From: an uncultured Actinomycetota bacterium | Lineage (GTDB): Bacteria > Actinomycetota > Geothermincolia > Geothermincolales > RBG-13-55-18 | Reading direction: 5' to 3' | DNA: 64,000 nt | NCBI GenBank assembly: GCA_964510515.1 | Contig: CAZEAU010000001.1 | Coordinates: 100,503 to 164,502, forward strand | Notes under the pieces: model-generated | Told to the model about the DNA's origin: nothing | The model's database searches: none | Seen by the model: only the letters and a program-made list of their open reading frames with translations | Part shown: positions 1 to 64,000 of the stretch, in pieces | Layout: each line of letters begins with the position of its first letter | Position numbering within the stretch: position 1 is the first letter of the stretch | Position numbers and translations under genes: made by a program

Positions 1-12
1 AAGGATGACCTG

Positions 13-696
13 GTGGAGAGGACCTGGAACGTAAACGAGGGGCTGAGGAGGTTTTCCAGCGCGGTCTTCCACCCCCTGGGCTGGGTGTTGGGACGCGCCA
101 TGTCCCCCAACCTCATCACCACCCTCTCCATCTTCGCGGCGGCGGGGGCCGCGTACTGCTTCGCGCTCGGGCGCTTCGTCCTCGGGCCCTGGATACTCCT
201 GCTGGCGGGCCTGCTCGACATCTGGGACGGCCAGGTGGCCAAGATGACCGGCCGCGTGACCACCTACGGGTCCTTCCTCGATTCCACCGCCGACCGCGTC
301 GCCGACTTTCTCTTCTCCCTGGGGACGCTCTACTGGTTCGCCTCCCAGGAGATATACGACGTGGCCTTCATGGTCGCCGGTTACATGGTGCTCTCCTCGC
401 TCATCAGCTACGTGAAGGCGCGGGCCGAGGGGCTGGGCGTGGCCTGCGACGTGGGCCTGCTGGCGCGGCCGCTGCGTCTGCTCATCTTCGCGCTGCCGCT
501 CTTCGTTTACGGCCTCACCGAGAACGTGTGGGTGTTCCGGGGCCCCCTCTATCTCCTGCTCGTGCTGGGGGTGGAGACCCTGACCCATCGCATGATCGTC
601 ATCTACAGGGGCGCCGCGGAGGTGGACGCCTCCGCGGCGCAAAAAGCCCTCGCGGCCACGGCGGAAGCGGACGCCCCGGCCGCCGGCGAGGCTTGA
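13..696 (+). CDS. pgsA: CDP-alcohol phosphatidyltransferase (phosphatidylinositol-phosphate synthase PgsA1-like); GTG start at 13, true 5' end may lie at or just beyond the window edge
   Basis: Translation carries the CDP-OH phosphotransferase signature (DIWDGQVAKMTGR...SFLDSTADRVAD) and multiple predicted TM helices; followed by htrB-like and pimA-like genes as in the mycobacterial PI/PIM operon. Confidence 0.8.
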   Translation: MERTWNVNEGLRRFSSAVFHPLGWVLGRAMSPNLITTLSIFAAAGAAYCFALGRFVLGPWILLLAGLLDIWDGQVAKMTGRVTTYGSFLDSTADRVADFLFSLGTLYWFASQEIYDVAFMVAGYMVLSSLISYVKARAEGLGVACDVGLLARPLRLLIFALPLFVYGLTENVWVFRGPLYLLLVLGVETLTHRMIVIYRGAAEVDASAAQKALAATAEADAPAAGEA

Positions 697-708
697 GCGA
701 GGCCGCAC

Positions 709-1614
709 ATGCCCGAGCGAGAGCGCTTCCGCGACGATGTCCCTGGATATCTCAAGTACTTTTTCTTCCGCGCTTCCTGCGGGCTGGTGGGAGCGCTGCC
801 CGTGCGCTTGACCCACGGCATCGGGGTGGGCATCGCGGAGGTCGCCTACCGCCTTTCCCGGCGCAAGCGCGAGGCGGTTTACGGGAACATGCGCCGCGTG
901 CGCCCCGAGGGGGGAGCGCGGGAGTGGCGGCGCCTCTCCCGCCGCAGCTTCCATAACTATGCCCGCTACTGGGTGGACTTCCTGCGCTGCTACCATCTCA
1001 CGGGGGAGGAGATAATCGAGGACCTGGTGGTGCCGCACGGCACGGAGTGGTTCGACCGCTCGCTGGAGAAAGGGCGCGGCGTAGTGCTGGCCCTTCCCCA
1101 TTACGGCAGCTGGGACATGATCGGGGGATGGGTGGGTCACAGCTACCCCTCCTTCTGGGCGGTGGCCGAGGTGCTCAAGCCCCTGCCCATGTACGAGTTC
1201 CACACCGAGCTGCGCCGGCGCATGGGCATCCGCATCATCCCGCTGGCGGAGAACACGGTGGAGAAGGTCATCGAGGTGCTGCTGGCCAACGGCATGGTCT
1301 GCCTGCTCTCCGACCGTCTCATCGCCGGCAGCGGGGTCGAGGTGGAGTTCTTCGGCGAGAAGGTGCTCATGCCCGTCGGTCCCGCCCTGCTGGGGGTGAA
1401 GCTGGGCACCGCGGTCATCCCCTGCCTGACCATCAAGAAGCACGGCCGCTACCACGGTTACGTCGGCCCGCCGCTGGACATCGAGGTCAGCGGCGATACC
1501 CGACGCGACGTGCAGGTCAACACCCAGAAGATGGCCAGGGTGTTCGAGGACTTCATCCGCGAGGACCCCACGCAATGGCACATGTTTCAGCCCATCTTCG
1601 ATGAGCAGGGCTGA
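709..1614 (+). CDS. HtrB/LpxL-family lysophospholipid acyltransferase (PIM acyltransferase-like)
   Basis: 301-aa ORF 13 nt after pgsA; LpxL/HtrB-like acyltransferase sequence; conserved position between pgsA and pimA. Confidence 0.75.
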   Translation: MPERERFRDDVPGYLKYFFFRASCGLVGALPVRLTHGIGVGIAEVAYRLSRRKREAVYGNMRRVRPEGGAREWRRLSRRSFHNYARYWVDFLRCYHLTGEEIIEDLVVPHGTEWFDRSLEKGRGVVLALPHYGSWDMIGGWVGHSYPSFWAVAEVLKPLPMYEFHTELRRRMGIRIIPLAENTVEKVIEVLLANGMVCLLSDRLIAGSGVEVEFFGEKVLMPVGPALLGVKLGTAVIPCLTIKKHGRYHGYVGPPLDIEVSGDTRRDVQVNTQKMARVFEDFIREDPTQWHMFQPIFDEQG

Positions 1615-1634
1615 ACGTGGTGTAGAATTGCGGC

Positions 1635-2726
1635 ATGAACATAGGCATGGTGTCGCCATATTCCTGGGACGTCCCCGGGGGGGTCAACCGCCACGTCGAG
1701 CAGCTGTCCAGCCACCTGCGCCGGCGCGGGCACGAGGTCGCGGTGCTCGCGCCCGGCGGGCGCAGCGGCGAGGGGTTCTTCTCCGTGGGGCGCTCCTTCG
1801 CTGTCTCCGCCAATCAGTCCACGGCCAACATCTCCTTCTTCCCCGGGACCGCCCGCAGGATCAGGCGCCTGTTGCGGGATACGCCCTTCGACGTGCTGCA
1901 CCTGCACGAGCCGCTCATCCCCAGCGCCTCCCTGCTGGCCCTCCTCTTCTCCCCCTGCGCCACCCTGGCCACCTTTCACGCCGCGAGGGAGAAGGGGGCC
2001 TTGGGCTATCGCCTGGCCAGGCCGCTGCTCGCCCCCCCGGCGAGGAGGATAGACGTGCGGGCGGTGGTCAGCCCCGCCGCCCGGGAGCTGGTGTCGCGCT
2101 ATTTCCCCGGCGACTATCGCATCCTGCCCAACGGCGTGGACACGGGCATCTTCTCCCCCCACGGCCCGCGCCTGGAGGGCCTGGAGGAGGGGGCCTTTCA
2201 CCTCGTATTCGTGGGCAGGGCGGAGCCGCGTAAGGGCCTGGAGGTGCTGCTGCGGGCGCTTCCCCTGGTGCGGGAGCGGCATGCGGAGGTGCGCCTGCTG
2301 GTGGCGGGGGCGGAAGAGCCGCAGCGCGGATGGGAGGGCGTGACCTGGCTGGGCAGGCTGCCGGACGGCCTCATCCCCGCCGCCTACCGTTCCGCGCAGG
2401 TGATGGTGTCGCCCGCCCTGGGCATGGAGAGCTTCGGCATCGTGCTCGTCGAGGCCATGTCCTGCGGGGTGCCGGTGGTGGCCTCGGACATCCCCGGATA
2501 TCGCGCGGTGCTGGAGGGGGGCGCGGCGGGGATGCTCTTCCCCCCCGGCGACCATGCGGCCCTGGCCCGCTTGCTGTTGCGCCTGGTGGAGGACGCCGCG
2601 GAGCGGGAGAGGATGGCCGCCGCCGCGCGGGAGAGGGCGCAGGGGTTTGCCTGGGAGAACCTGGTGGGAGAGGTGGAGGCCGCTTACGCTGAGGCCGTGG
2701 AGATATACGGGAGGAAGAGGAGATGA
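1635..2726 (+). CDS. pimA: GT4 glycosyltransferase, phosphatidylinositol mannosyltransferase PimA-like
   Basis: N-terminus MNIGMVSPYSWDVPGGVNRHVEQL closely matches the PimA N-terminus (MRIGMVCPYSFDVPGGVQSHV); GT4 C-terminal EX7E-type region; operon context. Confidence 0.85.
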   Translation: MNIGMVSPYSWDVPGGVNRHVEQLSSHLRRRGHEVAVLAPGGRSGEGFFSVGRSFAVSANQSTANISFFPGTARRIRRLLRDTPFDVLHLHEPLIPSASLLALLFSPCATLATFHAAREKGALGYRLARPLLAPPARRIDVRAVVSPAARELVSRYFPGDYRILPNGVDTGIFSPHGPRLEGLEEGAFHLVFVGRAEPRKGLEVLLRALPLVRERHAEVRLLVAGAEEPQRGWEGVTWLGRLPDGLIPAAYRSAQVMVSPALGMESFGIVLVEAMSCGVPVVASDIPGYRAVLEGGAAGMLFPPGDHAALARLLLRLVEDAAERERMAAAARERAQGFAWENLVGEVEAAYAEAVEIYGRKRR

Positions 2727-3685
2727 GGTTGGAGGAGGTCATCGGGCTCTGCCGCGAGCTCTGCGGCGAGGTGCGCGACATGGTACGGCCTCACCTGGGA
2801 GAGAGGTCGTCGCGGGAGATGCGGGGCCGGGGCGCCAGCGGCGATTCCACCTTCGCCATCGACGAGGTGGCGGAGGAGAGGGTGGAGAGCAGGCTGGCGG
2901 AGGTCCCCGGGGTAGCTTATTTCTCCGAGGACCGTGGCCTGGTGGGCGCGGAGGGCGCGGAATGGGTATTGGTGGTGGACCCCATAGACGGCACGCGCCC
3001 GGCCGCGGCGGGGTTGGAGGCCTGCTGCGTGTCCATAGCGGCAGCGCCTTATCACCCCGTGCGCAACCCCTCCCCCACCCACGCAGACGTGGTCTACGGC
3101 CTCCTGCGCGAGATCAAGAACGAAGCGTGGTTCGAGGCGGAGCGAGGCAAGGGGGCCCTCATGGCCGTGGGCGGGGCGGAGAAAGACATCATCATCCGCC
3201 CCCACGAGGATATCTCCACCCTCTTCTGGACCCTGGGCTTCCGGGGCCGGCCGGCTCTGCCCACCATCCTGGTGCTGGACGAGCTTATCGACCTCTCCAG
3301 CGTGGACGGGGGCGTCTTCGACCTGGGCAGCGCGACCTTCTGCATATCCCGCCTGCTCACCGGGCAGCTGGACGCCTACGTGGATGTGGGGGACCGCATG
3401 ATGCGCGAGGCCCCCCCGGTGGAGGAGATGTTTTTGCGCGCCGGCCACGGTCATGTCCTCAACAACTCCTCCTACGACCTCGCCGCCGCGGGCCTCATCG
3501 CCGCCGAGGCGGGCCTGGCGGTGAGCGACGCTTTCGGCAACCCTCTCGACGGCTATCCCCTGCTGGCCCCGGGCCGCGACGGCCAGCTCTCCTGCGTGGC
3601 GGCGGTGAGCGAGGACCTGCTGCGCGCCCTGGTCGCGCACATAGACGCGGGCATGGAGCGCATGCGCCGCCATTACGGATGGTGA
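2723..3685 (+). CDS. inositol monophosphatase family phosphatase
   Basis: IMPase signature WVLVVDPIDGTRPAAAG plus an upstream metal-binding Glu/Asp region; overlaps pimA stop by 4 nt (translationally coupled). Confidence 0.75.
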   Translation: MRLEEVIGLCRELCGEVRDMVRPHLGERSSREMRGRGASGDSTFAIDEVAEERVESRLAEVPGVAYFSEDRGLVGAEGAEWVLVVDPIDGTRPAAAGLEACCVSIAAAPYHPVRNPSPTHADVVYGLLREIKNEAWFEAERGKGALMAVGGAEKDIIIRPHEDISTLFWTLGFRGRPALPTILVLDELIDLSSVDGGVFDLGSATFCISRLLTGQLDAYVDVGDRMMREAPPVEEMFLRAGHGHVLNNSSYDLAAAGLIAAEAGLAVSDAFGNPLDGYPLLAPGRDGQLSCVAAVSEDLLRALVAHIDAGMERMRRHYGW

Positions 3686-3688
3686 GGC

Positions 3689-4324
3689 ATGAGCCTGGCG
3701 AGCATCTTCTTCATCTCCATGGGCGTGGGGCTGTCCGGCGCGGTCATGCCGGGACCCCTGCTCACGGCGACCATCAACGAGTCCTACCGCCGGGGCTTCA
3801 TCGCCGCGCCGCTGCTGGTGGCGGGCCATGCCGTGCTGGAGGGGGCCCTCATCGTGCTGCTCATGCTGGGGCTGGACCGGGTGGTGGGAAACGACATCTT
3901 CTTCGGCGTCGTGGGGGTGGCGGGAGGGGCCTTCCTCTTCTGGACGGGCCTGGGCATGGCCCTGGAGGTGCGGGACGGCGGGCTCTACGTCGATCTCGAG
4001 CGGCAGGGCAGGACCCGCACCGGCCCCTTCGTGGCCGGGCTGACCGCCTCCGTCTCCAGCCCCTACTGGTTCCTGTGGTGGGCGACCTTCGGGCTGAGCT
4101 GGCTGCTGCGCTCCGTGGAACGCGGGGCGGCGGGTGTGCTGGCCTTCGTGAGCGGGCATATCGCCTCCGACCTGCTGTGGTATTTTCTGGTGGCATTCCT
4201 GGTGGTCACGGGCAAGAGGTTCATCTCCGTCCGCGCCTACAATTGCGTCATCCTGGCCTGCGGGGCTTTCCTGCTCATCCTGGGTGCCCGCTTCGTCGGC
4301 GACGGCCTCTTCCACCTTCTGTGA
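3689..4324 (+). CDS. LysE/RhtB-family amino-acid efflux translocator
   Basis: 211-aa polytopic membrane protein with a LysE-type N-terminus (GPLLTATINESYRRGFIAAPLLVAGHAVLE). Confidence 0.7.
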   Translation: MSLASIFFISMGVGLSGAVMPGPLLTATINESYRRGFIAAPLLVAGHAVLEGALIVLLMLGLDRVVGNDIFFGVVGVAGGAFLFWTGLGMALEVRDGGLYVDLERQGRTRTGPFVAGLTASVSSPYWFLWWATFGLSWLLRSVERGAAGVLAFVSGHIASDLLWYFLVAFLVVTGKRFISVRAYNCVILACGAFLLILGARFVGDGLFHLL

Positions 4325-4638
4325 AGGGACGGTCGGCTTCCCTCTCCCCTCTCCTTCTGCTGCGCTCGGGCTCCATGGCGGGGGAGGCGTAAGGGGGATT
4401 GCACCCGGGCAATCGCGGTCGCGCGAGGCGCATCGCCGGGCATCGGCCTGCGCGCCGCGGAGGGACCCCGCCCATGCCGGGCGGGCGGCTGCCGCACGGG
4501 CCTGAAGGTGGTCAGGGCGCAGGCGGCGATTATCGCGTATAGTTAGGTGGAAGCGTCAGCTTCGGGATACGGAGAAAAGGCTTAACCGCCCGCCGGGCCC
4601 GCGCCGGTGAGGAGGGAAGAGAAAAGGAGGTCACGGCG

Positions 4639-5202
4639 GTGGTATTGGTAGCGATAATCATCGCGGCGATAGTGCTCCTCGCCATCGTGGGGATCATCGC
4701 CATCTACAACAGGCTGATCCGCAACCGCAACCGCGTGGACAACGCCTGGCATCAGATCGACGTGCAGCTGAAGAGGAGGTACGACCTCATCCCCAACCTG
4801 GTGGAGACGGTCAAGGGCTACGCTACGCATGAGAAAGAGGTCTTCGAGAAGGTCACCCAGGCGCGCAACATGGGCCTCGGCGCCCAGACGCCCGGGCAGG
4901 CCGCGCAGGCGGACAACATGATCACCGGGGCCCTCAAGAGCCTCTTCGCGGTGGCCGAGGCCTATCCCGACCTCAAGGCCAACCAGAACTTCCTCATGCT
5001 GCAGGAGGAGCTCTCCGGCACGGAGTCCAAGATCGCCTTCGCGCGGCAGTTCTACAACGACAGCGTGATGTCCTACGACAACTCGCGCCAGAGGTTCCCG
5101 GCCAATATCATCGCCGGCACCTTCTCCGGTAGTTTCGCCGCCCGCGAGTACTTCGAGGTGGAGGCGGCGGCGGAGCGCGAGGCCCCCAAGGTGCAGTTCT
5201 AA
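4639..5202 (+). CDS. lemA: LemA family membrane protein
   Basis: GTG start after RBS AAAAGGAGG; single N-terminal TM then conserved LemA core ([42 protein letters not shown]). Confidence 0.9.
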
Positions 5203-5304
5203 GCGCGAGGCGGGAGGGCGGAACGGGAAAGGCGCGGGCGGCCGCGTGGCGGGAGAGGGGTGTGCTGCGGCGTGACCTTCTACGATCAGATAGAGAAGAA
5301 CAAG

Positions 5305-6258
5305 ATGAAGTCGGCGCTGCTGGTGAGCGTGTTCATCGCGCTCATACTCGCGCTCGGATTCTTCGTGGGCTATATCTGGGGCACCGGGTACGCCATCGTG
5401 GGCCTGCTCATCGCTTCCGTGCTGGCCGTGGTCATGACCTTCACCAGCTACTACGGCAGCGACAGGATCGCCCTGGCCACGGCGGGCGCGAGGGAGGCCA
5501 CGCGCGAGGAGTTCCCCTATTACGTGAACACCGTGGAGGGGCTGGCCATCGCCGCCGGCATCCCGGTGCCGCGCGCCTATATCGTGGATACCCCGGCCAT
5601 GAACGCCTTCGCCACCGGGAGGGACCCCGAGCACGCGGCCATCGCCGTGACCAGGGGGCTGCTGGAGAGGTGCAATCGCCTGGAGCTGGAGGGGGTGCTG
5701 GCCCACGAGATGTCCCATATCGGGAATTACGACATACGCTACATGAGCATGGTGGTGGTACTGGTGGGGCTGCTGGTCATCTTCGCCAACGTGGTCACGC
5801 GCCTGGTCTTCTTCGGAGGCATGTTCGGGGACCGCGACCGCGGCCGCCGTGGGGGCGGAGAGGGAGGGGGCGTATTGCAGATCATCCTCCTCGCGGTGGG
5901 GCTGGTCTTCCTCATTCTCTCGCCCATCATCGGGCAGCTTCTGCAGCTCTCCATCTCGCGCAAGCGCGAGTTCCTGGCCGACGCCACCGGGGCCAAGCTC
6001 ACCCGCTATCCCGAGGGGCTGGCCTCCGCCCTGGAGAAGCTCAGCGACGAGGCCCGGCCTTTCGAGGCCACCAGCCAGGCCACGGCGCACCTGTGGATAG
6101 TCCAGCCCTTCAAGAAGGAGGCGCAGGCGAGCCGGGCCAGGAAGTCCAGCCTGTGGTCCACCCATCCCCCCATCGAGGAGCGCGTAAGGCGCCTGCGCGC
6201 CATGTCCAGCCTGGAGGGTATGTACAATCAGGCCATGATGGAGGCCAGGCGGGCCTGA
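5305..6258 (+). CDS. htpX: M48-family zinc metalloprotease HtpX
   Basis: HEMSH zinc motif (LAHEMSHIGNYD), 4 TM segments, classical lemA-htpX pairing; in-frame upstream start at 5260 also possible. Confidence 0.85.
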   Translation: MKSALLVSVFIALILALGFFVGYIWGTGYAIVGLLIASVLAVVMTFTSYYGSDRIALATAGAREATREEFPYYVNTVEGLAIAAGIPVPRAYIVDTPAMNAFATGRDPEHAAIAVTRGLLERCNRLELEGVLAHEMSHIGNYDIRYMSMVVVLVGLLVIFANVVTRLVFFGGMFGDRDRGRRGGGEGGGVLQIILLAVGLVFLILSPIIGQLLQLSISRKREFLADATGAKLTRYPEGLASALEKLSDEARPFEATSQATAHLWIVQPFKKEAQASRARKSSLWSTHPPIEERVRRLRAMSSLEGMYNQAMMEARRA

Positions 6259-6517
6259 GCCCGCCCGCGCGACCAGCCCCCGACGCGCTGCCGCTCGCGG
6301 GGCCCCGCCCATGCCGACCCGGCAGCCGACATGCTCGTCGCGGCGCGGGCATATCGCCCTTCCGAAGCCCGGTGCGCAGGGCCCTGCGGGTCAATAGAGG
6401 GGGGCGGCGCCCGTGCCCAGCCCGTATTGCCGCAGGCGCGCCTCGCGCGCCGTTCCCTTTCCCGCACGGACAGGCCCTCGCCTCCCGGACAGGTGGCCGC
6501 GCAGGCGCCGGGTTTCG

Positions 6518-6546
6518 TTGATGGGGGTCAGGCTATGAGCTATAGT
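6518..6546 (+). promoter_or_regulatory. candidate sigma70-type promoter for pdxS (TTGATG-17 nt-TATAGT), followed by a 5'UTR hairpin (about 6553-6579)
   Basis: Hexamers with 17-nt spacer about 60 nt upstream of the pdxS ATG in an otherwise GC-rich gap; GGGAAACCCC...GGGGGCTTTCCC inverted repeat just downstream. Confidence 0.3.
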
Positions 6547-6604
6547 AAAGCCGGGAAACCCCGTCGGGGGGCTTTCCCATACGGCGGGTCTGGAGGACCA
6601 TAAA

Positions 6605-7489
6605 ATGGAAGAAAAAGGGGCTTTGCGGGAGAAGGCCGCCCGGGCGGACAGCCTCAAGGGCGGCGTGATCATGGATGTCACCAGCGCCGAGCAGGCGCGC
6701 ATCGCCGAGGAGGCCGGAGCGGTGGCGGTGATGGCGCTGGAGCGGGTCCCCGCGGACATCCGCGCGGATGGGGGGGTGGCCCGGATGGCCGACGCCAGGG
6801 TCATCGAGGCCATCATGGCCGCGGTGAGCATCCCGGTGATGGCCAAGGCGCGCATCGGGCACTTCGTAGAGGCACAGATATTGCAGGCGCTGGGGGTCGA
6901 TTACGTGGACGAGAGCGAGGTGCTGACCCCCGCCGACGAAAGTTTCCACATAGAAAAGTGGCGCTTTTCCGTCCCCTTCGTCTGCGGCGCCATCAACCTC
7001 GGCGAGGCGCTGCGCCGCATCGGGGAGGGGGCGGCCATGATCCGCACCAAGGGAGAGGCGGGGACCGGCAACGTGGTCGAGGCGGTAAGGCATATGCGCA
7101 CCATCAACAGGGAGATACGGCGCCTGACCGCGGTCCCCCGCGAGGAACTGATGGCGGTGGCCAAGGAAATGGGGGCCCCCTACCACCTGGTATGCGCGGT
7201 GGCGGAGAGCGGCCGCCTGCCGGTCACCAATTTCTCCGCGGGAGGCATTGCCACCCCCGCGGATGCCGCCCTGATGATGCAGCTGGGCGCGGAAGGCGTC
7301 TTCGTGGGTTCCGGCATCTTCAAATCGGAGGACCCCGAGGCGCGGGCCCGGGCCATCGTCAGCGCCACCGCCCGTTTCGCCGACCCCGAGGCGTTGGCGG
7401 AGGTCTCGCGCGGTATCGGGCAGGCCATGGCGGGCCAGGAGATAGCCGCTATCGGGCACGAGAACCTCATACAGTTCCGCGGCTGGTGA
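6605..7489 (+). CDS. pdxS: pyridoxal 5'-phosphate synthase lyase subunit PdxS
   Basis: Near-full-length match to PdxS/SNZ ([34 protein letters not shown]...[33 protein letters not shown]); RBS GGAGGA upstream. Confidence 0.95.
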
Positions 7490-7766
7490 CGCCGCGCGGC
7501 GATGCGCGGGGAAGGCGGAGGCCACGGCCGTCCGCGCTGGCCTTAGGGGTGTGGAGCTCGGGGGGCGGCCATGGAGGATGCCCGGCCGAGCTCCGCTCTT
7601 GCCGGGGGGGCGCGCCCGCCCAGAGGCGAGGAGGGAAACGGACCGCGACGCCCGCCGGTGCCCGCGCTTTTCCCAGGACGCTCCGTCAGGGGGCGGTGCG
7701 CGGTTGTACGACGGAAGCGGCCGGAAAAGTCCGTGAGGGCCGCGGCAGCCGAGGCAGGAGGAGAGG

Positions 7767-8522
7767 ATGGCCGGACATTCGAAGTGGCATTCCATCAAGC
7801 ACAAAAAGGGAGCCGCGGACGCCAAGCGCGGGCAGATGTTCAGCAAGCTCTCGCGGGCCATCATCGTGGCCGCGAAGGAGGGCGGGGGCAACCCCGAGAT
7901 GAACATCGCGCTGGCCAACGCCATCGAGAAGGCCAAGAGCTATTCCATGCCCAAGGACAATATCGAGCGGGCCGTCAAGCGCGGCAGCGGGGAGGGCTCC
8001 GGAGAGGCTTTCGAGAAGATTATCTACGAGGGATATGCGCCCGGCGGGGTGGCGGTCATGGTGGATGTCATGACCGACAACCGCAACCGCGCCGCCGCGG
8101 ATATCAGGCGCATCTTCTCCCGCACCGGCGGCAGCTTGGGGACCTCCGGGTCGGTGGCGTGGATGTTCGAGAAAAAGGGCAGCATCATCGTCAACCGGGA
8201 GACGGGAGCGGGCGAGGATGCCCTGCTGGAGACGGCGCTGGAGGCGGGCGCCGAGGACATGACCGCGGAGGAGGGCCACTGGGAGGTGGTCACCGACGCG
8301 GAGTCCTTCCGCGGCGTGGTGGAGGCCCTCAAGGGCGCGGGCTTCGAGCTGGCCTCGGCGGAGGTCACCATGCTGCCGCAGAACACCGTGCAGCTGGACA
8401 TGGGCACGGCCAAAAAAGTGCTGCGCCTGCTGGACGCGCTGGAGGACAACGAGGACGTGCAGGAGGTTTACGCCAATTTCGATATCCCCGACGACGTGAT
8501 GCAGGAGATATCCGAGGAGTGA
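7767..8522 (+). CDS. yebC: YebC/PmpR-family transcriptional regulator
   Basis: N-terminus MAGHSKWHSIKHKKGAADAKRGQMFSKLSRAI is the YebC hallmark; precedes ruvCAB as usual. Confidence 0.95.
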   Translation: MAGHSKWHSIKHKKGAADAKRGQMFSKLSRAIIVAAKEGGGNPEMNIALANAIEKAKSYSMPKDNIERAVKRGSGEGSGEAFEKIIYEGYAPGGVAVMVDVMTDNRNRAAADIRRIFSRTGGSLGTSGSVAWMFEKKGSIIVNRETGAGEDALLETALEAGAEDMTAEEGHWEVVTDAESFRGVVEALKGAGFELASAEVTMLPQNTVQLDMGTAKKVLRLLDALEDNEDVQEVYANFDIPDDVMQEISEE

Positions 8523-8538
8523 GGCGCGCTTCAGAGAG

Positions 8539-9087
8539 ATGATCATCATGGGGATAGATCCCGGGCTCGCTTCCAGCGGCTACGGGGTGGTGGAGAAGCA
8601 AAAGGGGCGGCTGCGCCCCCTCGGCTTCGGGGGGATCGATACCTCCCCCCGGGAGCCCTTGTCGGCACGCCTTGATAAGATATACAGCGAGGTCAGGGAG
8701 CTCATAGCGGGCTATCAACCGGATCTCGTGGTGTTGGAGGAGCTTTTCTTCAACAAGAACGCGCGCAGCGCCATGGTCGTGGGACAGGCCAGGGGGGGGA
8801 TCATACTGGCCGCGGCGCATGCGGGGGTAGGCGTGGAGGAATACACGCCCCTGCAGGTCAAACAGACCCTGGTGGGGTATGGGCGCGCCGACAAGAGGCA
8901 GGTAGAGTACATGGTCCGCACCCTGCTGCACATCGATGAGGAGATAGGGTCGACGCATGCCAGCGACGCCTTGGCCCTGGCGATATGCCATGCCCACAGC
9001 GAGAGGATGCGCGGGCGGCTCGACGAGGCCATGGCCGAGAAGGGCGCGGTGAAGAAGCCGCCGCACAAGAAGAGGCAGGTGCGCTAG
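8539..9087 (+). CDS. ruvC: crossover junction endodeoxyribonuclease RuvC
   Basis: MGIDPGLASSGYGVV...LEELFFNKNARSAMVVGQARG...ASDALALAICHA catalytic-residue pattern. Confidence 0.93.
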   Translation: MIIMGIDPGLASSGYGVVEKQKGRLRPLGFGGIDTSPREPLSARLDKIYSEVRELIAGYQPDLVVLEELFFNKNARSAMVVGQARGGIILAAAHAGVGVEEYTPLQVKQTLVGYGRADKRQVEYMVRTLLHIDEEIGSTHASDALALAICHAHSERMRGRLDEAMAEKGAVKKPPHKKRQVR

Positions 9088-9120
9088 CGAGCCTCCCCGC
9101 CGCGACCCCGCGGCGGCGGG

Positions 9121-9789
9121 ATGCCGGGAGCGCCGGCCGCGCGCCTGGAAGGAGGCATTTGTGTCGCTTATGGGAGGCGGGTTACGGTCGCCGTGATAGA
9201 TAACGTCGAAGGCGTGCTGGTGGAGAAGCGCGAGGACAGCGCGGTGGTCGGGGTCGGAGGCCTGGGGCTGGCCCTTTTTATCTCCCACCCTACGCTGCAG
9301 GGACTTCCCTCGGTGGGGGGAAAGGTCAGGCTCCTCAGCTACCTCCACGTCAAGGAGGACTCCCTGCAGCTCTACGGGTTCTCGAGCAGCGGGGAGAGGG
9401 ACATCTTCCTCAAGCTCATTGCGGTGACCGGTATCGGCCCCAAGGTGGCCATGGCGGTGCTCTCCGCCTACGCTCCGGATGCCTTCGTGCGCATCGTGGC
9501 CTCGGAGGACCTGGAGGCCATGACCGCGGTCCCGGGGGTGGGCAAAAAGAGCGGCCAGAGGATCATTCTCGAGCTCAAGGACAAGCTCGCCCCCCTGGCG
9601 GGGGAGCTGGGCACGGCGGCGGCAGGCGTTCTTGGCGGCGGCCTCCTGCGCGAGGCGCGCGAGGCCCTCAAGGGCCTGGGATACAGCGCGGCGGAGTCGG
9701 GCCGCGCGCTGGAGGGATATGCGGCGGAGGAACCGAGCCTGGAGGACATGTTGAAGCATGCCCTGCGGAGGCTGGGAGGTAGCGGGTAA
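9121..9789 (+). CDS. ruvA: Holliday junction branch-migration protein RuvA (exact start uncertain; strong RBS at about 9149-9158 suggests a start about 12 codons downstream of 9121)
   Basis: OB-fold N-domain, two HhH motifs ([35 protein letters not shown]) and C-terminal RuvB-binding domain; between ruvC and ruvB. Confidence 0.88.
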
Positions 9790-9791
9790 AG

Positions 9792-10847
9792 ATGAAGGAC
9801 GACCGCGAGGAGCTGACCGGCGACCTGGAGATAGGGGATGAGAGGCTGCTCGACCCCGAGGCTCGGGAGGACGAACAGGAGCTGGACCTCACCCTGCGGC
9901 CGCGCCGGATAGCGGAGTTCGTCGGGCAGGACCGCATCCGCGAGCACCTGGATATCTTCATTGCCGCCGCGCGCGAGCGCCAGGAGTCTCTCGACCACGT
10001 CATCCTCTCCGGGCCGCCGGGGCTGGGCAAGACCACGCTGGGCGGCATCATCGCCAACGAGATGGGGGTGGCCTGCAAACAGACGTCGGGACCGGCGCTG
10101 GAGCGCGCGGGCGATCTCGCCTCCATCCTCACCAACCTGGAGCCGGGCGACGTCCTCTTCATCGACGAGATCCACCGTCTCAACCGCGTGGTGGAGGAGG
10201 TCCTCTATCCCGCCATGGAGGACTTCAAGCTGGATATCGTGGTGGGGAAGGGGCCGGCCGCGCGCTCCATACGCCTGGACCTGCCGCCGTTCACCCTGGT
10301 GGGCGCCACCACGCGCGCGGGCCTCCTCACCTCGCCTCTGCGCGACCGCTTCGGGGTACAGAGCCGCCTGGACTATTACCGCCAGGGCGAGATCGAGCAG
10401 ATCATCAGGCGCTCGTCGCAAATACTCGGCGTGGAGGTCGATGCCGGGGGAGGCAGGGAGCTGGCGCGGCGTTCGCGGGGGACTCCGCGTATAGCCAACC
10501 GCCTGCTGCGCCGCGTGCGCGATTACGCCCAGGTGAGGGCGGGGGGCGCCATAACCTTCCAGGTCGCCTGCGAGGCGCTGGCCCTCTTCGAGGTGGACGA
10601 GATGGGCCTGGACAAGGTGGAGAAGATGATCCTGCGCACCATCATCGAAAAGTTCGGCGGCGGCCCGGTGGGGGTGAACACGCTGGCCGTCTCGGTGGGC
10701 GAGGAGATCGACACCATCGAGGAGGTCTACGAGCCCTACCTGCTGCAGATAGGGTTCATGCAGCGCACGCCGCGAGGGAGGGTCGCCACCGAGAACGCCT
10801 GCCGCCACCTCGGCCTGAGTAAAGAAAGCGGGGATACCCTGTTCTGA
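9792..10847 (+). CDS. ruvB: Holliday junction DNA helicase RuvB
   Basis: Walker [10 protein letters not shown], Walker [10 protein letters not shown], full-length RuvB similarity. Confidence 0.95.
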
Positions 10848-11401
10848 TGCGCGGGATGCTCATCGATACCTGCTGCGGCCCCTGCGCCCTGCCGGCGCTG
10901 CGTCTCTTCCCGCCCTCCCGCCGCGGGGCGCATTTCCTCTTCTACAATCCCAACGTGCATCCTTTCCGGGAGTACTGCAGGAGGCTGCAGAGCTTCGAGC
11001 AGCTCATGTTGCGGGAAAGACGGCCCTACACCGTCGTGCCCTACGAGCCCGAGGAGTGGATACGGGCGGTGGCCTTCCGGGAGGAGAGCCGCTGCGAGTT
11101 CTGCTATCGCCTGCGCCTGCGCAAGGCGGCGGATATCGCCCTGGAAGAGGGCTGCGAAGCCATCACCACTACCCTCTTCGCCAGTCCCTACCAGGACCAT
11201 GAGCTGGTGACCCTGCTGGGCAACTCCATATGCCGCAGCCGGGGCCTGCAGTTCGTGACCTGGGACGGCAGAGAGGTCTACCGCGACACCATCGCCTCCG
11301 CGCGCGAGAGGGGCCTCTATACCCAGCCCTATTGCGGATGCCTGCTCAGCGAGCGGGAGCGCTACGATCGCGCTCGGCGCGGCGCGGGCAAAGGCGATTG
11401 A
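10847..11401 (+). CDS. queH: epoxyqueuosine reductase QueH (DUF208)
   Basis: CCGPC and LFYNPN(V/I)HP motifs of QueH; directly upstream of queA-tgt. Confidence 0.8.
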   Translation: MRGMLIDTCCGPCALPALRLFPPSRRGAHFLFYNPNVHPFREYCRRLQSFEQLMLRERRPYTVVPYEPEEWIRAVAFREESRCEFCYRLRLRKAADIALEEGCEAITTTLFASPYQDHELVTLLGNSICRSRGLQFVTWDGREVYRDTIASARERGLYTQPYCGCLLSERERYDRARRGAGKGD

Positions 11402-11407
11402 CGCTCC

Positions 11408-12490
11408 ATGCGGGCGCAACTCTTCGACTATCACCTGCCCCCTGGGCTCATCGCCCAGCGGCCCGCGGCGAGCCGGGAGGGCTCGCGCCTGCTGGTGGTG
11501 GATTGTGAGAGCGGAGAGGTCTCCCACCGCTTTTTTTCGCACCTGGAGACCTGTCTCCACGCGGGGGACTGCCTGGCCCTCAACGCCAGCCGGGTGCGCC
11601 GCGCCCGCCTGCGCGGGCGGCGCGCCGAGGGCGGCGGGGCGGTCGAGCTCCTGTTGCTCTCCCCCCGCGCCGACGCCGGCTGGGATGCCCTGGCCCGGCC
11701 CGCGCGGCGCATCAAGCCCGGCACGGTGCTCAGTTTTGCGCAAGGGGAGCTGACGGCGGAGGTGGTGGAGAAAGGCGAGCGGGGCGAGGTGCGCGTGCGC
11801 CTCGTCCCCGGCGAGCTCTCCGCGTTGGAGGAGGTCCTGGAGAGGGTGGGGGAGATGCCGCTCCCTCCCTATATCCGGGAGAGGCCCCGCGACCCCGAAA
11901 GATATCAGACCGTCTATGCGCGCGAGACCGGCTCGGCCGCGGCCCCCACCGCGGGGTTGCATTTCGAGCTCTCCACCCTGCGCAGGCTGGAGGAAAAGGG
12001 CGTGCGGCTGGCCTTCCCGCGCCTGGACGTGGGCCTGGACACCTTCCGTCCCATAGAGGCGGAGGAGATAGAGGACCACCGCATCCACAGCGAGGCGGTA
12101 TACGTGGACGAGGCGGCCTGCGCGGCGGTAAACCAGGCCCGGCGCGCGGGCGGGAAGGTGGTGGCGGTGGGGACCACGGCGGTGCGCGCCCTGGAGAGCG
12201 CCGCGGACGAGGCGGGGAGCATGGCCCCCTTCTCCGGGGCCACGGACCTCTATATCCACCCCGGCTTCCGCTTCCGCGCCGTGGACGGCATGCTCACCAA
12301 CTTCCACCTGCCGCGCTCGAGCCCGCTGGTCATGGTATGCGCCTTCGCGGGAAGGGAGACGGTGCTGGAGGCCTACCGGCGGGCGGTGGAGGAGGGCTAC
12401 CGCTTCCTCAGTTTCGGAGACGCCTGCTATTTCCACTATCCACGCGCAGGCGGGCCGGGCAGCAAAGGAAAGGAAGGCCTGGGTCGGTGA
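11408..12490 (+). CDS. queA: S-adenosylmethionine:tRNA ribosyltransferase-isomerase QueA
   Basis: MRAQLFDYHLPPGLIAQRPAASREGSRLLVV... and C-terminal conserved HxP(R/K)S and YRFLSFGDA motifs. Confidence 0.92.
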   Translation: MRAQLFDYHLPPGLIAQRPAASREGSRLLVVDCESGEVSHRFFSHLETCLHAGDCLALNASRVRRARLRGRRAEGGGAVELLLLSPRADAGWDALARPARRIKPGTVLSFAQGELTAEVVEKGERGEVRVRLVPGELSALEEVLERVGEMPLPPYIRERPRDPERYQTVYARETGSAAAPTAGLHFELSTLRRLEEKGVRLAFPRLDVGLDTFRPIEAEEIEDHRIHSEAVYVDEAACAAVNQARRAGGKVVAVGTTAVRALESAADEAGSMAPFSGATDLYIHPGFRFRAVDGMLTNFHLPRSSPLVMVCAFAGRETVLEAYRRAVEEGYRFLSFGDACYFHYPRAGGPGSKGKEGLGR

Positions 12491-12662
12491 CGTCCGCCAT
12501 CCACGCGAGCAGCCGGACCGCGGCGGAGGGGGAGGAGCGCCGGGGCGGAGGCTGCGCGTGCGCGGAGGGGGGAGTCCGCGGCATGGCGCGGCGCGGGCCT
12601 GCCGCGAGCCCGGCGGGCGGGCCGGCGCGGGAGGGCTTTAAGGCGGAGAGGAGGAGTAAGCG

Positions 12663-13787
12663 GTGCAGGGCTTCGGCTTCGAGATAAGCGCGCGGGACCG
12701 CGCCTGCGGGGCGCGCGCGGGACGCCTGTTCACCACTCGCGGCGAGGTGTTCACCCCCGCCTTCCTGCCCGTGGGCACGCGGGGGACGGTGAAGGCCATG
12801 GCGCCGTGGGAGCTCGAGCACATCGGCTACGATATGCTCCTCGCCAATACCTATCACCTCTACCTGCGCCCCGGCTCGAGCCTCATCGCGGAGGCGGGCG
12901 GCCTGCACTCCTTCATGGCCTGGCGCCGCCCCATTCTCACCGACAGCGGGGGCTTTCAGGTCTTCTCGCTCTCTCCCACCCTGCGGGTAGAGGAGGAGGG
13001 GGTGCGTTTCCGCTCCGTGTACGACGGCAGCGAGCATCTGCTGACCCCGGAAAAGGCGGTCGCGGTGCAGGAGGAGCTGGGTTCGGACATAGCCATGGCC
13101 CTGGACCACTGCGTGGCTTACCCCGCCTCCCGGGAGGAGGCGGAGGGAGCGCTGGGCCTGACCCTGCGCTGGGCCGCCCGCTGCCGGGCGTCGGCGGCCC
13201 CCGGCGGACCGACCCTCTTCGGCATCGTGCAGGGGGGGACCTATCCCGACCTGCGCGCGCTGAGCGCGGAGGAGACCGCGGCCATGGGGTTCGCCGGTTA
13301 CGGCATCGGGGGCCTGTCGGTGGGGGAGCCGCGGGAGGCCATGCTGCAATGCCTGGAGGCGCAGACGCGGATACTGCCGCCGGAGAGGCCGCGTCACCTG
13401 CTCGGCATCGGCGACCCCGAGGGGGTCACGGCGGCGGTGGCCCTGGGGGTGGACCTCTTCGACTGCGTGCTCCCCACCCGCATGGCCCGCAACGGGGTGG
13501 CCTGGACGAGGCGGGGCAAGCTGAACCTGCGCCATGCCCGCTACCGCGAAGACCTGCGGGCACTGGAGGAGGGTTGCCCGTGTCCGGCCTGCGGCGGCTT
13601 CACCCGGGCCTACCTGCGCCACCTGCACACCCTCAACGAGATCACCGCGCACCGCCTGCTCACCTGGCATAACCTGGTCTTCATGCGGCGCCTGATGCTC
13701 GATTGCAGAGCCGCGATAGAGGCTGGTAGAATGGTGCAGTTGGCCCGGGAATGGAGGGGCTGGAACGAGCTTATACCCGGGGATTGA
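12663..13787 (+). CDS. tgt: queuine tRNA-ribosyltransferase Tgt
   Basis: Full-length Tgt similarity including the zinc site CPCPAC...H and LTDSGGFQVFSL catalytic region. Confidence 0.95.
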   Translation: MQGFGFEISARDRACGARAGRLFTTRGEVFTPAFLPVGTRGTVKAMAPWELEHIGYDMLLANTYHLYLRPGSSLIAEAGGLHSFMAWRRPILTDSGGFQVFSLSPTLRVEEEGVRFRSVYDGSEHLLTPEKAVAVQEELGSDIAMALDHCVAYPASREEAEGALGLTLRWAARCRASAAPGGPTLFGIVQGGTYPDLRALSAEETAAMGFAGYGIGGLSVGEPREAMLQCLEAQTRILPPERPRHLLGIGDPEGVTAAVALGVDLFDCVLPTRMARNGVAWTRRGKLNLRHARYREDLRALEEGCPCPACGGFTRAYLRHLHTLNEITAHRLLTWHNLVFMRRLMLDCRAAIEAGRMVQLAREWRGWNELIPGD

Positions 13788-13827
13788 GGGGGCAGATACG
13801 CGGGGTACCGCGGGAAGGCAGGTCGAG

Positions 13828-14211
13828 ATGGATCAGAGCTACATGTCCATTCTGCTCATCGTGGGCTTGATCGCCATCTTCTATTTCATGCTCATCAGGC
13901 CGCAGCAGAAGCGCATGCGCCAGCAGATGGAGCTCATGCACAACCTGCGCGCCGGAGACGAGGTCATGACCTCCGCGGGCATCTACGGCATCATCACCGA
14001 GGTGGAGGAGGAGACCGTCCTGCTCGAGGTCTCCGAGGACGTGGAGATAAGGGTGGCCAAGAGCGCCATCGGGCGCACCTTCACCGTGCGCGATGACCCC
14101 GGCGACGAGGAGGACGCGGAGGGGGAAGCGGCGGAAGAGAGGGAAACGGAGGAAGGCGGGGAGTCCGAGGGTTCCGGGGGCGCGGACGAGGCGTCCAGCG
14201 GCGAGGAATGA
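13828..14211 (+). CDS. yajC: preprotein translocase subunit YajC (acidic C-terminal extension)
   Basis: Single TM plus conserved core LIRPQQKRMRQQMELMHNLRAGDEVMTSAGIYGII; classical tgt-yajC-secD-secF order. Confidence 0.9.
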   Translation: MDQSYMSILLIVGLIAIFYFMLIRPQQKRMRQQMELMHNLRAGDEVMTSAGIYGIITEVEEETVLLEVSEDVEIRVAKSAIGRTFTVRDDPGDEEDAEGEAAEERETEEGGESEGSGGADEASSGEE

Positions 14212-14273
14212 GGCGACGTAATGCGCCGTGACCGCCCGCCCTGCGGGCGGCGCGATATAAATGGAGGCATGCA

Positions 14274-15653
14274 GTGAAGACGGGAAGAGCCCTGGTTTAC
14301 CTGGCGGTGGTGGCGGTGCTGCTGCTCGCCATGTACATCCCCATCGTCGTCGGCGGTTACGGGCCCAAACTGGGCCTCGATCTCGAGGGCGGCATGAGCG
14401 TCACCCTGCAGGCCATCGGGGAGGCCACCGCGGAGCAGATGGGGGTGGCCGCGGACATCGTGCGCAACCGCGTCAACGCCCTGGGGCTGGCCGAGCCGGT
14501 GGTGGCCGTGCAGGGCAACAATCGCATCCTGGTGCAGATACCGGGCATACAGGACACGGAGAGGGTCCTCAACATCATCCGCACCACGGCGCAGTTGCAG
14601 TTCCGCGAGGTCCTGGATGTGTTGCAGCCGGGGCAGGAGGGCTATGAAGAGCTTGCGTTGACGGTGCCGGACCCCGAGGATATCGAGACCTACCATGCCC
14701 TCAAGGACGAGGAGATCGTGCTCACCTACAAGGGAGAGGAGATGAAGGTGCGCATGGGGCCCACCCGCCTCACCGGCGACATCATCGCCTCCGCCGACGC
14801 CGCGGTGGACCGGGAGAAGGGCGGCTATCAGGTGGCCTTCAAGCTCACCGACGAGGCCACCCCGGAGTTCGCCGCCCTCACCCAGGAGCTGCTGGGCAGG
14901 CAGCTGGCCATCGTGCTCGACTACACCCTGAAATCGTTTCCCACCGTGCAGTCTCCCATCGATTCGGGCGAGGGGGTCATAACCGGGGACTTCAGCCGCG
15001 ATGAGACGCGCGACCTGGCCATGGTGCTCAAGATGGGCGCCCTGCCGGTGGAGTTCCAGCCCGACCCCCTGGTGGAGAGCATCAGCGCCACCCTGGGGCG
15101 GGACTCGCTGCGCCAGGGGCTCATCGCCGGCTTTGTGGGCCTGGTCCTGGTCATCCTCTACATGCTGTTCATGTACCGGGGACTGGGCGTGGCGACCACC
15201 CTCTCCCTCATGGTTTTCGGGCTCTTCGTCTACGGCATCGTCTGCCTGCTCGGCCAGTTCCTCTTCTGGAAGCTCACCCTGGCGGGCATCGCCGGAGTGG
15301 TGGTCTCCATCGGCATCTCCGCCGACTCCAGCGTGGTCTATTTCGAACGCATCAAGGAGGAGGTGCGGGAGGGCAAGAGCCTGCGCGTTTGCGCGGACCG
15401 CGCCTACAAGTCCGCCTTCCGCACCATCATCGCCGCCGATGCCGCCACCTTCATCACCGCCTTCATCCTCTGGGTGCTGGCCATGGGCTCGGTGAAGGGC
15501 TTCGCTTTCACCCTGGGCATCGCCACCATCCTCGACGTCTTCCTCTCCTACTTCATGACCCATCCCCTGGTCTCGCTGCTCTCCCGCCTCGAGTTCTACG
15601 CCAAGCCGCGCATGGTCGGGGTGGGGCGCGAAGCGAGCGGGGGTGAAGCCTGA
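14274..15653 (+). CDS. secD: protein translocase subunit SecD
   Basis: GTG start; periplasmic P1 domain plus C-terminal 6-TM RND-like domain; full-length SecD similarity. Confidence 0.93.
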   Translation: MKTGRALVYLAVVAVLLLAMYIPIVVGGYGPKLGLDLEGGMSVTLQAIGEATAEQMGVAADIVRNRVNALGLAEPVVAVQGNNRILVQIPGIQDTERVLNIIRTTAQLQFREVLDVLQPGQEGYEELALTVPDPEDIETYHALKDEEIVLTYKGEEMKVRMGPTRLTGDIIASADAAVDREKGGYQVAFKLTDEATPEFAALTQELLGRQLAIVLDYTLKSFPTVQSPIDSGEGVITGDFSRDETRDLAMVLKMGALPVEFQPDPLVESISATLGRDSLRQGLIAGFVGLVLVILYMLFMYRGLGVATTLSLMVFGLFVYGIVCLLGQFLFWKLTLAGIAGVVVSIGISADSSVVYFERIKEEVREGKSLRVCADRAYKSAFRTIIAADAATFITAFILWVLAMGSVKGFAFTLGIATILDVFLSYFMTHPLVSLLSRLEFYAKPRMVGVGREASGGEA

Positions 15654-16873
15654 TGTACGTACGCGGTCGCGAAGTCAAGTTCGACCTCATCGGCGCCAGG
15701 CCCTTCGCGCGCCCCAACATCATCTGGTTCGGCATCTCCAGCGCGTTGATAGTGATCTCCATCGTCATCCTGCTCACCATGGGGGTAAACCTGGGTCTCG
15801 AGTTCAGGGGGGGCTACCTGCTCAAGGTGCGGCTGGCGGAGCCGGCCGGGGTCGAGGAGGTGCGCGGGGTGCTGAGCGCGCACGCGGGCTGGGGGCTCGA
15901 GAAGACCATCGTGCAGTCGGGGGAGTCGGAGGACGGGCCGGTGCTCATGCTGCGCATGCCCTATATCGAGGACAGCGGGCAGCGCGAGAGCGCCATCGAC
16001 GCGGTCACGCGGGAGATCGGCGCGCTCTACGGCATCGAGGAGATATTGCAGGAGGAGCAGGTGGGCTCGGAGTGGGGGCGCGAGGTCAGCATCAAAGCCC
16101 TCATCGCCCTCGCCGTCTTTCTGGGGGTCATCCTCATCTACATCACCCTGCGCCTGGAGTTCAAGATGGCGGTGACGGCCATCATCGCCCTCATCCACGA
16201 CACCCCCATAACCTTGGGCATATACTCCCTCACCGGCCGGGAGGTGACGCCGGTCACGGTGATCGCCTTTCTGACTATCCTCGGCTATTCGCTCTACGAC
16301 ACCATCGTCGTCTTCGACCGCGTGGAGGAGAACGCCAACCTCATGGCCCGCTCCGCGCGCATGTCCTACGACGAGATGGTCAACGAGAGCGTCAACCAGG
16401 TGCTCATGCGCTCCATCGGCACCACCATCACCACCCTGCTGCCCATCATCACCATCCTCATCTTTGGAGGAGAGACCCTGAAGGACTTCGCCTTCGCACT
16501 CTTTTTGGGGGTCTTCCTCGGGGCCTACTCCTCGCTTTTCGTGGCCGCCCCGCTGCTCTCCCTGTGGAAAGGGAGGGAGCCGCGCTACGCTGCCATGCAC
16601 GCCAAGGCGAGAGCGAAAAGCGCGCGCGAGGCCATACTCGCGGCTCCCTCCCGCGCGCAGGCGCAGCCGGCGCCCAAGGGCCGGACGGTGAAGGCGGGAG
16701 CCGGCGCGCCGCGGGGAGAGGAGGCGGGAGGGCCGCGGGCGGCCTCGCCCGCACCCGCCGCGGGCGGGAAGGCAGCGCCCTCCGCGCAGCGCCCCAAGGC
16801 GCAGGCCACCAAGGGGCCCGGCGGGGGCAAGAAGAAGAAGAAGAAGAAGAAAAAGAAGAAAAAGAAGAAGTAG
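15653..16873 (+). CDS. secF: protein translocase subunit SecF with about 110-aa low-complexity C-terminal extension ending in 14 consecutive lysines
   Basis: SecF core (LEFRGGYLLKV...RLEFKMAVTAIIALIHD...) starts at the secD stop; tail A/P/G-rich then GGGKKKKKKKKKKKKKK. Confidence 0.92.
   Translation: MYVRGREVKFDLIGARPFARPNIIWFGISSALIVISIVILLTMGVNLGLEFRGGYLLKVRLAEPAGVEEVRGVLSAHAGWGLEKTIVQSGESEDGPVLMLRMPYIEDSGQRESAIDAVTREIGALYGIEEILQEEQVGSEWGREVSIKALIALAVFLGVILIYITLRLEFKMAVTAIIALIHDTPITLGIYSLTGREVTPVTVIAFLTILGYSLYDTIVVFDRVEENANLMARSARMSYDEMVNESVNQVLMRSIGTTITTLLPIITILIFGGETLKDFAFALFLGVFLGAYSSLFVAAPLLSLWKGREPRYAAMHAKARAKSAREAILAAPSRAQAQPAPKGRTVKAGAGAPRGEEAGGPRAASPAPAAGGKAAPSAQRPKAQATKGPGGGKKKKKKKKKKKKKK
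16829..16870 (+). repeat. (AAG)14 trinucleotide microsatellite (two AAA interruptions) encoding the SecF poly-lysine tail
   Basis: Visible as aagaagaag...aaaaagaagaaaaagaagaag immediately before the secF TAG stop. Confidence 0.9.
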
Positions 16874-17004
16874 GCGCCGCGACCCTCGCACGACCGGCAC
16901 CGCGCGGCGGCGGCGCGAGGCCTCGCCTGCGTGAGCCGCATCCCCAGGCCCGCGCGGCGGGGCGGGAAAGAAGCGGGGGTGAGCGGCATGGAGGAAGGGG
17001 CCTG

Positions 17005-17847
17005 ATGGCAGGCAGGGCAATGCTCGGCGACTGGGAGCTCATCGCGCTCTCGGACGGATGTTTCCGCCTGGATGGCGGCTCCATGTTCGGGGTCGTCCCC
17101 AAGACGCTGTGGGAGAAGAAAAAACCGGCGGACGAGAGGAACCGCATCAGGCTGGGTTTGAATTCGCTGCTGGTAAGGACGCCGCAGGCCCTGGTGCTGG
17201 TGGAGACGGGCATCGGAGACAAGCTGAACGCCAGGGAGAGGGACATCTACGGCCTGGAGAGGGAGAGCGACCTCCTGCAGGCCCTGCGGGCGGAGGGCTT
17301 CACCCCCCGGGATGTCGATTACGTCATCCATTCCCACCTCCACCTGGATCACTGCGGCTGGGCGACCAGGGAGCTCGAAGGATGCCTGCAGCCCACCTTC
17401 CCCAATGCACGATACATCGTGCAGGGCGCGGAGTGGGAGGCCGCCGCGCACCCGGACCCGAGGAGCCGCCCCTCCTACGACCGGCGCAACTTCTCCCTCC
17501 TGGAGCGGGAGGGCCTGCTGGTCGTGGTCGGCGCGGAAAGTGAAGTGATCCCGGGAATAAGGGTGCTGCGCACCGGCGGCCATACCCGCGGCCATCAGGT
17601 GGTCTATATAGAGAACGGCGGGTCGCGCTGCCTGTTTCTGGGAGACCTGGTGCCCACCAAGGCGCACATGCGGACGAATTGGCATATGGGCTGGGACCTT
17701 TTTCCCCTGCAGCTCATGCAGGCCAAAGAAAGCATCCTCGCCGCGGCGTCGCGCTCTGGCGAGATGCTCTTCTTCACCCACGAAGACGGAGACCCCTTCG
17801 CGCGCCTGGCGGGCGGCGAGGGTGAGCTCCGCCCCCTGGACGGGTAG
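17005..17847 (+). CDS. MBL-fold metallo-hydrolase
   Basis: HSHLHLDH zinc motif (HxHxDH) and downstream His/Asp ligands; lies at the in-frame tail of a spurious 734-aa ORF; ATG at 17005 after GGAGGAAGGGG. Confidence 0.7.
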   Translation: MAGRAMLGDWELIALSDGCFRLDGGSMFGVVPKTLWEKKKPADERNRIRLGLNSLLVRTPQALVLVETGIGDKLNARERDIYGLERESDLLQALRAEGFTPRDVDYVIHSHLHLDHCGWATRELEGCLQPTFPNARYIVQGAEWEAAAHPDPRSRPSYDRRNFSLLEREGLLVVVGAESEVIPGIRVLRTGGHTRGHQVVYIENGGSRCLFLGDLVPTKAHMRTNWHMGWDLFPLQLMQAKESILAAASRSGEMLFFTHEDGDPFARLAGGEGELRPLDG

Positions 17848-17980
17848 CGGCAGGCCGCCGCGGAGCCGGATTCGCCTGCCCACCCGCCGGCGTGGGCGCG
17901 CCATGCGGCGCGCGGGGCTCTGGCAATCCTCGGCGCGGATATGGCAGTATCATGGGTGAGAGGAGAGGTTCAGGCATCGG

Positions 17981-20170
17981 GTGGGAGGAGCCGGCTTGTC
18001 CCAGTCCATCGAATCCCTGATACAGAAGGCGCGCTCGTACAACGGCAAGGGCGACATCAGGATCATCCGCGAAGCCTATGAGTTCGCGCGCGCCCAGCAC
18101 GCCGAGCAGATGCGGCGCAGCGGTGAGGAGTTCATCCTTCACCCCTTGGGCGTGGCGCACATCCTGGCCGACATGCAGATGGACGAGGTGACCCTGGCGG
18201 CGGCCCTCCTGCACGACGTGGTCGAGGACACCGACATCTCCCTGGAGGAGATCAAGCGCAGGTTCGGTCCCGCGGTGGCGGAGATCATCGACGGGGTGAC
18301 CAAGCTGGACCGCATCTCCTTCGCCAACCGCGAGCAGGCGCAGGCGGAGAACTTCCGCAAGATGTTCGTGGCCATGGCCCGCGACATACGCGTGGTCATC
18401 ATCAAGCTCGCCGACCGCCTGGACAACATGAAGACCATCGGGCACCTCTCCGAGGACAGGCAGCGCGCCAAGGCGCGTGAGACCCTGGAGATATACGCGC
18501 CCCTGGCCCACCGCCTGGGCATCTCGCAGCTGAGGTGGCGGCTGGAGGACCTCTCCTTCGCCACCCTCTATCCCCTGCGCTTCCAGGAGGTAGTGCAGAT
18601 GGTCGATCAGCGCCGCCCCGAGCGCGAGCAATTCATACAGCAGGCCAAGAAGGAATTGCAGGCCCAGCTCAAACAGGCCCACATCAAGGCGGAGATCGGC
18701 GGGCGGGTGAAGCACTATTACAGCATCTACTCCAAGATGAAGGACCGGGGCAAGCAGTTCGACGAGATCTACGACCTCCTGGCGGTGAGGGTGATCGTCG
18801 CCAGCAAGGAGGACTGCTACACGGTGATGGGCATCGTGCACGCGCTCTGGCACCCGGTGCCGGGGCGCATCAAGGACTATATCGCCAAGCCGCGCTTCGG
18901 CATCTACCAGAGCCTGCACACCACGGTCATCGGGCCGCAGGGCAAGCCCCTGGAGATACAGATACGCACCCAGGACATGCACCACACGGCGGAGTACGGC
19001 ATCGCCTCCCACTGGCGCTACAAGGAGGCGCAGCGCTCCCAGGAGCGCATCCGCGAGAGGCTGGCGTGGATAAGGAGGATCGTGGACTGGCAGCGCGATC
19101 TCTCCGACCCCCAGGAGTTCCTGGAGAGCCTGAAGATAGACCTCTTCGAGGACGACGTCTTCGTCTTCACCCCCAAGGGCGACGTCATCGACCTGCCCCA
19201 GGGATCGACCCCCATCGACTTCGCCTATTCCATCCACACCGAGATCGGGCACCGCTGCGTGGGGGCCAAGGTCAACGACCGCCTCGTCCCCCTGGAGTAC
19301 AAGCTGCGCAACGGAGACATCGTCTCCATCATCACCTCCAAGACCTCCCCCGGCCCCTCCAGGGACTGGATGAACATCGTGCAGACGGCCCGGGCCAGGA
19401 GCAAGATCAGGCAGTGGTTCTCCAAGGAGAGGCGCATCGAGGACACCCAGGAGGGCAGGGAGTCGCTGGTCAAGAAGATGCGCAAGTCCCGCCTCCCGGT
19501 CCAGAAGATAATGGGCGCGGGCCTCCTGGACGAGATCGCGCGCGAGGAATACTCCTTCGTGGGCCTGGACGACCTCTACGCCAGCATCGGAGCGGGGAAG
19601 ACCTCCGCGCAGCAGGTGGTCAACCACCTGCTCACCCGCCTCGGTCCCGAGGTGGAAGAGGTGGAGGAGAAGCCGCCCGCGGCGCGCAAGCGCAGGAAGC
19701 CGCTCGCCTATACCAAGGGGGTGAGGGTCGAGGATGTGGACAACGTCCTGGTGCGCATCGCGCATTGCTGCAACCCCGTGCCCTACGACGCCATCGTGGG
19801 CTTCGTGACGCGCGGCCGGGGCGTGTCCGTGCACCGCGCCGACTGCCCCAATGCCGTGCATATGGGGGAGAGCGGCTACCGCGGCATCGAGGTCAGCTGG
19901 GACACGGAGCAGCCCACCTCCTTCCAGGTGGAGATCGGGGTGGAGGCCATGGACAGGCCGAGGCTGCTGCGCGACGTCACCACCGTGATGGGGGAGTATC
20001 ACGTAAACATCATCACCGCCACCATGAACATCAACCGCGAGAACGTGAACACCAGCCGCTTCGTCTTCGAGCTCTCCAACATCGCCCACCTCGAGGACAT
20101 CCTGCGCAACGTACGCAAGGTTGAATCGGTCTATAACGCCTACCGGGTGGTGCCGGGGAGGATGACGTGA
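17981..20170 (+). CDS. relA: bifunctional (p)ppGpp synthetase/hydrolase RelA/SpoT
   Basis: HD hydrolase domain (HPLGVAHILADMQMDEVTLAAALLHDVVEDT), synthetase domain, TGS and ACT regions; 729 aa. Confidence 0.95.
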   Translation: MGGAGLSQSIESLIQKARSYNGKGDIRIIREAYEFARAQHAEQMRRSGEEFILHPLGVAHILADMQMDEVTLAAALLHDVVEDTDISLEEIKRRFGPAVAEIIDGVTKLDRISFANREQAQAENFRKMFVAMARDIRVVIIKLADRLDNMKTIGHLSEDRQRAKARETLEIYAPLAHRLGISQLRWRLEDLSFATLYPLRFQEVVQMVDQRRPEREQFIQQAKKELQAQLKQAHIKAEIGGRVKHYYSIYSKMKDRGKQFDEIYDLLAVRVIVASKEDCYTVMGIVHALWHPVPGRIKDYIAKPRFGIYQSLHTTVIGPQGKPLEIQIRTQDMHHTAEYGIASHWRYKEAQRSQERIRERLAWIRRIVDWQRDLSDPQEFLESLKIDLFEDDVFVFTPKGDVIDLPQGSTPIDFAYSIHTEIGHRCVGAKVNDRLVPLEYKLRNGDIVSIITSKTSPGPSRDWMNIVQTARARSKIRQWFSKERRIEDTQEGRESLVKKMRKSRLPVQKIMGAGLLDEIAREEYSFVGLDDLYASIGAGKTSAQQVVNHLLTRLGPEVEEVEEKPPAARKRRKPLAYTKGVRVEDVDNVLVRIAHCCNPVPYDAIVGFVTRGRGVSVHRADCPNAVHMGESGYRGIEVSWDTEQPTSFQVEIGVEAMDRPRLLRDVTTVMGEYHVNIITATMNINRENVNTSRFVFELSNIAHLEDILRNVRKVESVYNAYRVVPGRMT

Positions 20171-20213
20171 GAGCCCGGGTGTCGAGCTCCGCGGCCGGCC
20201 GGGGAGGAGCGCC

Positions 20214-20696
20214 GTGAGGGCGCTGCTGCAGCGCGTATCACGCTGCGCGGTGCGGGTGGGCGGGCGCGAGGTCTCGCGCATCGGGCCGGGCCTGCTGGTG
20301 CTCCTGGGGATAAGCGCGGCCGACGGCGAGGACGACGTCGACCTCATCGTGGGCAAGGTCATACACCTGCGCATCTTCGACGATGCCGCGGGAAAGCTGA
20401 ACCTCTCCCTCCGCGACGTCGGCGGCGAGCTGATGCTGGTCTCGCAGTTCACCCTCTACGGCGACGCGCGCCGGGGCCGGCGGCCCAGCTATACGAGGGC
20501 TGCCCCGCCGCAGAGGGCGCAGGAACTGTACCTGCTGGCATGCGAGAGGTTCGCCGCCGCCGGGTTCCCGCCGCAGAGAGGCGTTTTTCAGGCCCACATG
20601 GAGGTGGAGCTGGTCAACGATGGCCCGGTGAGCATACTGCTGGAAAGCGAGCGAGGCGCCTCCGGCCGGACCTCTCCCCCGGCGCGCGCCACCTGA
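20214..20696 (+). CDS. dtd: D-aminoacyl-tRNA deacylase Dtd
   Basis: MRALLQRVSRCAVRVGG...VSQFTLYGDARRGRRPSY with the SQFTL motif; usual relA-dtd neighbourhood. Confidence 0.9.
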   Translation: MRALLQRVSRCAVRVGGREVSRIGPGLLVLLGISAADGEDDVDLIVGKVIHLRIFDDAAGKLNLSLRDVGGELMLVSQFTLYGDARRGRRPSYTRAAPPQRAQELYLLACERFAAAGFPPQRGVFQAHMEVELVNDGPVSILLESERGASGRTSPPARAT

Positions 20697-20770
20697 CACA
20701 GATGCCCTTGCGCTAGGCGTTTTATGGCCAAGCACTCGATATTCGAGACCCGACCCCCTATACTTTACGC

Positions 20771-21421
20771 ATGTTCCTGGACGTTTTGAGCATCGGCATG
20801 CTGGCCACCAACTGCTATATCGTGGCCGCGAAGAGGCATGCGCCGGCGCTGGTGATAGATCCCGCCGGGGAGGTCAAGAGGATAATCTCCCGCCTGCGCG
20901 AGGCCGAGCTGGAGTGCACGGGCATACTCTGCACGCATGGCCACGCGGATCATGTGGCGGGCGCGGGCGCGCTCGGCGAGGCCCTTGATGTGCCCGTGCA
21001 TATACACGAGGCGGATGCCGCGGGCCTTGCCGGCCCTCGCGTCAAGCTCATGGGTCTGGCGGGAGGGGTGCTGGCCACGCGCGCCCGGCAGTTGCGCTAC
21101 CTGGAGGACGGGGAGCTCATAGAGGCCGGAGAGCTGAGCCTCGGGGCCCTGCACACCCCGGGGCACACCCCCGGCGGCATGAGCTTCTACACGCCGGGAT
21201 ATCTGTTCTGCGGAGACCTCATCTTCCAGGGCTCCATAGGCAGGACGGACCTGCGGGGCGGATCGCTGCAGGAGTTGCTGCGGGCGGTGAGGGAGAAGAT
21301 ATGGGATCTGCCCGGCGAGACCCGCGTCCTCCCCGGGCATGGCCCGCAGACCACCCTGGGGCGGGAGAGAAGAGAGAACCCCTTCCTGCGGGGGCTGGGC
21401 CCGCCCCGCCGCGGCGATTGA
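20771..21421 (+). CDS. MBL-fold metallo-hydrolase (glyoxalase II-like)
   Basis: CTHGHADHVAGAGAL motif (THxHxDH), 216 aa; TATACT -10-like hexamer ends about 6 nt before the ATG. Confidence 0.75.
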   Translation: MFLDVLSIGMLATNCYIVAAKRHAPALVIDPAGEVKRIISRLREAELECTGILCTHGHADHVAGAGALGEALDVPVHIHEADAAGLAGPRVKLMGLAGGVLATRARQLRYLEDGELIEAGELSLGALHTPGHTPGGMSFYTPGYLFCGDLIFQGSIGRTDLRGGSLQELLRAVREKIWDLPGETRVLPGHGPQTTLGRERRENPFLRGLGPPRRGD

Positions 21422-21525
21422 GGGGCGCGGGGAGGTCCGCGGGGTCGGCGTCGGCGCCGCGGGCGGGACGCGTGCGGGAGCAGGAGGCGGGCGAACAGGA
21501 CGAGGGAACGGAGCTGAGACGGCCA

Positions 21526-22785
21526 TTGGAGATCAAAGCCCCCCGGGGCACGGTGGATATACTGCCTCCACACAGCGATGACTGGCGGAGGGCGGCGGAG
21601 AGGGGCACGGCCCTTTTCCGCTCCTACGGCTACCGCGAGATAGTGCTCCCCATCATGGAGCACACGGAGCTCTTCGCGCGCGGCATCGGGCAGGGCACGG
21701 ACATCGTGCAGAAGGAGATGTTCACCTTCGAGGACAAGGGGGGGCGCAGCCTCACCCTGCGCCCCGAGGCCACGGCGGGGGTGGTGCGCGCCTTCAATCA
21801 GCATCGCCTCGCCGCCGCCGGGCTGCCGGTGAAGCTCTATTATCAGGGCCCCATGTTCCGGCACGAACGCCCGCAGGCGGGCCGCTATCGCCAGTTCAAC
21901 CAGCTGGGGGTGGAGCTCATCGGCTCCCCCTTTCCCGCCGCGGACGCGGAGGTGATCATGCTCTGCGCGCATTTCCTGAACGAGCTGGGCATAGCCGCAG
22001 ACCTGGTGGTGAACAGCGTGGGCGATGCCGAATGCCGCCCCGCCTATGTGGCGCAGCTGAGGGAATACCTTGAGGAGAGGCGGGAGAGCCTCTGCGCGGA
22101 TTGCCGCCGCCGGGCGGTGGAGAACCCGCTGCGGGTGCTGGATTGCAAGGCGGAGGGCTGCGCCGGGGTCATCGCCGCGGCGCCGCTCATCGAGGATTTC
22201 CTCTGCGCGCCCTGCCGCGAGCATCAGCGGGAGGTCGAGGGTCTGCTCGCCGCGGCAGCGCTGTCCTTCCGCCGCGAGGCCCGCCTGGTGCGGGGGCTGG
22301 ATTACTATACCAGAACGGTCTTCGAGTTCCAGGACCCGCGGCTGGGGGGACAGAATACCCTCGCCGCGGGGGGCAGGTATGACAACCTGGTGCAGGAACT
22401 GGGGGGCAAGCCCACGCCGGCGACCGGCTTCTCCATCGGCATGGAGAGGGTCATGCTCGCCGGGCCGCGTCTCGGCGAGCGCGAGGCGGGATGGGTATTC
22501 GTCGTGGCCATCGGGGACGAGGCGAGGGGCAAAGCGTTCGCCGCGGCGCAGGAATTAAGGGACGCGGGCATCGCCGCCGACCTCGATCATCTGCGCCGCA
22601 GCCCCAAGGCACAGATGCGCGAGGCGGACCGCGGCGGATGTTCCTTGAGCCTGATCATCGGCGGGGACGAGCTGGCGGGCGGGTACTACACCCTGCGCGA
22701 TATGCGCGCCGCGACGCAGGAGCGCGTGGAGGGGCCGCAACTGGTGGAGACGGTCAAGCGGCGCCTGGCGGAGCCCGGCGCCTGA
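21526..22785 (+). CDS. hisS: histidine--tRNA ligase HisS (TTG start at 21526 chosen over the upstream in-frame extension that overlaps the previous gene)
   Basis: IKAPRGTVDILPP N-terminal motif, class II motifs 1-3, C-terminal anticodon-binding domain. Confidence 0.88.
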   Translation: MEIKAPRGTVDILPPHSDDWRRAAERGTALFRSYGYREIVLPIMEHTELFARGIGQGTDIVQKEMFTFEDKGGRSLTLRPEATAGVVRAFNQHRLAAAGLPVKLYYQGPMFRHERPQAGRYRQFNQLGVELIGSPFPAADAEVIMLCAHFLNELGIAADLVVNSVGDAECRPAYVAQLREYLEERRESLCADCRRRAVENPLRVLDCKAEGCAGVIAAAPLIEDFLCAPCREHQREVEGLLAAAALSFRREARLVRGLDYYTRTVFEFQDPRLGGQNTLAAGGRYDNLVQELGGKPTPATGFSIGMERVMLAGPRLGEREAGWVFVVAIGDEARGKAFAAAQELRDAGIAADLDHLRRSPKAQMREADRGGCSLSLIIGGDELAGGYYTLRDMRAATQERVEGPQLVETVKRRLAEPGA

Positions 22786-22798
22786 GGATGGGGAGAAG

Positions 22799-24568
22799 AT
22801 GAAAGAGAGAGGATGGAGCAAGCGCACGCGGATGTGCGGTTCCCTGCGCGCCGCGGACGTGGGGAGCGAGGTAACCCTGAACGGATGGGTGCAGAGGCGG
22901 CGCGATCACGGCGGGGTCATCTTCATCGACCTGCGCGACGTGAGCGGCCTGGTGCAGGTGGTCTTCAACCCCGGGCTCGACCCCGGGGCTCACGCCGCCG
23001 CGGGGGAGGTGCGCGGGGAATACGTCCTCTCCTGCCGCGGCATGGTCAGGGCCCGCCCCGAGGAGTCGGTCAACCGCGTCCTTCCCACCGGGGAGGTCGA
23101 GGTCATGGCGGAGGAGATAACGGTGATCAGCGCGTCGCTCACCCCGCCCTTCGAGATCGAGGAGGGATCGGATGCGGGGGAGGGCCTTCGCCTGCGCTAC
23201 CGTTACCTCGACATCCGCCGCCCCGACCTGCGCGACGCCCTCATCCTGCGCAGCCGCGTCAGCGCCGAGGTGCGCGGCTTCCTGGCCTCACGCGGCTTCG
23301 TGGAGGTCGAGACGCCCATCCTCACCAAGAGCACCCCGGAGGGCGCGCGCGATTTCGTGGTGCCATCGCGCCTGCAGCCGGGCAGCTTCTATGCCCTGCC
23401 GCAGTCGCCTCAGCTTTTCAAGCAGTTGCTCATGGTGGCCGGCCTCGACCGCTATTATCAGATAGCGCGCTGCTTCCGCGATGAGGACATGCGCGCCGAC
23501 CGCCAGCTCGAGTTCACCCAGATCGACCTGGAGATGTCCTTCGTGGACTCGGGCGACGTCATCTCGCTCATGGACGAGATGTTCGCCCACGTCTTCGCGC
23601 GTACGCTGGGCGTGGAAGTGGCGCTCCCCATACCCCGCATGACCTGGCATCAGGCCATGGAGCGCTACGGCAGCGACCGCCCGGACACGCGCTTCGGCAT
23701 GGAGCTGCAGGACCTTTCCGGCATCTTTTCGCACAGCGATTTCAAGGTCTTCCGCGCCGCCCTGGAGGGAGGCGGCGGGGTGCGGGGCTTCAGGGTGGAC
23801 GGGCTCGTCTCCCCGCCGCGGCGCGAGCTCGACGGCCTGGTGGAGGAGGCGCAGCGGCTGGGCGCCTCCGGGCTGGTGTGGCTGGTGCGCGAGGGCGAGG
23901 CGCTGAAGTCGCCGGTGGCGAAGTTCCTCTCCCCGCAGGAGACGAGCGCGCTCATCGCCGGGACCGGCCTGGCGGAGGGCGAGGTGGCGGTGCTGGCTGC
24001 AGGCGGCGCGGAGACGAGCGCCGTGCTCTGCGGCATCAGGGACTATTGCGTGCGCCGTTTCTCCCCGCCGCCGCGGGAGAGGTTCTCCTTCGCCTGGATA
24101 ACGGACTTTCCGCTCTTCGACTGGGACGAGGAAGAGAAGAGGTATAAGAGCAACCACCATCCCTTCACCGCGCCTTCGCGGAGATGCCTCGACCACCTCG
24201 AGGAGCGCCCCCTGGAGGTCGTCTCCGACTCCTACGACATGGTGCTCAACGGCGTCGAGTTGGGGGGAGGGAGCATAAGGATACACCGCGCCGATCTGCA
24301 GGAACGTATATTCCGCCTCCTGGGGCTGGGGCGGGAGGAGGTGGAGGACAAGTTCGGTTTTCTGCTGGAGGCGCTGCGCTACGGCCCGCCCCCTCACGGC
24401 GGCATCGCCTACGGCCTGGACCGCATGGTCATGCTCATGGCGGGAAGGGAATCCATAAGGGACGTTATCGCCTTTCCCAAGACGCAATCGGGCGCGGACA
24501 TCATGAGCGGCGCGCCCGGCAGCGTGTATGCGCAGCAGCTCAGGGAGCTGCGCCTGCGCCCGCTCTAG
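22799..24568 (+). CDS. aspS: aspartate--tRNA ligase AspS
   Basis: OB anticodon-binding N-domain, class IIb catalytic core (FYALPQSPQLFKQLLM...QIARCFRDEDMRADRQLEFTQIDLEMSF), GAD insertion; 589 aa. Confidence 0.95.
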   Translation: MKERGWSKRTRMCGSLRAADVGSEVTLNGWVQRRRDHGGVIFIDLRDVSGLVQVVFNPGLDPGAHAAAGEVRGEYVLSCRGMVRARPEESVNRVLPTGEVEVMAEEITVISASLTPPFEIEEGSDAGEGLRLRYRYLDIRRPDLRDALILRSRVSAEVRGFLASRGFVEVETPILTKSTPEGARDFVVPSRLQPGSFYALPQSPQLFKQLLMVAGLDRYYQIARCFRDEDMRADRQLEFTQIDLEMSFVDSGDVISLMDEMFAHVFARTLGVEVALPIPRMTWHQAMERYGSDRPDTRFGMELQDLSGIFSHSDFKVFRAALEGGGGVRGFRVDGLVSPPRRELDGLVEEAQRLGASGLVWLVREGEALKSPVAKFLSPQETSALIAGTGLAEGEVAVLAAGGAETSAVLCGIRDYCVRRFSPPPRERFSFAWITDFPLFDWDEEEKRYKSNHHPFTAPSRRCLDHLEERPLEVVSDSYDMVLNGVELGGGSIRIHRADLQERIFRLLGLGREEVEDKFGFLLEALRYGPPPHGGIAYGLDRMVMLMAGRESIRDVIAFPKTQSGADIMSGAPGSVYAQQLRELRLRPL

Positions 24569-24664
24569 GCCGCCGCGCGGAGGGAGCGCGCCCGCCGCCC
24601 CGTGGCGGTATAATGTCTGTGGGCCGCCGGTGAGAGGGTGCGGGCACGGCGAGAGCGGGAGACG

Positions 24665-25567
24665 ATGGAGATAACCGTAGCCAGATACGTGGGCTTCTGT
24701 CCCGGGGTCAAGCGGGCCATCAGGATGGCCGAGGAGACCCTGCAGGATTTCCAGGGCCGGGTGTACACGCTGGGGCCCATCATCCACAACCCCGGGGTGG
24801 TCGGGGACCTGAGGAGCCGGGGGCTGGAGATACTCCCCGACGACGTGGGCGCGCTGCAGGGCTGTGACCTGGCCGCCAGCAAGGTGGTCATCAGGTCGCA
24901 CGGCATCTCCCCCTCGCTCACCGAGTCCCTGCTGGAGAAGGGCGCCGACCTGGTGGATGCCACCTGTCCCACGGTGAAGAAGGCCCAGCGGGCGGCCATG
25001 CGCCTGGTGGGGGAGGGCTACAAGCTCTTCATCATCGGGAACCTCGACCATCCGGAGGTGAAGGCCATCCTCGGCCACATCAACGGCGAGGCGGTGGTGA
25101 TCAAGGAGACCAGTGAGCTCAAGGAGTGGTGGGAGAACAACTTCCGCGAGGTGCGCAAGGTTGGGCTCATCGCGCAGACCACGGTGGACCTGCTCATGTT
25201 CCGCAGCCTGGTCGACGGGCTCATCAACGAGGTCCCGGAGCTGATCCGCGAGGTGCTGGAGCTCAAGATCATCAATACCCTGTGCCGCAATACCCTTGCG
25301 CGCCAGGCGGAGGCCCTGCAGCTGGCGCTGGCATCAGACCTGGTGGTGGTGGTGGGGGGGAGGAACAGCTCCAACACCGAGTTCCTGCGTAAGATCTGCG
25401 AGGCTGCCGGGACAGCCACGACGAAGATCGAGAACGCAGGCGAGCTCGACATCTCCCTCCTGGCCGGAGTGGAGAAGTTGGCCATCCTGGGGGGGGCCTC
25501 CACCCCGGGGTCCGTCGTGGGCGCCGTCAAGGACAGGATAGAGAGCTGGATTTCCCGCGCTCCATAA
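24665..25567 (+). CDS. ispH: 4-hydroxy-3-methylbut-2-enyl diphosphate reductase IspH
   Basis: GFCPGVKRAI, TCPTVKK and LCRNT cysteine motifs of IspH; alternative in-frame start at 24638. Confidence 0.9.
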   Translation: MEITVARYVGFCPGVKRAIRMAEETLQDFQGRVYTLGPIIHNPGVVGDLRSRGLEILPDDVGALQGCDLAASKVVIRSHGISPSLTESLLEKGADLVDATCPTVKKAQRAAMRLVGEGYKLFIIGNLDHPEVKAILGHINGEAVVIKETSELKEWWENNFREVRKVGLIAQTTVDLLMFRSLVDGLINEVPELIREVLELKIINTLCRNTLARQAEALQLALASDLVVVVGGRNSSNTEFLRKICEAAGTATTKIENAGELDISLLAGVEKLAILGGASTPGSVVGAVKDRIESWISRAP

Positions 25568-25592
25568 ACACTTTTCGACACCCCGTAAAATA

Positions 25593-25622
25593 TTTACATC
25601 CTCCCCCCCGATTAGATATAAT
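25593..25622 (+). promoter_or_regulatory. candidate sigma70 promoter for acs (TTTACA-18 nt-TATAAT)
   Basis: AT-rich island in a GC-rich gap about 100 nt upstream of the acs ATG (25722); hexamers read directly. Confidence 0.35.
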
Positions 25623-25721
25623 CCTTCGCTGGATGGCACAAAGCGCACAGCACCTTGACCGGGAGGGGGGCCGGCGAAGTCACCCTTTTTCACCAAAGAC
25701 GCTTATGATAGGAGGCGGCAG

Positions 25722-27707
25722 ATGACGCAGCATGGTGCCGCGGGCGCCGACGGGAGGGAAATCATCTATCCACCCGAGGAACTGAGCAAGAACGCCTACA
25801 TCAAGAGCATGGACCAGTACCGGGAGATGCATCGGCGCTCTCTCGAGGACATAGACGGCTTCTGGTCGGAGATGGCCGAGACCTTGGACTGGCAGAAGAA
25901 ATGGGACGGCGTTTACAGCTGGGACGAGAAGGGGTGCCGGTGCACCTGGTTTGAAGGCGGCAGGCTCAACGTCTCCTTCAACTGCCTGGACCGCCACGTC
26001 AACGCCGGCAGGGCGGACCGCACGGCCATCATCTGGGAGCCCGACGAGCCCGGGGAGAGCAGGACTTATACCTACGGGGAGCTGCTTGACCAGGTATGCA
26101 GGTTCGCCAACGCGCTCAAGAAGCACGGGGTCAGGAAAGGCGACCGCGTGTGCATCTACCTGCCCATGATACCGGAGCTCCCGATCGCCATGCTGGCCTG
26201 CACGCGCATCGGCGCCGTGCACAGCGTGGTCTTCGGCGGCTTCTTATCCGATGCCCTGCGCGACCGCATCCTGGACAGCGACTGCGGAACCCTGGTCTGC
26301 GCCGATTCCGGTTATCGCAGCGGCAAGACGGTGCCCTCGAAAAAATACGCGGACGTCTCGCTGGAGGAATGCCCGGGCGTAACCGACGTGTTCGTGGTCA
26401 GGCACAGCGGGGCGGAAGTGAACATGGTCGAGGGGCGGGATTACTGGTGGCACGAGGAGCTGGCGGCGCCGGACGTCGCGGGAGGGTGTCCCGCGGAGGA
26501 GATGGACGCCGAGGACCCGCTCTTCATCCTCTACACCAGCGGCAGCACCGGCAAGCCCAAGGGCGTGCTGCACAGCACGGCGGGATACCTGCTGCACACC
26601 TCCCTCTCCCTGAAATGGATCTTCGATATCCATGACGACGACATCTGGTGGTGTACAGCCGACATCGGCTGGGTTACCGGGCACAGCTACATCGTCTATG
26701 CCCCGCTGGCCAACTGCTTCACCCAGGTCATGTTCGAGGGCGTGCCCACCTATCCGCAGCCCGATCGTTTCTGGAAGGTGGTGGAGAAGCACAAGGTGAC
26801 CGTCTTCTACACCGCGCCCACGGTTATCCGCTCCCTCATACGGGAGGGCGAGGAATGGACGAAGACCGCCGACCTCTCCACCCTGCGCGTCCTGGGGACG
26901 GTGGGCGAGCCCATAAACCCCGAGGTGTGGTTGTGGTACTACGATCATATCGGAGGAGGCCGCTGCCCCGTCCTGGATACCTGGTGGCAGACGGAGACCG
27001 GCGCCATCCTCATCAGCCCCCTGGCGGGGGCCACGCCCATGAAGCCCGGCTCGGCGAGCTTCCCCTTCCTCGGGGTCGACCCCGTCATCCTCAATCAGGA
27101 CGGCAAGGAGGAAGCCGCCGGCGACAGCGGCTTTCTGTGCATCCGCAGGCCCTGGCCGGGCATGATGCGTACCGTTTACGGCAACCACGAGCTCTTCGTC
27201 AACACCTACTGGTCCATGTTCCCGGGCTATTACGTGACCGGGGACGGCTGCCGCAGGGACGCCGGGGGGTTCTATTGGCTGCAGGGCCGCATCGACGACG
27301 TCATCAACGTCTCCGGGCACCGCATCGGCACCGCCGAGGTGGAGAGCGCGCTGGTGAGCCACGATTACGTCTCCGAGGCGGCGGTGGTGGGCATGCCCCA
27401 CGACATCAAGGGACAGGGCATCTATGCCTATGTCACCCTCAAGGCGGAGTTCGAGGACCTGGACCAGGATGAACTGCGCAAGATGCTGGTGGCGCACGCT
27501 CGCAAGGAGATCGGACCCATAGCGACACCGGACGTCATCCACTTCACCCCCGCACTGCCCAAGACGCGCAGCGGTAAGATCGTGCGCCGCATCCTGCGCA
27601 AGATAGCGGAGGGGACCCCGGATACCCTTGGCGACACCAGCACCCTCGCCGACCCCTCCGTGGTCTTCTCCCTCATCGAGGGAGACCGGGCACTGAGGGG
27701 TAAATAA
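25722..27707 (+). CDS. acs: acetyl-CoA synthetase (AMP-forming) Acs
   Basis: YTSGSTGKPKGV AMP-binding motif, full-length Acs similarity, conserved C-terminal acetylatable lysine region (PKTRSGKIVRR). Confidence 0.95.
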   Translation: MTQHGAAGADGREIIYPPEELSKNAYIKSMDQYREMHRRSLEDIDGFWSEMAETLDWQKKWDGVYSWDEKGCRCTWFEGGRLNVSFNCLDRHVNAGRADRTAIIWEPDEPGESRTYTYGELLDQVCRFANALKKHGVRKGDRVCIYLPMIPELPIAMLACTRIGAVHSVVFGGFLSDALRDRILDSDCGTLVCADSGYRSGKTVPSKKYADVSLEECPGVTDVFVVRHSGAEVNMVEGRDYWWHEELAAPDVAGGCPAEEMDAEDPLFILYTSGSTGKPKGVLHSTAGYLLHTSLSLKWIFDIHDDDIWWCTADIGWVTGHSYIVYAPLANCFTQVMFEGVPTYPQPDRFWKVVEKHKVTVFYTAPTVIRSLIREGEEWTKTADLSTLRVLGTVGEPINPEVWLWYYDHIGGGRCPVLDTWWQTETGAILISPLAGATPMKPGSASFPFLGVDPVILNQDGKEEAAGDSGFLCIRRPWPGMMRTVYGNHELFVNTYWSMFPGYYVTGDGCRRDAGGFYWLQGRIDDVINVSGHRIGTAEVESALVSHDYVSEAAVVGMPHDIKGQGIYAYVTLKAEFEDLDQDELRKMLVAHARKEIGPIATPDVIHFTPALPKTRSGKIVRRILRKIAEGTPDTLGDTSTLADPSVVFSLIEGDRALRGK

Positions 27708-27778
27708 AAGCGCACGCCGCGTCGGTGGCGAAAGAGTCATGGCAGGACAGGGAGAAAAAAGGAGAGTGAGAGTAAAAG

Positions 27779-28384
27779 ATGGCTGATGACGTCAAGTTGG
27801 CTAATCCGGCGGTCCTGGGGCTTACCTGCTTCGGCATGACCACCGTCTTGTTGAACCTGCATAACGCGGGCCTCTTCAAGATGGACATGAGCATCCTGGC
27901 GATGGGGCTCTTTCTGGGGGGCGCCGCCCAGATAATCGCGGGCGCCATGGAGTTCAAGAAGGGCAACAGCTTCGGGCTGGTGGCCTTCAGCGCCTACGGG
28001 GCATTCTGGCTCACCCTGGTCTTCATCCTCATAGGGGGCCCGTATCTGATGGCGGAAGGAGCGCCGCTCGCATCCGGCCTGGAGGCCAGCTATCGGGGCA
28101 TGGGCTGGTACCTGTTCATCTGGGGGGTTTTCAGCTGCTTCATGTTCATCGGCACCTTCAAGGCCAACCGCGTCCTGCAGGCCATATTCGCCACGCTCAT
28201 CGTGCTCTTCTTCCTCCTGGCCATATTCTACGGCTGGGGGGCGACCTCCGCTGGGCTCCTCAAGGTCGCCGGCATCATCGGCATCGTGTGCGGCTCTCTT
28301 GCCATTTATCTGGCCATGGCCGAGCTGCTGAACGAGATGTATGGGCGGACCATATTCCCCATCGGGCCCATGAGCGGGAAGTAG
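27779..28384 (+). CDS. satP: GPR1/FUN34/YaaH-family acetate/succinate-proton symporter SatP
   Basis: NPAVLGLTCFGMTT N-terminal signature and 6 TM helices. Confidence 0.85.
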   Translation: MADDVKLANPAVLGLTCFGMTTVLLNLHNAGLFKMDMSILAMGLFLGGAAQIIAGAMEFKKGNSFGLVAFSAYGAFWLTLVFILIGGPYLMAEGAPLASGLEASYRGMGWYLFIWGVFSCFMFIGTFKANRVLQAIFATLIVLFFLLAIFYGWGATSAGLLKVAGIIGIVCGSLAIYLAMAELLNEMYGRTIFPIGPMSGK

Positions 28385-28730
28385 CCGCGCAAGGGGCAGA
28401 AGGGGTCGCGGCCGCGGCGGGGAGGCAAACGCGGCGATGAGAGGCCGAGGCGGCCGGGCGAGAGATCGTCCCGGCCGCTTTTTCTCGCCCGCGAACTGGA
28501 GCGGCGGGGGCCAGGCATCCCTTCCCGCATGGTCGCCGGCTCGGGGAGAGCGGGGGCGGGGAGATGAGGGCCGCGGGCGGCGGGAAGGCCGCGCGCCGCC
28601 CGCTTTGAAAGCGGCGGGGATTAGGGGCATACTGAAAGGGGTTAGCGAGCGGGCGGCGCGGGGACCTCGCCCGCACAAGCTTCCTTCGGCGCGAGAGGAT
28701 CGGAAGATGAGAAGGAGGGAGGGAGCAGGC

Positions 28731-30620
28731 ATGGAGGGAGCCCGGACTATAGGAGACGATCTCAAGCAGCGCTATCCGGAGAAATTCGCGGCGGAGAAAA
28801 GGGTCTTCGCGAGGATTCGCCGCGGGGCGCATCTCTTTGTCGGCACCGGCTGCGGCGAGCCCCAGCAGCTGGTCGCCTCCCTCGCGGATTACGCCGCGGC
28901 CCACCCCAAGGCGGTTTTCGACGCCGAGGTCTTCCATGTGTGGAGCCTGGGGGTCGCCCCCTACGCCGACGAGAAACTGCAGCAGAACTTCCGCCACAAC
29001 TCCTTCTTCATCGGGGAGACCACCAGGGCGGCCGTGAACGAGGGCCTCGCGGATTACACCCCCATTTTTCTCTCCGAGGTGCCGGACCTTTTCCGCCGGG
29101 AGTTCATCCCCATCGACGTGGCGCTGGTGCAGACCTCGCCTCCGGATCGCAATGGCTACATGAGCCTCGGGGTCAGCGTGGACATCACCAAGGCGGCGGT
29201 GGAGAAAGCGTCGCTCGTCATCTGCCAGGTGAATTCTTTCATGCCGCGCGTCCACGGCGACACCTTCGTGCACGCGGACGACGTGGATTACATCCTCTGT
29301 TGCAATGAGCCGCTCCTGGAGTACAGCCCCACCATCTCCGACGAACTCGCGGAGCGCATCGGCAAGCACGTCGCCCACCTCATCGAGGACGGCGACACCA
29401 TACAGGTCGGGTACGGGAGCATACCCAACGCCATCCTCGCCAACCTGGAGGGCAGGAAGCATTTGGGCGTGCATACCGAGCTCCTCAGCGACGGCATCGT
29501 CAACCTCATCAAGAAGGGCGTGATCGACAACACCCTGAAGACCCTGGACCGCGGAAAGACGGTGGCTACCTTCTGCATGGGGTCCAAGGAGACCTACGAT
29601 TTCCTGGACGACAACCCGTGCATCGAGTTCAGGACCATAGACTACACCAACAACCCCCTCAACATCGCCCGGCAGAGGGGGATGACGGCCATCAACAGCG
29701 CGCTGGAGATCGACCTCACGGGGCAGGCCTCGGCGGAGTCTTTGGGCAAGATCTTCTACAGCGGCATCGGCGGGCAGGCGGACTTCATGCGCGGCGCGGT
29801 CCTCGCTCCCGGGGGGATGAGCATACTGGCGCTCCCCTCCACCGCCGAGCAGGGCAAGGTCTCCAGGATAATCCCCATGCTCAGGGAGGGGGCGGGCGTA
29901 ACCCTGAGCCGCGGCGACGCCCATTACGTGGTCACCGAGTTCGGCATCGCCTACCTCCACGGCAAGAACGTGCGCGAGAGGGCCATGGAGCTCATCGCCA
30001 TCGCGCACCCCGATTTCCGTCCCTGGCTCATCGACGAGGCCAAGCGCAACAATATCATCTACCGCGACCAGGCCTTCATACCCGGCAAGGAGGGGGAATA
30101 CCCGGCGGAGCTGGAGACCTACCGCACCACCAAGAGGGAGATCGAGATCATGCTCAGGCCGGTGAGGATAAGCGACGAGCCCCTGCTCAAGGACTTCTTC
30201 TACTCCCTTTCCGACAAGAGCCTCTACCGCCGTTTCGTCTCCACGCGCCAGGACATGCCCCACGACCGCCTGCAGGAGTTCGTGGTCATCGACTACACCA
30301 AGGAGATGGTCATCCTGGCCATGCTCGTGGGGGAGGAGGGGGAGGGACTGGCGGGGGTGGGCCAGTACAGCATCAATGCGGGCACCCACCATGCCGAGGT
30401 GGCCTTCGTGGTCAGGGACGAGTATCAGAACCTGGGCATCGGCACCTCCCTGCTGGCATACCTGGCGCAGCTGGCGAGGAGGCAGGGCCTGCACGGTTTC
30501 ACCGCGGAGGTGCTCTCCGAGAACGTGCCCATGATGCGCATGTTCGAGCAGGCGGGGTTCGATATCGAGAGGTCGGTCTCCTCGGGGGTGTGCGAGCTGG
30601 TCATGGGCTTCAGGGATTAG
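28731..30620 (+). CDS. fusion protein: acetyl-CoA hydrolase/CoA-transferase family domain (N) plus Pat-like GNAT acetyltransferase domain (C)
   Basis: C-terminal AcetylCoA_hyd_C-type region (IGGQADFMRGAVLAPGGMSILALPSTAEQGKVSRIIP...VVTEFGIAYLHGKNVRERAMELIAIAHPDFRPWL); last about 150 aa resemble the Salmonella Pat GNAT domain; ATG at 28731 after GAAGGAGGG. Confidence 0.75.
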   Translation: MEGARTIGDDLKQRYPEKFAAEKRVFARIRRGAHLFVGTGCGEPQQLVASLADYAAAHPKAVFDAEVFHVWSLGVAPYADEKLQQNFRHNSFFIGETTRAAVNEGLADYTPIFLSEVPDLFRREFIPIDVALVQTSPPDRNGYMSLGVSVDITKAAVEKASLVICQVNSFMPRVHGDTFVHADDVDYILCCNEPLLEYSPTISDELAERIGKHVAHLIEDGDTIQVGYGSIPNAILANLEGRKHLGVHTELLSDGIVNLIKKGVIDNTLKTLDRGKTVATFCMGSKETYDFLDDNPCIEFRTIDYTNNPLNIARQRGMTAINSALEIDLTGQASAESLGKIFYSGIGGQADFMRGAVLAPGGMSILALPSTAEQGKVSRIIPMLREGAGVTLSRGDAHYVVTEFGIAYLHGKNVRERAMELIAIAHPDFRPWLIDEAKRNNIIYRDQAFIPGKEGEYPAELETYRTTKREIEIMLRPVRISDEPLLKDFFYSLSDKSLYRRFVSTRQDMPHDRLQEFVVIDYTKEMVILAMLVGEEGEGLAGVGQYSINAGTHHAEVAFVVRDEYQNLGIGTSLLAYLAQLARRQGLHGFTAEVLSENVPMMRMFEQAGFDIERSVSSGVCELVMGFRD

Positions 30621-30949
30621 CCCCGAGGCCGGGTTCGGGAGCGGGGAAGCGGAGATGACGCAGCTCAAGGGCGGACCTGGCGCGGGTTGTGTTAAGATAG
30701 ACGCGAAGAGAGGAAATACGGGCCCGACCTTGTGCGTTTAACGCCGCAACGTATCGTTGAGCCAACACTTCGATTAAGGGAGCCGTTTTCCGGAGGTGGA
30801 CGCAATGCCCCGAACCCGGGTTGGGGACTGCGGAGACCCGAGGTAGGTGCCCACCTGCGAGGACGCAGGTTCAAGATAGCGGCGATGACGGCAAGGTGGA
30901 GCCCATTTTCCTGGCCTCAAGGGCCCCCTGAAGAGACGCCCTTGCGGGC

Positions 30950-32299
30950 GTGAGGTCCGCGAGGGGGAGAGGCGGTCGCTTGGATCTCTTCGAATCCGCC
31001 AGGGAGGATATCAGGCGCAGGGAGTCGCCCCTCGCCGTGCGCATGCGCCCGCGAACCCTGCAGGAGTTCGTGGGGCAGGACGAGGTGGTGGGCGAGGGCA
31101 CCTATCTGCGCCGCGCCATCGAGGAGGACCGCCTGCAGACGGCCATCTTCTGGGGGCCGCCGGGCTCCGGCAAGACCACGCTGGCGGGCATCATCGCCGG
31201 GGTCTCCGCGGCACACTTCCAGCAGATATCCGCGGTGATCAGCGGGGTCGCCGAGGTGCGCGGGATCATCCGCGAGGCCGGCGACCGCCGGGTCATGCAG
31301 GGCAGGCGCACCATCCTCTTCATCGACGAGATACACCGTTTCAACAAGGCGCAGCAGGACGCTCTCCTGCCAGCGGTGGAGGAGGGCACGATCGTGCTCG
31401 TCGGCGCGACCACCGAGAACCCCTATTTCGAGGTCAACTCGGCCCTGGTCTCGCGCGCCAAGATATTCCGCCTCTCCCCGCTCAGCGGGGAGGAGGTGCG
31501 CACGGTGGTGCGCAGGGCGCTGGCCGACCGCGAACGCGGCCTGGCGGGGCTGGCCCTGGCGGTGGAGGACGAGGCCATAGACCACGTCGTGAGCATGGCG
31601 GGAGGAGATGCCCGGGTGGCGCTCAACATACTGGAGGCCGCGGCGCTGCTGGCGGGGATGCAGGCGGGCGGGGGGCGCATCGACCTCGGCATCGCCGAGG
31701 AGGCGGCCCAGCGCAAGGCTCTCCTCTACGACAAGGCGGGAGACGCGCATTACGACACCGTGTCCGCCTTCATCAAGTCCCTGCGGGGCTCGGACCCCCA
31801 CGCCGGCGTGTACTGGCTGGCGCGCATGCTCCAGGCGGGGGAGGACCCGCGTTTCATCGCCAGGCGCATGGTCATCTTCGCGTCCGAGGACATCGGCCTG
31901 GCCGACAGCCGGGCCCTGCTGGTGGCCGATGCCGCGGCGAGGGCGGTGGAGTTCGTGGGCTTGCCGGAATGCCGCCTCAACCTGGCGCAGGCCGTGCTCT
32001 ACATGGCCCTGGCGCCGAAGAGCAACTCCGCCACGCGGGCCATCGCGGCGGCGCAGGCCGCGCTCGAGGACGGGGCGGCACCCACCGTCCCCGCCCACTT
32101 GAGAGATGCGAGCTATGCGGGCGCCGGGGAGCTCGGGCACGGCAGGGGATACCGCTATCCCCACGATTTCGCGGGCGGCTACGTGCCGCAGCAGTACCTG
32201 CCCGACGGCCTGGAGGGCCGGCAGCTATATGAGCCCGGAGACGCGGGGGAGGAGGAGGGCATGGCCGCGGAGTGGAGGAAACGCCGCGGGCGGATTTGA
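30950..32299 (+). CDS. rarA: replication-associated recombination protein A (RarA/MgsA AAA+ ATPase)
   Basis: LAVRMRPRTLQEFVGQDEVVGEGTYLRRAIEEDRLQTAIFWGPPGSGKTTLA Walker A, Walker [14 protein letters not shown]-terminal MgsA domains. Confidence 0.93.
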   Translation: MRSARGRGGRLDLFESAREDIRRRESPLAVRMRPRTLQEFVGQDEVVGEGTYLRRAIEEDRLQTAIFWGPPGSGKTTLAGIIAGVSAAHFQQISAVISGVAEVRGIIREAGDRRVMQGRRTILFIDEIHRFNKAQQDALLPAVEEGTIVLVGATTENPYFEVNSALVSRAKIFRLSPLSGEEVRTVVRRALADRERGLAGLALAVEDEAIDHVVSMAGGDARVALNILEAAALLAGMQAGGGRIDLGIAEEAAQRKALLYDKAGDAHYDTVSAFIKSLRGSDPHAGVYWLARMLQAGEDPRFIARRMVIFASEDIGLADSRALLVADAAARAVEFVGLPECRLNLAQAVLYMALAPKSNSATRAIAAAQAALEDGAAPTVPAHLRDASYAGAGELGHGRGYRYPHDFAGGYVPQQYLPDGLEGRQLYEPGDAGEEEGMAAEWRKRRGRI

Positions 32300-32364
32300 C
32301 ACCCCGGAAGAGCTGGTGCTATTCTCGAAAACGTTGTTATACCTGCATATACGGGAGATGAAGC

Positions 32365-32754
32365 ATGTATTCGGACAAGGTCATCGAACACTTCCAGAAC
32401 CCGCGCAACGTGGGTGAGATCGCGGACCACGACGGCAAGGGCGAAGCGGGGAGCGAGACCTGCGGGGACATGATGGAGGTATACATCAAGGTCGCCGACG
32501 GGCGCATAGAGGACGTTAAGTACAAGACCTTCGGATGCGGGGCGGCGGTGGCCTCGGGGAGCATGGGCACCGAGATGGCGAAGGGCAAGACCATCGAGGA
32601 GGCCTCGCGCATCACGGACGAGCAGGTGGCGGAGGCCCTGGGCGGCCTGCCGGAGGAAAAACTGCACTGTTCGAACCTGGCCGCCGAGGGCATCAGGGCG
32701 GCCATAGCGGATTACCTCTCCAGAAACGGCGGCGGAGAGGCGGACTTGGGTTAG
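32365..32754 (+). CDS. iscU: Fe-S cluster assembly scaffold IscU/NifU-like
   Basis: HFQNPRNVGEI...GSETCGDMMEV...FGCGAAVAS...LHCSNLA cysteine triad pattern of U-type scaffolds. Confidence 0.88.
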   Translation: MYSDKVIEHFQNPRNVGEIADHDGKGEAGSETCGDMMEVYIKVADGRIEDVKYKTFGCGAAVASGSMGTEMAKGKTIEEASRITDEQVAEALGGLPEEKLHCSNLAAEGIRAAIADYLSRNGGGEADLG

Positions 32755-32763
32755 GCGGGGAAC

Positions 32764-33150
32764 ATGGCAGGCGTGGCGGCGCTCATCTGCGCCATTTCTT
32801 TTGCGCTCTTGATGCTGGCGCTGCTCGTGGTGGTGCTGAAACTGGCGCGCACCATGGCCATAACCAACAGGCTCCTCAACGATATCCGCAAGGAAACCCT
32901 CCCGCTCATGGGCAGGATACAGACGACCATCGATCACATCAATAACGAGATGGGCTACGTCGACGGCGTGCTCAAGTCGCTGGAAAACGTCGCCGCGCGG
33001 GTCAATTCCACCGCCCAGGCGGCGCAGGCATTCGTCACCTCACCCCTGGCGAGGGTGCTCGCAATGGGGCTGGGGGCGTGGAGGGCGCTGGAGCTGTCCG
33101 CGCCGTGGAAGGGGAGCGCAGGGCGCGAAGGGGGAGACGGGAGGGAATAG
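32764..33150 (+). CDS. DUF948-family membrane protein
   Basis: N-terminal TM followed by coiled-coil region typical of DUF948. Confidence 0.55.
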   Translation: MAGVAALICAISFALLMLALLVVVLKLARTMAITNRLLNDIRKETLPLMGRIQTTIDHINNEMGYVDGVLKSLENVAARVNSTAQAAQAFVTSPLARVLAMGLGAWRALELSAPWKGSAGREGGDGRE

Positions 33151-33405
33151 GCCCCGCGCGCCGTCACCTCCCCGCCCGCACGGGGAACGCAAGCAGCGGG
33201 CACCCGGGCATGGGCAGGCCGCCGCCGCGGCCCGCCGCGACCACCAGGGGCCGAGACCGCGTCCCGCAGCGCCCGCCATGACGTTGGCGATGGACTTTGC
33301 GGGGCATAACCTGTTCAATGATGAGGGCGCACGGGCTCGCCGGCAGCGGGAAAGGCGGCCGCCCGGCGAGATGAAGCGCTCGCCGCGGGGCGCGGGAGGA
33401 GAGGG

Positions 33406-36057
33406 ATGAAGAGCGACGAGATAAGAGCCAGGTTCCTCGAATATTTTCAGGGCAGGGGACACCGCCTGGTCAAGAGCTCTTCGCTCATACCCGACGACCC
33501 CACCCTTTTGCTCACCAACGCCGGCATGGTGCAGTTCAAGCCCTATTTCCTGGGCAGCGCCAGGCCGGATTTCAGCCGTGCCGTCACCTGCCAGAAGTGC
33601 GTGCGCACCACGGACGTGGAGAGGGTCGGTCACACCGCCCGCCACCTCACCTTCTTCGAGATGCTCGGCAATTTCAGCTTCGGGGACTATTACAAGAGCG
33701 AGGCCATCTCCTGGGGGTGGGACTTCCTGACCGCGGACATGGGGCTGGAGCCCACCCGCATGTACTGTTCCGTGTTCGAGGAGGACGACGAGGCTTACGG
33801 CATCTGGCGGGACGTGGTCGGCGTTCCCGAGGAGCGCCTGGTGCGGCTGGGGGCCGAGGACAACTTCTGGGACATGGGCGCCACGGGCCCCTGCGGGCCG
33901 TGCTCGGAGATACTCTATGACCTGGGCGACGCATTCGGTTGCGGCGGGCCCGAGTGCGGGCCCGGCTGCGAGTGCGACCGCTATCTGGAGCTGTGGAATC
34001 TCGTCTTCATGCAGTACAACCGCGACGAGCGGGGAGAGCTGACCCCCCTGCCCGCCAAGAGCATTGATACCGGCCTCGGGCTGGAGAGGCTGGCTTCGGT
34101 GCTGCAGGGGGCGGCCAGCAACTTCGAGACCGACGCCCTGGCGGCGGTGCTGCATACCGCCGCGGAGCTGTGTGGGGTGGGCTACGGCGAGGAAGAGGAC
34201 AGCGATATCTCATTGAAGATAGTGGCCGACCATTCCCGGGCGGTGACCTTCCTGGTCGGTGACGGCGTGCTGCCCTCGAACGAGGACCGCGGCTACATCC
34301 TGCGCAGGATCATACGCCGCGCCGTGCGCCACGGCCGCCGCCTGGGCGCGGGCGAGGTATTTTTGCCCCGCATGGTGGCCACGGTTGTCGAGACCATGGG
34401 CGCCGCCTACCCCGACCTCGTGCACAACGCGGCTTTTATCACCTCCATCGTGCGCAGCGAGGAGGAGCGATTCACCCAGACGCTGCGCGGCGGCCTCGCC
34501 TATTTCGAGGAAGCCGTGACCGCCGCCCGCGCGCAGGGGGAGAGCACGCTGCCCGGAGACGTGGTTTTCCACCTGCACGACACGCTGGGGTTCCCCCTCG
34601 ACCTCACGCGCGAACTGGCGAATGAGCGCGGCGTGGGGCTCGACGAGATGCGCTTCGAGGTGCTCATGCGGCAGCAGCGGGAGCGGGCCAGGGCGGCGAG
34701 GGTCGAGGAGGGATATGCGCCGCAGGCGCAGGAGGTTTACCTGCAGATACTGGATAATTTCGGCCAGAGCAGCTTCATAGGTTACGAGGAGCTGAGCGCA
34801 AGGGCCACCCTGGTGGCGGTGGTCAAAGACGGCCGTGCCGTGGCGGCGGCCACGGCCGGCGACGAGGCGGAGATATTCCTCGACCATACCCCGTTCTATG
34901 GGGAGATGGGGGGGCAGGTGGGGGACACGGGCAGGCTGCTCTCCGAGGAGGGCGAGGCCGAGGTCCTGGAGACATCGCGGCCCGCGAGCGGCCTCATCTC
35001 CCACCGCTGCCGCATCCTGCGGGGAGAGCTTTCGGCAGGAGCAGAGGTTGAAGCCGTGGTGGACGGGGAGAGGCGCAACGCCATCCGCCGCAACCATACC
35101 GCCACCCATATCATCCACTGGGCTCTCAGGCAGGTGCTGGGCGAACACGCAAAACAGGCGGGGTCCATGGTCGATGCCAGACATTTGCGCTTCGACTTCA
35201 CCCATTTCCAGCCCCTGTCGGGGGAGGAGCTGACGCGGATCGAAGAGCTCGCCAACCGCAAGGTCCTGGAGGACCTGCCGGTGAGGGCGTACGTTACCAC
35301 CTACGAGTACGCCGCCAGCATCGACGCCGTGGCCCTCTTCGGGGAGAAGTACGAGGACTACGTGCGGGTGGTGGAGGTGGACGAGATAAGCCGCGAGCTC
35401 TGCGGGGGCACCCATGTGGGCCGCACGGGTGAGATAGGCCTGCTGGTCATCGCGGGGGAGAGCGGTATCGGGGCAAATATGCGCAGGATAGAGGCCCTGA
35501 CCGGCATGGAGGCCTACGGCTGTTTCCGCACTCACCGCGAGATGGTCGAGCGCGTGGCCGCGTCGCTGAAGGTGGAGACGGCGGAGCTGCCGCAGAGGGT
35601 CGACCGGCTGCTGCAGCGGGTGAAGGAGCTGGAATCCGAGAACAGAAAGCGGGAGAGGGAGGGCATCGTCTCGCTGGCGGGAGAGGGGATAGCCTGGGAG
35701 GAGAAGCGGTCAGCGGGAGGACAGGCAGTGGTCAGCGCCAGCGTGGAGGGACTGGATGCGCAATCCCTGCGCGAACTGGCGGAGCGCACCCTTAAGGGCC
35801 GGAAGGCGGCCGTCGTGGCCATCGTCAGCGTGCTGGGAGAAAAGGCCAACCTGGTGGTGGCCCTCTCCGGGGAAGCGGCGAGGGCGGGCCTGGACGCCGT
35901 GGGGCTGGCCAAAAGAGCGGGGCGCCTGCTGGGAGGAGGGGGAGGCGGCAGGGCGGAGATGGCGGTCGGGGGAGGCTCCGACACCTCGCGCACCGCGGAC
36001 GCCCTGGCGCAGGTGGTGCAGGAGGCGGGATCGCGCCTGGAAAGAGGACATGCGTAG
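33406..36057 (+). CDS. alaS: alanine--tRNA ligase AlaS
   Basis: 883 aa; FLEYFQGRGHRLVKSSSLIP... class II core, editing domain zinc motif (HTATHIIHWALR; CGGTHV), C-terminal DHHA1 region. Confidence 0.96.
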   Translation: MKSDEIRARFLEYFQGRGHRLVKSSSLIPDDPTLLLTNAGMVQFKPYFLGSARPDFSRAVTCQKCVRTTDVERVGHTARHLTFFEMLGNFSFGDYYKSEAISWGWDFLTADMGLEPTRMYCSVFEEDDEAYGIWRDVVGVPEERLVRLGAEDNFWDMGATGPCGPCSEILYDLGDAFGCGGPECGPGCECDRYLELWNLVFMQYNRDERGELTPLPAKSIDTGLGLERLASVLQGAASNFETDALAAVLHTAAELCGVGYGEEEDSDISLKIVADHSRAVTFLVGDGVLPSNEDRGYILRRIIRRAVRHGRRLGAGEVFLPRMVATVVETMGAAYPDLVHNAAFITSIVRSEEERFTQTLRGGLAYFEEAVTAARAQGESTLPGDVVFHLHDTLGFPLDLTRELANERGVGLDEMRFEVLMRQQRERARAARVEEGYAPQAQEVYLQILDNFGQSSFIGYEELSARATLVAVVKDGRAVAAATAGDEAEIFLDHTPFYGEMGGQVGDTGRLLSEEGEAEVLETSRPASGLISHRCRILRGELSAGAEVEAVVDGERRNAIRRNHTATHIIHWALRQVLGEHAKQAGSMVDARHLRFDFTHFQPLSGEELTRIEELANRKVLEDLPVRAYVTTYEYAASIDAVALFGEKYEDYVRVVEVDEISRELCGGTHVGRTGEIGLLVIAGESGIGANMRRIEALTGMEAYGCFRTHREMVERVAASLKVETAELPQRVDRLLQRVKELESENRKREREGIVSLAGEGIAWEEKRSAGGQAVVSASVEGLDAQSLRELAERTLKGRKAAVVAIVSVLGEKANLVVALSGEAARAGLDAVGLAKRAGRLLGGGGGGRAEMAVGGGSDTSRTADALAQVVQEAGSRLERGHA

Positions 36058-36484
36058 CCTGGGCCTGGACATCGGAGACCGCCGCATCGGGGTCGCCGTC
36101 TCCGACGCGCTCGGGGTCAGCGCCTCCCCCCTGGAGGTGCTGCACGGTCTTGCTCCCCCCCAGCTGCGCGCATACGTCGAGGGCAGGGTCGAGGAGGGCG
36201 TCGGGGTGATCGTGGTGGGGTTGCCGCTGACCCAGGCCGGCCGGGAGGGCGAACAGGCCCGCAAGACAAGGGAGTTCGCGCGTGCCCTGGAGGGTTTGCC
36301 GGGGGTGGAGGTGGTCCTCTGGGACGAGAGGCTGTCCACCGTGGAGGCGACGAGGAGGCTGCGCGAGGCCGGACATGTGGTGAAGGGAAGAAGGGTGGAT
36401 GCGGAGGCGGCGGCGGTGGTCCTCCAGTCCTACCTGGAGTACGGGCAGCGCGGAGACGAAAGCGGGAGACGGGAAGACGCTTGA
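36050..36484 (+). CDS. ruvX: Holliday-junction resolvase-like putative pre-16S rRNA nuclease RuvX/YqgF
   Basis: MRSLGLDIGDRRIGVAVSD N-terminus; overlaps alaS stop by 8 nt. Confidence 0.9.
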   Translation: MRSLGLDIGDRRIGVAVSDALGVSASPLEVLHGLAPPQLRAYVEGRVEEGVGVIVVGLPLTQAGREGEQARKTREFARALEGLPGVEVVLWDERLSTVEATRRLREAGHVVKGRRVDAEAAAVVLQSYLEYGQRGDESGRREDA

Positions 36485-36485
36485 T

Positions 36486-37499
36486 ATGAACCCGGGCGGC
36501 AAAGATCGCAGAAAGTGGATGATCATCGGCATCTTGTGCGGCAGCGTGCTCCTGGTCGTCCTCTTCCTCTCCCTCTTCCTGCACTACTTCTATCCCACGC
36601 GGGGCGATGAGCCCATAGTCGTGGTCATCGAGGAAGGCGATTCCTCGGCCCGCATAGCCGCCAAACTGCACGGCCAGGGAGTGATCACCTCCGCCACCAT
36701 TTTCCGCTTCCTCTCCTGGCTGCAGGGCAAGCAGGGCGACTTCAAACCCGGCAGCTACGTCTTCTACGGGGGGATGCACTTCGGCGAGACCTTCGCCGTG
36801 CTGCAGGCGGGCCCGAATAACTATGTGCGAGTGACGCTGCCCGAAGGGCTGACGGTCGGGCAGACGGCGGCGAGGGTGGCGGAGTCCCTGGCCTTCAGCG
36901 AGGAGGACTTCATGGCCGTGGCCCGTGCCGGCGATTACGCCGTGGACATCATACCCGCGGACAAGCAGGACAACCTCGAGGGATTTCTCTTCCCCAAGAC
37001 CTATGAGTTCCAGGCCGCGGCCCCGCCCCGCGAGGTGGTGACGACGCTCCTGCGCCAGTTCGCTGCGGAGACCGCCAACCTCGATTGGTCGCGGGCGGAA
37101 AGGTTGGGCATCACCCCCCATGGGGCGGTAGTGGCGGCCTCGCTGATCGAAAGGGAGGCGGTGCTGGCGGAGGAGAGGCCACTCATCGCCGCGGTCATAT
37201 TCAACCGCCTGCGTCTGGGCATGCCCCTGCAGATAGACGCCACCGTGCAATACGCCCTTCCGCGGTGGAAGGAAGTGCTCACCTACGAGGACTTGAAGAC
37301 GCCCTCGCCCTACAACACCTACCTGCACAAGGGATTGCCCCCCGCGCCCATCTGCAGCCCGGGGCTCGAGAGCATCAAGGCCGTGTTGGCCCCCGCGGAC
37401 GTCGATTACCTCTACTATGTGGCCACGGGCGACGGGGGCCATTTCTTCACCGCCGACTACGGCGAGTTCCTGAGGGTGAAGGAAGAGGTGCAGAGGTAG
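36486..37499 (+). CDS. mltG: endolytic murein transglycosylase MltG (YceG-like)
   Basis: N-terminal TM, LysM-like region, YceG catalytic domain (NTYLHKGLPPAPICSPGLESIKAVLAP); alaS-ruvX-mltG synteny. Confidence 0.9.
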   Translation: MNPGGKDRRKWMIIGILCGSVLLVVLFLSLFLHYFYPTRGDEPIVVVIEEGDSSARIAAKLHGQGVITSATIFRFLSWLQGKQGDFKPGSYVFYGGMHFGETFAVLQAGPNNYVRVTLPEGLTVGQTAARVAESLAFSEEDFMAVARAGDYAVDIIPADKQDNLEGFLFPKTYEFQAAAPPREVVTTLLRQFAAETANLDWSRAERLGITPHGAVVAASLIEREAVLAEERPLIAAVIFNRLRLGMPLQIDATVQYALPRWKEVLTYEDLKTPSPYNTYLHKGLPPAPICSPGLESIKAVLAPADVDYLYYVATGDGGHFFTADYGEFLRVKEEVQR

Positions 37500-37774
37500 G
37501 CCGCAGCCAGGGCGAGCCGCGCGAAAGAGCGTGGGGCCACGTCTTGCAAGCCCGCGGCAGAACCCCGGGTGCGAACTGGGAAGATATCCGAGAATGTAAA
37601 GATCAAGACTTGACCCCATGCTTTGCCGTGCTATGGCGCGGGCGGGGGGTGTTCATGTTTAATGGGGAAAGGACGAAGTATGAGCAGAAGGCCGCGGATG
37701 CAAGGCGCAGCCCGCCGCGACCCTGCAGGGGCCTGCCGGCGGCGGCGTGGGGCCGAAGGGGAGACCGCGTGGAG

Positions 37775-38263
37775 ATGAGCGAAGGAAGCGAGATACAGGG
37801 GGAACGCCTGCGCGCGCTTGCGGAGGCGTTGGGGATCATGAGCGAAGCCGGAAGGGAGATGACCGGCGATTCCGCCCCGCGGCTGATGTATTTCGCGGGC
37901 AAGGACATGGGATTGAAGGAGGCGGCCGCCTGCGATAACACGGACGACATCGAGCGCGCCCTGAGGTCCGTTTTCCCGGGCAGCGAGGAGGTGTGGAAGG
38001 TAACCCTCTGGAAGAACATGGAGGATGACGACTTCTGGGTGTACGAGCCGGAGGGGATGTTCATACGCCTCCTCTTCGAGCGATGCCCGGTGCGCGATGC
38101 CTGCCTCTCGGCGGGAGTCAGCCTGGACGGGGTCGCATGTCAGGCGGTGCACGGTTACGCCGCCGGCATGCTGGAGAGCATATTCGAACGCAGGGTGGAC
38201 TTGCGCACGGAGCACTCGGGCCCCGGAGCCTGCCTGGTGATGCTGATGACGACCCTGGAGTGA
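37775..38263 (+). CDS. V4R (vinyl-4-reductase) domain protein; alternative longer start at 37655
   Basis: C-terminal ...FERCPVRDACLSAGVSLDGVACQAVHGYAAGMLESIF resembles the V4R CxxxC...C hydrocarbon/ligand-binding domain; stop 4 nt before the hydrogenase-like small subunit. Confidence 0.5.
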   Translation: MSEGSEIQGERLRALAEALGIMSEAGREMTGDSAPRLMYFAGKDMGLKEAAACDNTDDIERALRSVFPGSEEVWKVTLWKNMEDDDFWVYEPEGMFIRLLFERCPVRDACLSAGVSLDGVACQAVHGYAAGMLESIFERRVDLRTEHSGPGACLVMLMTTLE

Positions 38264-38266
38264 GCG

Positions 38267-39169
38267 ATGCGGATAGCGATAACGTCTCTGAGTTCATGCC
38301 TGGGGTGCCAGCTGGTTTTTCTCAGCCTGGAGGATTTTCTCCTGGCGATGATAGGCGAGAACAGCGTGCTCTACGCCCCGCTTCTCGTGGACGCCAAGGA
38401 GCTCCCCGAGGCGGACCTCATCCTGGTCGAGGGGGCGGTGCGGAACGGAGACGATTATCGGCGGGCGAGGGAGGCGCGGGAGAGGGCGGGAAACCTTGTC
38501 GCCCTGGGCACCTGCGCCTGTTACGGGGGCGTGCAGGGAATGGCGAACATGGTTTCGGAACAGAGGCTGATGCGGGGCCGCTTCGGCGCGGAAGCTCGTT
38601 TCGAGGGGGAGCCCCCGGGCACGGGGCGCCTGCTGCCGCTGGACGCTTGCGTCAAGGTGGACGCCTACCTCCCCGGCTGCCCGCCTCCGCTCGGGCTCCT
38701 GAGGTCCTTCCTCGACCTCGCCCTCTCGGCTGATTCCCCCTCGCGCAGGGCCTCCAGCGTATGCGCCGAGTGCGCGGTTTCCGGGGCATCCCTGCCCCAG
38801 CCGGGCCCGCGCCGGACCGTTGAGGCGGCGGGGGAGGCGGGCAAGTGCCTGCTGGAGCAGGGTTTTCTTTGCATGGGCCCGCTGACCAGGGACGGATGCG
38901 GCGCCTTGTGCGTGAACGAGCTCGGCATACCTTGTCACGGCTGCAGGGGCCCGAGCGACGCGGTGCTTGCCGGCGGGGCCGCCGACCCCTGTGCGGAAAC
39001 GCTGCGCCGCCTGGCGAGGGCGACGGGAAGGAAGCGGGGGGATTTGCGGGAGGAGGTCGCAGACCCCGCCCACACCTTTTACAAGTTCTGCCTGGCGGAG
39101 CCGCTTCTGCGCCGCCGCAGGCCCGGGGGCACGGCGCCTTTTCTCCATCGCCTGGGGAGGAAGGGATGA
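38267..39169 (+). CDS. [NiFe]-hydrogenase small-subunit-like Fe-S protein (FrhG/MvhG/NuoB-type, three predicted clusters)
   Basis: Proximal-cluster ligand pattern SSCLGCQ...GTCACYGG...YLPGCPP (NuoB/oxidored_q6 type) plus 8 more Cys in the C-terminal half (CAECAVSG...CLLEQGFLCMGPLTRDGCGALCVNELGIPCHGCRGP). Confidence 0.7.
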   Translation: MRIAITSLSSCLGCQLVFLSLEDFLLAMIGENSVLYAPLLVDAKELPEADLILVEGAVRNGDDYRRAREARERAGNLVALGTCACYGGVQGMANMVSEQRLMRGRFGAEARFEGEPPGTGRLLPLDACVKVDAYLPGCPPPLGLLRSFLDLALSADSPSRRASSVCAECAVSGASLPQPGPRRTVEAAGEAGKCLLEQGFLCMGPLTRDGCGALCVNELGIPCHGCRGPSDAVLAGGAADPCAETLRRLARATGRKRGDLREEVADPAHTFYKFCLAEPLLRRRRPGGTAPFLHRLGRKG

Positions 39170-39208
39170 GCATGGGCGGCACGATGATGAGACGGAGCTG
39201 CTGACGGC

Positions 39209-40528
39209 ATGGCGGAGATAGTCATCGCGCCGCTGACCCGCATCCATGGAAACGCGGCCGTGAGGGTTGTCCTGGACGAGGCCGGAGTGCCGCGTGAGGC
39301 CCACTTCCAGGCATTCGGCTATCGCGGCTTCGACCATATCGCGAGGGGCGCCCACATCGACAACCTGTGCTCGCTGGTTTCGCGCATCTGCGGGGGCGAT
39401 TCCCTCTTTCACCAGCTGGCAGCGGCCATGGCGGTGGAGAACGCGCTGGCGGTGGAGGTCCCCGAGGAAGCGAAGAGGCTGCGGGAGGCGGCCTTGTGGG
39501 GACAGCTCTTCGAGCGCCATGCCGTCTCCCTCACCGTGCACAGCCTGCCGGACCTGCTCTTTCCTTCATCGCACCCCGGCCTGCGCAACATCGTCAGCAT
39601 GCACCGCGTGGACGAGGAGATAGTGAAAAGGTTCATGGCGCTGAAGTCCCTGGGGACCAGGGTGGTGGAGGAGATCGGGGGCAGGGCGGTGCACCCGCTG
39701 AACTTCATGCCCGGCGGTGCGGCCAGGGACATCGATGCGGGGCGCAGGGAGGACTTGACGGCGCGGCTCAAACAGGCCATGCCCCCGCTCATAGAGACGG
39801 GACGCCTGGTCAAGCTGCTGCTGCGCAGGAACGAGGAAGCCGTCCACTCCCTGGGCGGGGAGGCGGCGCCTTGCCTTGCCCTGCGGGGAGAGAGGGGGGT
39901 GGCGGTGAGCGCGCCCCTGCTGGCGGTCACGGGCGCCGCCGGGAAAGACGTGGACTCGGTCGGGCCGGATGAGGCGGCGGGGAGGCTGGTGGAGAGCAAT
40001 TCCGCCCACTCCCACATCAGGAGGGTCGAGATCTCCGGGCTGGGCCGGGTCAGGGTGGGGCCGCTGGCGAGGCTCAACGTCAACCGCCGCTACGGGACCC
40101 CCCGCGCGGACGAAGAGCTGGAGGAGGTCAAGGCCCACTGGGGCTTCCCGCTTCACCGCAACATGACCTCGCACGCGGCGAGGATCCTGGAGATGATCCA
40201 TGCCTGCGAGAGGATGGTCGAACTCCTCGCATTTCCCGCCGCGAAGAGGACGCGGGAGACGCTTTCCCCCGGCGCCGGAAGCGGCGTGGCGGCGCTGGAG
40301 ACGCCGGAGGGGACGCTCGTCTACGCCGTTGCCCTGGACGACGCGGGGATGGTCAAGCGGCTGGCCATAACCTCTCCGCTTCAGTTCAACCTCTGGGCTC
40401 TGGAGAAAGCGGTGCTGGAGAGCGCGCGCAACGTCCCGGGGGGGGCGCAGGCGGGTGAGGGGGTGAGCGTCCTGCTGGAGACGGCGGTGCGCGCCTTCGC
40501 GCCCTGCGTTCCATGCGGGGTGCAGTGA
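39209..40528 (+). CDS. [NiFe]-hydrogenase large-subunit homologue with divergent metal-ligand motifs
   Basis: N-terminus IAPLTRIHGNAAVRV (in place of TRIEGH); L1 motif is SRICGGDSLFH (second Cys of RxCGxCxxxH replaced by Asp); C-terminus is FAPCVPCGVQ-stop (CxxC retained, Asp to Ala, no terminal His, no C-terminal extension); 439 aa. Confidence 0.65.
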   Translation: MAEIVIAPLTRIHGNAAVRVVLDEAGVPREAHFQAFGYRGFDHIARGAHIDNLCSLVSRICGGDSLFHQLAAAMAVENALAVEVPEEAKRLREAALWGQLFERHAVSLTVHSLPDLLFPSSHPGLRNIVSMHRVDEEIVKRFMALKSLGTRVVEEIGGRAVHPLNFMPGGAARDIDAGRREDLTARLKQAMPPLIETGRLVKLLLRRNEEAVHSLGGEAAPCLALRGERGVAVSAPLLAVTGAAGKDVDSVGPDEAAGRLVESNSAHSHIRRVEISGLGRVRVGPLARLNVNRRYGTPRADEELEEVKAHWGFPLHRNMTSHAARILEMIHACERMVELLAFPAAKRTRETLSPGAGSGVAALETPEGTLVYAVALDDAGMVKRLAITSPLQFNLWALEKAVLESARNVPGGAQAGEGVSVLLETAVRAFAPCVPCGVQ

Positions 40529-40561
40529 GCGGACGCGGGGAGGATAAGGAGAGATGACGGC

Positions 40562-40861
40562 GTGGAGGGCGCGAAGAGCATGAGCGCGGAGCAGGCACTG
40601 ATAGAGATCGACCGCGTGAGGTGCGTCGGATGCTTTGAATGCATCGATGTCTGCCCTCAGGTGGCCGACCTCGAGTTCCCGGTATTCGAGCCGGGACGCG
40701 ACGGCTTTCCCAAGGTGGTCAACGAGGGCAGCTGCATACGCTGCCTGAGCTGCGAGTACGCCTGCCGCGCGGAGGCGATAAGGGTCGGGGGCGGAAGCCG
40801 CGCCGACCGTCCCGGCAGGCTGGAGGCAGGGGCGGAGCGGAAATGCCGCTCCACGTTCTGA
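40562..40861 (+). CDS. 2x[4Fe-4S] ferredoxin
   Basis: Two CxxCxxCxxxCP motifs (CVGCFECIDVCP; CIRCLSCEYAC); GTG start after AGGATAAGGAGAG. Confidence 0.75.
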   Translation: MEGAKSMSAEQALIEIDRVRCVGCFECIDVCPQVADLEFPVFEPGRDGFPKVVNEGSCIRCLSCEYACRAEAIRVGGGSRADRPGRLEAGAERKCRSTF

Positions 40862-40973
40862 GCGCGCCGGGCCGCTGCCCGCCCGGGGTGCCGGGGGCGC
40901 GACCGGCGGCCGCGGCGCAGGCGGGTGAGGGGGTTCCGGTCAAGAATAACGGCGAAATGACGATACCTATCCA

Positions 40974-41002
40974 TTGGAGCCATGATTTAACTTTAGTATA
41001 AT
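40974..41002 (+). promoter_or_regulatory. candidate sigma70 promoter (TTGGAG-17 nt-TATAAT) for the Roadblock-PATAN-GTPase operon
   Basis: Consensus -10 TATAAT in an AT-rich island inside the 285-nt gap between the ferredoxin and the first Roadblock gene. Confidence 0.35.
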
Positions 41003-41145
41003 CATGCAACAGAATTAACGGATTAAAACCGCGATAAGGTAATGTCGATAGTAGTTGTGAGGACCGGGCACGGAATTGCCGGAAGGCCTGAGCGAGAAAA
41101 AAGGGGGAAAGGCCTCTTTCTCCCCGGGGCAGGAGGTGGTATGGA

Positions 41146-41499
41146 TTGCCCGATTTGAGAAAAGCCCTTGAGGAACTGGTCGCCACCGGGACCGTGCGTG
41201 CCGCCCTGGTGGTGGGGAGGGACGGCTTCATCATCGAGACGGCGGGAGAAGATGCGGCCCAACTCGAGGCCGTCGGCGCCATCGCGCCCAGCTCCCTGGG
41301 CGCCGCCGAGGTCATAGGCCTGGAGTTGGCGCAGGGCCCCATGGCCCAGGCGATGTTCGAGTTCGAGAAGGGCGCGATACTCATGAGCGCGGTGAGCGTG
41401 GATGCCATCCTCGTCTCCATCCTTCCCACGAGCGCGAACCTGGGCAAGGCGAGATACGAGATCCGCAAATATCTCCCCGCGATAGAGGCGTCCCTGTGA
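41146..41499 (+). CDS. Roadblock/LC7 (MglB/CvnB-like) domain protein 1
   Basis: 117 aa; TTG start after AGGAGG; LVVGRDGFIIETAGED...AAEVIGLELAQG...GAILMSAVSVDAILVSIL pattern of the Roadblock/LC7 fold. Confidence 0.75.
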   Translation: MPDLRKALEELVATGTVRAALVVGRDGFIIETAGEDAAQLEAVGAIAPSSLGAAEVIGLELAQGPMAQAMFEFEKGAILMSAVSVDAILVSILPTSANLGKARYEIRKYLPAIEASL

Positions 41500-41557
41500 G
41501 CACGACGGACAGCCCTCTTCGTCTGGGGAGGCGTCCCGCATTGTCTCTGGAGGTCAG

Positions 41558-41941
41558 ATGGTTTCGGAAAGAATAGAGAGGATGAACGCCGCCCTCAGGG
41601 ATCTGCGCTCGGGGATGCAGGAGATCGAGGCGGCCGTCCTCATCAGCGCGGACGCCATGGCCCTGGCTTCGGATATCTCCGACGAGGCCGACGAGGAGAT
41701 GATCGGCGCGCTTTCCGCCTCGGTGCTCGGCATGGGCGAGCGGGCGGCGCGCGACCTGAGGAGGGGTGAGCTCGAGCAGGTGTATATAAAGGGGGACCAG
41801 GGCTACCTTCTGCTCCTGCAATGCGGGCCCGATGCCCTTCTCTCCCTTCTGGTCAGGCCGGAAGCGAAGCTGGGCGTGGTCTTCATGGAGGGAAAACGGA
41901 CCGCCGAGGAGCTGGCAAGGCTTTTCGAGCGGGAGATTTGA
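41558..41941 (+). CDS. Roadblock/LC7 domain protein 2
   Basis: 127 aa; same architecture (AAVLISADAMALASDI...YIKGDQGYLLLLQCGPDALLSLLV). Confidence 0.75.
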   Translation: MVSERIERMNAALRDLRSGMQEIEAAVLISADAMALASDISDEADEEMIGALSASVLGMGERAARDLRRGELEQVYIKGDQGYLLLLQCGPDALLSLLVRPEAKLGVVFMEGKRTAEELARLFEREI

Positions 41942-41973
41942 CGCGACTGCTATTCGTATGGGAGGTCGATCGC

Positions 41974-42372
41974 TTGGCGGGTTCTAGGGAGGAGAGACTC
42001 AGGAGCGCTCTCAACGAACTGGTTTCGAGGTCCGCCGAAGTGGATGCGGCGGCCGTGGTGAGCATGGACGGCCTGGTCATGGCCTCGGTTCTTCCCAATA
42101 CCCTCGAGGAGGACAGGCTGGGGGCCATGTCGGCCGCGCTGCTCAGCCTCGGAGAGAGGACCTCCGAGGAGCTGGGCAGGGGAGAGCTCGCGCAGGTTTT
42201 CGTGGAGGGCAACGCGGGATACGTCTTCCTCATGGCCGCCGGGGAAGACGCGGTCCTGACCGCGCTGGTGCGCAAGGGGAGCAAGCTGGGCCTGGTCCTC
42301 TACGACGTCAAGGGGGCGGCTAAAAGGATAGCGGAGATCATAAAAGCGGAATTCCGCATCGAATACGATTGA
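41974..42372 (+). CDS. Roadblock/LC7 domain protein 3 (TTG start inferred; ORF track shows a longer frame from 41821)
   Basis: AAVVSMDGLVMASVLPN...VFVEGNAGYVFLMAAGEDAVLTALV; GGGAGG RBS 8 nt before the TTG at 41974. Confidence 0.65.
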   Translation: MAGSREERLRSALNELVSRSAEVDAAAVVSMDGLVMASVLPNTLEEDRLGAMSAALLSLGERTSEELGRGELAQVFVEGNAGYVFLMAAGEDAVLTALVRKGSKLGLVLYDVKGAAKRIAEIIKAEFRIEYD

Positions 42373-42468
42373 GGCGTTCCCCGGCGCGGAGCGCACGCGG
42401 GAGCGGGCGGCAGCGAAGAGTGGCAAGCCGGCTGGGATGAACGGCGCCAGGACGAGAGATGGTGTTGC

Positions 42469-45400
42469 ATGGCTTTGAAAGGTAGCTTGAAGGACTTCAG
42501 CATCCCCGACCTCTTCCAGTTGTTGAACTTCGGGAAGAAGAACGGGACGCTCAACCTCACGCGGGGACAGGCAAGAGGGTACATATGTTTCCGCAATGGC
42601 GAGGTCTTCTTCGCCACTACCAACTGGAAGAGGCAATCGCTTGGCCTCAAGCTGCTCAACGCCGGGATAGTGAGCAAGGCCCAGATCGACGAGGCGTTGC
42701 AGCTCCAGAGGACCTCGGCACGGGGGCAGCGCCTGGGGCAGCTGCTCATCCGCGAGGGCCATATCACCATGTCCCAGCTGGAAGTCTTTATAGAGGAACA
42801 AATACAGGATGCGGTTTTCGAGATGCTGCGCTGGACGGACGGCGACTTCGATTTCCAGCCGGGCGCAGTCTTCCCGGAAGAGGATATCGGCCTCTCCATA
42901 AGCACCGAGGAACTGATCATGGAGGGATCGAGGCGCCTGGACGAGTGGAACCGCATCGAGAAGAAGATCCCCAGCCTGGAGGCCGTGTTCAGGATGACAT
43001 CCATGCACGGAAGGGAGGCGGCGCAGATAAGCCTCACTCCCGAGGAGTGGATGGTCCTCACCCACGTGGACGGCGATAAGGACGTCAGGCAGATAGTCGA
43101 ACTCACCGGCATGAGCACTCTGCATGCCTGCAAGATACTCTACGGTCTCCTGGGGGCAGGGTTGCTGGAGAGTGTCGCCCCCGTCCAGGACGAGAAGGAG
43201 GCCGACCTCAGGCTGGGGAGGCTGGCGGAGGAATTGGAAAGAGCGGAGGAGGGGGCTGGAGAGCCGCCCGCCCCGGGCGAGGTCCCGGAGCTGGAGCCAG
43301 AACAGCTCGAGGTGCTCGCTCACGGGGGAGGCGCGGTGGCGGAAACGAAGGAGTCTGTGCCCCCCGCGACCACGGGAGAGGAATGGGAGGTAGCGGACGC
43401 CCTGGGCGAGGTGTTCGAAAGGCTGGAGGTGGCCGCGCAGGAGGATGTGCTCACGGCGGCTGACAGGGACGAGGCGGCGGAGCCCCACACTGCGGCGCCC
43501 GATGCGGAGGAAGCCGGGGCGCTCGCAATCGAGATAGGGGCCGAGGCGGGGGAGGAGATACTCGTCGAGGAGATCGTCTTTTCTCCGCCCGACGCGGGCC
43601 CCATTGAGGTGGAGGAAGCGGATGAGGCGGTGAGGGAGAGCGCGGCCGGCCTGCCTCCTGCCGGGGGGCCGGCCGAGGCGGGGATGCCGACCGCCGTGCC
43701 CTGGCTCCCGGGCTCGCGGCGCATCCTGGAGGAGGAGAAGCGGAAAGAGGAAGAGTATATCCGCAGGATGAAGGAAGCTGCCCTGGAGGACTCGGTGGAG
43801 TCGCAGGAGACGCTCAGGATCGACCGCAAGGAGGCCGAGCTGGAGGAGCTGAAAAAGAAGATCAGCTCTCTTCTCCCCGAGGGCATGGGGTTGGACGAGG
43901 TTGAGGAGGAGCCGCGCGAGGAGGCGCCGCAGCGGGCGCTCGACGAGAGCGCACAGAAGATCACGGGGGAGAGCGTTGAGGCCCGGGAAGCCAAGAGGGA
44001 GTACCTGGAGAAGAAATTCGGAAAAGCGGAGAAGCTTGCCGGGGAGGGCGAGATCGCGGGATCCGAACCCGAGGAGATCCCCGAGGAGTGGAAAAGCCAC
44101 CTGGAGAAGAGCGCGCCGAGGGAGCAAGGGGCCGACCTTTACGGGGCTCCGGCCGGGCGAGAAGGCGTGGGCATCGACTTGGAGAAGATCCTGGGCGGCG
44201 CCTTCCGGGGAGCGGCGGTCGCGGAGGGGGAAGGGGCGGAGCCGCAGGGGTTCACCGCCGCATGGGAGCCGCTGGAGGCCCCGAGGCAACCCGAGTGGAG
44301 CGGGGATGCTCCCGGTGGCGAGCACGCCGCGGCAGGAATCCTGGCGGAAGCGTGGGAGAGGCCCGCCGGGGGCGACGAAACCCTCGAGGACGCCATGATG
44401 ACCCCCGCCCTGGAGAGCATAATGCTCGAGGACCTGCCCGAGGGCACGGCCGCAGGCGTTGCCCCTATGGATGCCGCCGCGCTTCCAGCGGAGGCGGAGG
44501 AGGGAGCGGGAGAGCCGCCCATGGCGGCACCCCGGGATGCCTTGACCGAGCCCCCGGCGATGTCCATGCTCGAGAGGGCCATGCTGGAGGACATCTCCGC
44601 GGCCGAGACGCCGCTGCCGGGGGAGGACGTTTTTGCGCCGCAAGCGCAGCCGGAGGCGCTGTCGTCGGCCTCGCAGGAAACATTTTTCGAGATTGACGAG
44701 GACGTGCGGGCGGGCGTGGGGGGCGCGGCGGAAGCCCCACTGGAGGAGTCGTTCGCCGGGGAGCCGCATGAACTGCAGGTGGAGGCGGCGGGTGAGGGCC
44801 TCGAGTCACCGGGCTGCGTGGACTTCGCGGACGAGATAGCCGCCCTGGAAAAGGAGATGCTCGCCGAGCACGCCCTGCCGCATGAACTGAAGATGGAGGT
44901 GCCGCGGGAGGCGATGCCGCCCCAGACGATATTGCGCGGCGATGTGCCGCCCTCCCTGGAGGAACTGGACAAAGTGATCACCGCAGGCGAGGAGGAGACG
45001 CTGCCGGCAACCGAACCGGATGTGGCATCGCATGATGCATGGGGGAGGATGGCCGAGGAGGTGCGCGAAACGGGTTGGCCGCAAGGCGAGACCGATGCGC
45101 CTGCCCCTTACCGCCTTCTGGAGGAGCTGGCGGAGGCGGCCCCCGAGGACATATACATACCGCCGCCGCCTTTCGAGAGCGCCGAGCCCACCTATGCGCC
45201 GCCCATGCAGCAGATGCCGGAGCTAGAGATAAGCGAGCCGGAGTATGCGCCGCCGCCCATGCAGCAGATGCCGGAGCTCGAGGTGAGCGAGCCGGAGTAT
45301 GCGCCGCCCATGCAGCAGATGCCGGAGCTCGAGATGCCCGAGCCCATAGAGCGGCTGGAAGCGCTGGCGGAGGCCTCGGAGGTATCCCCCGAGGAGGCGT

Positions 45401-46020
45401 ATGTGCCGCCGCTGCTTCTGGAGAGCGCCGAGCCCACATATGCTGAGCCGGCGCAAGCGATGCCGGAGCTCGAGGCAAGCGAGCCGGAGTATGCGCCGCC
45501 ACCCATGCAGCAGATGCCGGAGCTCGAGATGCCCGAGCCCATAGAGCGGCTGGAAGCGCTGGCGGAGGCCTCGGAGGTATCCCCCGAGGAGGCGTATGTG
45601 CCGCCGCTGCTTCTGGAGAGCGCCGAGCCCACATATGCTGAGCCGGCGCAAGCGATGCCGGAGTTCGAGGTGAGCGAGCCGGAGTATGCGCCGCCGCCCC
45701 AAGGCCGCGAGACCGCGCCGGCCGCGGCCCCCACCGTGCCCCGCGAGGAAGGAGCGGGCGGGTATGCGGAGGAAGAGGGCTACGGCGAGGATCACGAATT
45801 TGATATGGGCAATTATTCCCTGGAGAGGGAGCTTGCGGAGCTCACCGGGGCCTCGATGCCGCAGCCGACAAAGAAAATAAAGATCCCGCTGAAGCCGAAA
45901 GGAGAAGACGGCGATGTGGAGGAAATAGATAAGGGCAAGCCGCTCCCGAAGGTTAAGCGGGATAAGGCGGTGACGAAGAGCATAATCATGCGCATCATTG
46001 ACGGCATCAAAAGACTGTAA
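42469..46020 (+). CDS. PATAN/DUF4388-domain protein with about 850-aa acidic Glu/Pro/Ala-rich low-complexity tail containing tandem repeats
   Basis: N-terminal about 110 aa ([49 protein letters not shown]) match DUF4388/PATAN; remainder E-rich with repeated EYAPP(P)MQQMPELE and two 65-aa near-identical units. Confidence 0.7.
45331..45720 (+). repeat. in-frame tandem direct repeat, 2 x 195 nt (about 95% identical over the first 170 nt), preceded by three 51-54-nt sub-repeats (about 45180-45340)
   Basis: gagatgcccgagcccatagagcggctggaagcgctggcggaggcctcggaggtatcccccgaggaggcgtatgtgccgccgctgcttctggagagcgccgagcccacatatgctgagccggcgcaagcgatgccggag occurs at 45331 and again at 45526. Confidence 0.85.
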
Positions 46021-46023
46021 GGG

Positions 46024-46566
46024 GTGGGTGCTCAATTGCGATCCTTCAAAATCGTAGTCACCGGGCCGTTCAGCGCGGGCAAGACGACCTTCATCAAGAG
46101 CGTGAGCGAGATATCCATCGTCTCCACGGAGAGGTCGATATCCGATTCCACGCGGCGCGTGAAAGCCGAGACGACGGTGGCCATGGACTTCGGCAGGATC
46201 ACCATCTCCAAAGACATCGTGCTCTATCTTTTCGGGACGCCGGGCCAGGAACGTTTCGATTTCATGTGGCAGATCCTTTCCGAAGGCATGCTGGGCTACA
46301 TCCTGATGCTCGACGCGAGCCGCCCGGAGACCTACGAGGAGGGAAAGCGCATACTGGAGTTTTTCGCAACTCTCTCGGAGGCGCCTTTCGTCGTCGGGGT
46401 GACCCGCATCGGGAGCGAGGGCGATGCCGCCGCGGTGGAGAGGATAAGGCAGGATATGAGCGTTGATGGAGATGTCCAGATCATACCCTGCGATACCAGA
46501 CAGAAAGAGGACGTGAAGAGAGTCCTCCTCAGCCTGCTCTACGACATACTCAAGACCCTCGACTGA
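46024..46566 (+). CDS. small Ras-like GTPase of the MglA/CvnD (conservon subunit D) family
   Basis: P-loop GPFSAGKTTF, TTVAMDFGRI switch I region, LFGTPGQERF switch II (DxxGQ); 180 aa; start 4 nt after the PATAN gene stop. Confidence 0.8.
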   Translation: MGAQLRSFKIVVTGPFSAGKTTFIKSVSEISIVSTERSISDSTRRVKAETTVAMDFGRITISKDIVLYLFGTPGQERFDFMWQILSEGMLGYILMLDASRPETYEEGKRILEFFATLSEAPFVVGVTRIGSEGDAAAVERIRQDMSVDGDVQIIPCDTRQKEDVKRVLLSLLYDILKTLD

Positions 46567-46641
46567 TCGGGCCCTCGCCCGGGATAGGCTGGCGCGGCAT
46601 GAGGCGCCGGGGGTAATGGCATGGGGGGACGCGGGGGGCAT

Positions 46642-47502
46642 ATGAGGATCAACGGCGAAACCCGACTGGTAGGCATCATCGGCCACGAGATCGGCTACAC
46701 CATGTCACCGGCGATGCACAATGCCGCGTTCGACGCACTGGGCATGAACTGGGCCTACGTCCCCCTGCGCGTCCCCCCGCAGCAGTTGCAGCCCGCCCTG
46801 CACGGTCTGCGCGCCTGCGGCTTCAGGGGATTCAACGTGACTATCCCCCACAAGGTGGAGAGCGTGCGTTATCTGGATGAGACCAGGGGGCCGTCTGCCT
46901 TGCTTGGGGCGGTCAACACCGTGGTCAACGAGGGGGGAAGGCTGCTCGGCTACAATACCGACGTCGAGGGCTTTCGCTCCTTCCTGGCTGAGGCCGGCGT
47001 GCCCGCGGGCGGCTCATGCGCGCTGCTCTTGGGCGCGGGCGGCGCGGCGCGCGCCGTCGCGCTCGCGCTGGCGCAGGCGGGAGCCGGGCGCATCTACGTC
47101 ATCAATCGCACGCCGCAGCGTGCGCAGGAGCTGGCGGCCCTGTTAAAGAGGGCGGCGCCGGGGACCGAGATATCTGTAAGGACGTACGACAGCGTGGGCT
47201 CGCTGGTCCTGCGGGAATGTGACCTGGCGATCAACTGTATCCCCGCCGCCGGCTCTGGGGGGGTGGCCCTGCCCCTGGACTACGAGGCTTTTGGCGAGGG
47301 GAAGTGGGCGATAGACATCGGGTATGCGGGGGCGGGGTCGGCATTCCTGAGGGAAGCCGCCGCTCGGGGGGCGAAGACGGCCGACGGCGCGGGCATGCTC
47401 GTCCACCAGGCCGCCGCCTCCTTTCGCCTGTGGACGGGAAGGCCGGCCCCGCTGGGCGAGATGAAGAGCGCCTGCCTCGGCGAGCCGGCCGGAGAAGGAT
47501 AA
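46642..47502 (+). CDS. aroE: shikimate dehydrogenase AroE
   Basis: LVGIIGHEIGYTMSPAMHNAAF...GFNVTIPHK...GYNTDVEGF...LLGAGGAARAV Rossmann motif. Confidence 0.92.
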   Translation: MRINGETRLVGIIGHEIGYTMSPAMHNAAFDALGMNWAYVPLRVPPQQLQPALHGLRACGFRGFNVTIPHKVESVRYLDETRGPSALLGAVNTVVNEGGRLLGYNTDVEGFRSFLAEAGVPAGGSCALLLGAGGAARAVALALAQAGAGRIYVINRTPQRAQELAALLKRAAPGTEISVRTYDSVGSLVLRECDLAINCIPAAGSGGVALPLDYEAFGEGKWAIDIGYAGAGSAFLREAAARGAKTADGAGMLVHQAAASFRLWTGRPAPLGEMKSACLGEPAGEG

Positions 47503-47521
47503 CGGCAAGAGGATAAGCGGT

Positions 47522-49189
47522 ATGCAGAAACCGAAGAAAGAAAAGCTGGGACAGATACTCATCAGGAACCGCATCATCGATGAAGAGCAGCTCCGGCAGG
47601 CCTTGGAGCGGCAGGCGGAGACGGGCGAATCGTTGGGCAGGGTTCTCATCGAATTGAAGATGGTGAGCGAGGGCGCCCTGACCTCCGTGCTCGCCCGCCA
47701 GATAGGGTTGAAATTCGCCGACCTCGGAACCTTCGACGTTGACATCTCCGCCTGCTCCCTGGTGAGCGCGGAGGTAGCCAGGCGCTACACCCTCATCCCG
47801 GTGGGCTTCAACGGGGACCGCCTGATGGTGGCCATGGCCGACCCCACCAACGTCTTCGCCCTGGACGACGTCCGTATCATGACCGGGATGCAGGTCGAGC
47901 CGCTCGTGGCCACCAAGGAGGATATCGTCGCCGCCATCAACCGCTACTGCCGCTCGGATACGGACATGGACATAACCACGGAAGATTTGGTGGAGGGCGA
48001 GGTGGAGGAGGACGTCGAAGCGGTTGTCGATGACGCTCCCATAGTGAAGTACGTGAACCTGCTCATCTCCGAGGCGGTCAACGACCGCGCCGCGGACGTG
48101 CACATAGAGCCCATGGAGCATGACGTGAGGGTGCGCTTCCGCATCGACGGGGTGCTGCACGAGATACGCAGGAATCCCAGGCAGATCCACCCCGGCGTGG
48201 TGGCCAGGATAAAGGTCATGGCGGACATGAACATAGCGGAGAAGCGCCTGCCCCAGGACGGCAGGGCTTCGGTGGACATCAGGGGCAAACAGATCGACCT
48301 GCGCGTGGCCTCGCTTCCCACCATACACGGCGAAAAGGTGGTGCTGCGCGTCCTCGACAAGAGCGCATCGCTGATGAGCCTGCAGGACCTGGGTTTCAGC
48401 GAGGACATCCTGGAGGTGTATTCGCGCAGCTTCCACAAGCCCTACGGCACCATCCTGGTCACCGGCCCCACCGGCAGCGGCAAGACCACCACCCTCTACG
48501 CCACCCTCAACGTGCTCAACAGCATCAAGCAGAACATCATCACCGTGGAGGACCCGGTGGAGTATCGCCTGCCCCTCATCAATCAGGTGCAGGTGCATTA
48601 CAAGGCCGGCCTGACCTTCAGCGCCGCGCTGCGCTCCATCCTGAGATGCGACCCCGATATCGTCATGATCGGCGAGATCCGCGACCCGGAATCAGCCCAG
48701 ATAGCCATCGAGTCGGCGCTTACCGGGCATCTCGTCCTCTCAACCCTGCATACCAACGACGCCCCCAGCGCGCTGACCCGCCTGCTGGAGATGGGCATAG
48801 AGCCTTTCCTCATCGCATCGGCGGTGGACTGCGTGAGCTCGCAGAGGCTGGCGCGAAAGCTGTGCGAGCGCTGCAAGGAGGCCTATGAGCCCGACCCGGA
48901 ATACCTGGAGAAGGTCAGGTTCAGCTGGGAAAACGGGCAGGAAAGAGTCCTTTACCGGCCCAGAGGCTGCCCCGCCTGCAACAACACCGGCTACAAGGGA
49001 AGGGTGGGCGTTTACGAGGTGCTGGAGGTTACGGAGGATATAGAACGCCTGGTGGCCAAGAACGCCCCCCACGTCGAGATCGCCGCGGCGGCGCGCGCGG
49101 AGGGGATGAGGACCATGCGTGAAGAGGGCTTCGTCAAGGTCAGGGAGGGCATGACTTACATCGACGAGGTCTTGAGGGTCATCATGTGA
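47522..49189 (+). CDS. pilB: type IV pilus assembly (extension) ATPase PilB/GspE family
   Basis: N-terminal GSPII domain, Walker A GPTGSGKTT, Asp/His boxes, C-terminal tetracysteine CPAC...zinc motif. Confidence 0.92.
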   Translation: MQKPKKEKLGQILIRNRIIDEEQLRQALERQAETGESLGRVLIELKMVSEGALTSVLARQIGLKFADLGTFDVDISACSLVSAEVARRYTLIPVGFNGDRLMVAMADPTNVFALDDVRIMTGMQVEPLVATKEDIVAAINRYCRSDTDMDITTEDLVEGEVEEDVEAVVDDAPIVKYVNLLISEAVNDRAADVHIEPMEHDVRVRFRIDGVLHEIRRNPRQIHPGVVARIKVMADMNIAEKRLPQDGRASVDIRGKQIDLRVASLPTIHGEKVVLRVLDKSASLMSLQDLGFSEDILEVYSRSFHKPYGTILVTGPTGSGKTTTLYATLNVLNSIKQNIITVEDPVEYRLPLINQVQVHYKAGLTFSAALRSILRCDPDIVMIGEIRDPESAQIAIESALTGHLVLSTLHTNDAPSALTRLLEMGIEPFLIASAVDCVSSQRLARKLCERCKEAYEPDPEYLEKVRFSWENGQERVLYRPRGCPACNNTGYKGRVGVYEVLEVTEDIERLVAKNAPHVEIAAAARAEGMRTMREEGFVKVREGMTYIDEVLRVIM

Positions 49190-49408
49190 GGGGTCATCAT
49201 CTGAGCGCGCCCGCATATTGGGGTGAAAGAATCGGCGTCCGCGGCCGATATCAAGATGGGACGGGCAGGCAGGCGGCCGCGCAGCACAACCTGGGAACAT
49301 GGAGCGGGGCGGGTGGGAGGAGCGCTCTTCCCCACACGGCCCAAGGGTACGGCCCGAGCACACGGCCCGAGCGCACGGTACGGGAGGAACGGGAGAGGAG
49401 GAAGGGCT

Positions 49409-50473
49409 TTGACCAAGCTTGATATCAATGAGCTTCTGGAAGAGGTGCTGGTGAGGGGGGCCTCCGACCTGCACCTCACCGTCGGGACCCCGCCGGTCAT
49501 GCGCATCAACGGCACCCTTATGCGCCTGGAGGAATATCCTCGCCTTACATCCAACGATACCCGCGACATGGTCTACAGCATACTCGCCGCGAGGCAGAGG
49601 GAGCAGTTGGAGAGCAACCTCGAATACGATCTCTCCTACTCGGTGCCCGGAAGCGCGCGTTTCCGCGTCAACGCCTATTTTCAGAGGAACAGCATCGGGG
49701 CGGCCTTCCGCATCATCCCCTATCGCATCAAGTCGGTGGAGGAGCTGCAGCTCCCCCAGGTCATCCACGAGTTCTGCATGCTGCCGCGCGGCTTCGTCCT
49801 CGTCACCGGGCCGACCGGTCAGGGCAAGTCCACCTCGCTCGCGGCCATGATCAACATCATCAACGAGACCCGCAACCTGCATATCATCACCGTCGAGGAC
49901 CCCATTGAGTTCCTGCACGTGCACAAGAGTTGCATCGTGAACCAGAGGGAGGTGGGGGGGGACACGCATTCCTTTTCCAATGCTCTCAAGTACGTCCTGC
50001 GCCAGGATCCGGACGTCATCCTGGTGGGCGAGATGAGGGACCTGGAGACCATCTCCACCGCGCTCACCGCGGCGGAGACCGGGCACCTGGTGTTCGCGAC
50101 CCTGCATACCCAGGACGCTCCGCAGACCATAGACCGCATCATCGACGTCTTTCCCACCTATCAGCAGCAGCAGGTGCGTATGCAGCTGGCCAGCACCATA
50201 CAGGCCATTGTCACCCAACAGCTCCTGCCCACTAAGGACGGGCAGTCCCGCATACCGGCGGTGGAGGTGATGGTGGCGACCTCGGCCATCCGCAACCTCA
50301 TCCGCGAGGCCAAGGCGCACCAGATATATTCCTCCATGCAGGCGGGAGGGCAGTACAAGATGCAGACCATGGACCACTCCATCGCGGCGCTCTTCAAGCG
50401 CGGGCTGGTCTCCTACGAGGTGGCCATGGCGAGGTGCAGCAACCGCGAGGAGATGGAGCGGCTGATCGGCTGA
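49409..50473 (+). CDS. pilT: type IV pilus retraction ATPase PilT (TTG start after GGAGAGGAGGAAGGG)
   Basis: LEEVLVRGASDLHLTVGTPPVMRINGTL, Walker A GPTGQGKST, AIRNLIRE motif. Confidence 0.92.
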   Translation: MTKLDINELLEEVLVRGASDLHLTVGTPPVMRINGTLMRLEEYPRLTSNDTRDMVYSILAARQREQLESNLEYDLSYSVPGSARFRVNAYFQRNSIGAAFRIIPYRIKSVEELQLPQVIHEFCMLPRGFVLVTGPTGQGKSTSLAAMINIINETRNLHIITVEDPIEFLHVHKSCIVNQREVGGDTHSFSNALKYVLRQDPDVILVGEMRDLETISTALTAAETGHLVFATLHTQDAPQTIDRIIDVFPTYQQQQVRMQLASTIQAIVTQQLLPTKDGQSRIPAVEVMVATSAIRNLIREAKAHQIYSSMQAGGQYKMQTMDHSIAALFKRGLVSYEVAMARCSNREEMERLIG

Positions 50474-50540
50474 CGGCGGCATGTCCGCCGCGGGAGGTCC
50501 CCGTTCGCCGGGGAAGGTGATCGGCGGGGCGTGCTAGAAT

Positions 50541-50549
50541 CTCTTTGAA
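50541..50549 (+). promoter_or_regulatory. candidate extended -10 promoter element (TGcTAGAAT) upstream of pilC
   Basis: Read directly in the pilT-pilC gap. Confidence 0.2.
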
Positions 50550-50715
50550 AGGAAAGCTTCGCCGGGGGTAAAGAAATGGGGCGCCGGGAACGATACTAAT
50601 TGCGGTCGGTTGACGGCGGCGGCGGTGCGGAGATAGAAGCGGCCCGGATGCGCGCGAGATGACGGCGAAAGGATGTCCTCAAGCGTTCGGAAGCGCCGAG
50701 AAAAGGAGAGAGGCG

Positions 50716-51939
50716 GTGGCTCAAACCTATTCATACAAGGTGAGGGACCGGCAGGGCAAGGTCATCTCCGGCAAGCTCGAGGCGGAAAACGTGAGCACCG
50801 TATCGCAGCGCCTGCGCGAGATGGGCTATTTCGTCATCGAGGTCGAGGAGGAGAAGGTATCCCTGGGCAAGAAGGAGCTGCACATCTTCAAGCCCAAGGT
50901 CAAGGGCAAGGACATCACCATCTTCACCCGCCAGTTCGCGACCATGATCAACGCCGGCCTGCCCCTGGTGAAATGCCTGAACATCCTCTCGGAGCAGACG
51001 GAGAGCCCGGTGCTCACGGAGGTCATCTCGGACGTGCAGCACGAGGTGGAGATGGGGCGCTCCCTCTCTGAGGCCATGGCCAAGCACCCCGAGGTCTTCA
51101 AGGAGCTGTACTCCAGCATGGTCAAGGCGGGAGAGATAGGCGGCGTGCTCGACGACGTGCTGCTGCGCATAGCCACCACCCTGGAGAGCGAGGACGAGAT
51201 CCGGCGCCGCATCAAATCGGCATTGACCTATCCCATAGCCATGCTGGGCATATCCGCCCTGCTCCTGGTGGTGATGCTCGTCTTCGTGGTGCCCACCTTC
51301 GAGAAGATGTTCGCGGACATGGGGGCGACGATGCCCATCCTGACCAGGGTTATCATGAGCTTCAGCAATTTCCTGGTGAGCTGGAAGGGGGCGCTGTTCA
51401 TACTGGCCGTGATAGGGGGCGTGTTGCTCCTGCGCCGCTGGATCAAGACGCCGGGCGGCCGCAAGAAACTCGACGCCGTGAAGCTGAAGATGCCCGTATT
51501 CGGGGACCTGTTCCACAAGATGTCCCTCTCCCGCTTCTCCCGCACCCTGGGGACACTGGTGGCCAGCGGCGTGCCCATTCTGCAGGCCCTGGAGATAACC
51601 TCGAAGACGGTGGGGAATGTGCTGGTGGCGGAGGCCGTGGACAACGTTCGTGCGGGGGTCAAGGAGGGGGACTCCATCGCCAGGCCCCTGGGCCAGAGCG
51701 ATCTCTTCCCCCCCATGGTGACCCAGATGCTGGCCATCGGGGAGGAGACCGGAGCCCTGGATACCATGCTCAACAAGGTCTCGGACTTCTACGACTCGGA
51801 GATCTCCTCGACCGTCGAGGCGCTGACCTCCCTGCTGGAGCCGCTGATGATCGTCGTTCTGGGCCTGGTCGTGGGGATCATCGTCATCGCCCTCTATATG
51901 CCGATATTCTCGATGATAACCCAGTTTACCGGGGAGTAG
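50716..51939 (+). CDS. pilC: type IV pilus inner-membrane platform protein PilC/GspF family (GTG start)
   Basis: Two T2SSF repeats, full-length PilC similarity. Confidence 0.9.
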   Translation: MAQTYSYKVRDRQGKVISGKLEAENVSTVSQRLREMGYFVIEVEEEKVSLGKKELHIFKPKVKGKDITIFTRQFATMINAGLPLVKCLNILSEQTESPVLTEVISDVQHEVEMGRSLSEAMAKHPEVFKELYSSMVKAGEIGGVLDDVLLRIATTLESEDEIRRRIKSALTYPIAMLGISALLLVVMLVFVVPTFEKMFADMGATMPILTRVIMSFSNFLVSWKGALFILAVIGGVLLLRRWIKTPGGRKKLDAVKLKMPVFGDLFHKMSLSRFSRTLGTLVASGVPILQALEITSKTVGNVLVAEAVDNVRAGVKEGDSIARPLGQSDLFPPMVTQMLAIGEETGALDTMLNKVSDFYDSEISSTVEALTSLLEPLMIVVLGLVVGIIVIALYMPIFSMITQFTGE

Positions 51940-52008
51940 CGAGCGACCTTGCCGGCGGGCCCGCGGCGGGGGAAGGTTTCGGACGAAGGTTGTTGAAAGA
52001 GTATATTA

Positions 52009-52038
52009 TTGACAACTAAATTTTATTACTTATAGAAT
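52009..52038 (+). promoter_or_regulatory. candidate strong sigma70 promoter (TTGACA-18 nt-TAGAAT) in an approximately 130-nt AT-rich island
   Basis: Perfect -35 hexamer; island (gttgttgaaagagtatattattgacaactaaattttattacttatagaatattgatg...) contrasts with the roughly 68% GC background; upstream of the HTH gene and pilMNO. Confidence 0.4.
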
Positions 52039-52172
52039 ATTGATGAAGAGTGAAGAAATTCAAATGAAGCTAAAGTTGGTTGAAGATGTTGGCGATGAAG
52101 TATATTGGCCTGTGGAGTTGGGTATTGTTGAGGTGGGCCGGGGCGGAGAGGCTATCGCTGACAGGAGGATAG

Positions 52173-52361
52173 GTGCCGGGGGACAGGTTCAGCAACAAAC
52201 TGCTAACGGTGAACGAGGTCGCCGATATCTTGAGGGTGTCGAACATGACGGTGTACCGCCTGGTGAAGAGCGGGCAGATACCAGCCATACGGGTAGGCAA
52301 GAACTACCGCATCAAGGAAAGCGACGTCAACGATTACCTGACCAGAGGGACGCAGAGTTAG
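52173..52361 (+). CDS. small helix-turn-helix DNA-binding protein (excisionase/MerR-type HTH_17 family)
   Basis: 62 aa; LLTVNEVADILRVSNMTVYRLVKSGQIPAIRVGKNYRIKESDVNDYL is the excisionase-family HTH signature; GTG start after AGGAGG. Confidence 0.6.
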   Translation: MPGDRFSNKLLTVNEVADILRVSNMTVYRLVKSGQIPAIRVGKNYRIKESDVNDYLTRGTQS

Positions 52362-52383
52362 GGCCTGGAGCGGGGGGTATGGC

Positions 52384-53445
52384 ATGAGTCCAAGGAAGGC
52401 CGCGGTATCGCTGGGGCTGGATATAAGCACGAGTTCGCTCAAGGTGGCCGAGGTGACGGCGGGCAAGGGCGAGCCCGTCCTCTCCAACCTGGGCATGGTA
52501 CGCATCCCGGACGGCGTGGTGCGAGACGGCGAGGTCGAGGACGGCGTGACCCTGGCCGAATCACTGAAGGAGCTGTGGTCCCAGGCCGGCATCAGGGGGA
52601 AAACGGTCATACTTGGCATCGCCAACCAGAGGGTCATCGTGCGCCCCATCGAGCTGCCCTACATGGAGAGAGAGGAGCTGGACAGCGCCCTGCGCTTCCA
52701 GGTGCAGGAGTTCATCCCCATCCCCATCGAGGACGCCATCCTGGACTTCGACATCATCGAGGAGTTCATGACCGCGGAAGAGGAGCGCATGCTGACGGTG
52801 CTCCTGGTGGCCGCGCACAAGGAGATGATACAGAGTTTCATCGAGGTCTTGAAGGCGGCCGGATTGTCGCTTTCCGCCATCGACCTCAAGGCCTTCGCCG
52901 TTCCGCGCGCCTTGATCCCCCTGGGGGTGCTGCAGGCGGGGTACGAGGAGCGCGAGGCGGAATGCATGATCAACGTGGGCGCGGGCATGACCAATATAAC
53001 CATCCTCAAGGACAACGTGCCGCGTTTCGCCAGGTTCCTCCTCAGGGGTGGGGACGATTTCGTGCGCGCCATGGTCAACCGCCTGGACATGGAGTGGGAG
53101 GAGGCGGAAGCGATCAGGCTGGGCAGGGTGGTGCACGATGAGGGCGGCAAGGTGCTGGAGCAGGAGATCCTCAACTTCGTGGGTGAGATCAGGCGCTCCA
53201 TAGATTATTATATAGCCCAGACCCAGGAGAGGGCCTTTTCCAAGGTGGTGCTCTCCGGCAGCGGCTCGGTCACGGTCAACCTGGTGCAGGAGATGGGCAA
53301 GGGGCTCAGGCTCCCCATGGAGGTGGGGAGGCCCCTTCAGAACCTGCAGCTGGGCAGGTTGCCCTATAGCGCGGAGGAGTTGATGGAGATAGAACCCTCG
53401 CTCGCGGTCAGCGTCGGGCTTGCGCTGCGGGAGGTAGTGGAATGA
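52384..53445 (+). CDS. pilM: type IV pilus assembly protein PilM (actin-like ATPase fold)
   Basis: Full-length PilM similarity (SLGLDISTSSLKVAEV...VILGIANQRVIVRPIELP). Confidence 0.88.
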   Translation: MSPRKAAVSLGLDISTSSLKVAEVTAGKGEPVLSNLGMVRIPDGVVRDGEVEDGVTLAESLKELWSQAGIRGKTVILGIANQRVIVRPIELPYMEREELDSALRFQVQEFIPIPIEDAILDFDIIEEFMTAEEERMLTVLLVAAHKEMIQSFIEVLKAAGLSLSAIDLKAFAVPRALIPLGVLQAGYEEREAECMINVGAGMTNITILKDNVPRFARFLLRGGDDFVRAMVNRLDMEWEEAEAIRLGRVVHDEGGKVLEQEILNFVGEIRRSIDYYIAQTQERAFSKVVLSGSGSVTVNLVQEMGKGLRLPMEVGRPLQNLQLGRLPYSAEELMEIEPSLAVSVGLALREVVE

Positions 53446-54293
53446 CCAGGATAAACCTGCTCCCACCGGAGATAAGGGAGAAGGCCGGGCGAGTCCGGCT
53501 CGCGCCGTGGTACATACTCATGGGCGTGATCACCGTGGCCGTCGTCGTGGGGCTCTTCCTGCTCTTCAGCGCCCAGGAAGCGGGCAAAGAGGATACGCTG
53601 AAGGAGAGGGAACAGGAGCTCTCGGACCTGCAGAAACAGACCAAGCCCATGGAGAAGTTCGAGGCGCAGCAGGGCGAGCTGCAGGCGCTGGAGGGCCTGT
53701 ACAAGCAGGCCAACGCGGGCAGGGTGGCCTGGGCGCAGATGCTGAACGACCTGGCCATGTACGTGCCGGAGGGCCTGGCCACGGCGTCCAACCCCAGGGC
53801 GCCGGCCATCTGGCTGGTGCACATGACCATCGACGCCCAGCCGCTGGAGGCGCTGGCGGGGGCGCCGGAAGGCCAGGCGACGGGCGGCGGCACGCCGATA
53901 GTGCTGGAGGGCTACGCCACCCCGGCCTGGCTGAGCGTGCAGACCTGGCTGCCGCGGGCGAGCGATTTCAAGGCGAGGGGCTTCCTGGACTCCTACCCCT
54001 ACTACTACTATTTCCGCGGCCACCCCAAGGTGGCGGAGTTCTTCGTCAGGCTGCAGGGCATGGAGCAATGGGCCGACATCTGGATAGTGAGCTCCACCCA
54101 GGCCACCATCAGCGAGACGAGGCATGTGACTAATCCCGAGAGCGGGGAGCGGGAGGAAGAGAGCTTCTCGGACTGGGCCGTCAGCTTCGCCATCAACGCC
54201 GATTGGAATCCCGACAGCGCCATCTGGCACGGGACCGCGGGCGGGGAGGACGCGGTCGCGCCGAGCGAGGAGACGGGGGGTGGCGAGCGATGA
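53442..54293 (+). CDS. pilN: PilN-like fimbrial assembly protein (elongated, 283 aa)
   Basis: MTRINLLPPEIREK N-terminus, single TM, coiled coil; overlaps pilM and pilO by 4 nt. Confidence 0.75.
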   Translation: MTRINLLPPEIREKAGRVRLAPWYILMGVITVAVVVGLFLLFSAQEAGKEDTLKEREQELSDLQKQTKPMEKFEAQQGELQALEGLYKQANAGRVAWAQMLNDLAMYVPEGLATASNPRAPAIWLVHMTIDAQPLEALAGAPEGQATGGGTPIVLEGYATPAWLSVQTWLPRASDFKARGFLDSYPYYYYFRGHPKVAEFFVRLQGMEQWADIWIVSSTQATISETRHVTNPESGEREEESFSDWAVSFAINADWNPDSAIWHGTAGGEDAVAPSEETGGGER

Positions 54294-54868
54294 AGATCAA
54301 GGCCGGCTCGGGGATATGGCTGCTGGCGGGGGTGCTGGTGTGCATAATCATCCTCGTCCTCGCGCTTTTCCTCATCGTCTTTCCCCAGAAGAACAAGGTG
54401 GGCGAGACCGAGGAGGAGATAAACAGGGTGGAGCAGAGCATAGTCCTGGAGCGCAACCGCCTGGTGCAGTTAAAGCAGTACGAGCAAGACCCGGAGCAGT
54501 TCATCCGCCAGATAGAGGTCTTCAAGGAACGCATGCCGGAGAACGTGGGGCTCGCCGACATCATCGAGTACATAGATCGCGCCGCGGAGGAGGCGGGACT
54601 GGACTTCGTCTCCATAACGCCGCAGCTCCCGGTGTCCGCGGGGGGCTTCTACACCGTCAGCTTGGAGACCGTTTTCAACGGGCGCTATTTCAACCTGGTG
54701 GAGTTCTTCAACCGCATCGAGAGGCTTCCGCGCTCCTTCAAGGCCGTCTATGTAGATATCGCGGCCGGCGATGCCGGCCTGCCTTATATCCAGGTGAACG
54801 TGCGTTTCAGGGCTTTTTTCACCACCAACCAGGGGATAGAGGGCCTGGCTGGGGCAGCGGCGGGCTAA
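54290..54868 (+). CDS. pilO: PilO-like pilus assembly protein
   Basis: N-terminal TM plus coiled coil plus C-terminal ferredoxin-like PilO domain; position after pilN. Confidence 0.7.
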   Translation: MKIKAGSGIWLLAGVLVCIIILVLALFLIVFPQKNKVGETEEEINRVEQSIVLERNRLVQLKQYEQDPEQFIRQIEVFKERMPENVGLADIIEYIDRAAEEAGLDFVSITPQLPVSAGGFYTVSLETVFNGRYFNLVEFFNRIERLPRSFKAVYVDIAAGDAGLPYIQVNVRFRAFFTTNQGIEGLAGAAAG

Positions 54869-54872
54869 AAGG

Positions 54873-55610
54873 GTGACCACGATGAGAAAGAGATGCGAGA
54901 TGGCGGAGAGGGGACGGGCCGGAGGGCCGGGTGCCGGAGACGGCAGGGCGGAGGACGCCTCTGGGCAGCGGGTGCGCCTGCTGGCCGGGATGGTGCTGGC
55001 CACGCTGGTCATCGCCGTGCTGGTGATGGCGGCGAACCCCGGCGCGGGGGGGAAGAAGGGCGTGCTGCTCTCCCAGGCCATGCCCGCGGAGAAGGCGGCG
55101 CTGGTGATCGACTCCCAGGCCCTGGCGACCAGGGTGGTGGAGCAGAAGTTCCAGCTGCGCACGGAGGAGGCGGACGGGCAGCTGGAGGAGATACCCTACG
55201 TGGAGGTGTGGGTGCTCAACGACCCCTTCTACCCCCTCATGGGAGAGGCCGGGGACCTGAGGAGCTCCGAGGGCGCCCTGGCGAGCAAGGAATGGCAGAT
55301 GCGCGGCTTTCCCGATTACGAGGCGGGGCAGGGGACGGGTTCCGGAGCGCCCGCAGCGGCGCCCTCCGGCAGCCTGCCCGTGACCGCGAGCGTGCCGCAG
55401 AGGGTGGTGCTGGTGCAGGAGATATACGAGATAAGGGGCATACGCTACGCCAACCTGAAGGTGAACGACCAGGTTTACGACAAGCTGAAGGCGGGGAGCG
55501 ATTTCGGCGAGGTCTTCAGGGTGCAGGAGATAAAGGACGCCCGCACGGTGGTCGTGCTCTGCGGGGACGAGAACTACGAGCTCAAGCTCAATCAGCTGAG
55601 AAAGATCTGA
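54873..55610 (+). CDS. hypothetical protein, possible PilP analogue (TM/signal-anchor plus Gly/Ala-rich linker plus beta-rich C-domain)
   Basis: Position immediately after pilO; no recognisable catalytic motifs. Confidence 0.4.
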   Translation: MTTMRKRCEMAERGRAGGPGAGDGRAEDASGQRVRLLAGMVLATLVIAVLVMAANPGAGGKKGVLLSQAMPAEKAALVIDSQALATRVVEQKFQLRTEEADGQLEEIPYVEVWVLNDPFYPLMGEAGDLRSSEGALASKEWQMRGFPDYEAGQGTGSGAPAAAPSGSLPVTASVPQRVVLVQEIYEIRGIRYANLKVNDQVYDKLKAGSDFGEVFRVQEIKDARTVVVLCGDENYELKLNQLRKI

Positions 55611-55682
55611 GGAGATGTCGGGAGGGGGGCGGCTTCCCGCCGCCCCCCCTTTGCATTTAAGGGAGGGAAGACGGACGCGGCC

Positions 55683-56840
55683 ATGTTGAGGTACCTGGAT
55701 GCGGGGGAATCCCACGGCAAGGGTATGGCGTGCGTGGTGGAGGGGATGCCGCACGGCGTGCCCCTGCGCGCCGCGCACATAGAGCGCGAGCTGGCGCGAA
55801 GGAGGCTGGGCTACGGACGGGGGCCGCGCATGGCCCTGGAGGAGGACCGGGTGGAGCTCTTCAGCGGGGTGAGGGCGGGGATGACCCTGGGAAGCCCCAT
55901 CGCCATGCTCGTGCGCAACGCCGAACGCGCGAAATGGGAGAGCGTGATGGCGGCGGAGGGCGAGCCCGCCGCCCCTCCCCTGACCGCCCCCAGGCCGGGC
56001 CATGCCGACCTGGCGGGGGCCTTGAAATACGGCACGCGCGACCTGCGCGACATACTCGAGCGGGCCTCGGCGCGCGAGACCGTGGGCAGGGTCTGCGCCG
56101 GGGCGGTGGCCGGGCGCCTCCTCGGCGAGCTGGGAATGGAAGTCTGTTCCCACGTGCTGGCGGTGGGCGCTGTGCGCTCGCGGGAGGCGCCGGGCGGGCT
56201 CACCCCCCAGCTTTTGCGGGAGGCGGATTCCGACCCCATGCGCTGCGTGGACGGGGAGGCCTCGCTGCGCATGCGCGCGGAGGTGGACGCGGCGCGCGAG
56301 GCCGGGGATTCCCTGGGGGGCATCTTCCAGGTGGTGGCCTTCGGCGTTCCCGCGGGACTGGGGAGCCACGCGCACTGGGACCGGCGCCTGGACGCCAGGC
56401 TGGCCGCGGCGGTGATGGGCATCCAGGCGGTGAAGGGAGTGGAGACGGGGAGCGGGTTCGCCCTCGCCGCCATGCGGGGATCGCGGGCCGCGGACGAGAT
56501 ATTCCATGAAAAAGGGCGCGGGCTCTACCGCGGCAGCAACCACGCCGGGGGCATAGAGGGCGGCATGAGCAACGGGGAGCCCATAGTGCTGCAGGCGGCC
56601 ATGAAGCCCATCCCCACGCTGCGCAGCCCCCTGCGCTCGGTGGACATCGCCAGCGGGGAGGCGGTGGAGGGAGCGGTGGAGCGCGCGGACGTATGCGCCG
56701 TGCCCGCGGCGGCGGTGGTGGCGGAGGCCTGCGTGGCCTTCGTCCTCGCGCAGGCGCTGCTGGAGAAGACGGGCGGAGACGCCATGCGGGAGATAGAGGA
56801 GCGCTTCCGGGCCATGGCGGAGAGGCAGGCCGGCCTGTGA
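55683..56840 (+). CDS. aroC: chorismate synthase AroC
   Basis: MLRYLDAGESHGKGMACVVEGMPHGVPL and conserved RSSARETV-like and GGxSNGE motifs. Confidence 0.95.
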   Translation: MLRYLDAGESHGKGMACVVEGMPHGVPLRAAHIERELARRRLGYGRGPRMALEEDRVELFSGVRAGMTLGSPIAMLVRNAERAKWESVMAAEGEPAAPPLTAPRPGHADLAGALKYGTRDLRDILERASARETVGRVCAGAVAGRLLGELGMEVCSHVLAVGAVRSREAPGGLTPQLLREADSDPMRCVDGEASLRMRAEVDAAREAGDSLGGIFQVVAFGVPAGLGSHAHWDRRLDARLAAAVMGIQAVKGVETGSGFALAAMRGSRAADEIFHEKGRGLYRGSNHAGGIEGGMSNGEPIVLQAAMKPIPTLRSPLRSVDIASGEAVEGAVERADVCAVPAAAVVAEACVAFVLAQALLEKTGGDAMREIEERFRAMAERQAGL

Positions 56841-57436
56841 GGCGGGGGGCGGACTCGGGCGAAAGCGGGCCTCGCCCCCGCCAGGCACGGCCGCGCAACC
56901 TGGCCCTCGTCGGCTTCATGGGAGCGGGGAAGAGCAGCGTGGGACCGCTGCTGGCGCGGGAGCTGGGCCTGCATTTCGTGGAGCTGGACGAGGAGGTAGC
57001 GGCGAGGGCGGGAGCGAGTATAGCGGAGATATTTGAGCGCGAGGGAGAGGGGGGCTTCCGGGAGCGCGAGAGCGAGGCCTTGCGGGAAGCGCTGGGGGAG
57101 GGAGGCAGGGTAATCTCCTGCGGCGGGGGCATCGTCACGCGGGAGGAGAACGTGCGGTTGCTGCGCTCCGCATGCCGCGTCTACCTGCTCGAGGTGTCGC
57201 CTGCCACGGCCGTGCGCAGGCTGCGCGGCGGGAGCGCAAGGCCGCTCCTGGGGGGCGCCGACCCGCGGGGAGAGGTGGAGAGGTTGATGGGCGAGAGGGC
57301 GGGCAGGTATGCGGCTGCGGCGCACGAGGTCGTGGCGACCGATGCGGGCAGCCCGCAGGAGATAGCGGAGGAGATAGCGGCGAGATGGCGCAGGTACAGG
57401 TGCGGGCGGGAGGGAGAGAATACCCCGTCCTCATAG
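56837..57436 (+). CDS. aroK: shikimate kinase AroK (GTG start overlapping the aroC stop; start approximate)
   Basis: Walker A LVGFMGAGKSSVG, LID region; between aroC and aroB. Confidence 0.8.
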   Translation: MRRGADSGESGPRPRQARPRNLALVGFMGAGKSSVGPLLARELGLHFVELDEEVAARAGASIAEIFEREGEGGFRERESEALREALGEGGRVISCGGGIVTREENVRLLRSACRVYLLEVSPATAVRRLRGGSARPLLGGADPRGEVERLMGERAGRYAAAAHEVVATDAGSPQEIAEEIAARWRRYRCGREGENTPSS

Positions 57437-58506
57437 GGCGAAACCTTCTGGAGGGCGAGCTTTCCCGCCACGTGGCGGGCATGCGGCCGCGCATGCTGAC
57501 CGTGGTCAGCCATCCCGCGATAAAGGAGCTGCACGGCAGGAGGCTGTCGGCGGCCCTCGCGGCGGCGAGGGGAGGCGGCGCCCGGGCGGCATGGTTTCTC
57601 TTCCCCCACGGGGAGGAGAACAAGACCCTGGCGACGCTCGAGCGCGGCCTGCGCGCGCTGCTCGCGTACGGCATGACCAGGGAGGACCTGCTGCTGGCCT
57701 TCGGGGGCGGCGTGGTGGGCGACCTGGGCGGTTTCCTCGCCGCCACCTATATGCGCGGCATACGCTACCTGCAGGTGCCCACCACGCTCATGGCCATGGT
57801 GGACTCCTCCATAGGGGGCAAGACGGGCGTGGACCTGCCGGGAGCGAAGAACGCCGCGGGCGCCTTCTATCAGCCCTGGGGGGTGTATGCCGACACCGGC
57901 CTGCTGGGCACCCTGCCGCGGCGCGAACTTCGCAGCGGTATGGCCGAGGTGGCCAAGTACGGCTTCCTCTACGATGAGGCGATACTCGAGGAGGTGGAGG
58001 GCTGGGTGGCCGCCCCCCCCGCCGGCGCGGAAGGCCTGGAGGGCATGGTGGCCAGATGCGCCGCCCACAAGGCGAGGGCGGTGGCCGCGGACGAGCGCGA
58101 CCTCGGCGGGGAGCGGGCCATGCTCAACTACGGCCACACCTTCGGGCACGCCATCGAATCGTCCTGCGGATACGGGAGGCTGCGCCACGGCGAGGCGGTG
58201 GCTGCGGGCATGCTCATGGCAGCGAGGCTCTCCGAGCTCCTCGGCCTCGCCGGGGAGGGCCTGTGTGCGCTCCACGCGCGCGCGTTGCTGCCCATGCTCG
58301 ACGAGGGCGCGCTGGGCCTCGGGTACGAGCGCGGCCGCATCATGGCCGACATGCGCGCGGACAAAAAGAGGGGCCGGAGCATGAGATTCGTGCTCCTGGA
58401 GGGGCCGCGGGCGCCCCGCCTGATGGAGGTGGGCGACGAGAAGGTGGTGGAGGCGGCGGTGGACGATGTCCTGGAGATGCTGAAGGGGGCGGAGAGATGC
58501 CTTTAG
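57385..58506 (+). CDS. aroB: 3-dehydroquinate synthase AroB
   Basis: GGGVVGDLGGFLAATYMRGIRYLQVPTTL NAD-binding and metal-binding motifs; start approximate (overlaps aroK frame). Confidence 0.9.
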   Translation: MAQVQVRAGGREYPVLIGRNLLEGELSRHVAGMRPRMLTVVSHPAIKELHGRRLSAALAAARGGGARAAWFLFPHGEENKTLATLERGLRALLAYGMTREDLLLAFGGGVVGDLGGFLAATYMRGIRYLQVPTTLMAMVDSSIGGKTGVDLPGAKNAAGAFYQPWGVYADTGLLGTLPRRELRSGMAEVAKYGFLYDEAILEEVEGWVAAPPAGAEGLEGMVARCAAHKARAVAADERDLGGERAMLNYGHTFGHAIESSCGYGRLRHGEAVAAGMLMAARLSELLGLAGEGLCALHARALLPMLDEGALGLGYERGRIMADMRADKKRGRSMRFVLLEGPRAPRLMEVGDEKVVEAAVDDVLEMLKGAERCL

Positions 58507-58937
58507 TGGCGGTGGTGAACGGGCCCAACCTCAACCTGCTCGGCGCGAGGGAGCCGGGCGTCTACGGGCGCGCGACCTGGGAGGAGGCGAGGGCGGGCAT
58601 GGAGCAAAGAGCGCGCGCGCTGGGCCTGGAGGTGGAGTTCTTCCAGAGCAATCACGAGGGGGGCCTCATCGACCACCTGCAGGGCTTGCGGGGGCGCGCC
58701 GCGGCGCTCGTCATCAACCCCGGCGCGCTCACCCACTACAGCTATGCCCTGCGCGACGCCGTGGCCGACCTGGGATTGCCCACCGCCGAGGTGCATATAA
58801 GCAACATCTTCGCGCGCGAGGACTGGCGGTCCGTCTCCGTCATCTCCCCCGCGGCCACGGGACTCGTGGCCGGCTTCGGGGTTTTCGGCTACGAGCTCGC
58901 GCTCGAGGCCGTTGCGAGCGCGCTGCGCGGAGGCTGA
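58497..58937 (+). CDS. aroQ: type II 3-dehydroquinate dehydratase AroQ
   Basis: MPLVAVVNGPNLNLLGAREPGVYG...HISNIFARE motifs. Confidence 0.93.
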   Translation: MPLVAVVNGPNLNLLGAREPGVYGRATWEEARAGMEQRARALGLEVEFFQSNHEGGLIDHLQGLRGRAAALVINPGALTHYSYALRDAVADLGLPTAEVHISNIFAREDWRSVSVISPAATGLVAGFGVFGYELALEAVASALRGG

Positions 58938-59162
58938 TGCGCAAGGCCCGCCGAGGCGGCGAAACAGCCTGGCGGAAAAGGTATATTCGCAGGCAGATGG
59001 CCCTGCGTAACATTACCGTAACAACATTCACACATATTTATCTTGGCATGCCTAAAGGGCGGCCTTACAATTTTCGATAGACGGATTGAAGCATTCCTGC
59101 CTTCCGCGGCCTGTGCGGGCACCGGGCAGGGATGGGGATGCGCGGAGCGAGAGAGACCTTTT

Positions 59163-59738
59163 ATGGAAGCGAAGGGTTCGAGAAGGAGGAAAGGCTGCCT
59201 GGCGAGGCCGGGGGCGGAAGGGCCGCTCCGCACCTCCCAGGAGGGCTTCACGCTCATCGAGCTGTCCATCGTGGTGATGATACTGGGCATCATCCTGACC
59301 ATCGCGGGGCTGAACTACGCCAACATCAGCAGAGGGATCAACATGGACGGCGCAAAGAAACAGATAGAGGCCGCCCTGAACCAGGCGAAGACGGCCGCGC
59401 GGCAGGAGAATGTCAGCTATCGCATGATGGTCTATCCCTCCAGTCATGCCTCTCACCCCAACAGTTACGAATTCCTGCATAACGTCGAGGACGGAGGTAC
59501 GTGGGAGATGACCGCAGTGGACCTGACCGCATCCGGCGAGAGGGTCAACGGCGGGTCCGACCGCTGGCTGGTGCAACTGGAGGGCAACGTCCAGATAAGC
59601 GGCGGCGAGGTGATGGAGATAACCTTCAGGCCCGTAGGTACAATCATGGATGTCACTCCGGCGACAATCGAGCTGAGGAGCGGGAACCAGGCGGGGAGCG
59701 TCTCCGTAGACGCGCTGGGGAGGGTAACGTTGCATTGA
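59163..59738 (+). CDS. type IV pilin-like protein with long (about 28-aa) leader and prepilin-peptidase-type N-terminus
   Basis: ...QEG|FTLIELSIVVMILGIILTIAGL class III signal/N-methylation motif. Confidence 0.7.
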   Translation: MEAKGSRRRKGCLARPGAEGPLRTSQEGFTLIELSIVVMILGIILTIAGLNYANISRGINMDGAKKQIEAALNQAKTAARQENVSYRMMVYPSSHASHPNSYEFLHNVEDGGTWEMTAVDLTASGERVNGGSDRWLVQLEGNVQISGGEVMEITFRPVGTIMDVTPATIELRSGNQAGSVSVDALGRVTLH

Positions 59739-59840
59739 CGGATATGAGATATGAGAAGAGATTTTGATGACAAACGGGGTTATCGTGCAGGCAAACATCA
59801 GCATCGGGGGCTTCGGGCAAAAAGGGAGGCGGTTCCTTTG

Positions 59841-61943
59841 ATGTGGCTGCGAAGGAGAGGCGGCAAAGAAGGCGGCTTCACTCTAGCGGAGATACTCGTG
59901 GCGGGCCTGATACTCGTGGTCGCCCTTATACCCATAGTGAGGATGTTCGACACCTCGTTCGCGGGCATAAGGTCTTTATCAGGCGTGCATAAAAGCGTCG
60001 CCTTGGGACAGAAGGTCATGGAGGAAATAAAGTCCATGCCCTACTATGTCCCCTGCGATGAGGAGCAGGGAAAAGTAGACATCGATGACCATTTCTGGGG
60101 TGACCGCAGCCCCGTCAACTACAATCCAGCGAGCGGTGATGAGCCGGACTGGGAAAGCATACCCGAGGTCACGATCCCGAAATACGCCTACGGGAACATC
60201 GATAAACACCACGAGTACCGCGTCGGGGTGAAGCTGTCCTACATGGGCGAGAACATGAAGCCAGTGGAGATGAAGGAGGACTGGGGGCCCATGAAGGTTG
60301 CTTATGACCACCCCCGGGACAAGGATAACAGGAGCATCCAACTCCTGCTCGTCCAGGTGAACGTTTACACCATGAAGGGACAGGACGAGGTCGAGGAGCA
60401 TCGCGTGGAGGCCATCGTTACCGCCACTGAAGCGGTGTACGGCTTGGGGATTACACGCATCATTGTCGACGGCCCAGACGAAATACTGGGAAGCCGCAGC
60501 GACGCGGCGGCCCACGATCCCAATAAAACCATCGACGTCACCATCGAGGGATGGGGCTTCATGCCCACTAACGACCCCAATAAGAAATTCGAAGTCCAGC
60601 TGGAAAGGCCCGATTTCAACCCCGTGGAGATCACCATCCCCAATATCAACGCCTGTACGGATACCGTCATCAAGGGCAAGGTGACGCTTGGCACAAGCAA
60701 AAATAACAACGACGCAAAGAACAAATGGAAGCCAAGAGAACCGATCGGGTACTGGTCCGTGAAAGTAAGGCAGGACATAACGTCCACCTACCTCTACAAC
60801 GGCTTCATCTGTGAATACCCCGCCCCAAGGATATCTGACTACGGGAACGATGCCAATCATCCCAACCTACCGTTCAAGCTTCCCGCCATGTCGAAGGTGG
60901 GTTACAAGGGATGGGGCACGCTGCATCTCAAGGTGCAGGGAGGATACTTCATAAATATCTCCGGGGTCGCCAGCGGTCCCACCGTCAGGCTCGTCGAGGA
61001 CGTGGAGGGGAGCCCTCACGCTGTTACTGGAGTCATCACCAGCCTGAACACCACGGATAATGGCTACAGCAGTTCGGGATGCGAGATGCTGGTGGAATTC
61101 GACATCACTGGAGAGGATGTACCACCCGGCGACTACAGGCTGGAGGTCATCAACACCCAGCCCGAGGTGGTCGGGCATGTTTCCTCGGGGTTGAGCGAGC
61201 AAGCCTACAGGATAGAGGAGGCCCCCGCCTGGCAGGCCACCATAGACGACTTCAGCCCCGACTCCGGATACGGGTTCTACGAGAATTACTACGATGTCCC
61301 GTCCACCATCACCGGCACCAACCTCTCGGAGGTGAGCATGGTGGTCATCCGCAGCGGGGACGGCGTGCTCTACGACATAACTGACGACTGCACCCTCGGA
61401 GAAGACGGGCAGATCCCGGTGAACCTCAATCTCATAGGCTGCGACCACGAGAAGGGCTGGGAGATGAGGGCCTACCACTCCTCGGGGGCTTACGCCGCCA
61501 GGGATTTCGACGTGACACTGGGCAGGGCGGTGATGCTCGAGAAGGGCGACCCAAAGAAGCCGGTGAGGATAGAGCGGTATGAAAAGAACATTTTGGGGAA
61601 TTGGGTCTACAATAGCGTGAGTGAGGAGACTGGCACGGAACCCGCGAACCTGGCTTATGCCCGCAAGTCCGCTATTTTCACGGAAAGGGCTGCCATTTTC
61701 GAGGTGAAGGGCATGGGCTTTCCCATGAACGGCACCACCTATCTGGAGATGTACGGGGGCGGGAAGGTGTGGGCCGGAAACTACAACGTGCAGACCGACA
61801 GGGAAAGCAAGCTGGTCTGGATAAGGTCCGACAGGTTCATCATGCCCAATACCACCTGGGACGACGGGGGAATAAAGGTACGGAACGGCGTCGGGCAGGA
61901 ACACAATGTCGTGTCGCGCTGGAGGCTCATGGATACATGGTAG
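59841..61943 (+). CDS. large (700-aa) prepilin-type N-terminal domain protein (minor pilin / tip-associated candidate)
   Basis: GGFTLAEILVAGLILVVALIP prepilin motif after RBS AAAGGGAGG; beta-rich remainder. Confidence 0.65.
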   Translation: MWLRRRGGKEGGFTLAEILVAGLILVVALIPIVRMFDTSFAGIRSLSGVHKSVALGQKVMEEIKSMPYYVPCDEEQGKVDIDDHFWGDRSPVNYNPASGDEPDWESIPEVTIPKYAYGNIDKHHEYRVGVKLSYMGENMKPVEMKEDWGPMKVAYDHPRDKDNRSIQLLLVQVNVYTMKGQDEVEEHRVEAIVTATEAVYGLGITRIIVDGPDEILGSRSDAAAHDPNKTIDVTIEGWGFMPTNDPNKKFEVQLERPDFNPVEITIPNINACTDTVIKGKVTLGTSKNNNDAKNKWKPREPIGYWSVKVRQDITSTYLYNGFICEYPAPRISDYGNDANHPNLPFKLPAMSKVGYKGWGTLHLKVQGGYFINISGVASGPTVRLVEDVEGSPHAVTGVITSLNTTDNGYSSSGCEMLVEFDITGEDVPPGDYRLEVINTQPEVVGHVSSGLSEQAYRIEEAPAWQATIDDFSPDSGYGFYENYYDVPSTITGTNLSEVSMVVIRSGDGVLYDITDDCTLGEDGQIPVNLNLIGCDHEKGWEMRAYHSSGAYAARDFDVTLGRAVMLEKGDPKKPVRIERYEKNILGNWVYNSVSEETGTEPANLAYARKSAIFTERAAIFEVKGMGFPMNGTTYLEMYGGGKVWAGNYNVQTDRESKLVWIRSDRFIMPNTTWDDGGIKVRNGVGQEHNVVSRWRLMDTW

Positions 61944-61960
61944 GTCAAGGAGATGGAAGA

Positions 61961-62503
61961 ATGGACTTACGGGACAGGGTGAGGGGCGCGGGCGGCGAAG
62001 GCGGTTTCACCCTTGCCGAGCTCCTCGTTTTCCTGGCGATAATGGTGATATTCCTGATAGGGGTCGGGAGCATGATATCGTCGGGAGCCAGGAGTTCCGC
62101 CGCATCCCAGGGCCTTATCAGGATGGAGAACCAGGCCAACGAAGCCATGGTGGCCATAACCAGGCAGATAAGGGTCGCCAACGACATCGATGCCGCGAGC
62201 GGCACGCACTCGATAACCTTCAGCGGCTACCTTGACGGCTCAGTGCTGGAAACGGTGACCCTGTCGGTGCAGGAAGGGTACCTGATGCGAGGAGAAGACC
62301 CCTGGATAGCGGGCGTGGAGAGCATGCACCTCTCTTACTACGACGACAGGGGGAACCTGCTGGGTGCGGGAACCCCAGGTTGGAACACAAAGGTGAACAG
62401 GGTGGGGTTGGAGCTGGTTTTTGCCAGGGAGTCCATGGGGATCAGGCTGTCGAGAATATTCCAGGGCAGCGCCACCCTGAGGAACGACCTCGACGGGACT
62501 TGA
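61961..62503 (+). CDS. prepilin-type minor pilin
   Basis: GGFTLAELLVFLAIMVIFLIGV motif; about 180 aa; alternative in-frame start at 61937. Confidence 0.65.
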   Translation: MDLRDRVRGAGGEGGFTLAELLVFLAIMVIFLIGVGSMISSGARSSAASQGLIRMENQANEAMVAITRQIRVANDIDAASGTHSITFSGYLDGSVLETVTLSVQEGYLMRGEDPWIAGVESMHLSYYDDRGNLLGAGTPGWNTKVNRVGLELVFARESMGIRLSRIFQGSATLRNDLDGT

Positions 62504-62520
62504 CGAGGAGTTGATGGCAT

Positions 62521-64000
62521 ATGACGGGCGCGGTCAGGCGGCTTGTGAAGGGGGAGCGCGGCGGAACCCGGGACGAGGGAGGGTTCGCCATCATCATAGT
62601 GCTGGTCGCGCTGGTGATGCTGTCGGTCCTGGGGGCAATGAGTTTGCTGGTGATGGTCTCAGCCCTGCGGGGTGTGAGCAACCTGAAACCGGAGGACAAG
62701 GCGTTCCAGGTGGCCGAGGCAGCCCTGCACGTAGCGCATGCGAAGATCGTGAATAACGAGATCGGGGATGATGCGGTTGAACTGAAGGACGAAGGCGACA
62801 TCCTCGATGGCGAATACAACATAAGGATAGAGCGTGTCGTGGGATCTACTACCGATTACGTGGTTTGCTCTGAGGGTATTTACAGGCAGAAGGCAGGCGG
62901 GCAAGGAGAGGAAGAAGGAACGGTTTACCGGCGCAGGATCAGGGAAGAGGTCTCTTACAGCGGCATGCAGGCCTTCGATGTCATGCGCAAATACCTCCTC
63001 TTCGCTAACAATGACATCAACATAACCCTCGACGACCTATTTAACCTAAGCGTGCCGGCGACGGTAAACGGCTCCATCAGGGCGGAGAGGAATGTCAACA
63101 TAAGGAACCAGCCGGCGGTCAGCCTGGGTGACGGCTTGACCTTCAACGGAGATGTCGAGGGCGTAAGCAAGGTGTATGTGGAGACTGCCCCCAAGATCGC
63201 GGGGGGGGTGAACACCAAAATACTGGGAGATATAAAGACCGGGATGGTTGGCGGGCCTAATAACGGGGTAGTTGACCTGTATGTGGATGGCGGATTGGTC
63301 TCCGGCGGTAAGATAGGTGGTGCCGCGAACTTCGCATGGTCGTTGTTGCACGGGTGGCACACGACTGATAAGTGGAAAATATACTGCGGCACGCTTTTGC
63401 AGAGGAAGAACTTTTGGGGAGATCACTTCGTTGGGGATCGCATGAACGAACCGGGCTGCGAGCCTGTCTATGTCCCAGAACCGGATTTCGCCTACTATAA
63501 AGCCTTGGCGCAGGAGCAGCACAAACTGACGGGAAAGAACTATGTCCAGGGAGACCTCAACCTCAACGGCAGAGAAATCAACGAGTTCGTGCCGCCCGGC
63601 TCCTCCGTGGCCGTGATCTACGCGACCGGCAATATAAACCTGCGGGGCTTACTGTGGAACCAGGGCAATGTCAAGGCGACCTTCATCTGCGAGGGCAATT
63701 TCACCTCCACGGAGACGTTCACCGCCCTCTACAACATGCAGTGCCAGGTGATAGCCGGGGGCGACGCTACCTTCAACAACAGCTGGTCGTTTCCGCAGAT
63801 TGTCAGGGATGACACGGCCTTCTTCGTGTGGGCGGGCAACGACGCCAACATCAACATGGGCATGTGGTCGGGGAACTCCATGCAGGTGACGGCCATGAAC
63901 GACGTCAACGTGAGCAGCGCGAACCTGTTCGACCTCTGCTGGGTCAGATACAGGCCTCCCGACGTGGATATCGCCGGCTTTTCCATCGACATCACCGTCA
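62521..64000 (+). CDS. PilX-like minor pilin/pilus-associated protein, 3' end truncated by window edge (not in ORF track because it runs off the end)
   Basis: Own translation from ATG 62521: MTGAVRRLVKGERGGTRDEGGFAIIIVLVALVMLSVLGAMSLLV... (PilX N-terminal type), open to position 64000; RBS GAGGAG 8 nt upstream. Confidence 0.6.
   Translation, partial: MTGAVRRLVKGERGGTRDEGGFAIIIVLVALVMLSVLGAMSLLVMVSALRGVSNLKPEDKAFQVAEAALHVAHAKIVNNEIGDDAVELKDEGDILDGEYNIRIERVVGSTTDYVVCSEGIYRQKAGGQGEEEGTVYRRRIREEVSYSGMQAFDVMRKYLLFANNDINITLDDLFNLSVPATVNGSIRAERNVNIRNQPAVSLGDGLTFNGDVEGVSKVYVETAPKIAGGVNTKILGDIKTGMVGGPNNGVVDLYVDGGLVSGGKIGGAANFAWSLLHGWHTTDKWKIYCGTLLQRKNFWGDHFVGDRMNEPGCEPVYVPEPDFAYYKALAQEQHKLTGKNYVQGDLNLNGREINEFVPPGSSVAVIYATGNINLRGLLWNQGNVKATFICEGNFTSTETFTALYNMQCQVIAGGDATFNNSWSFPQIVRDDTAFFVWAGNDANINMGMWSGNSMQVTAMNDVNVSSANLFDLCWVRYRPPDVDIAGFSIDITV

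Follow-up and report, generated by a model that had tools for sequence, protein, structure and literature searches.

PatA-type regulators, which include PatA, PixG, PixE and LsiR of cyanobacteria and SgnC of Myxococcus, share an N-terminal PATAN (DUF4388) domain with a two-repeat α-helical insertion, and are completed by a C-terminal REC domain. They are genetically linked to type IV pili, and MglA/MglB genes have been observed close to PATAN genes before (PMC4316618). In Synechocystis, PixE binds through its PATAN domain to the N-terminal domains of both PilB1 and PilC, and this domain is sufficient for output (bioRxiv 10.1101/2021.06.11.447907). The MshEN receptors MshE, PilB, PilF and NfrB carry, at the N-terminus of the ATPase, two tandem 24-residue motifs of the form [R]LGxxhhxxGhhxxxxhxxxhxxQ, and in MshE the arginine of the first motif stacks on guanine.

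Several bacterial scaffolds combine small conserved elements with a long disordered region. RomR consists of a folded REC domain, an unstructured linker that is not conserved in sequence while its length and composition are conserved within taxa, and a conserved helical C-terminus, and it binds MglA and MglB (PMC3441718). The cytoplasmic region of HubP and FimV is unstructured and acidic (25% acidic residues, pI 3.5–3.75); close species differ in how many acidic repeats it contains and in the length and composition of these repeats, and FimV is needed for type IV pilus function (PMC12918733). The small C-terminal element of HubP, FimV and TspA binds clients, and these proteins have a LysM domain and a transmembrane segment, and in the case of FimV a TPR. 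In Caulobacter PopZ, an acidic, Pro-rich disordered linker of about 80–90 aa, with a narrow length range and conserved in composition rather than in sequence, is flanked by helical interaction elements. Conservons (CvnA-D/Mfp) are operons of Actinomycetota that join a Roadblock/MglB-like protein and a small MglA-family GTPase matching ATP_bind_1 to the histidine kinase CvnA and the DUF742 protein CvnC.

Domain layout and genetic context

The gene described here lies in a 64,000-nucleotide stretch of DNA (the window) from an uncultured bacterium of the Geothermincolia (Actinomycetota). It encodes a genuine protein of 1183 residues, in which a folded signalling head is followed by a very long, acidic, flexible and repeat-prone middle and then by a small conserved C-terminal piece; public data hold an identical protein (P0001) and 84 homologous clusters. 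The gene and its head comprise:

42469–46020, + strand: whole gene, an ATG-start ORF for a PATAN/acidic disordered linker/conserved C-terminal module protein of 1183 aa
42478–42951, + strand: PATAN/DUF4388 domain, aa 4–161 (Pfam PF14332, E 6.8e-37, full model coverage; AF2 pLDDT 80–94)
42637–42801, + strand: MshEN-type c-di-GMP motif pair within PATAN, aa 57–111 (24 residues, 7-aa spacer, 24 residues)
43015–43176, + strand: winged-helix-like domain, aa 183–236

The folded part spans aa 1–236, where the PATAN domain with its MshEN-type insertion is followed by the winged-helix-like domain, and AF2 (62-sequence alignment) gives pLDDT 80–94 over aa 1–262. That this is a PATAN protein, as the initial annotation had proposed, is borne out by the PF14332 match of 126.6 bits (gathering cutoff 25), in which aa 4–161 correspond to profile positions 1–122. 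Inside PATAN, two repeated helix-hairpin units (AF2 helices 58–64, 70–82, 89–95 and 101–120) match the N-domain of MshE, and the insertion reaches 40.5 bits with NF053729 (NCBIfam cutoff 38) and matches 5HTL in both sequence and structure. MshEN membership is defined by two tandem 24-residue motifs RLGxx(L/V/I)(L/V/I)xxG(L/V/I)(L/V/I)xxxxLxxxLxxQ with a short spacer. Here, motif 1 starts with SLG instead of RLG, and this serine falls outside even the relaxed pattern [RKPN]; motif 2 is canonical save for a histidine at one hydrophobic position, and the spacer has 7 residues instead of 5. As serine takes the place of the guanine-stacking arginine and the spacer is extended, c-di-GMP binding by the PATAN head may be weak or lost. 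The motif pair sits within PATAN, unlike in the MshEN receptors.

Pfam gave no PF00072 (REC) match at E ≤ 0.01 in the 1183-aa protein. Where PatA-type regulators have their REC domain, the C-terminal 940 aa are taken up instead by an acidic linker of about 875 aa and a family-specific module; the host phylum, Actinomycetota, also differs. No transmembrane segment was found in the 1183-aa protein (19-residue Kyte-Doolittle, maximum 1.35). Identity to the closest homologues is 84–90% in the N-domain and 80–92% in the C-terminal module, and drops to 25–35% in the linker and 7–25% in the repeat region.

The gene is flanked by the following:

41146–42372, + strand: three Roadblock/LC7 (MglB-like) genes at 41146–41499, 41558–41941 and about 41956–42372 (PF03259, E 5e-11, 5e-15 and 1.6e-17)
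46024–46566, + strand: small Ras-superfamily (MglA-like) GTPase (Pfam ATP_bind_1 60 bits, Ras 26 bits)
47522–53445, + strand: type IV pilus genes PilB 47522–49189 (MshEN+T2SSE), PilT 49223–50473, PilC 50659–51939 and PilM 52384–53445 (Pfam)

None of the Roadblock proteins upstream of the PATAN gene reaches the cutoff of the MglB model, the first scoring 23.8 bits with NF052242 (MglB). The GTPase gene begins one codon past the stop of the PATAN gene in the same frame (junction TAA GGG GTG). Its best PDB sequence matches are Rab12 and Thermus thermophilus MglA (3T12), which are equally good (MglA E 1.5e-4); the P-loop and the TPGQ motif align with 3T12, while the G4 motif is TRIG and not NKxD. 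Judged by sequence, the GTPase is only distantly MglA-like.

The association with a GTPase noted initially extends well beyond the window, as the order Roadblock (1–3 genes), PATAN-acidic gene, GTPase inside a pilB/pilT/pilC cluster is kept, with few exceptions, wherever the flanks of a locus are intact. The GTPase ORF almost always follows the PATAN-acidic gene at −1 to +47 nt, 1–3 Roadblock copies lie upstream in most, and the loci of distant homologues contain the same pilus cluster. This synteny spans Ca. Solincola, Geothermincola, Anoxymicrobiaceae and basal Coriobacteriia, and a relative is encoded in at least 126 species genomes from the Geothermincolia and the basal Coriobacteriia (GTDB species set, confirmed by tblastn). 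The PATAN-acidic proteins constitute an undescribed family in deep-branching Actinomycetota. With the conservons, the locus shares the host phylum and the pairing of Roadblock/MglB-like proteins with a small GTPase matching ATP_bind_1; however, neither a kinase nor DUF742 was found among the neighbouring ORFs scanned or in the gene tables of the homologous loci, and a PATAN-acidic scaffold among pilus genes stands in their place.

The acidic linker and its tandem duplications

Within the linker, the following elements can be distinguished:

43177–45804, + strand: acidic Pro/Ala/Gly-rich linker, mostly predicted disordered, aa 237–1112 (E+D 25%, K+R 6%, pLDDT mostly <50)
43714–43872, + strand: long charged helix, aa 416–468 (AF2 pLDDT about 88–92)
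44056–44109, + strand: conserved short motif of 18 residues, aa 530–547 (62-sequence alignment)
44404–44592, + strand: helical motif hLExhMLEDhP in two copies, aa 646–656 and 698–708 (AF2 short helices 646–653 and 698–706)
45103–45708, + strand: repeat region, aa 879–1080 (unit map B0-x0-A1-A2-B1-A3-B2-A4; TRF)
45302–45699, + strand: recent tandem duplication, 45302–45504 and 45497–45699, period 195 nt = 65 aa (direct comparison, TRF)

The linker contains 20.9% E, 15.9% A, 12.0% P and 7.4% G, with a net charge of about −160 (−0.19 per residue), whereas 12 neighbouring proteins pooled contain 12.8% E+D and 11.5% K+R. Sequence entropy is low, as 77% of the 40-aa windows of the linker fall below the 5th percentile of PilB. 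The initial annotation described about 72% of the protein as low complexity, which is a fair approximation, since 744 of the 1183 residues (63%) have an AF2 pLDDT <50 and 74% of the protein falls between its two conserved ends. It also gave a pI well below 4; this holds for the repeat region (3.0–3.3), and not for the whole protein (3.9–4.2) or the linker (3.7–4.1), the ranges reflecting the pK set. The predicted disorder was recovered in that most of the linker has pLDDT <50, interrupted by AF2 helical islands at 306–330, 416–468, 503–516, 539–548, 786–800 and 960–969, with two more (1118–1126 and 1170–1182) in the C-terminal module. What had been taken for a terminal poly-acidic tail is an internal linker that ends in a conserved, basic module of 70 aa; it holds conserved structured elements, namely short helices, but no structured domain.

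Some of these elements have a defined distribution. The helix at 416–468 is kept within the Solincola-type subfamily, and the IPxEW motif of the aa 530–547 region is present in Geothermincolia members and absent from Coriobacteriia members. The hLExhMLEDhP motif occurs twice in homologues too, and in one of them (P0019) it lies in an expansion with a 46-aa period.

The repeat region is built from unit A, SEPEYAPP(P)MQQMPELEx (17–18 aa), and unit B (47 aa). The count of at least five EYAPP(P)MQQMPELE units given initially is reached only when degenerate copies are included: three are exact, or four if TYAPP... is admitted, and there are two further degenerate copies ending in [LF]E and one truncated copy (EYAPPPQGR). 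The larger duplication is recent. Its two copies differ at 5 of 203 nt (97.5% identity), with 2 of the 5 differences synonymous, and share an exact run of 162 nt (45307–45468 = 45502–45663) with a chance probability of about 1e-90 per offset. The earlier value of about 95% over 170 nt thus slightly understated the core, while the two 195-nt blocks delimited at the time match at only 176 positions (90%), because their last ~22 nt diverge. TRF recovers the tandem repeat with a 195-nt period (2.2 copies, 96% matches, score 814, 45267–45695) and a second period of 51/54 nt (2.9 copies, 45193–45344). The duplicated 65-aa unit contains a 13-residue helical motif of the PEP..LLE..APE type, which AF2 predicts as a helix at 960–969, so that the duplication alters the valency of this motif and not length alone.

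Length polymorphism, which had been considered probable, is real in relatives: in a sister lineage, the homologues P0004 (1142 aa) and P0093 (1223 aa) are near-identical, the exception being 81 aa of expanded repeats at the site homologous to the duplication. Near-perfect duplications were found in 25 of 36 close homologues; they are independent, with differing periods (13–281 aa), and many sit 100–170 aa ahead of the C-terminus. On sequence comparison, the pre-C-terminal site is a hot spot of expansion and contraction throughout the family.

The C-terminal module and described scaffolds

The protein ends in the following module:

45805–46017, + strand: C-terminal module, aa 1113–1183, comprising a 15-residue motif, a basic Pro/Lys stretch and a 17-residue terminal helix (conservation, profile search, AF2)

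This module of ~70 aa had been overlooked in the initial annotation. It is recognizable in 135 of 154 family proteins, and a profile search against 1.84e9 representative proteins returned only 55 matches, all of them family members or fragments thereof, except for P0117 and one spurious weak match, P0131. The strong matches (E ≤ 1e-10) finish at, or a few residues from, the C-terminus. AF2 predicts helices at 1118–1126 and 1170–1182 (pLDDT 84), and the last 53 aa have a pI >10 and a charge of +7. The terminal helix shows only moderate amphipathicity (muH 0.26–0.51), and its target could be a protein or the membrane. No Pfam or NCBIfam model matched the C-terminus of the 1183-aa protein, which is hence without a FimV TPR match.

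In its three-part layout, and in the MglA-like and MglB-like genes that adjoin it, the PATAN-acidic protein resembles RomR; the likeness is one of architecture. RomR has an N-terminal REC domain and a mainly Pro-rich linker, whereas PATAN is the N-terminal domain here, and the strongly acidic linker exceeds that of RomR several-fold in length; a RomX-like gene was not identified for the PATAN-acidic cassette. Like HubP, FimV and TspA, the protein has a long acidic unstructured region, variable imperfect acidic repeats and a small conserved C-terminal element; it differs in having no signal peptide, LysM, transmembrane segment or TPR. The sequences are unrelated, and the resemblance to HubP/FimV is convergent. 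An acidic, Pro-rich disordered linker in which composition and not sequence is conserved, flanked by helical elements, is shared with PopZ, but the linker of the PATAN-acidic family ranges from 200 to 1230 aa.

Possible roles of the linker and the cassette

By analogy with these systems, the protein could be a flexible, multivalent scaffold of the RomR/HubP kind, connecting a GTPase polarity module with the type IV pilus motor and with c-di-GMP, a reading that we consider evenly balanced. The N-terminal head of this cytoplasmic scaffold would dock on the pilus extension motor PilB/PilC, as in cyanobacterial PatA-type regulators, and the pilB/pilT/pilC synteny is consistent with such binding. 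The linker, drifting quickly in sequence and keeping its acidity, would display short amphipathic helical motifs, some of them variable in copy number. A second docking site would be provided by the C-terminal module with its 10-residue motif, basic stretch and terminal helix, and its partner would most likely be the co-encoded MglA-like GTPase and/or the Roadblock (MglB-like) proteins, as the conserved gene adjacency suggests. Scaffold and partners could then set where or when pili assemble, comparable to RomR with MglA/MglB in Myxococcus, and acidic-repeat HubP/FimV at proteobacterial poles would be a parallel as a pole hub. We infer every binding partner, the binding of c-di-GMP and the polarity function alike. 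The duplications (65 aa twice, 17–18 aa four times) would be products of recent replication slippage or unequal recombination, and would change both the linker length and the number of PEPhxhLExhhEAPE-type helical motifs.

It is unlikely, though consistent with part of the data, that the linker has no binding activity of its own and acts as a passive spacer or entropic bristle, which separates the two ends or repels anionic surfaces such as the membrane or the nucleoid; the repeats would then be neutral slippage products, tolerated since only bulk charge and length matter. Linker identity is indeed low (25–35% between close relatives and about 10% over the whole family), and the sequence evolves fast, while acidity is kept in all 85 protein clusters (net charge −44 to −273) and in 80 species loci (acidic fraction 14–38%); repeat periods and sequences also differ by lineage, and column conservation of the repeat region across the family is about 0. 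However, several motifs stand well above this background: P534, P538, E540 and L545 of the linker motif each reach 90% conservation or more across the 62 aligned sequences, PEP..LLE..APE is found in 1–5 copies in 19 subfamily members (31 real matches and 0 in shuffled tails), and hLExhMLEDhP occurs twice. Moreover, the recent duplication copies one conserved helical motif.

Rather unlikely, too, is a PopZ/HubP-like condensate hub, in which the helices self-associate, the acidic linker tunes fluidity, pilus and GTPase components are concentrated, and changes in repeat number adjust material properties. Phase separation is plausible by analogy with PopZ and HubP, as the acidic Pro-rich disordered region of PopZ tunes condensates, with length and helix valency being important (PMC9512792), and the acidic repeats of HubP vary in number. 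The 1183-aa protein has multivalent helical motifs and the long charged helix at 416–468, and pairing of its basic C-terminal stretch (+7) with the acidic linker is conceivable. Yet no oligomerization domain was identified, and about −160 charges per chain disfavor homotypic condensation unless a polycationic partner or multivalent cations take part; no polycationic partner is encoded nearby, the neighboring proteins being all mildly acidic.

That assembly error accounts for part of the copy number in the window, so that the gene really has another count of 195-nt units, appears improbable. All family sequences are from metagenome-assembled genomes, in which repeat copy number can be mis-assembled, the contig ends inside the tail in 15 of 84 loci (10 of 21 in the closest subfamily), and several family genes are split or frameshifted there. 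Nevertheless, 5 positions distinguish the two 195-nt copies, and their flanks are unique, which argues for at least two genuine copies, and the ORF is intact, with the C-terminal module in frame and, as stated above, 80–92% identical to homologues. Such systematic breakage in short-read assemblies also implies that the family is under-annotated. The nucleic-acid or tubulin-tail mimicry suggested initially, whereby a polyanionic tail would compete with DNA/RNA or imitate acidic tubulin C-termini, found no support and is most improbable, since, despite the high negative charge density and a winged-helix-like domain that such a tail could in principle auto-inhibit, the conserved neighbors are pilus-motor, GTPase and Roadblock genes and not nucleic-acid enzymes, the glutamates are mixed with Pro, Ala and Leu, unlike in known compact DNA-mimic surfaces, and there is no tubulin- or FtsZ-modifying context.

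The scaffold reading can be extended, tentatively and at some distance from an even chance, to the whole cassette, which might constitute a hitherto undescribed machine for the polarity or positioning of type IV pili in monoderm Actinomycetota, perhaps with c-di-GMP as a gate, and with the disordered scaffold wrapping or tethering the Roadblock dimers and the GTPase. In eukaryotes, the largely unstructured LAMTOR1 organizes Roadblock dimers and Rag GTPases. The PATAN core, for its part, can be likened to the longin-type platforms of NPRL2/NPRL3. If the cassette works as such a machine, changes in repeat number would tune valency between strains.

How small GTPases exert spatial control over type IV pili has been worked out almost exclusively in Myxococcus and a handful of other Proteobacteria, and the cassette would be the first candidate for GTPase-controlled pilus positioning in Actinomycetota. 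It brings together PATAN output domains, MshEN-type c-di-GMP sensing and MglA/MglB-type switches, which are usually treated as separate topics, and the joining element is an exceptionally long acidic disordered region in which motif copy number shifts over very short evolutionary times. The family would thereby offer a natural test case of how selection acts on the linker of a bacterial scaffold, in its length, its charge and the valency of its motifs.

Domain architecture of the PATAN-acidic protein

The open reading frame at 42469-46020 (+) opens with an ATG and encodes the PATAN-acidic protein of 1183 aa, which is identical to P0001, a protein in public data, and is placed with Ca. Solincola / Geothermincolales by its nearest relatives. 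A full-length PATAN/DUF4388 domain occupies aa 4-161 (Pfam, E 6.8e-37). Its insertion at aa 57-111 matches the MshE-related c-di-GMP-binding motif of NCBIfam (40.5 bits, cutoff 38) as well as MshE 5HTL (E 3e-6), and the pair of motifs, each of 24 residues, that Wang et al. (PMC5013675) described can be recognised, the first starting with SLG instead of RLG (Ser for Arg) and the spacer counting 7 residues instead of 5.

Features of the PATAN-acidic gene and its surroundings
41146-42372: three Roadblock genes, upstream of the PATAN-acidic gene
42637-42801 (+): MshEN-type motif pair, putatively c-di-GMP-binding, an alpha-helical insertion in PATAN (aa 57-111; NCBIfam and 5HTL matches)
from 46024: small GTPase gene, one codon past the PATAN-acidic TAA, in the same frame
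downstream of the GTPase gene: PilB, PilT, PilC and PilM genes

Two antisense ORFs that overlap the gene, of 939 aa (41950-44769, -) and 487 aa (45223-46686, -), are very long shadow ORFs, as expected opposite a GC-rich, GAG/GCC-rich coding strand; they were rejected as genes, with conservation, domains and synteny all on the plus strand.

The initial annotation described an acidic, low-complexity tail, and this description of its composition is upheld: at aa 237-1112, E accounts for 20.9% and P for 12.0% of residues, with E+D at 25% and K+R at 6% (12.8% and 11.5%, respectively, in 12 pooled neighbouring proteins), and 77% of 40-aa windows have an entropy below the 5th percentile of PilB. The predicted pI varies with the pK set, and a value well below 4 applies to the repeat region (3.0-3.3), and not to the tail (3.7-4.1) or the whole protein (3.9-4.2). 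Nor is the region terminal, as it is a linker that runs into a conserved C-terminal module (aa 1113-1183). An alignment of 62 family members separates three classes of region, and identity to the closest homologues is 84-90% in the N-domain and 80-92% in the last 71 residues, compared with 25-35% between them and 7-25% in the repeat region. The idea of an acidic repeat protein that is secreted or sits in the cell wall was rejected, since a signal peptide and any transmembrane segment are absent and the neighbours are cytoplasmic.

Several short motifs are embedded in the linker. An 18-letter motif, found only in Geothermincolia, has four positions conserved at >=90%, hLExhMLEDhP is present in two copies, and an amphipathic helix of the PEPhxhLExhhEAPE type recurs one to five times in the closest subfamily (31 hits, whereas shuffled tails gave 0). 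The window protein has three copies of the latter (aa 879, 957 and 1022), of which those at 957 and 1022 arose by a 195-nt duplication; as the duplicated unit carries the motif, duplication alters motif valency besides length. The low identity of the linker leaves some room for a purely passive spacer, a reading that appears unlikely beside these recurrent motifs.

In an AlphaFold2 model built with the 62-sequence alignment, the head (aa 1-262) folds confidently (pLDDT 80-94), and 744 residues of the whole protein fall below a pLDDT of 50. Helical islands are predicted at 306-330, 416-468 (pLDDT about 90), 503-516, 539-548, 786-800, 960-969, 1118-1126 and 1170-1182 (pLDDT 84), and no transmembrane segment was found in the protein. 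The full-length model gave no match in the PDB at E <= 0.001 (Foldseek), which is no surprise given how much of it is disordered. A PopZ-like condensate hub is judged somewhat less probable again than the passive spacer.

The C-terminal module comprises a 15-letter motif, a basic Pro/Lys stretch and a terminal helix of 17 letters, and the last 53 aa carry a net charge of +7 with a pI >10. Of 154 family proteins, 135 have an identifiable version of it, the Coriobacteriia form being ...ISTDAFLxxF...LxDELxALTG...RDxxVDKxLVxKIIEGIxxL, in which L.DELxALTG may resemble the EIDAL-type CheY-binding peptide of FliM/CheC. An exhaustive profile search of 1.84 billion representative proteins returned only 55 hits, the strong ones reaching the C-terminus or stopping a few residues short of it, and no other convincing architecture with the module; a word-indexed search using this profile retrieved same-family fragments only. 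The strong hits are family members or fragments, and the exceptions among the hits are P0131, a protein with HhH repeats whose weak match (E 2.6e-4) is spurious, and P0117 (767 aa), which joins an N-terminal Mut7-C RNase domain to a strong module match (113 bits) and may be a true domain swap or a gene-calling artefact. Because hits are otherwise confined to the family, the module is, as far as sequence profiles reach, a private signature of it. Membrane targeting by an amphipathic C-terminal helix was retained as no more than a minor possibility, the hydrophobic moment being only moderate and the Anoxymicrobiaceae versions very polar.

Tandem repeats and length variation in the linker

Tandem Repeats Finder confirms significant periodicity in the window, with one array at 45267-45695 (195-nt period, 2.2 copies, 96% matches, score 814) and another at 45193-45344 (51/54-nt period, 2.9 copies). 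The two 65-aa blocks that had been called nearly identical (45331-45525 and 45526-45720) are 90% identical over 195 nt, since their last ~22 nt diverge; near-identity holds for 45302-45504 and 45497-45699, which differ at 5 of 203 positions and share an exact run of 162 nt, far beyond chance. The units are arranged as B0-x0-A1-A2-B1-A3-B2-A4, where A stands for SEPEYAPP(P)MQQMPELEx and B for a unit of 47 aa. At least five copies of EYAPP(P)MQQMPELE had been proposed, a number reached only when degenerate and truncated copies are included (6-7), as 3 are exact and 4 are found if one substitution is allowed.

Near-perfect internal duplications are present in 25 of the 36 closest homologues, with periods of 13-281 aa and differing sequences, and many sit 100-170 aa ahead of the C-terminus, which is also where the window protein has its own. 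The length polymorphism anticipated from the repeats is borne out in relatives: P0004 (1142 aa) and P0093 (1223 aa), homologues from one 90%-identity cluster, are essentially identical save for an 81-aa repeat expansion at this place, and in a third MAG the gene is split at the expansion site. For the window's own species, the exact repeat 26-mer and the degenerate PMQQMPELE pattern gave 0 hits in metagenome contigs. Contigs end inside the tail at 15 of 84 homologous loci, including 10 of the 21 in the closest subfamily, and two stop in (PE)n runs.

Homologous loci and genes interrupted in the tail
Contig ends inside the tail: L007, L009, L013, L016, L018-L021, L023, L025, L032, L040, L063, L067, L072
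Gene split or frameshifted in the tail (several): locus L015; proteins P0092+P0094

These breaks fit repeats that disrupt short-read assemblies, and as public MAG contigs break and genes split in the acidic tail, the family is systematically truncated in such assemblies. Partial mis-assembly of the repeat copy number, to which the same breaks would lend some weight, is judged improbable.

Gene neighbourhood and proposed role

The protein search yielded 85 clusters of 693-1465 aa, all with a PATAN head and an acidic tail (net charge -44 to -273). Scanning one genome per species placed relatives in 126 species, and the 80 loci retrieved fall into Ca. Geothermincolia (Ca. Solincola, Ca. Geothermincola and Anoxymicrobiaceae) and basal Coriobacteriia (Anaerosomatales and strain EMTCatB1). 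The locus of the latter, 'Coriobacteriaceae bacterium EMTCatB1' (L052), is the single one whose record bears no MAG or uncultured label. Nearly all loci with intact flanks have the order Roadblock, PATAN-acidic, small GTPase (ORF at -1 to +47 nt), with three, two or one Roadblock copies depending on the clade, and this cassette sits within a pilB/pilT/pilC/pilin cluster; as exceptions, no Roadblock gene is detectable at two loci, and at a few the GTPase is absent from its adjacent place or a frameshift has displaced it. In the window, TAA, a GGG codon and a GTG start follow one another at 46018-46026, with an alternative in-frame TTG start at 46036, which suggests tight translational coupling. 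The GTPase belongs to the Ras superfamily and shows weak similarity to T. thermophilus MglA, with the P-loop and TPGQ aligned; its G4 guanine-specificity motif (46384-46410, aa 121-129; loci L005-L084) reads TRIG in the window, as in the rest of its subfamily, whereas Anoxymicrobiaceae have TRAD and Coriobacteriia the canonical NKVD.

The shikimate genes aroE, chorismate synthase and 3-dehydroquinate synthase (46621-47502, 55683-56840, 57172-58506) are interspersed among the pilus genes, and aroE adjoins pilB in nearly all related loci. Pilus-region ORFs of 115, 283, 198, 245 and 730 aa (52040-52387, 53442-55610, 59751-61943) had no Pfam match, and the small ones may be pilin and PilN/PilO-like proteins. 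Directly 5' of the Roadblock genes lie a NiFe-hydrogenase large-subunit-like gene and a 2x[4Fe-4S] ferredoxin (39209-40861), an arrangement also seen in the distant relative L001 (7398-9057).

Three published points frame the interpretation. [quoted passage not shown] The second concerns PATAN genes, beside which MglA/MglB-like genes have been described (Makarova et al., 2006; Wuichet and Søgaard-Andersen, PMC4316618). The third is RomR, a polarity scaffold of MglA/MglB with a folded N-domain, an unconserved and unstructured linker whose length and composition are conserved within taxa, and a conserved helical C-terminus (PMC3441718), a three-part design common to the PATAN-acidic protein. HubP/FimV hubs offer an additional parallel: their unstructured regions are acidic (25% acidic, pI 3.5-3.75) and contain repeats that differ between close species, and pilus function requires FimV (PMC12918733). 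On account of these points, a RomR/HubP-like role is favoured, at about even confidence and with every binding step putative. Mimicry of nucleic acid or tubulin, which the acidity of the linker could suggest, is very improbable for a protein lodged between Roadblock and GTPase genes.

The single ingredients of the family are already known, and their combination was not found in the literature searched, in which none of the five papers mentioning DUF4388 deals with the PATAN-acidic family. This combination unites a PATAN domain that bears an MshEN insertion, a linker whose several hundred to 1200 residues are acidic and prone to repeats, and a private C-terminal module, and in the pilus clusters of Actinomycetota it has a fixed place with Roadblock genes on one side and the GTPase gene on the other. 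In the RomR/HubP-like role, the pilus motor would be the docking site of the head, which may also be a c-di-GMP sensor, the C-terminal module would dock on the GTPase and/or the Roadblock proteins, and the acidic linker would serve as an expanded tether that also presents multivalent helical motifs.

Follow-up and report, generated by a model that had tools for sequence, protein, structure and literature searches.

A PilT-containing type IVa pilus gene set among shikimate pathway genes in a Candidatus Solincola-like actinobacterium

To our knowledge, Tad/Flp (type IVc) pili are the sole type IV pili with experimental work behind them in Actinobacteria (B. breve, M. luteus). Type IVa pili (T4aP) are described from diderm bacteria, with the pilBTC and pilMNOPQ genes of P. 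aeruginosa, N. meningitidis, and T. thermophilus, and from monoderm Firmicutes (S. sanguinis, C. perfringens, C. difficile), whose secretin-less systems have clustered genes for PilB/T/C/M/N/O and a modular minor pilin that carries an additional domain; in monoderms PilP is missing, PilO is large, and the PilN motif is C-terminal (Pelicic, 2019, PMC6916266). In Proteobacteria, Weaver et al. (2020, PMC7545093) place aroK and aroB at the flank of the pilMNOPQ cluster, in their words "consistent with literature precedent", as in the E. coli order hofMNOPQ-aroK-aroB, where assembly genes are followed on one strand by those for shikimate kinase and dehydroquinate synthase. GTPase, Roadblock, and PATAN regulators are known from M. 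xanthus and T. thermophilus (MglA/MglB) and from Synechocystis (PixE/PixG); in Synechocystis PilB1 and PilC are bound by a PATAN domain, and PATAN genes often have MglA/MglB genes nearby (Han et al., bioRxiv 10.1101/2021.06.11.447907; Wuichet and Sogaard-Andersen, 2014, PMC4316618).

Here we analysed a 64,000-nucleotide stretch of DNA (the window) from a Candidatus Solincola-like MAG (Geothermincolia, Actinomycetota); the closest named PilM relatives are those of Ca. Solincola and Ca. Geothermincolales. The gene series of the window, pgsA/PIM genes ... ruvCAB, secDF, relA, aspS, alaS, mltG, aroE, follows what we take to be the core Actinomycetota order, and pepQ-efp-nusB-pyrR-pyrB lie downstream of the window on a longer contig. 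An earlier note on this DNA had read the + strand as aroE, pilB-pilT-pilC, a promoter and HTH gene, pilM-pilN-pilO and a PilP-like gene, aroC-aroK-aroB-aroQ, and four prepilin-like genes. Every gene that it named was found on that strand at or near the position given, but the pilus-linked genes begin about 5.5 kb further upstream than its interval (41146-46566). The features of the locus are as follows.

41146..41499, + strand: Roadblock/LC7 (MglB-like) protein 1 (Pfam PF03259, 42.6 bits)
41558..41941, + strand: Roadblock/LC7 (MglB-like) protein 2 (Pfam PF03259, 55.4 bits)
41962..42372, + strand: Roadblock/LC7 protein 3, from frame reading, start codon uncertain (Pfam PF03259, 64.2 bits)
42469..46020, + strand: 1183-aa PATAN (DUF4388) protein (Pfam PF14332, 126.6 bits)
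46024..46566, + strand: small Ras-like (MglA-like) GTPase (Pfam ATP_bind_1 and Ras)
46621/46642-47502, + strand: aroE, shikimate dehydrogenase, a non-pilus neighbour (Pfam Shikimate_dh_N, SDH_C, Shikimate_DH)
47522-49189, + strand: pilB, extension ATPase (Pfam T2SSE and MshEN; TIGR02538 664.7 bits, narrowly below its equivalog cutoff, 675.65)
49409-50473, + strand: pilT, retraction ATPase, 354 aa (TIGR01420 477.1 bits, cutoff 319.1; gene call in source contigs)
50659-51939, + strand: pilC, platform protein (two Pfam T2SSF domains, 230.8 bits)
52009-52038, + strand: sigma-70-like promoter TTGACA-18-TAGAAT in an AT-rich gap (11/12 matches)
52069..52099, + strand: 31-nt leader motif GCTAAAGTTGGTTGARGATGTTGGCGATGAA, conserved in the Solincola clade
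52173-52361, + strand: HTH_17 gene, 62 aa, excisionase-family DNA-binding protein (TIGR01764 69.7 bits, cutoff 28.8)
52384-53445, + strand: pilM (Pfam PilM_2 173 bits; TIGR01175 217 bits, cutoff 133)
53442-54293, + strand: pilN, 283 aa (partial model match, INLLPPE motif, position between pilM and pilO)
54290-54868, + strand: pilO, 192 aa (Pfam PF04350, 46.5 bits, cutoff 22)
54882-55610, + strand: PilP-like gene, 242 aa (a TM helix, the invariant motif WVLNDPFYP, and a PilP/GspC-HR beta domain at the C-terminus)
55624..55648, + strand: terminator-like hairpin of 10 G-C pairs, then the T-rich tail CTTTGCATTT, in the gap from the PilP-like gene to aroC
55683-56840, + strand: aroC, chorismate synthase (Pfam; gene calls in source contigs, as for the next three)
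56837-57436, + strand: aroK, shikimate kinase (Pfam)
57385-58506, + strand: aroB, dehydroquinate synthase (Pfam)
58497-58937, + strand: aroQ, type II dehydroquinase (Pfam)
59043..59071, + strand: promoter-like site TTGGCA-17-TACAAT 5' of the pilin genes, seen in the window only (10/12 matches)
59163-59738, + strand: 191-aa prepilin, GspH/FimU-like (Pfam N_methyl 27.4 bits; GspH 24.2 bits, cutoff 21)
59841-61943, + strand: 700-aa modular prepilin, with a GspI-like pilin module and, after it, Ig-like domains of the IPT/TIG type
61937-62503, + strand: 188-aa minor pilin, prepilin-like, placed as GspJ/PilW would be (class III signal G|FTLAE)
62521..64000+, + strand: large minor pilin, PilX/GspK-like, that lacks E5 (Pfam PilX_N 25.0 bits, cutoff 25.5)

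Judged by its model matches, the system is a PilT-containing type IVa pilus gene set and neither a Com nor a Tad system. PilT and PilM score well above their cutoffs, in agreement with the earlier note's reading of a PilT-retractable type IV pilus, and the ComGA and TadA models fall far below theirs (49-51 bits for TadA-type models, cutoff 373). Tad/Flp pili belong to the same superfamily and also need a prepilin peptidase, but the window has PilT and PilMNO and lacks TadB/C, TadZ, and Flp pilins. The best NCBIfam matches of pilC are PilC models, each under its equivalog cutoff. PilB, which carries an N-terminal MshEN-type c-di-GMP-binding motif (NF053729, 60.5 bits, cutoff 38), would power extension on the PilC platform, and PilT would power retraction. 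Across the Solincola clade the median identity is 93% for pilT (90-94%), 94% for the HTH gene, 84% for pilB, 82% for pilC, and 81% for pilM, compared with 61, 67, 58, 57, and 63% for aroE, aroC, aroK, aroB, and aroQ, respectively.

Like diderm T4aP, the locus encodes PilB, PilT, PilC, PilM, PilO, and an INLLP-bearing PilN, a protein of PilP/GspC-HR fold at the place of pilP, and GspH-I-J-K-like minor pilins, with aro genes directly 3' of pilMNOP; it differs in having no pilQ secretin after the PilP-like gene, in the addition of aroC and aroQ, and in the clustering of all modules with aroE. PilN has the N-terminal INLLPPE motif, one TM segment, and a C-terminal domain beyond the model match, which pairs residues 3-108 with the PilN portion of a PilM-N fusion model, Amuc_1101 (E 3.2e-10). 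We take its INLLP motif to be the PilM-binding motif of diderm systems. The protein had been thought unusually long, but this motif and lengths of 228-283 aa are common to other actinobacterial clades, and such lengths are normal for the phylum. The fold of the 242-aa protein is of the PilP/GspC-HR kind, which bears out its PilP-like label, though no secretin is present in the window: tblastn searches with GspD and HofQ of E. coli were negative on both strands, in agreement with the earlier note. The position of the PilP-like protein is conserved among related loci; in contrast to diderm PilP it has a TM helix, lacks a lipoprotein signal, and does not match the Pfam PilP model. The description "monoderm-type" fits the missing secretin but not the INLLP motif in PilN or the retained PilP/GspC-HR protein, and the monoderm envelope itself is assumed from phylum membership. 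The locus shares with the Firmicutes systems the features given above, but its PilO is small, its PilN is long with an N-terminal INLLP, and a PilP-like protein is present. PilM, PilN, PilO, and the membrane-anchored PilP/GspC-HR-like protein would form a cytoplasmic-membrane assembly subcomplex that is not followed by a secretin.

Taken together, the four pilin genes resemble a minor-pilin set of the GspH-I-J-K type. The 191-aa prepilin has a 28-aa leader ahead of the G|FTLIE site if the ATG at 59163 is its start, as proposed before; it was also proposed as the major pilin, but it matches GspH (Pfam PF12019; TIGR01708, E 6.9e-11, below cutoff), so a minor pilin is more likely. The 700-aa prepilin-like protein, noted earlier and confirmed here, models as a GspI-like pilin with Ig-like (IPT/TIG) domains and is a putative tip adhesin. 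By gene order and weak NCBIfam matches (PRK10557, ComGD), the 188-aa protein would be the GspJ, and the PilX_N protein, which ends 35 nt past the window, is 504 aa in full length on the longer contig (L006). Only three E5-type class III signal peptides were found in a six-frame motif scan of the window. In the GspH-I-J-K order these proteins would build a priming or tip complex with the IPT/TIG domains of the GspI-like member as the likely adhesin.

The HTH gene ranks in the top two of the locus for conservation (84% identity where PilM is 54%), and the -35 and -10 boxes of its promoter are kept in aligned Solincola-clade intergenic regions. The GCTAAAGTTGGTTGARGATGTTGGCGATGAA motif lies 100-150 nt 5' of the HTH gene at 13 Solincola-clade loci with 0-7 mismatches, and is weaker in L038/L039; it may be an operator or RNA element. 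It had no match in an Rfam search, and a uORF reading was examined and found unsupported. The HTH_17 protein behind its near-consensus promoter is a probable regulator of the pilMNOP unit. Upstream of pilB, the GTPase gene is found within 1.4 kb in all 15 related loci with enough upstream DNA, PATAN matches occur in L010, L014, L054, L070, L078, and L084, and homologues of Roadblock protein 2 (PDB sequence matches to Robl_LC7 proteins, CvnB5, and MglB) adjoin PATAN-GTPase-pilB in L054, L070, and L084. The three Roadblock proteins, the PATAN protein, and the MglA-like GTPase travel with pilB, and they probably set the place or timing of motor activity. The module resembles the MglA/MglB and PATAN regulators in placing these proteins beside pilus motor genes. 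It differs from them in its three Roadblock paralogues, in a PATAN protein that lacks a receiver domain and continues from its N-terminal PATAN domain into an acidic repeat-rich tail of about 1000 aa (tandem repeats at 45193-45695), and in a GTPase whose closest Pfam model is ATP_bind_1 and whose PDB matches to Rab12 and T. thermophilus MglA are weak (E about 1.5e-4).

Among 53 related actinobacterial loci with at least 5 kb of DNA downstream of pilM, 51 have aroC on the strand of pilM within 6 kb downstream, typically at about 2.2-2.3 kb. The interleaving of pil and aro genes is therefore a phylum-wide synteny, akin to proteobacterial pilMNOPQ-aroKB, and not a peculiarity of one genome; the segment between aroE and aroC, which the earlier note had called variable in the phylum, proves to be a slot that varies or is occupied among Actinomycetota. 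Compared with the proteobacterial order, the window has aroC before aroK, aroQ after aroB, no pilQ, and aroE and pilBTC upstream. The conserved pil-aro adjacency, the single strand, the tiny or negative gaps within HTH-pilM-N-O-P and within aroC-K-B-Q (where neighbours overlap or pack tightly), the 19-nt gap between aroE and pilB, and the lack of a terminator-like site in the scanned aroQ-to-pilin gap would all suit one co-transcribed super-operon, in which pilus assembly and aromatic amino-acid biosynthesis share read-through and regulation. The hairpin in the 72-nt gap before aroC (-33.1 kcal/mol, z -3.0) argues against it, even with an interrupted T tract (CTTTGCATTT): many related loci have strong hairpins at the matching place with unrelated sequences, in many cases with a T tract. 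This terminator would split aroC from the PilP-like gene, and there are promoter-like sites ahead of the HTH gene, where the site is conserved in the clade, and ahead of the pilin genes. We therefore favour separate transcription units over obligatory read-through; the shared read-through suggested earlier is weakened, and, with the very different evolutionary rates of the pil and aro genes, we regard the super-operon as unlikely.

As the earlier note had said, no prepilin peptidase (PilD) is found in the window (tblastn with three prepilin peptidase queries, both strands). The window, its 6 kb of downstream DNA, and all 16 other Solincola-clade loci gave neither PilD nor a short major pilin; PilD occurs in 52 of 80 loci, every one outside that clade. 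A decaying remnant that lost both genes and no longer makes a pilus would look like this, but we consider such decay very improbable: every pil ORF is intact, the motor genes are better conserved across the clade than the adjoining aro genes, a PilD subfamily adjoins a short pilin in dispersed pilD...pilA loci, and, as an indirect argument, in four Solincola-clade MAG submissions at NCBI the PilD accessions lie 645-1752 numbers from those of PilM. The true major pilin and PilD of Solincola-clade genomes are apparently elsewhere, on other contigs; in sister lineages (L023-L026 and other clades) the stretch from pilC to the HTH gene holds pilA and pilD, a place from which they would have moved in the Solincola clade. 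Still less probable is a horizontally acquired pil island inserted by chance into the aro operon of this lineage. The pilin region does stand out in G+C (55-59% vs. about 66-70%) and GC3 (0.75 vs. 0.85-0.92), and its genes are very divergent among close relatives, but fast evolution and odd composition are ordinary for pilin genes, the motor and assembly genes are host-like in composition, the insertion points are common to Geothermincolia, Anoxymicrobiaceae-like, Frankiales, Acidothermaceae, Nitriliruptoria, and Mycobacteriales MAGs, and the scanned ORFs show no integrase, tRNA, or repeat boundary. That the machine is real and serves mainly DNA uptake (competence) or adhesion instead of twitching is a possible but less favoured reading, compatible with the main explanation and concerning output only: according to reviews T4aP are used for DNA uptake in several bacteria, and the 700-aa Ig-domain pilin is adhesin-like, but no comEA, comEC, or dprA was found among the window ORFs scanned with Pfam, and PilT with an MglA/Roadblock/PATAN module is tied elsewhere to motility and polarity control.

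The layout is common across the phylum and echoes proteobacterial pilMNOPQ-aroKB; the locus is therefore no new system, and its gene order is inherited. Gene identities, synteny counts, folds, and the occurrence of the signals are what the analysis shows, while a working and retracting pilus, the roles in regulation, the transcription units, and the place of pilA and pilD in this genome are inferred. We concluded that the window very probably holds a phylum-conserved T4aP locus in an inherited slot of the aro/efp housekeeping neighbourhood, in which an ancient synteny, and not a functional operon, would place the aro genes beside those of the pilus.

All the pilus and shikimate genes that the earlier note had named from 46.6 kb to the end of the window were recovered on the + strand, and the gene coordinates of the window match the gene calls of public contigs encoding identical proteins. 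Profile matches identified aroE, aroC, aroK, aroB and aroQ. PilT (TIGR01420, 477.1 bits vs. a cutoff of 319.1), PilM (TIGR01175, 217 vs. 133 bits) and PilO (PF04350, 46.5 vs. 22 bits) all exceed their cutoffs, and PilC carries two Pfam T2SSF copies (230.8 bits), with PilC as its top NCBIfam models. The top-scoring model for PilB is TIGR02538 at 664.7 bits, slightly below the equivalog cutoff of 675.65, and its domains are Pfam T2SSE (470 bits) and MshEN. The MshE-type c-di-GMP motif of PilB scores 60.5 bits (cutoff 38) and both 24-residue halves of it lie in residues 8-60 (47543-47701): KLGQILIRNRIIDEEQLRQALERQ and SLGRVLIELKMVSEGALTSVLARQ. With both halves present, pilus extension is probably c-di-GMP responsive via PilB. 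PilN (283 aa, N-terminus MTRINLLPPE) was assigned from a partial match of residues 3-108 to the PilN part of the PilM-N fusion model NF045709 (E 3.2e-10), taken together with the INLLP motif and the gene position. The C-terminal half of PilN gave no Pfam match, and a search of PilN against PDB sequences returned nothing useful. Its length had been called unusual, but PilN is 228-283 aa long in all actinobacterial clades examined.

The possibility raised in the earlier note that these pil homologues belong to a competence (Com) or Tad system is not borne out by the profile scores. ComGA (253 bits, cutoff 300) and ComGB (152 bits, cutoff 240) fall far below the PilB and PilC scores, and the window contains PilT and PilMNO, unlike the Com set (ComGA/ComGB/ComGC-G). 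For Tad/Flp, TIGR03819 reaches 49-51 bits against a cutoff of 373, and no Tad components were found in Pfam scans. Type II secretion models also stay below cutoff (GspE 598 bits, cutoff 630; GspF 415.5 bits, cutoff 424) with no secretin, and PilT and PilM-type proteins are present, contrary to a type II secretion set. The low Com and Tad scores, together with PilT and PilMNO, argue that the system predicted from these genes is, by its defining parts, a type IVa pilus (T4aP). T4aP of monoderm Actinobacteria have been detected in surveys (Denise et al., 2019; Pelicic, 2019); according to reviews, Tad pili alone have been examined within Actinomycetota, while T4aP there were predicted by surveys and never studied. 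The actinobacterial locus departs from the studied monoderm T4aP of Firmicutes in that its PilO is small, its PilN is long and carries INLLP at the N-terminus, and a PilP-like protein is present; it resembles the diderm machines except for the absent secretin.

The best named PilM relatives belong to Candidatus Solincola (74-80%) and Candidatus Geothermincolales, and NCBI taxonomy places Solincola in class Candidatus Geothermincolia, Actinomycetota. The window has about 66% G+C with almost all genes on one strand. Upstream it carries PI/PIM-synthesis genes, pdxS, yebC-ruvCAB, queA-tgt, yajC-secDF, relA, aspS, alaS, ruvX and mltG; downstream, on a longer metagenomic contig, are pepQ, efp, nusB, pyrR and pyrB. 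We take this flanking order to be the actinobacterial core order. The row of genes at 1-2726 (+), for a CDP-alcohol phosphatidyltransferase, a homologue of lipid A-type acyltransferases and a GT4 glycosyltransferase, resembles what we take to be the phosphatidylinositol-mannoside cluster (pgsA-acyltransferase-pimA) of Actinomycetota and is consistent with the taxonomic assignment. At 30719-30906 (+) a gene for 6S/SsrS RNA was identified (Rfam RF00013, 61.7 bits vs. a gathering score of 46.4), flanked by an acetyl-CoA hydrolase/GNAT gene and an mgsA-like AAA+ gene. Between mltG and the Roadblock genes, 38267-40861 (+) encodes NiFe-hydrogenase-like small and large subunits (Oxidored_q6 and NiFeSe_Hases N-terminus, respectively) together with a 2x[4Fe-4S] ferredoxin; these genes break what is presumably the alaS-ruvX-mltG-aroE order of other actinobacteria.

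A PilM profile search of species-representative genomes returned 80 loci, labelled Geothermincolia, Anoxymicrobiaceae, Frankiales/Frankiaceae, Acidothermaceae, Nitriliruptoraceae, Euzebya and Mycobacteriales MAGs. In tblastn searches with the window proteins, the gene order of the window is repeated almost everywhere among them. In the synteny comparison across Actinomycetota that the earlier note had proposed, aroC lies on the same strand and within 6 kb of pilM in 51 of the 53 loci with at least 5 kb of sequence downstream of pilM. The pilM-aroC distance is typically about 2.2-2.3 kb, which exactly accommodates pilN, pilO and one further gene. E. coli K-12 has aroK-aroB after its homologous hofMNOPQ genes, and in Proteobacteria aroK and aroB flank the pilMNOPQ cluster downstream, "consistent with literature precedent" (Weaver et al., 2020, PMC7545093). 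That proteobacterial pilMNOPQ-aroKB statement was the sole description of pil-aro linkage found in our literature search, which returned nothing on pili of Geothermincolia and no description of interleaved pil and aro genes for Actinomycetota. The conserved order among the relatives and the parallel in E. coli and other Proteobacteria indicate that the interleaving is not special to the window but belongs to an old gene neighbourhood that is conserved widely. For annotation, pil-aro interleaving should be taken as inherited order and not as evidence for functional coupling. In two Geothermincola-like loci (L025 and L026) pilC is split into two adjacent tblastn segments or frames; these are probably assembly-error frameshifts and not real pseudogenes.

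The earlier note had also proposed transcriptional read-through between the pil and aro genes, and the predicted units speak against it in part. In the 72 nt that separate the gene for the PilP-like protein (242 aa) from aroC there is a hairpin with an all-GC stem of 10 bp, after which comes CTTTGCATTT (-33.1 kcal/mol; z = -3.0 vs. shuffles). Many related loci have strong hairpins at the same place with unrelated stem sequences, many with a T tract after them, which argues that the structure itself is maintained. The following features were located on the 5' side of the two pil gene groups:

52009-52038, + strand: promoter-like TTGACA-18-TAGAAT, near-consensus, with boxes conserved across the Solincola clade
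52173-52361, + strand: HTH_17 gene, 62-aa excisionase-family protein (TIGR01764, 69.7 bits)
59043-59071, + strand: promoter-like site 5' of the pilin genes (sequence prediction)

Given the hairpin before aroC and the promoter-like sites, the genes most likely form separate transcription units: HTH-pilM-N-O-P-like, ended by a terminator; aroC-K-B-Q; and the four pilin genes. The aroE-pilB pair, with a tight 19-nt gap, is most likely another predicted unit. Partial read-through between pil and aro genes may still occur. The HTH_17 protein is among the two most conserved of the locus; a 115-aa ORF at 52040-52387 was rejected as the HTH gene since it has no Pfam match and the true gene is the 62-aa frame. 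Within the variable AT-rich leader of HTH_17, a 31-nt motif, GCTAAAGTTGGTTGARGATGTTGGCGATGAA, at 52069-52099 (+) is conserved in the Solincola clade and is also present in related loci L009-L016, L018-L021, L028 and L042. An upstream ORF was rejected as its explanation, with substitutions falling equally on all three codon positions (8/8/10) and neither start nor stop codons conserved. Comparison of the leader with Rfam gave one chance-level snoRNA match and no known RNA family. The string GTATATT..TTGAC occurs at the -35 box and again just 3' of the motif, so the motif may be an operator; an RNA element is the other candidate.

Just 5' of aroE are three tandem Roadblock/LC7 genes (PF03259; MglB-like proteins), a gene for a 1183-aa PATAN (DUF4388) protein and one for a 180-aa Ras-like GTPase. 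The GTPase matches Pfam Ras and ATP_bind_1, and its PDB sequence matches include, weakly, T. thermophilus MglA (E 1.5e-4). The PATAN domain is N-terminal (PF14332, 126.6 bits vs. a cutoff of 25) and the tail is acidic and repeat-rich. Tandem repeats at 45193-45695 (+) in the PATAN gene, with periods of 54 and 195 nt and 88-96% matches, encode repeated acidic, proline-rich units in this C-terminal tail. The GTPase gene lies at most 1.4 kb 5' of pilB in all 15 loci with enough sequence. In Geothermincolia aroE sits between the GTPase gene and pilB, and Nitriliruptorales-type loci run aroE, Roadblock, PATAN, GTPase, pilB; the position of aroE shifts while the GTPase stays near pilB, which argues that the module travels with pilB and not with aroE. 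PATAN domains of Synechocystis bind PilB1 and PilC (Han et al.), and PATAN proteins are often encoded near MglA/MglB homologues (Han et al.; Wuichet and Sogaard-Andersen, 2014). Spatial or temporal control of the pilus motor would be a reasonable function for the GTPase/Roadblock/PATAN module.

Four pilin-like genes 3' of aroQ encode proteins of 191, 700, 188 and 504 aa, the last extending 35 nt past the window. Six-frame translation of the window gave only three E5-type class III signal peptides, and all three E5-type prepilins are minor-pilin-like. The 191-aa protein (leader MEAKG...QEG followed by FTLIE) matches GspH PF12019 above and TIGR01708 below cutoff, and PpdA-like models also match; the earlier note had it as the major pilin candidate, but the GspH matches favor a FimU/GspH-type minor pilin. 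The family of the 700-aa protein is narrow, with 70 out of 1.84 billion cluster representatives; its relatives have N_methyl in 9 of 25 cases and no other Pfam domain. Residues 101-700 of the 700-aa protein have no Pfam match and a PDB sequence search gave nothing useful; in its AlphaFold2 model (mean pLDDT 87) the long alpha-1 helix and a small head, both of pilin type, are joined to a row of beta-sandwich domains. The 188-aa protein shows weak PRK10557 and ComGD matches and, by its position alone, would be the J member. The 504-aa protein has a PilX_N region without Glu5, an absence typical of GspK/PilX. H-I-J-K is the order in T2SS and T4aP minor-pilin operons, and on that order we read the four genes as a putative priming or tip complex in which the GspI-like subunit carries an adhesin module of Ig domains. 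The pilin region (59000-64000) has 55-59% G+C and a GC3 of about 0.75, vs. 66-70% and 0.85-0.92 in the rest of the window, and its proteins have a median identity of 28-38% in the clade, between MAGs with PilT about 93% identical.

No prepilin peptidase was found on either strand of the window by tblastn with three prepilin peptidases, as the earlier note had stated, and PilD was not found in the 6 kb downstream either. PilD is encoded at the pil locus in 52 of the 80 loci, including sister clades. In the Geothermincola-like sister loci L023-L026, pilC is followed in turn by one or two short pilins, PilD (A24_N_bact and Peptidase_A24), HTH and pilM; the short pilin of L023 has 107 aa and begins MKKQEG followed by FTLIELMVV.... 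The pilC-HTH gap is non-coding, at 233 nt in the window and 250-460 nt in all 16 other Solincola-clade loci. Dispersed loci carry PilD enzymes of a subfamily with 50-55% identity to that of L023. These loci are arranged as DUF2889, pilD, in some cases a pair of large glycosyltransferase-like genes, then a pilin gene (118-132 aa) in convergent orientation and DUF1786; the short pilins adjoining pilD in the relatives span 107-132 aa. The pair consists of large membrane-protein genes of the TMEM260_N and YfhO families, placed between pilD and the short pilin in several of these loci (L100 1733-6218, L101 3395-7796 and L102 2943-7285). Such glycosyltransferase-like genes beside pilA hint at pilin glycosylation in the dispersed pilD...pilA loci of related MAGs. 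The pilD of the window organism was sought in samples SRR8925751/2 and SRR176768xx; the six PilD clusters examined were all from other samples, so the link was made through NCBI accession ranges of related MAGs.

Accession numbers of PilM and PilD proteins in four submissions of Solincola-clade MAGs
Series, PilM, PilD
MDY, MDY6796788 (PilP-like MDY6796791), MDY6796143
MEJ, MEJ5185511, MEJ5187263
MBC, MBC7229105, MBC7230338
MDI, MDI6832150, MDI6831017

In all four, the accession numbers tie PilD proteins to Solincola-clade pil loci, which places PilD indirectly, by accession range, on other contigs of these MAGs. Median identity in the clade is 93% for PilT, 94% for HTH, 84% for PilB, 82% for PilC and 81% for PilM; the aro genes (aroE 61%, aroC 67%, aroK 58%, aroB 57%, aroQ 63%) are all below the motor and PilM genes. 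The accession ties and the high pil conservation make relocation of pilD and the major pilin in the Solincola clade more likely than their loss.

The absence of a secretin, noted from the sequence earlier, holds on both strands of the window: with E. coli GspD and HofQ as queries, tblastn (E up to 0.01) returned no match there or in 81 related loci, and aroC stands directly 3' of the PilP-like gene with no pilQ between. We infer a monoderm envelope from the phylum and from the secretin absence across the 81 loci. The PilP-like protein (54882-55610) has no Pfam or NCBIfam match at E up to 0.01, and its homologues, all annotated "hypothetical", are limited to the clade. In an AlphaFold2 model built with a 36-sequence alignment, the anchor is a TM helix (26-51) with no lipobox, followed by a disordered linker in which WVLNDPFYP is invariant and then by a beta domain at the C-terminus (pLDDT >95). 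As modelled, this domain is the small fold of PilP and the GspC homology region (HR), and OutC and DotF are listed for it in the fold comparison. An HR-domain HMM finds the ORF immediately 5' of aroC in all Geothermincolia loci, the same-position ORF in the Anoxymicrobiaceae-like clade at E 1e-5 to 1e-11, and that of Frankiales/Nitriliruptoria loci weakly. The predicted fold and the position together give the order pilM-N-O-P without Q. Monoderm T4aP are described as lacking PilP, the protein that connects PilNO with the secretin (Pelicic, 2019; Pelicic, 2023). A PilP-like component in a secretin-less machine, as the model predicts, is the most unexpected detail of the locus.

It is conceivable, though we consider it rather unlikely, that the pilus locus of Actinobacteria descends vertically, minus its secretin, from the same ancestral pilMNOPQ-aro neighbourhood that is seen in Proteobacteria, and that its HR domain changed partner. 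Under such a descent, pilQ would have been lost when the lineage turned monoderm, the spot of its loss would be marked by the PilP/GspC-HR protein that was kept, by a PilN of the INLLP type and by the aro genes directly after the PilP-like gene, and the HR domain would have gained a new partner, e.g., a cell-wall-spanning component.

The window locus and its 80 relatives point to a PilT-containing, strongly conserved pilus machine that is widespread in deep and environmental actinobacterial lineages. This machine retains a component of PilP/GspC-HR fold although it has no secretin, and its genes are consistently accompanied by those for Roadblock proteins, a PATAN protein and an MglA-like GTPase. 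The pilMNOP(Q)-aro order common to Actinomycetota and Proteobacteria is a deep synteny marker and may be used in debates on the ancestry of the pilus and the outer membrane. If the tentative loss of pilQ is true, the locus would be a genomic trace of the diderm-to-monoderm transition, and it would offer a tractable PilP functioning without a secretin, beside a retractile pilus controlled by MglA/Roadblock/PATAN, in a phylum whose pili have so far been studied for the Tad type alone.
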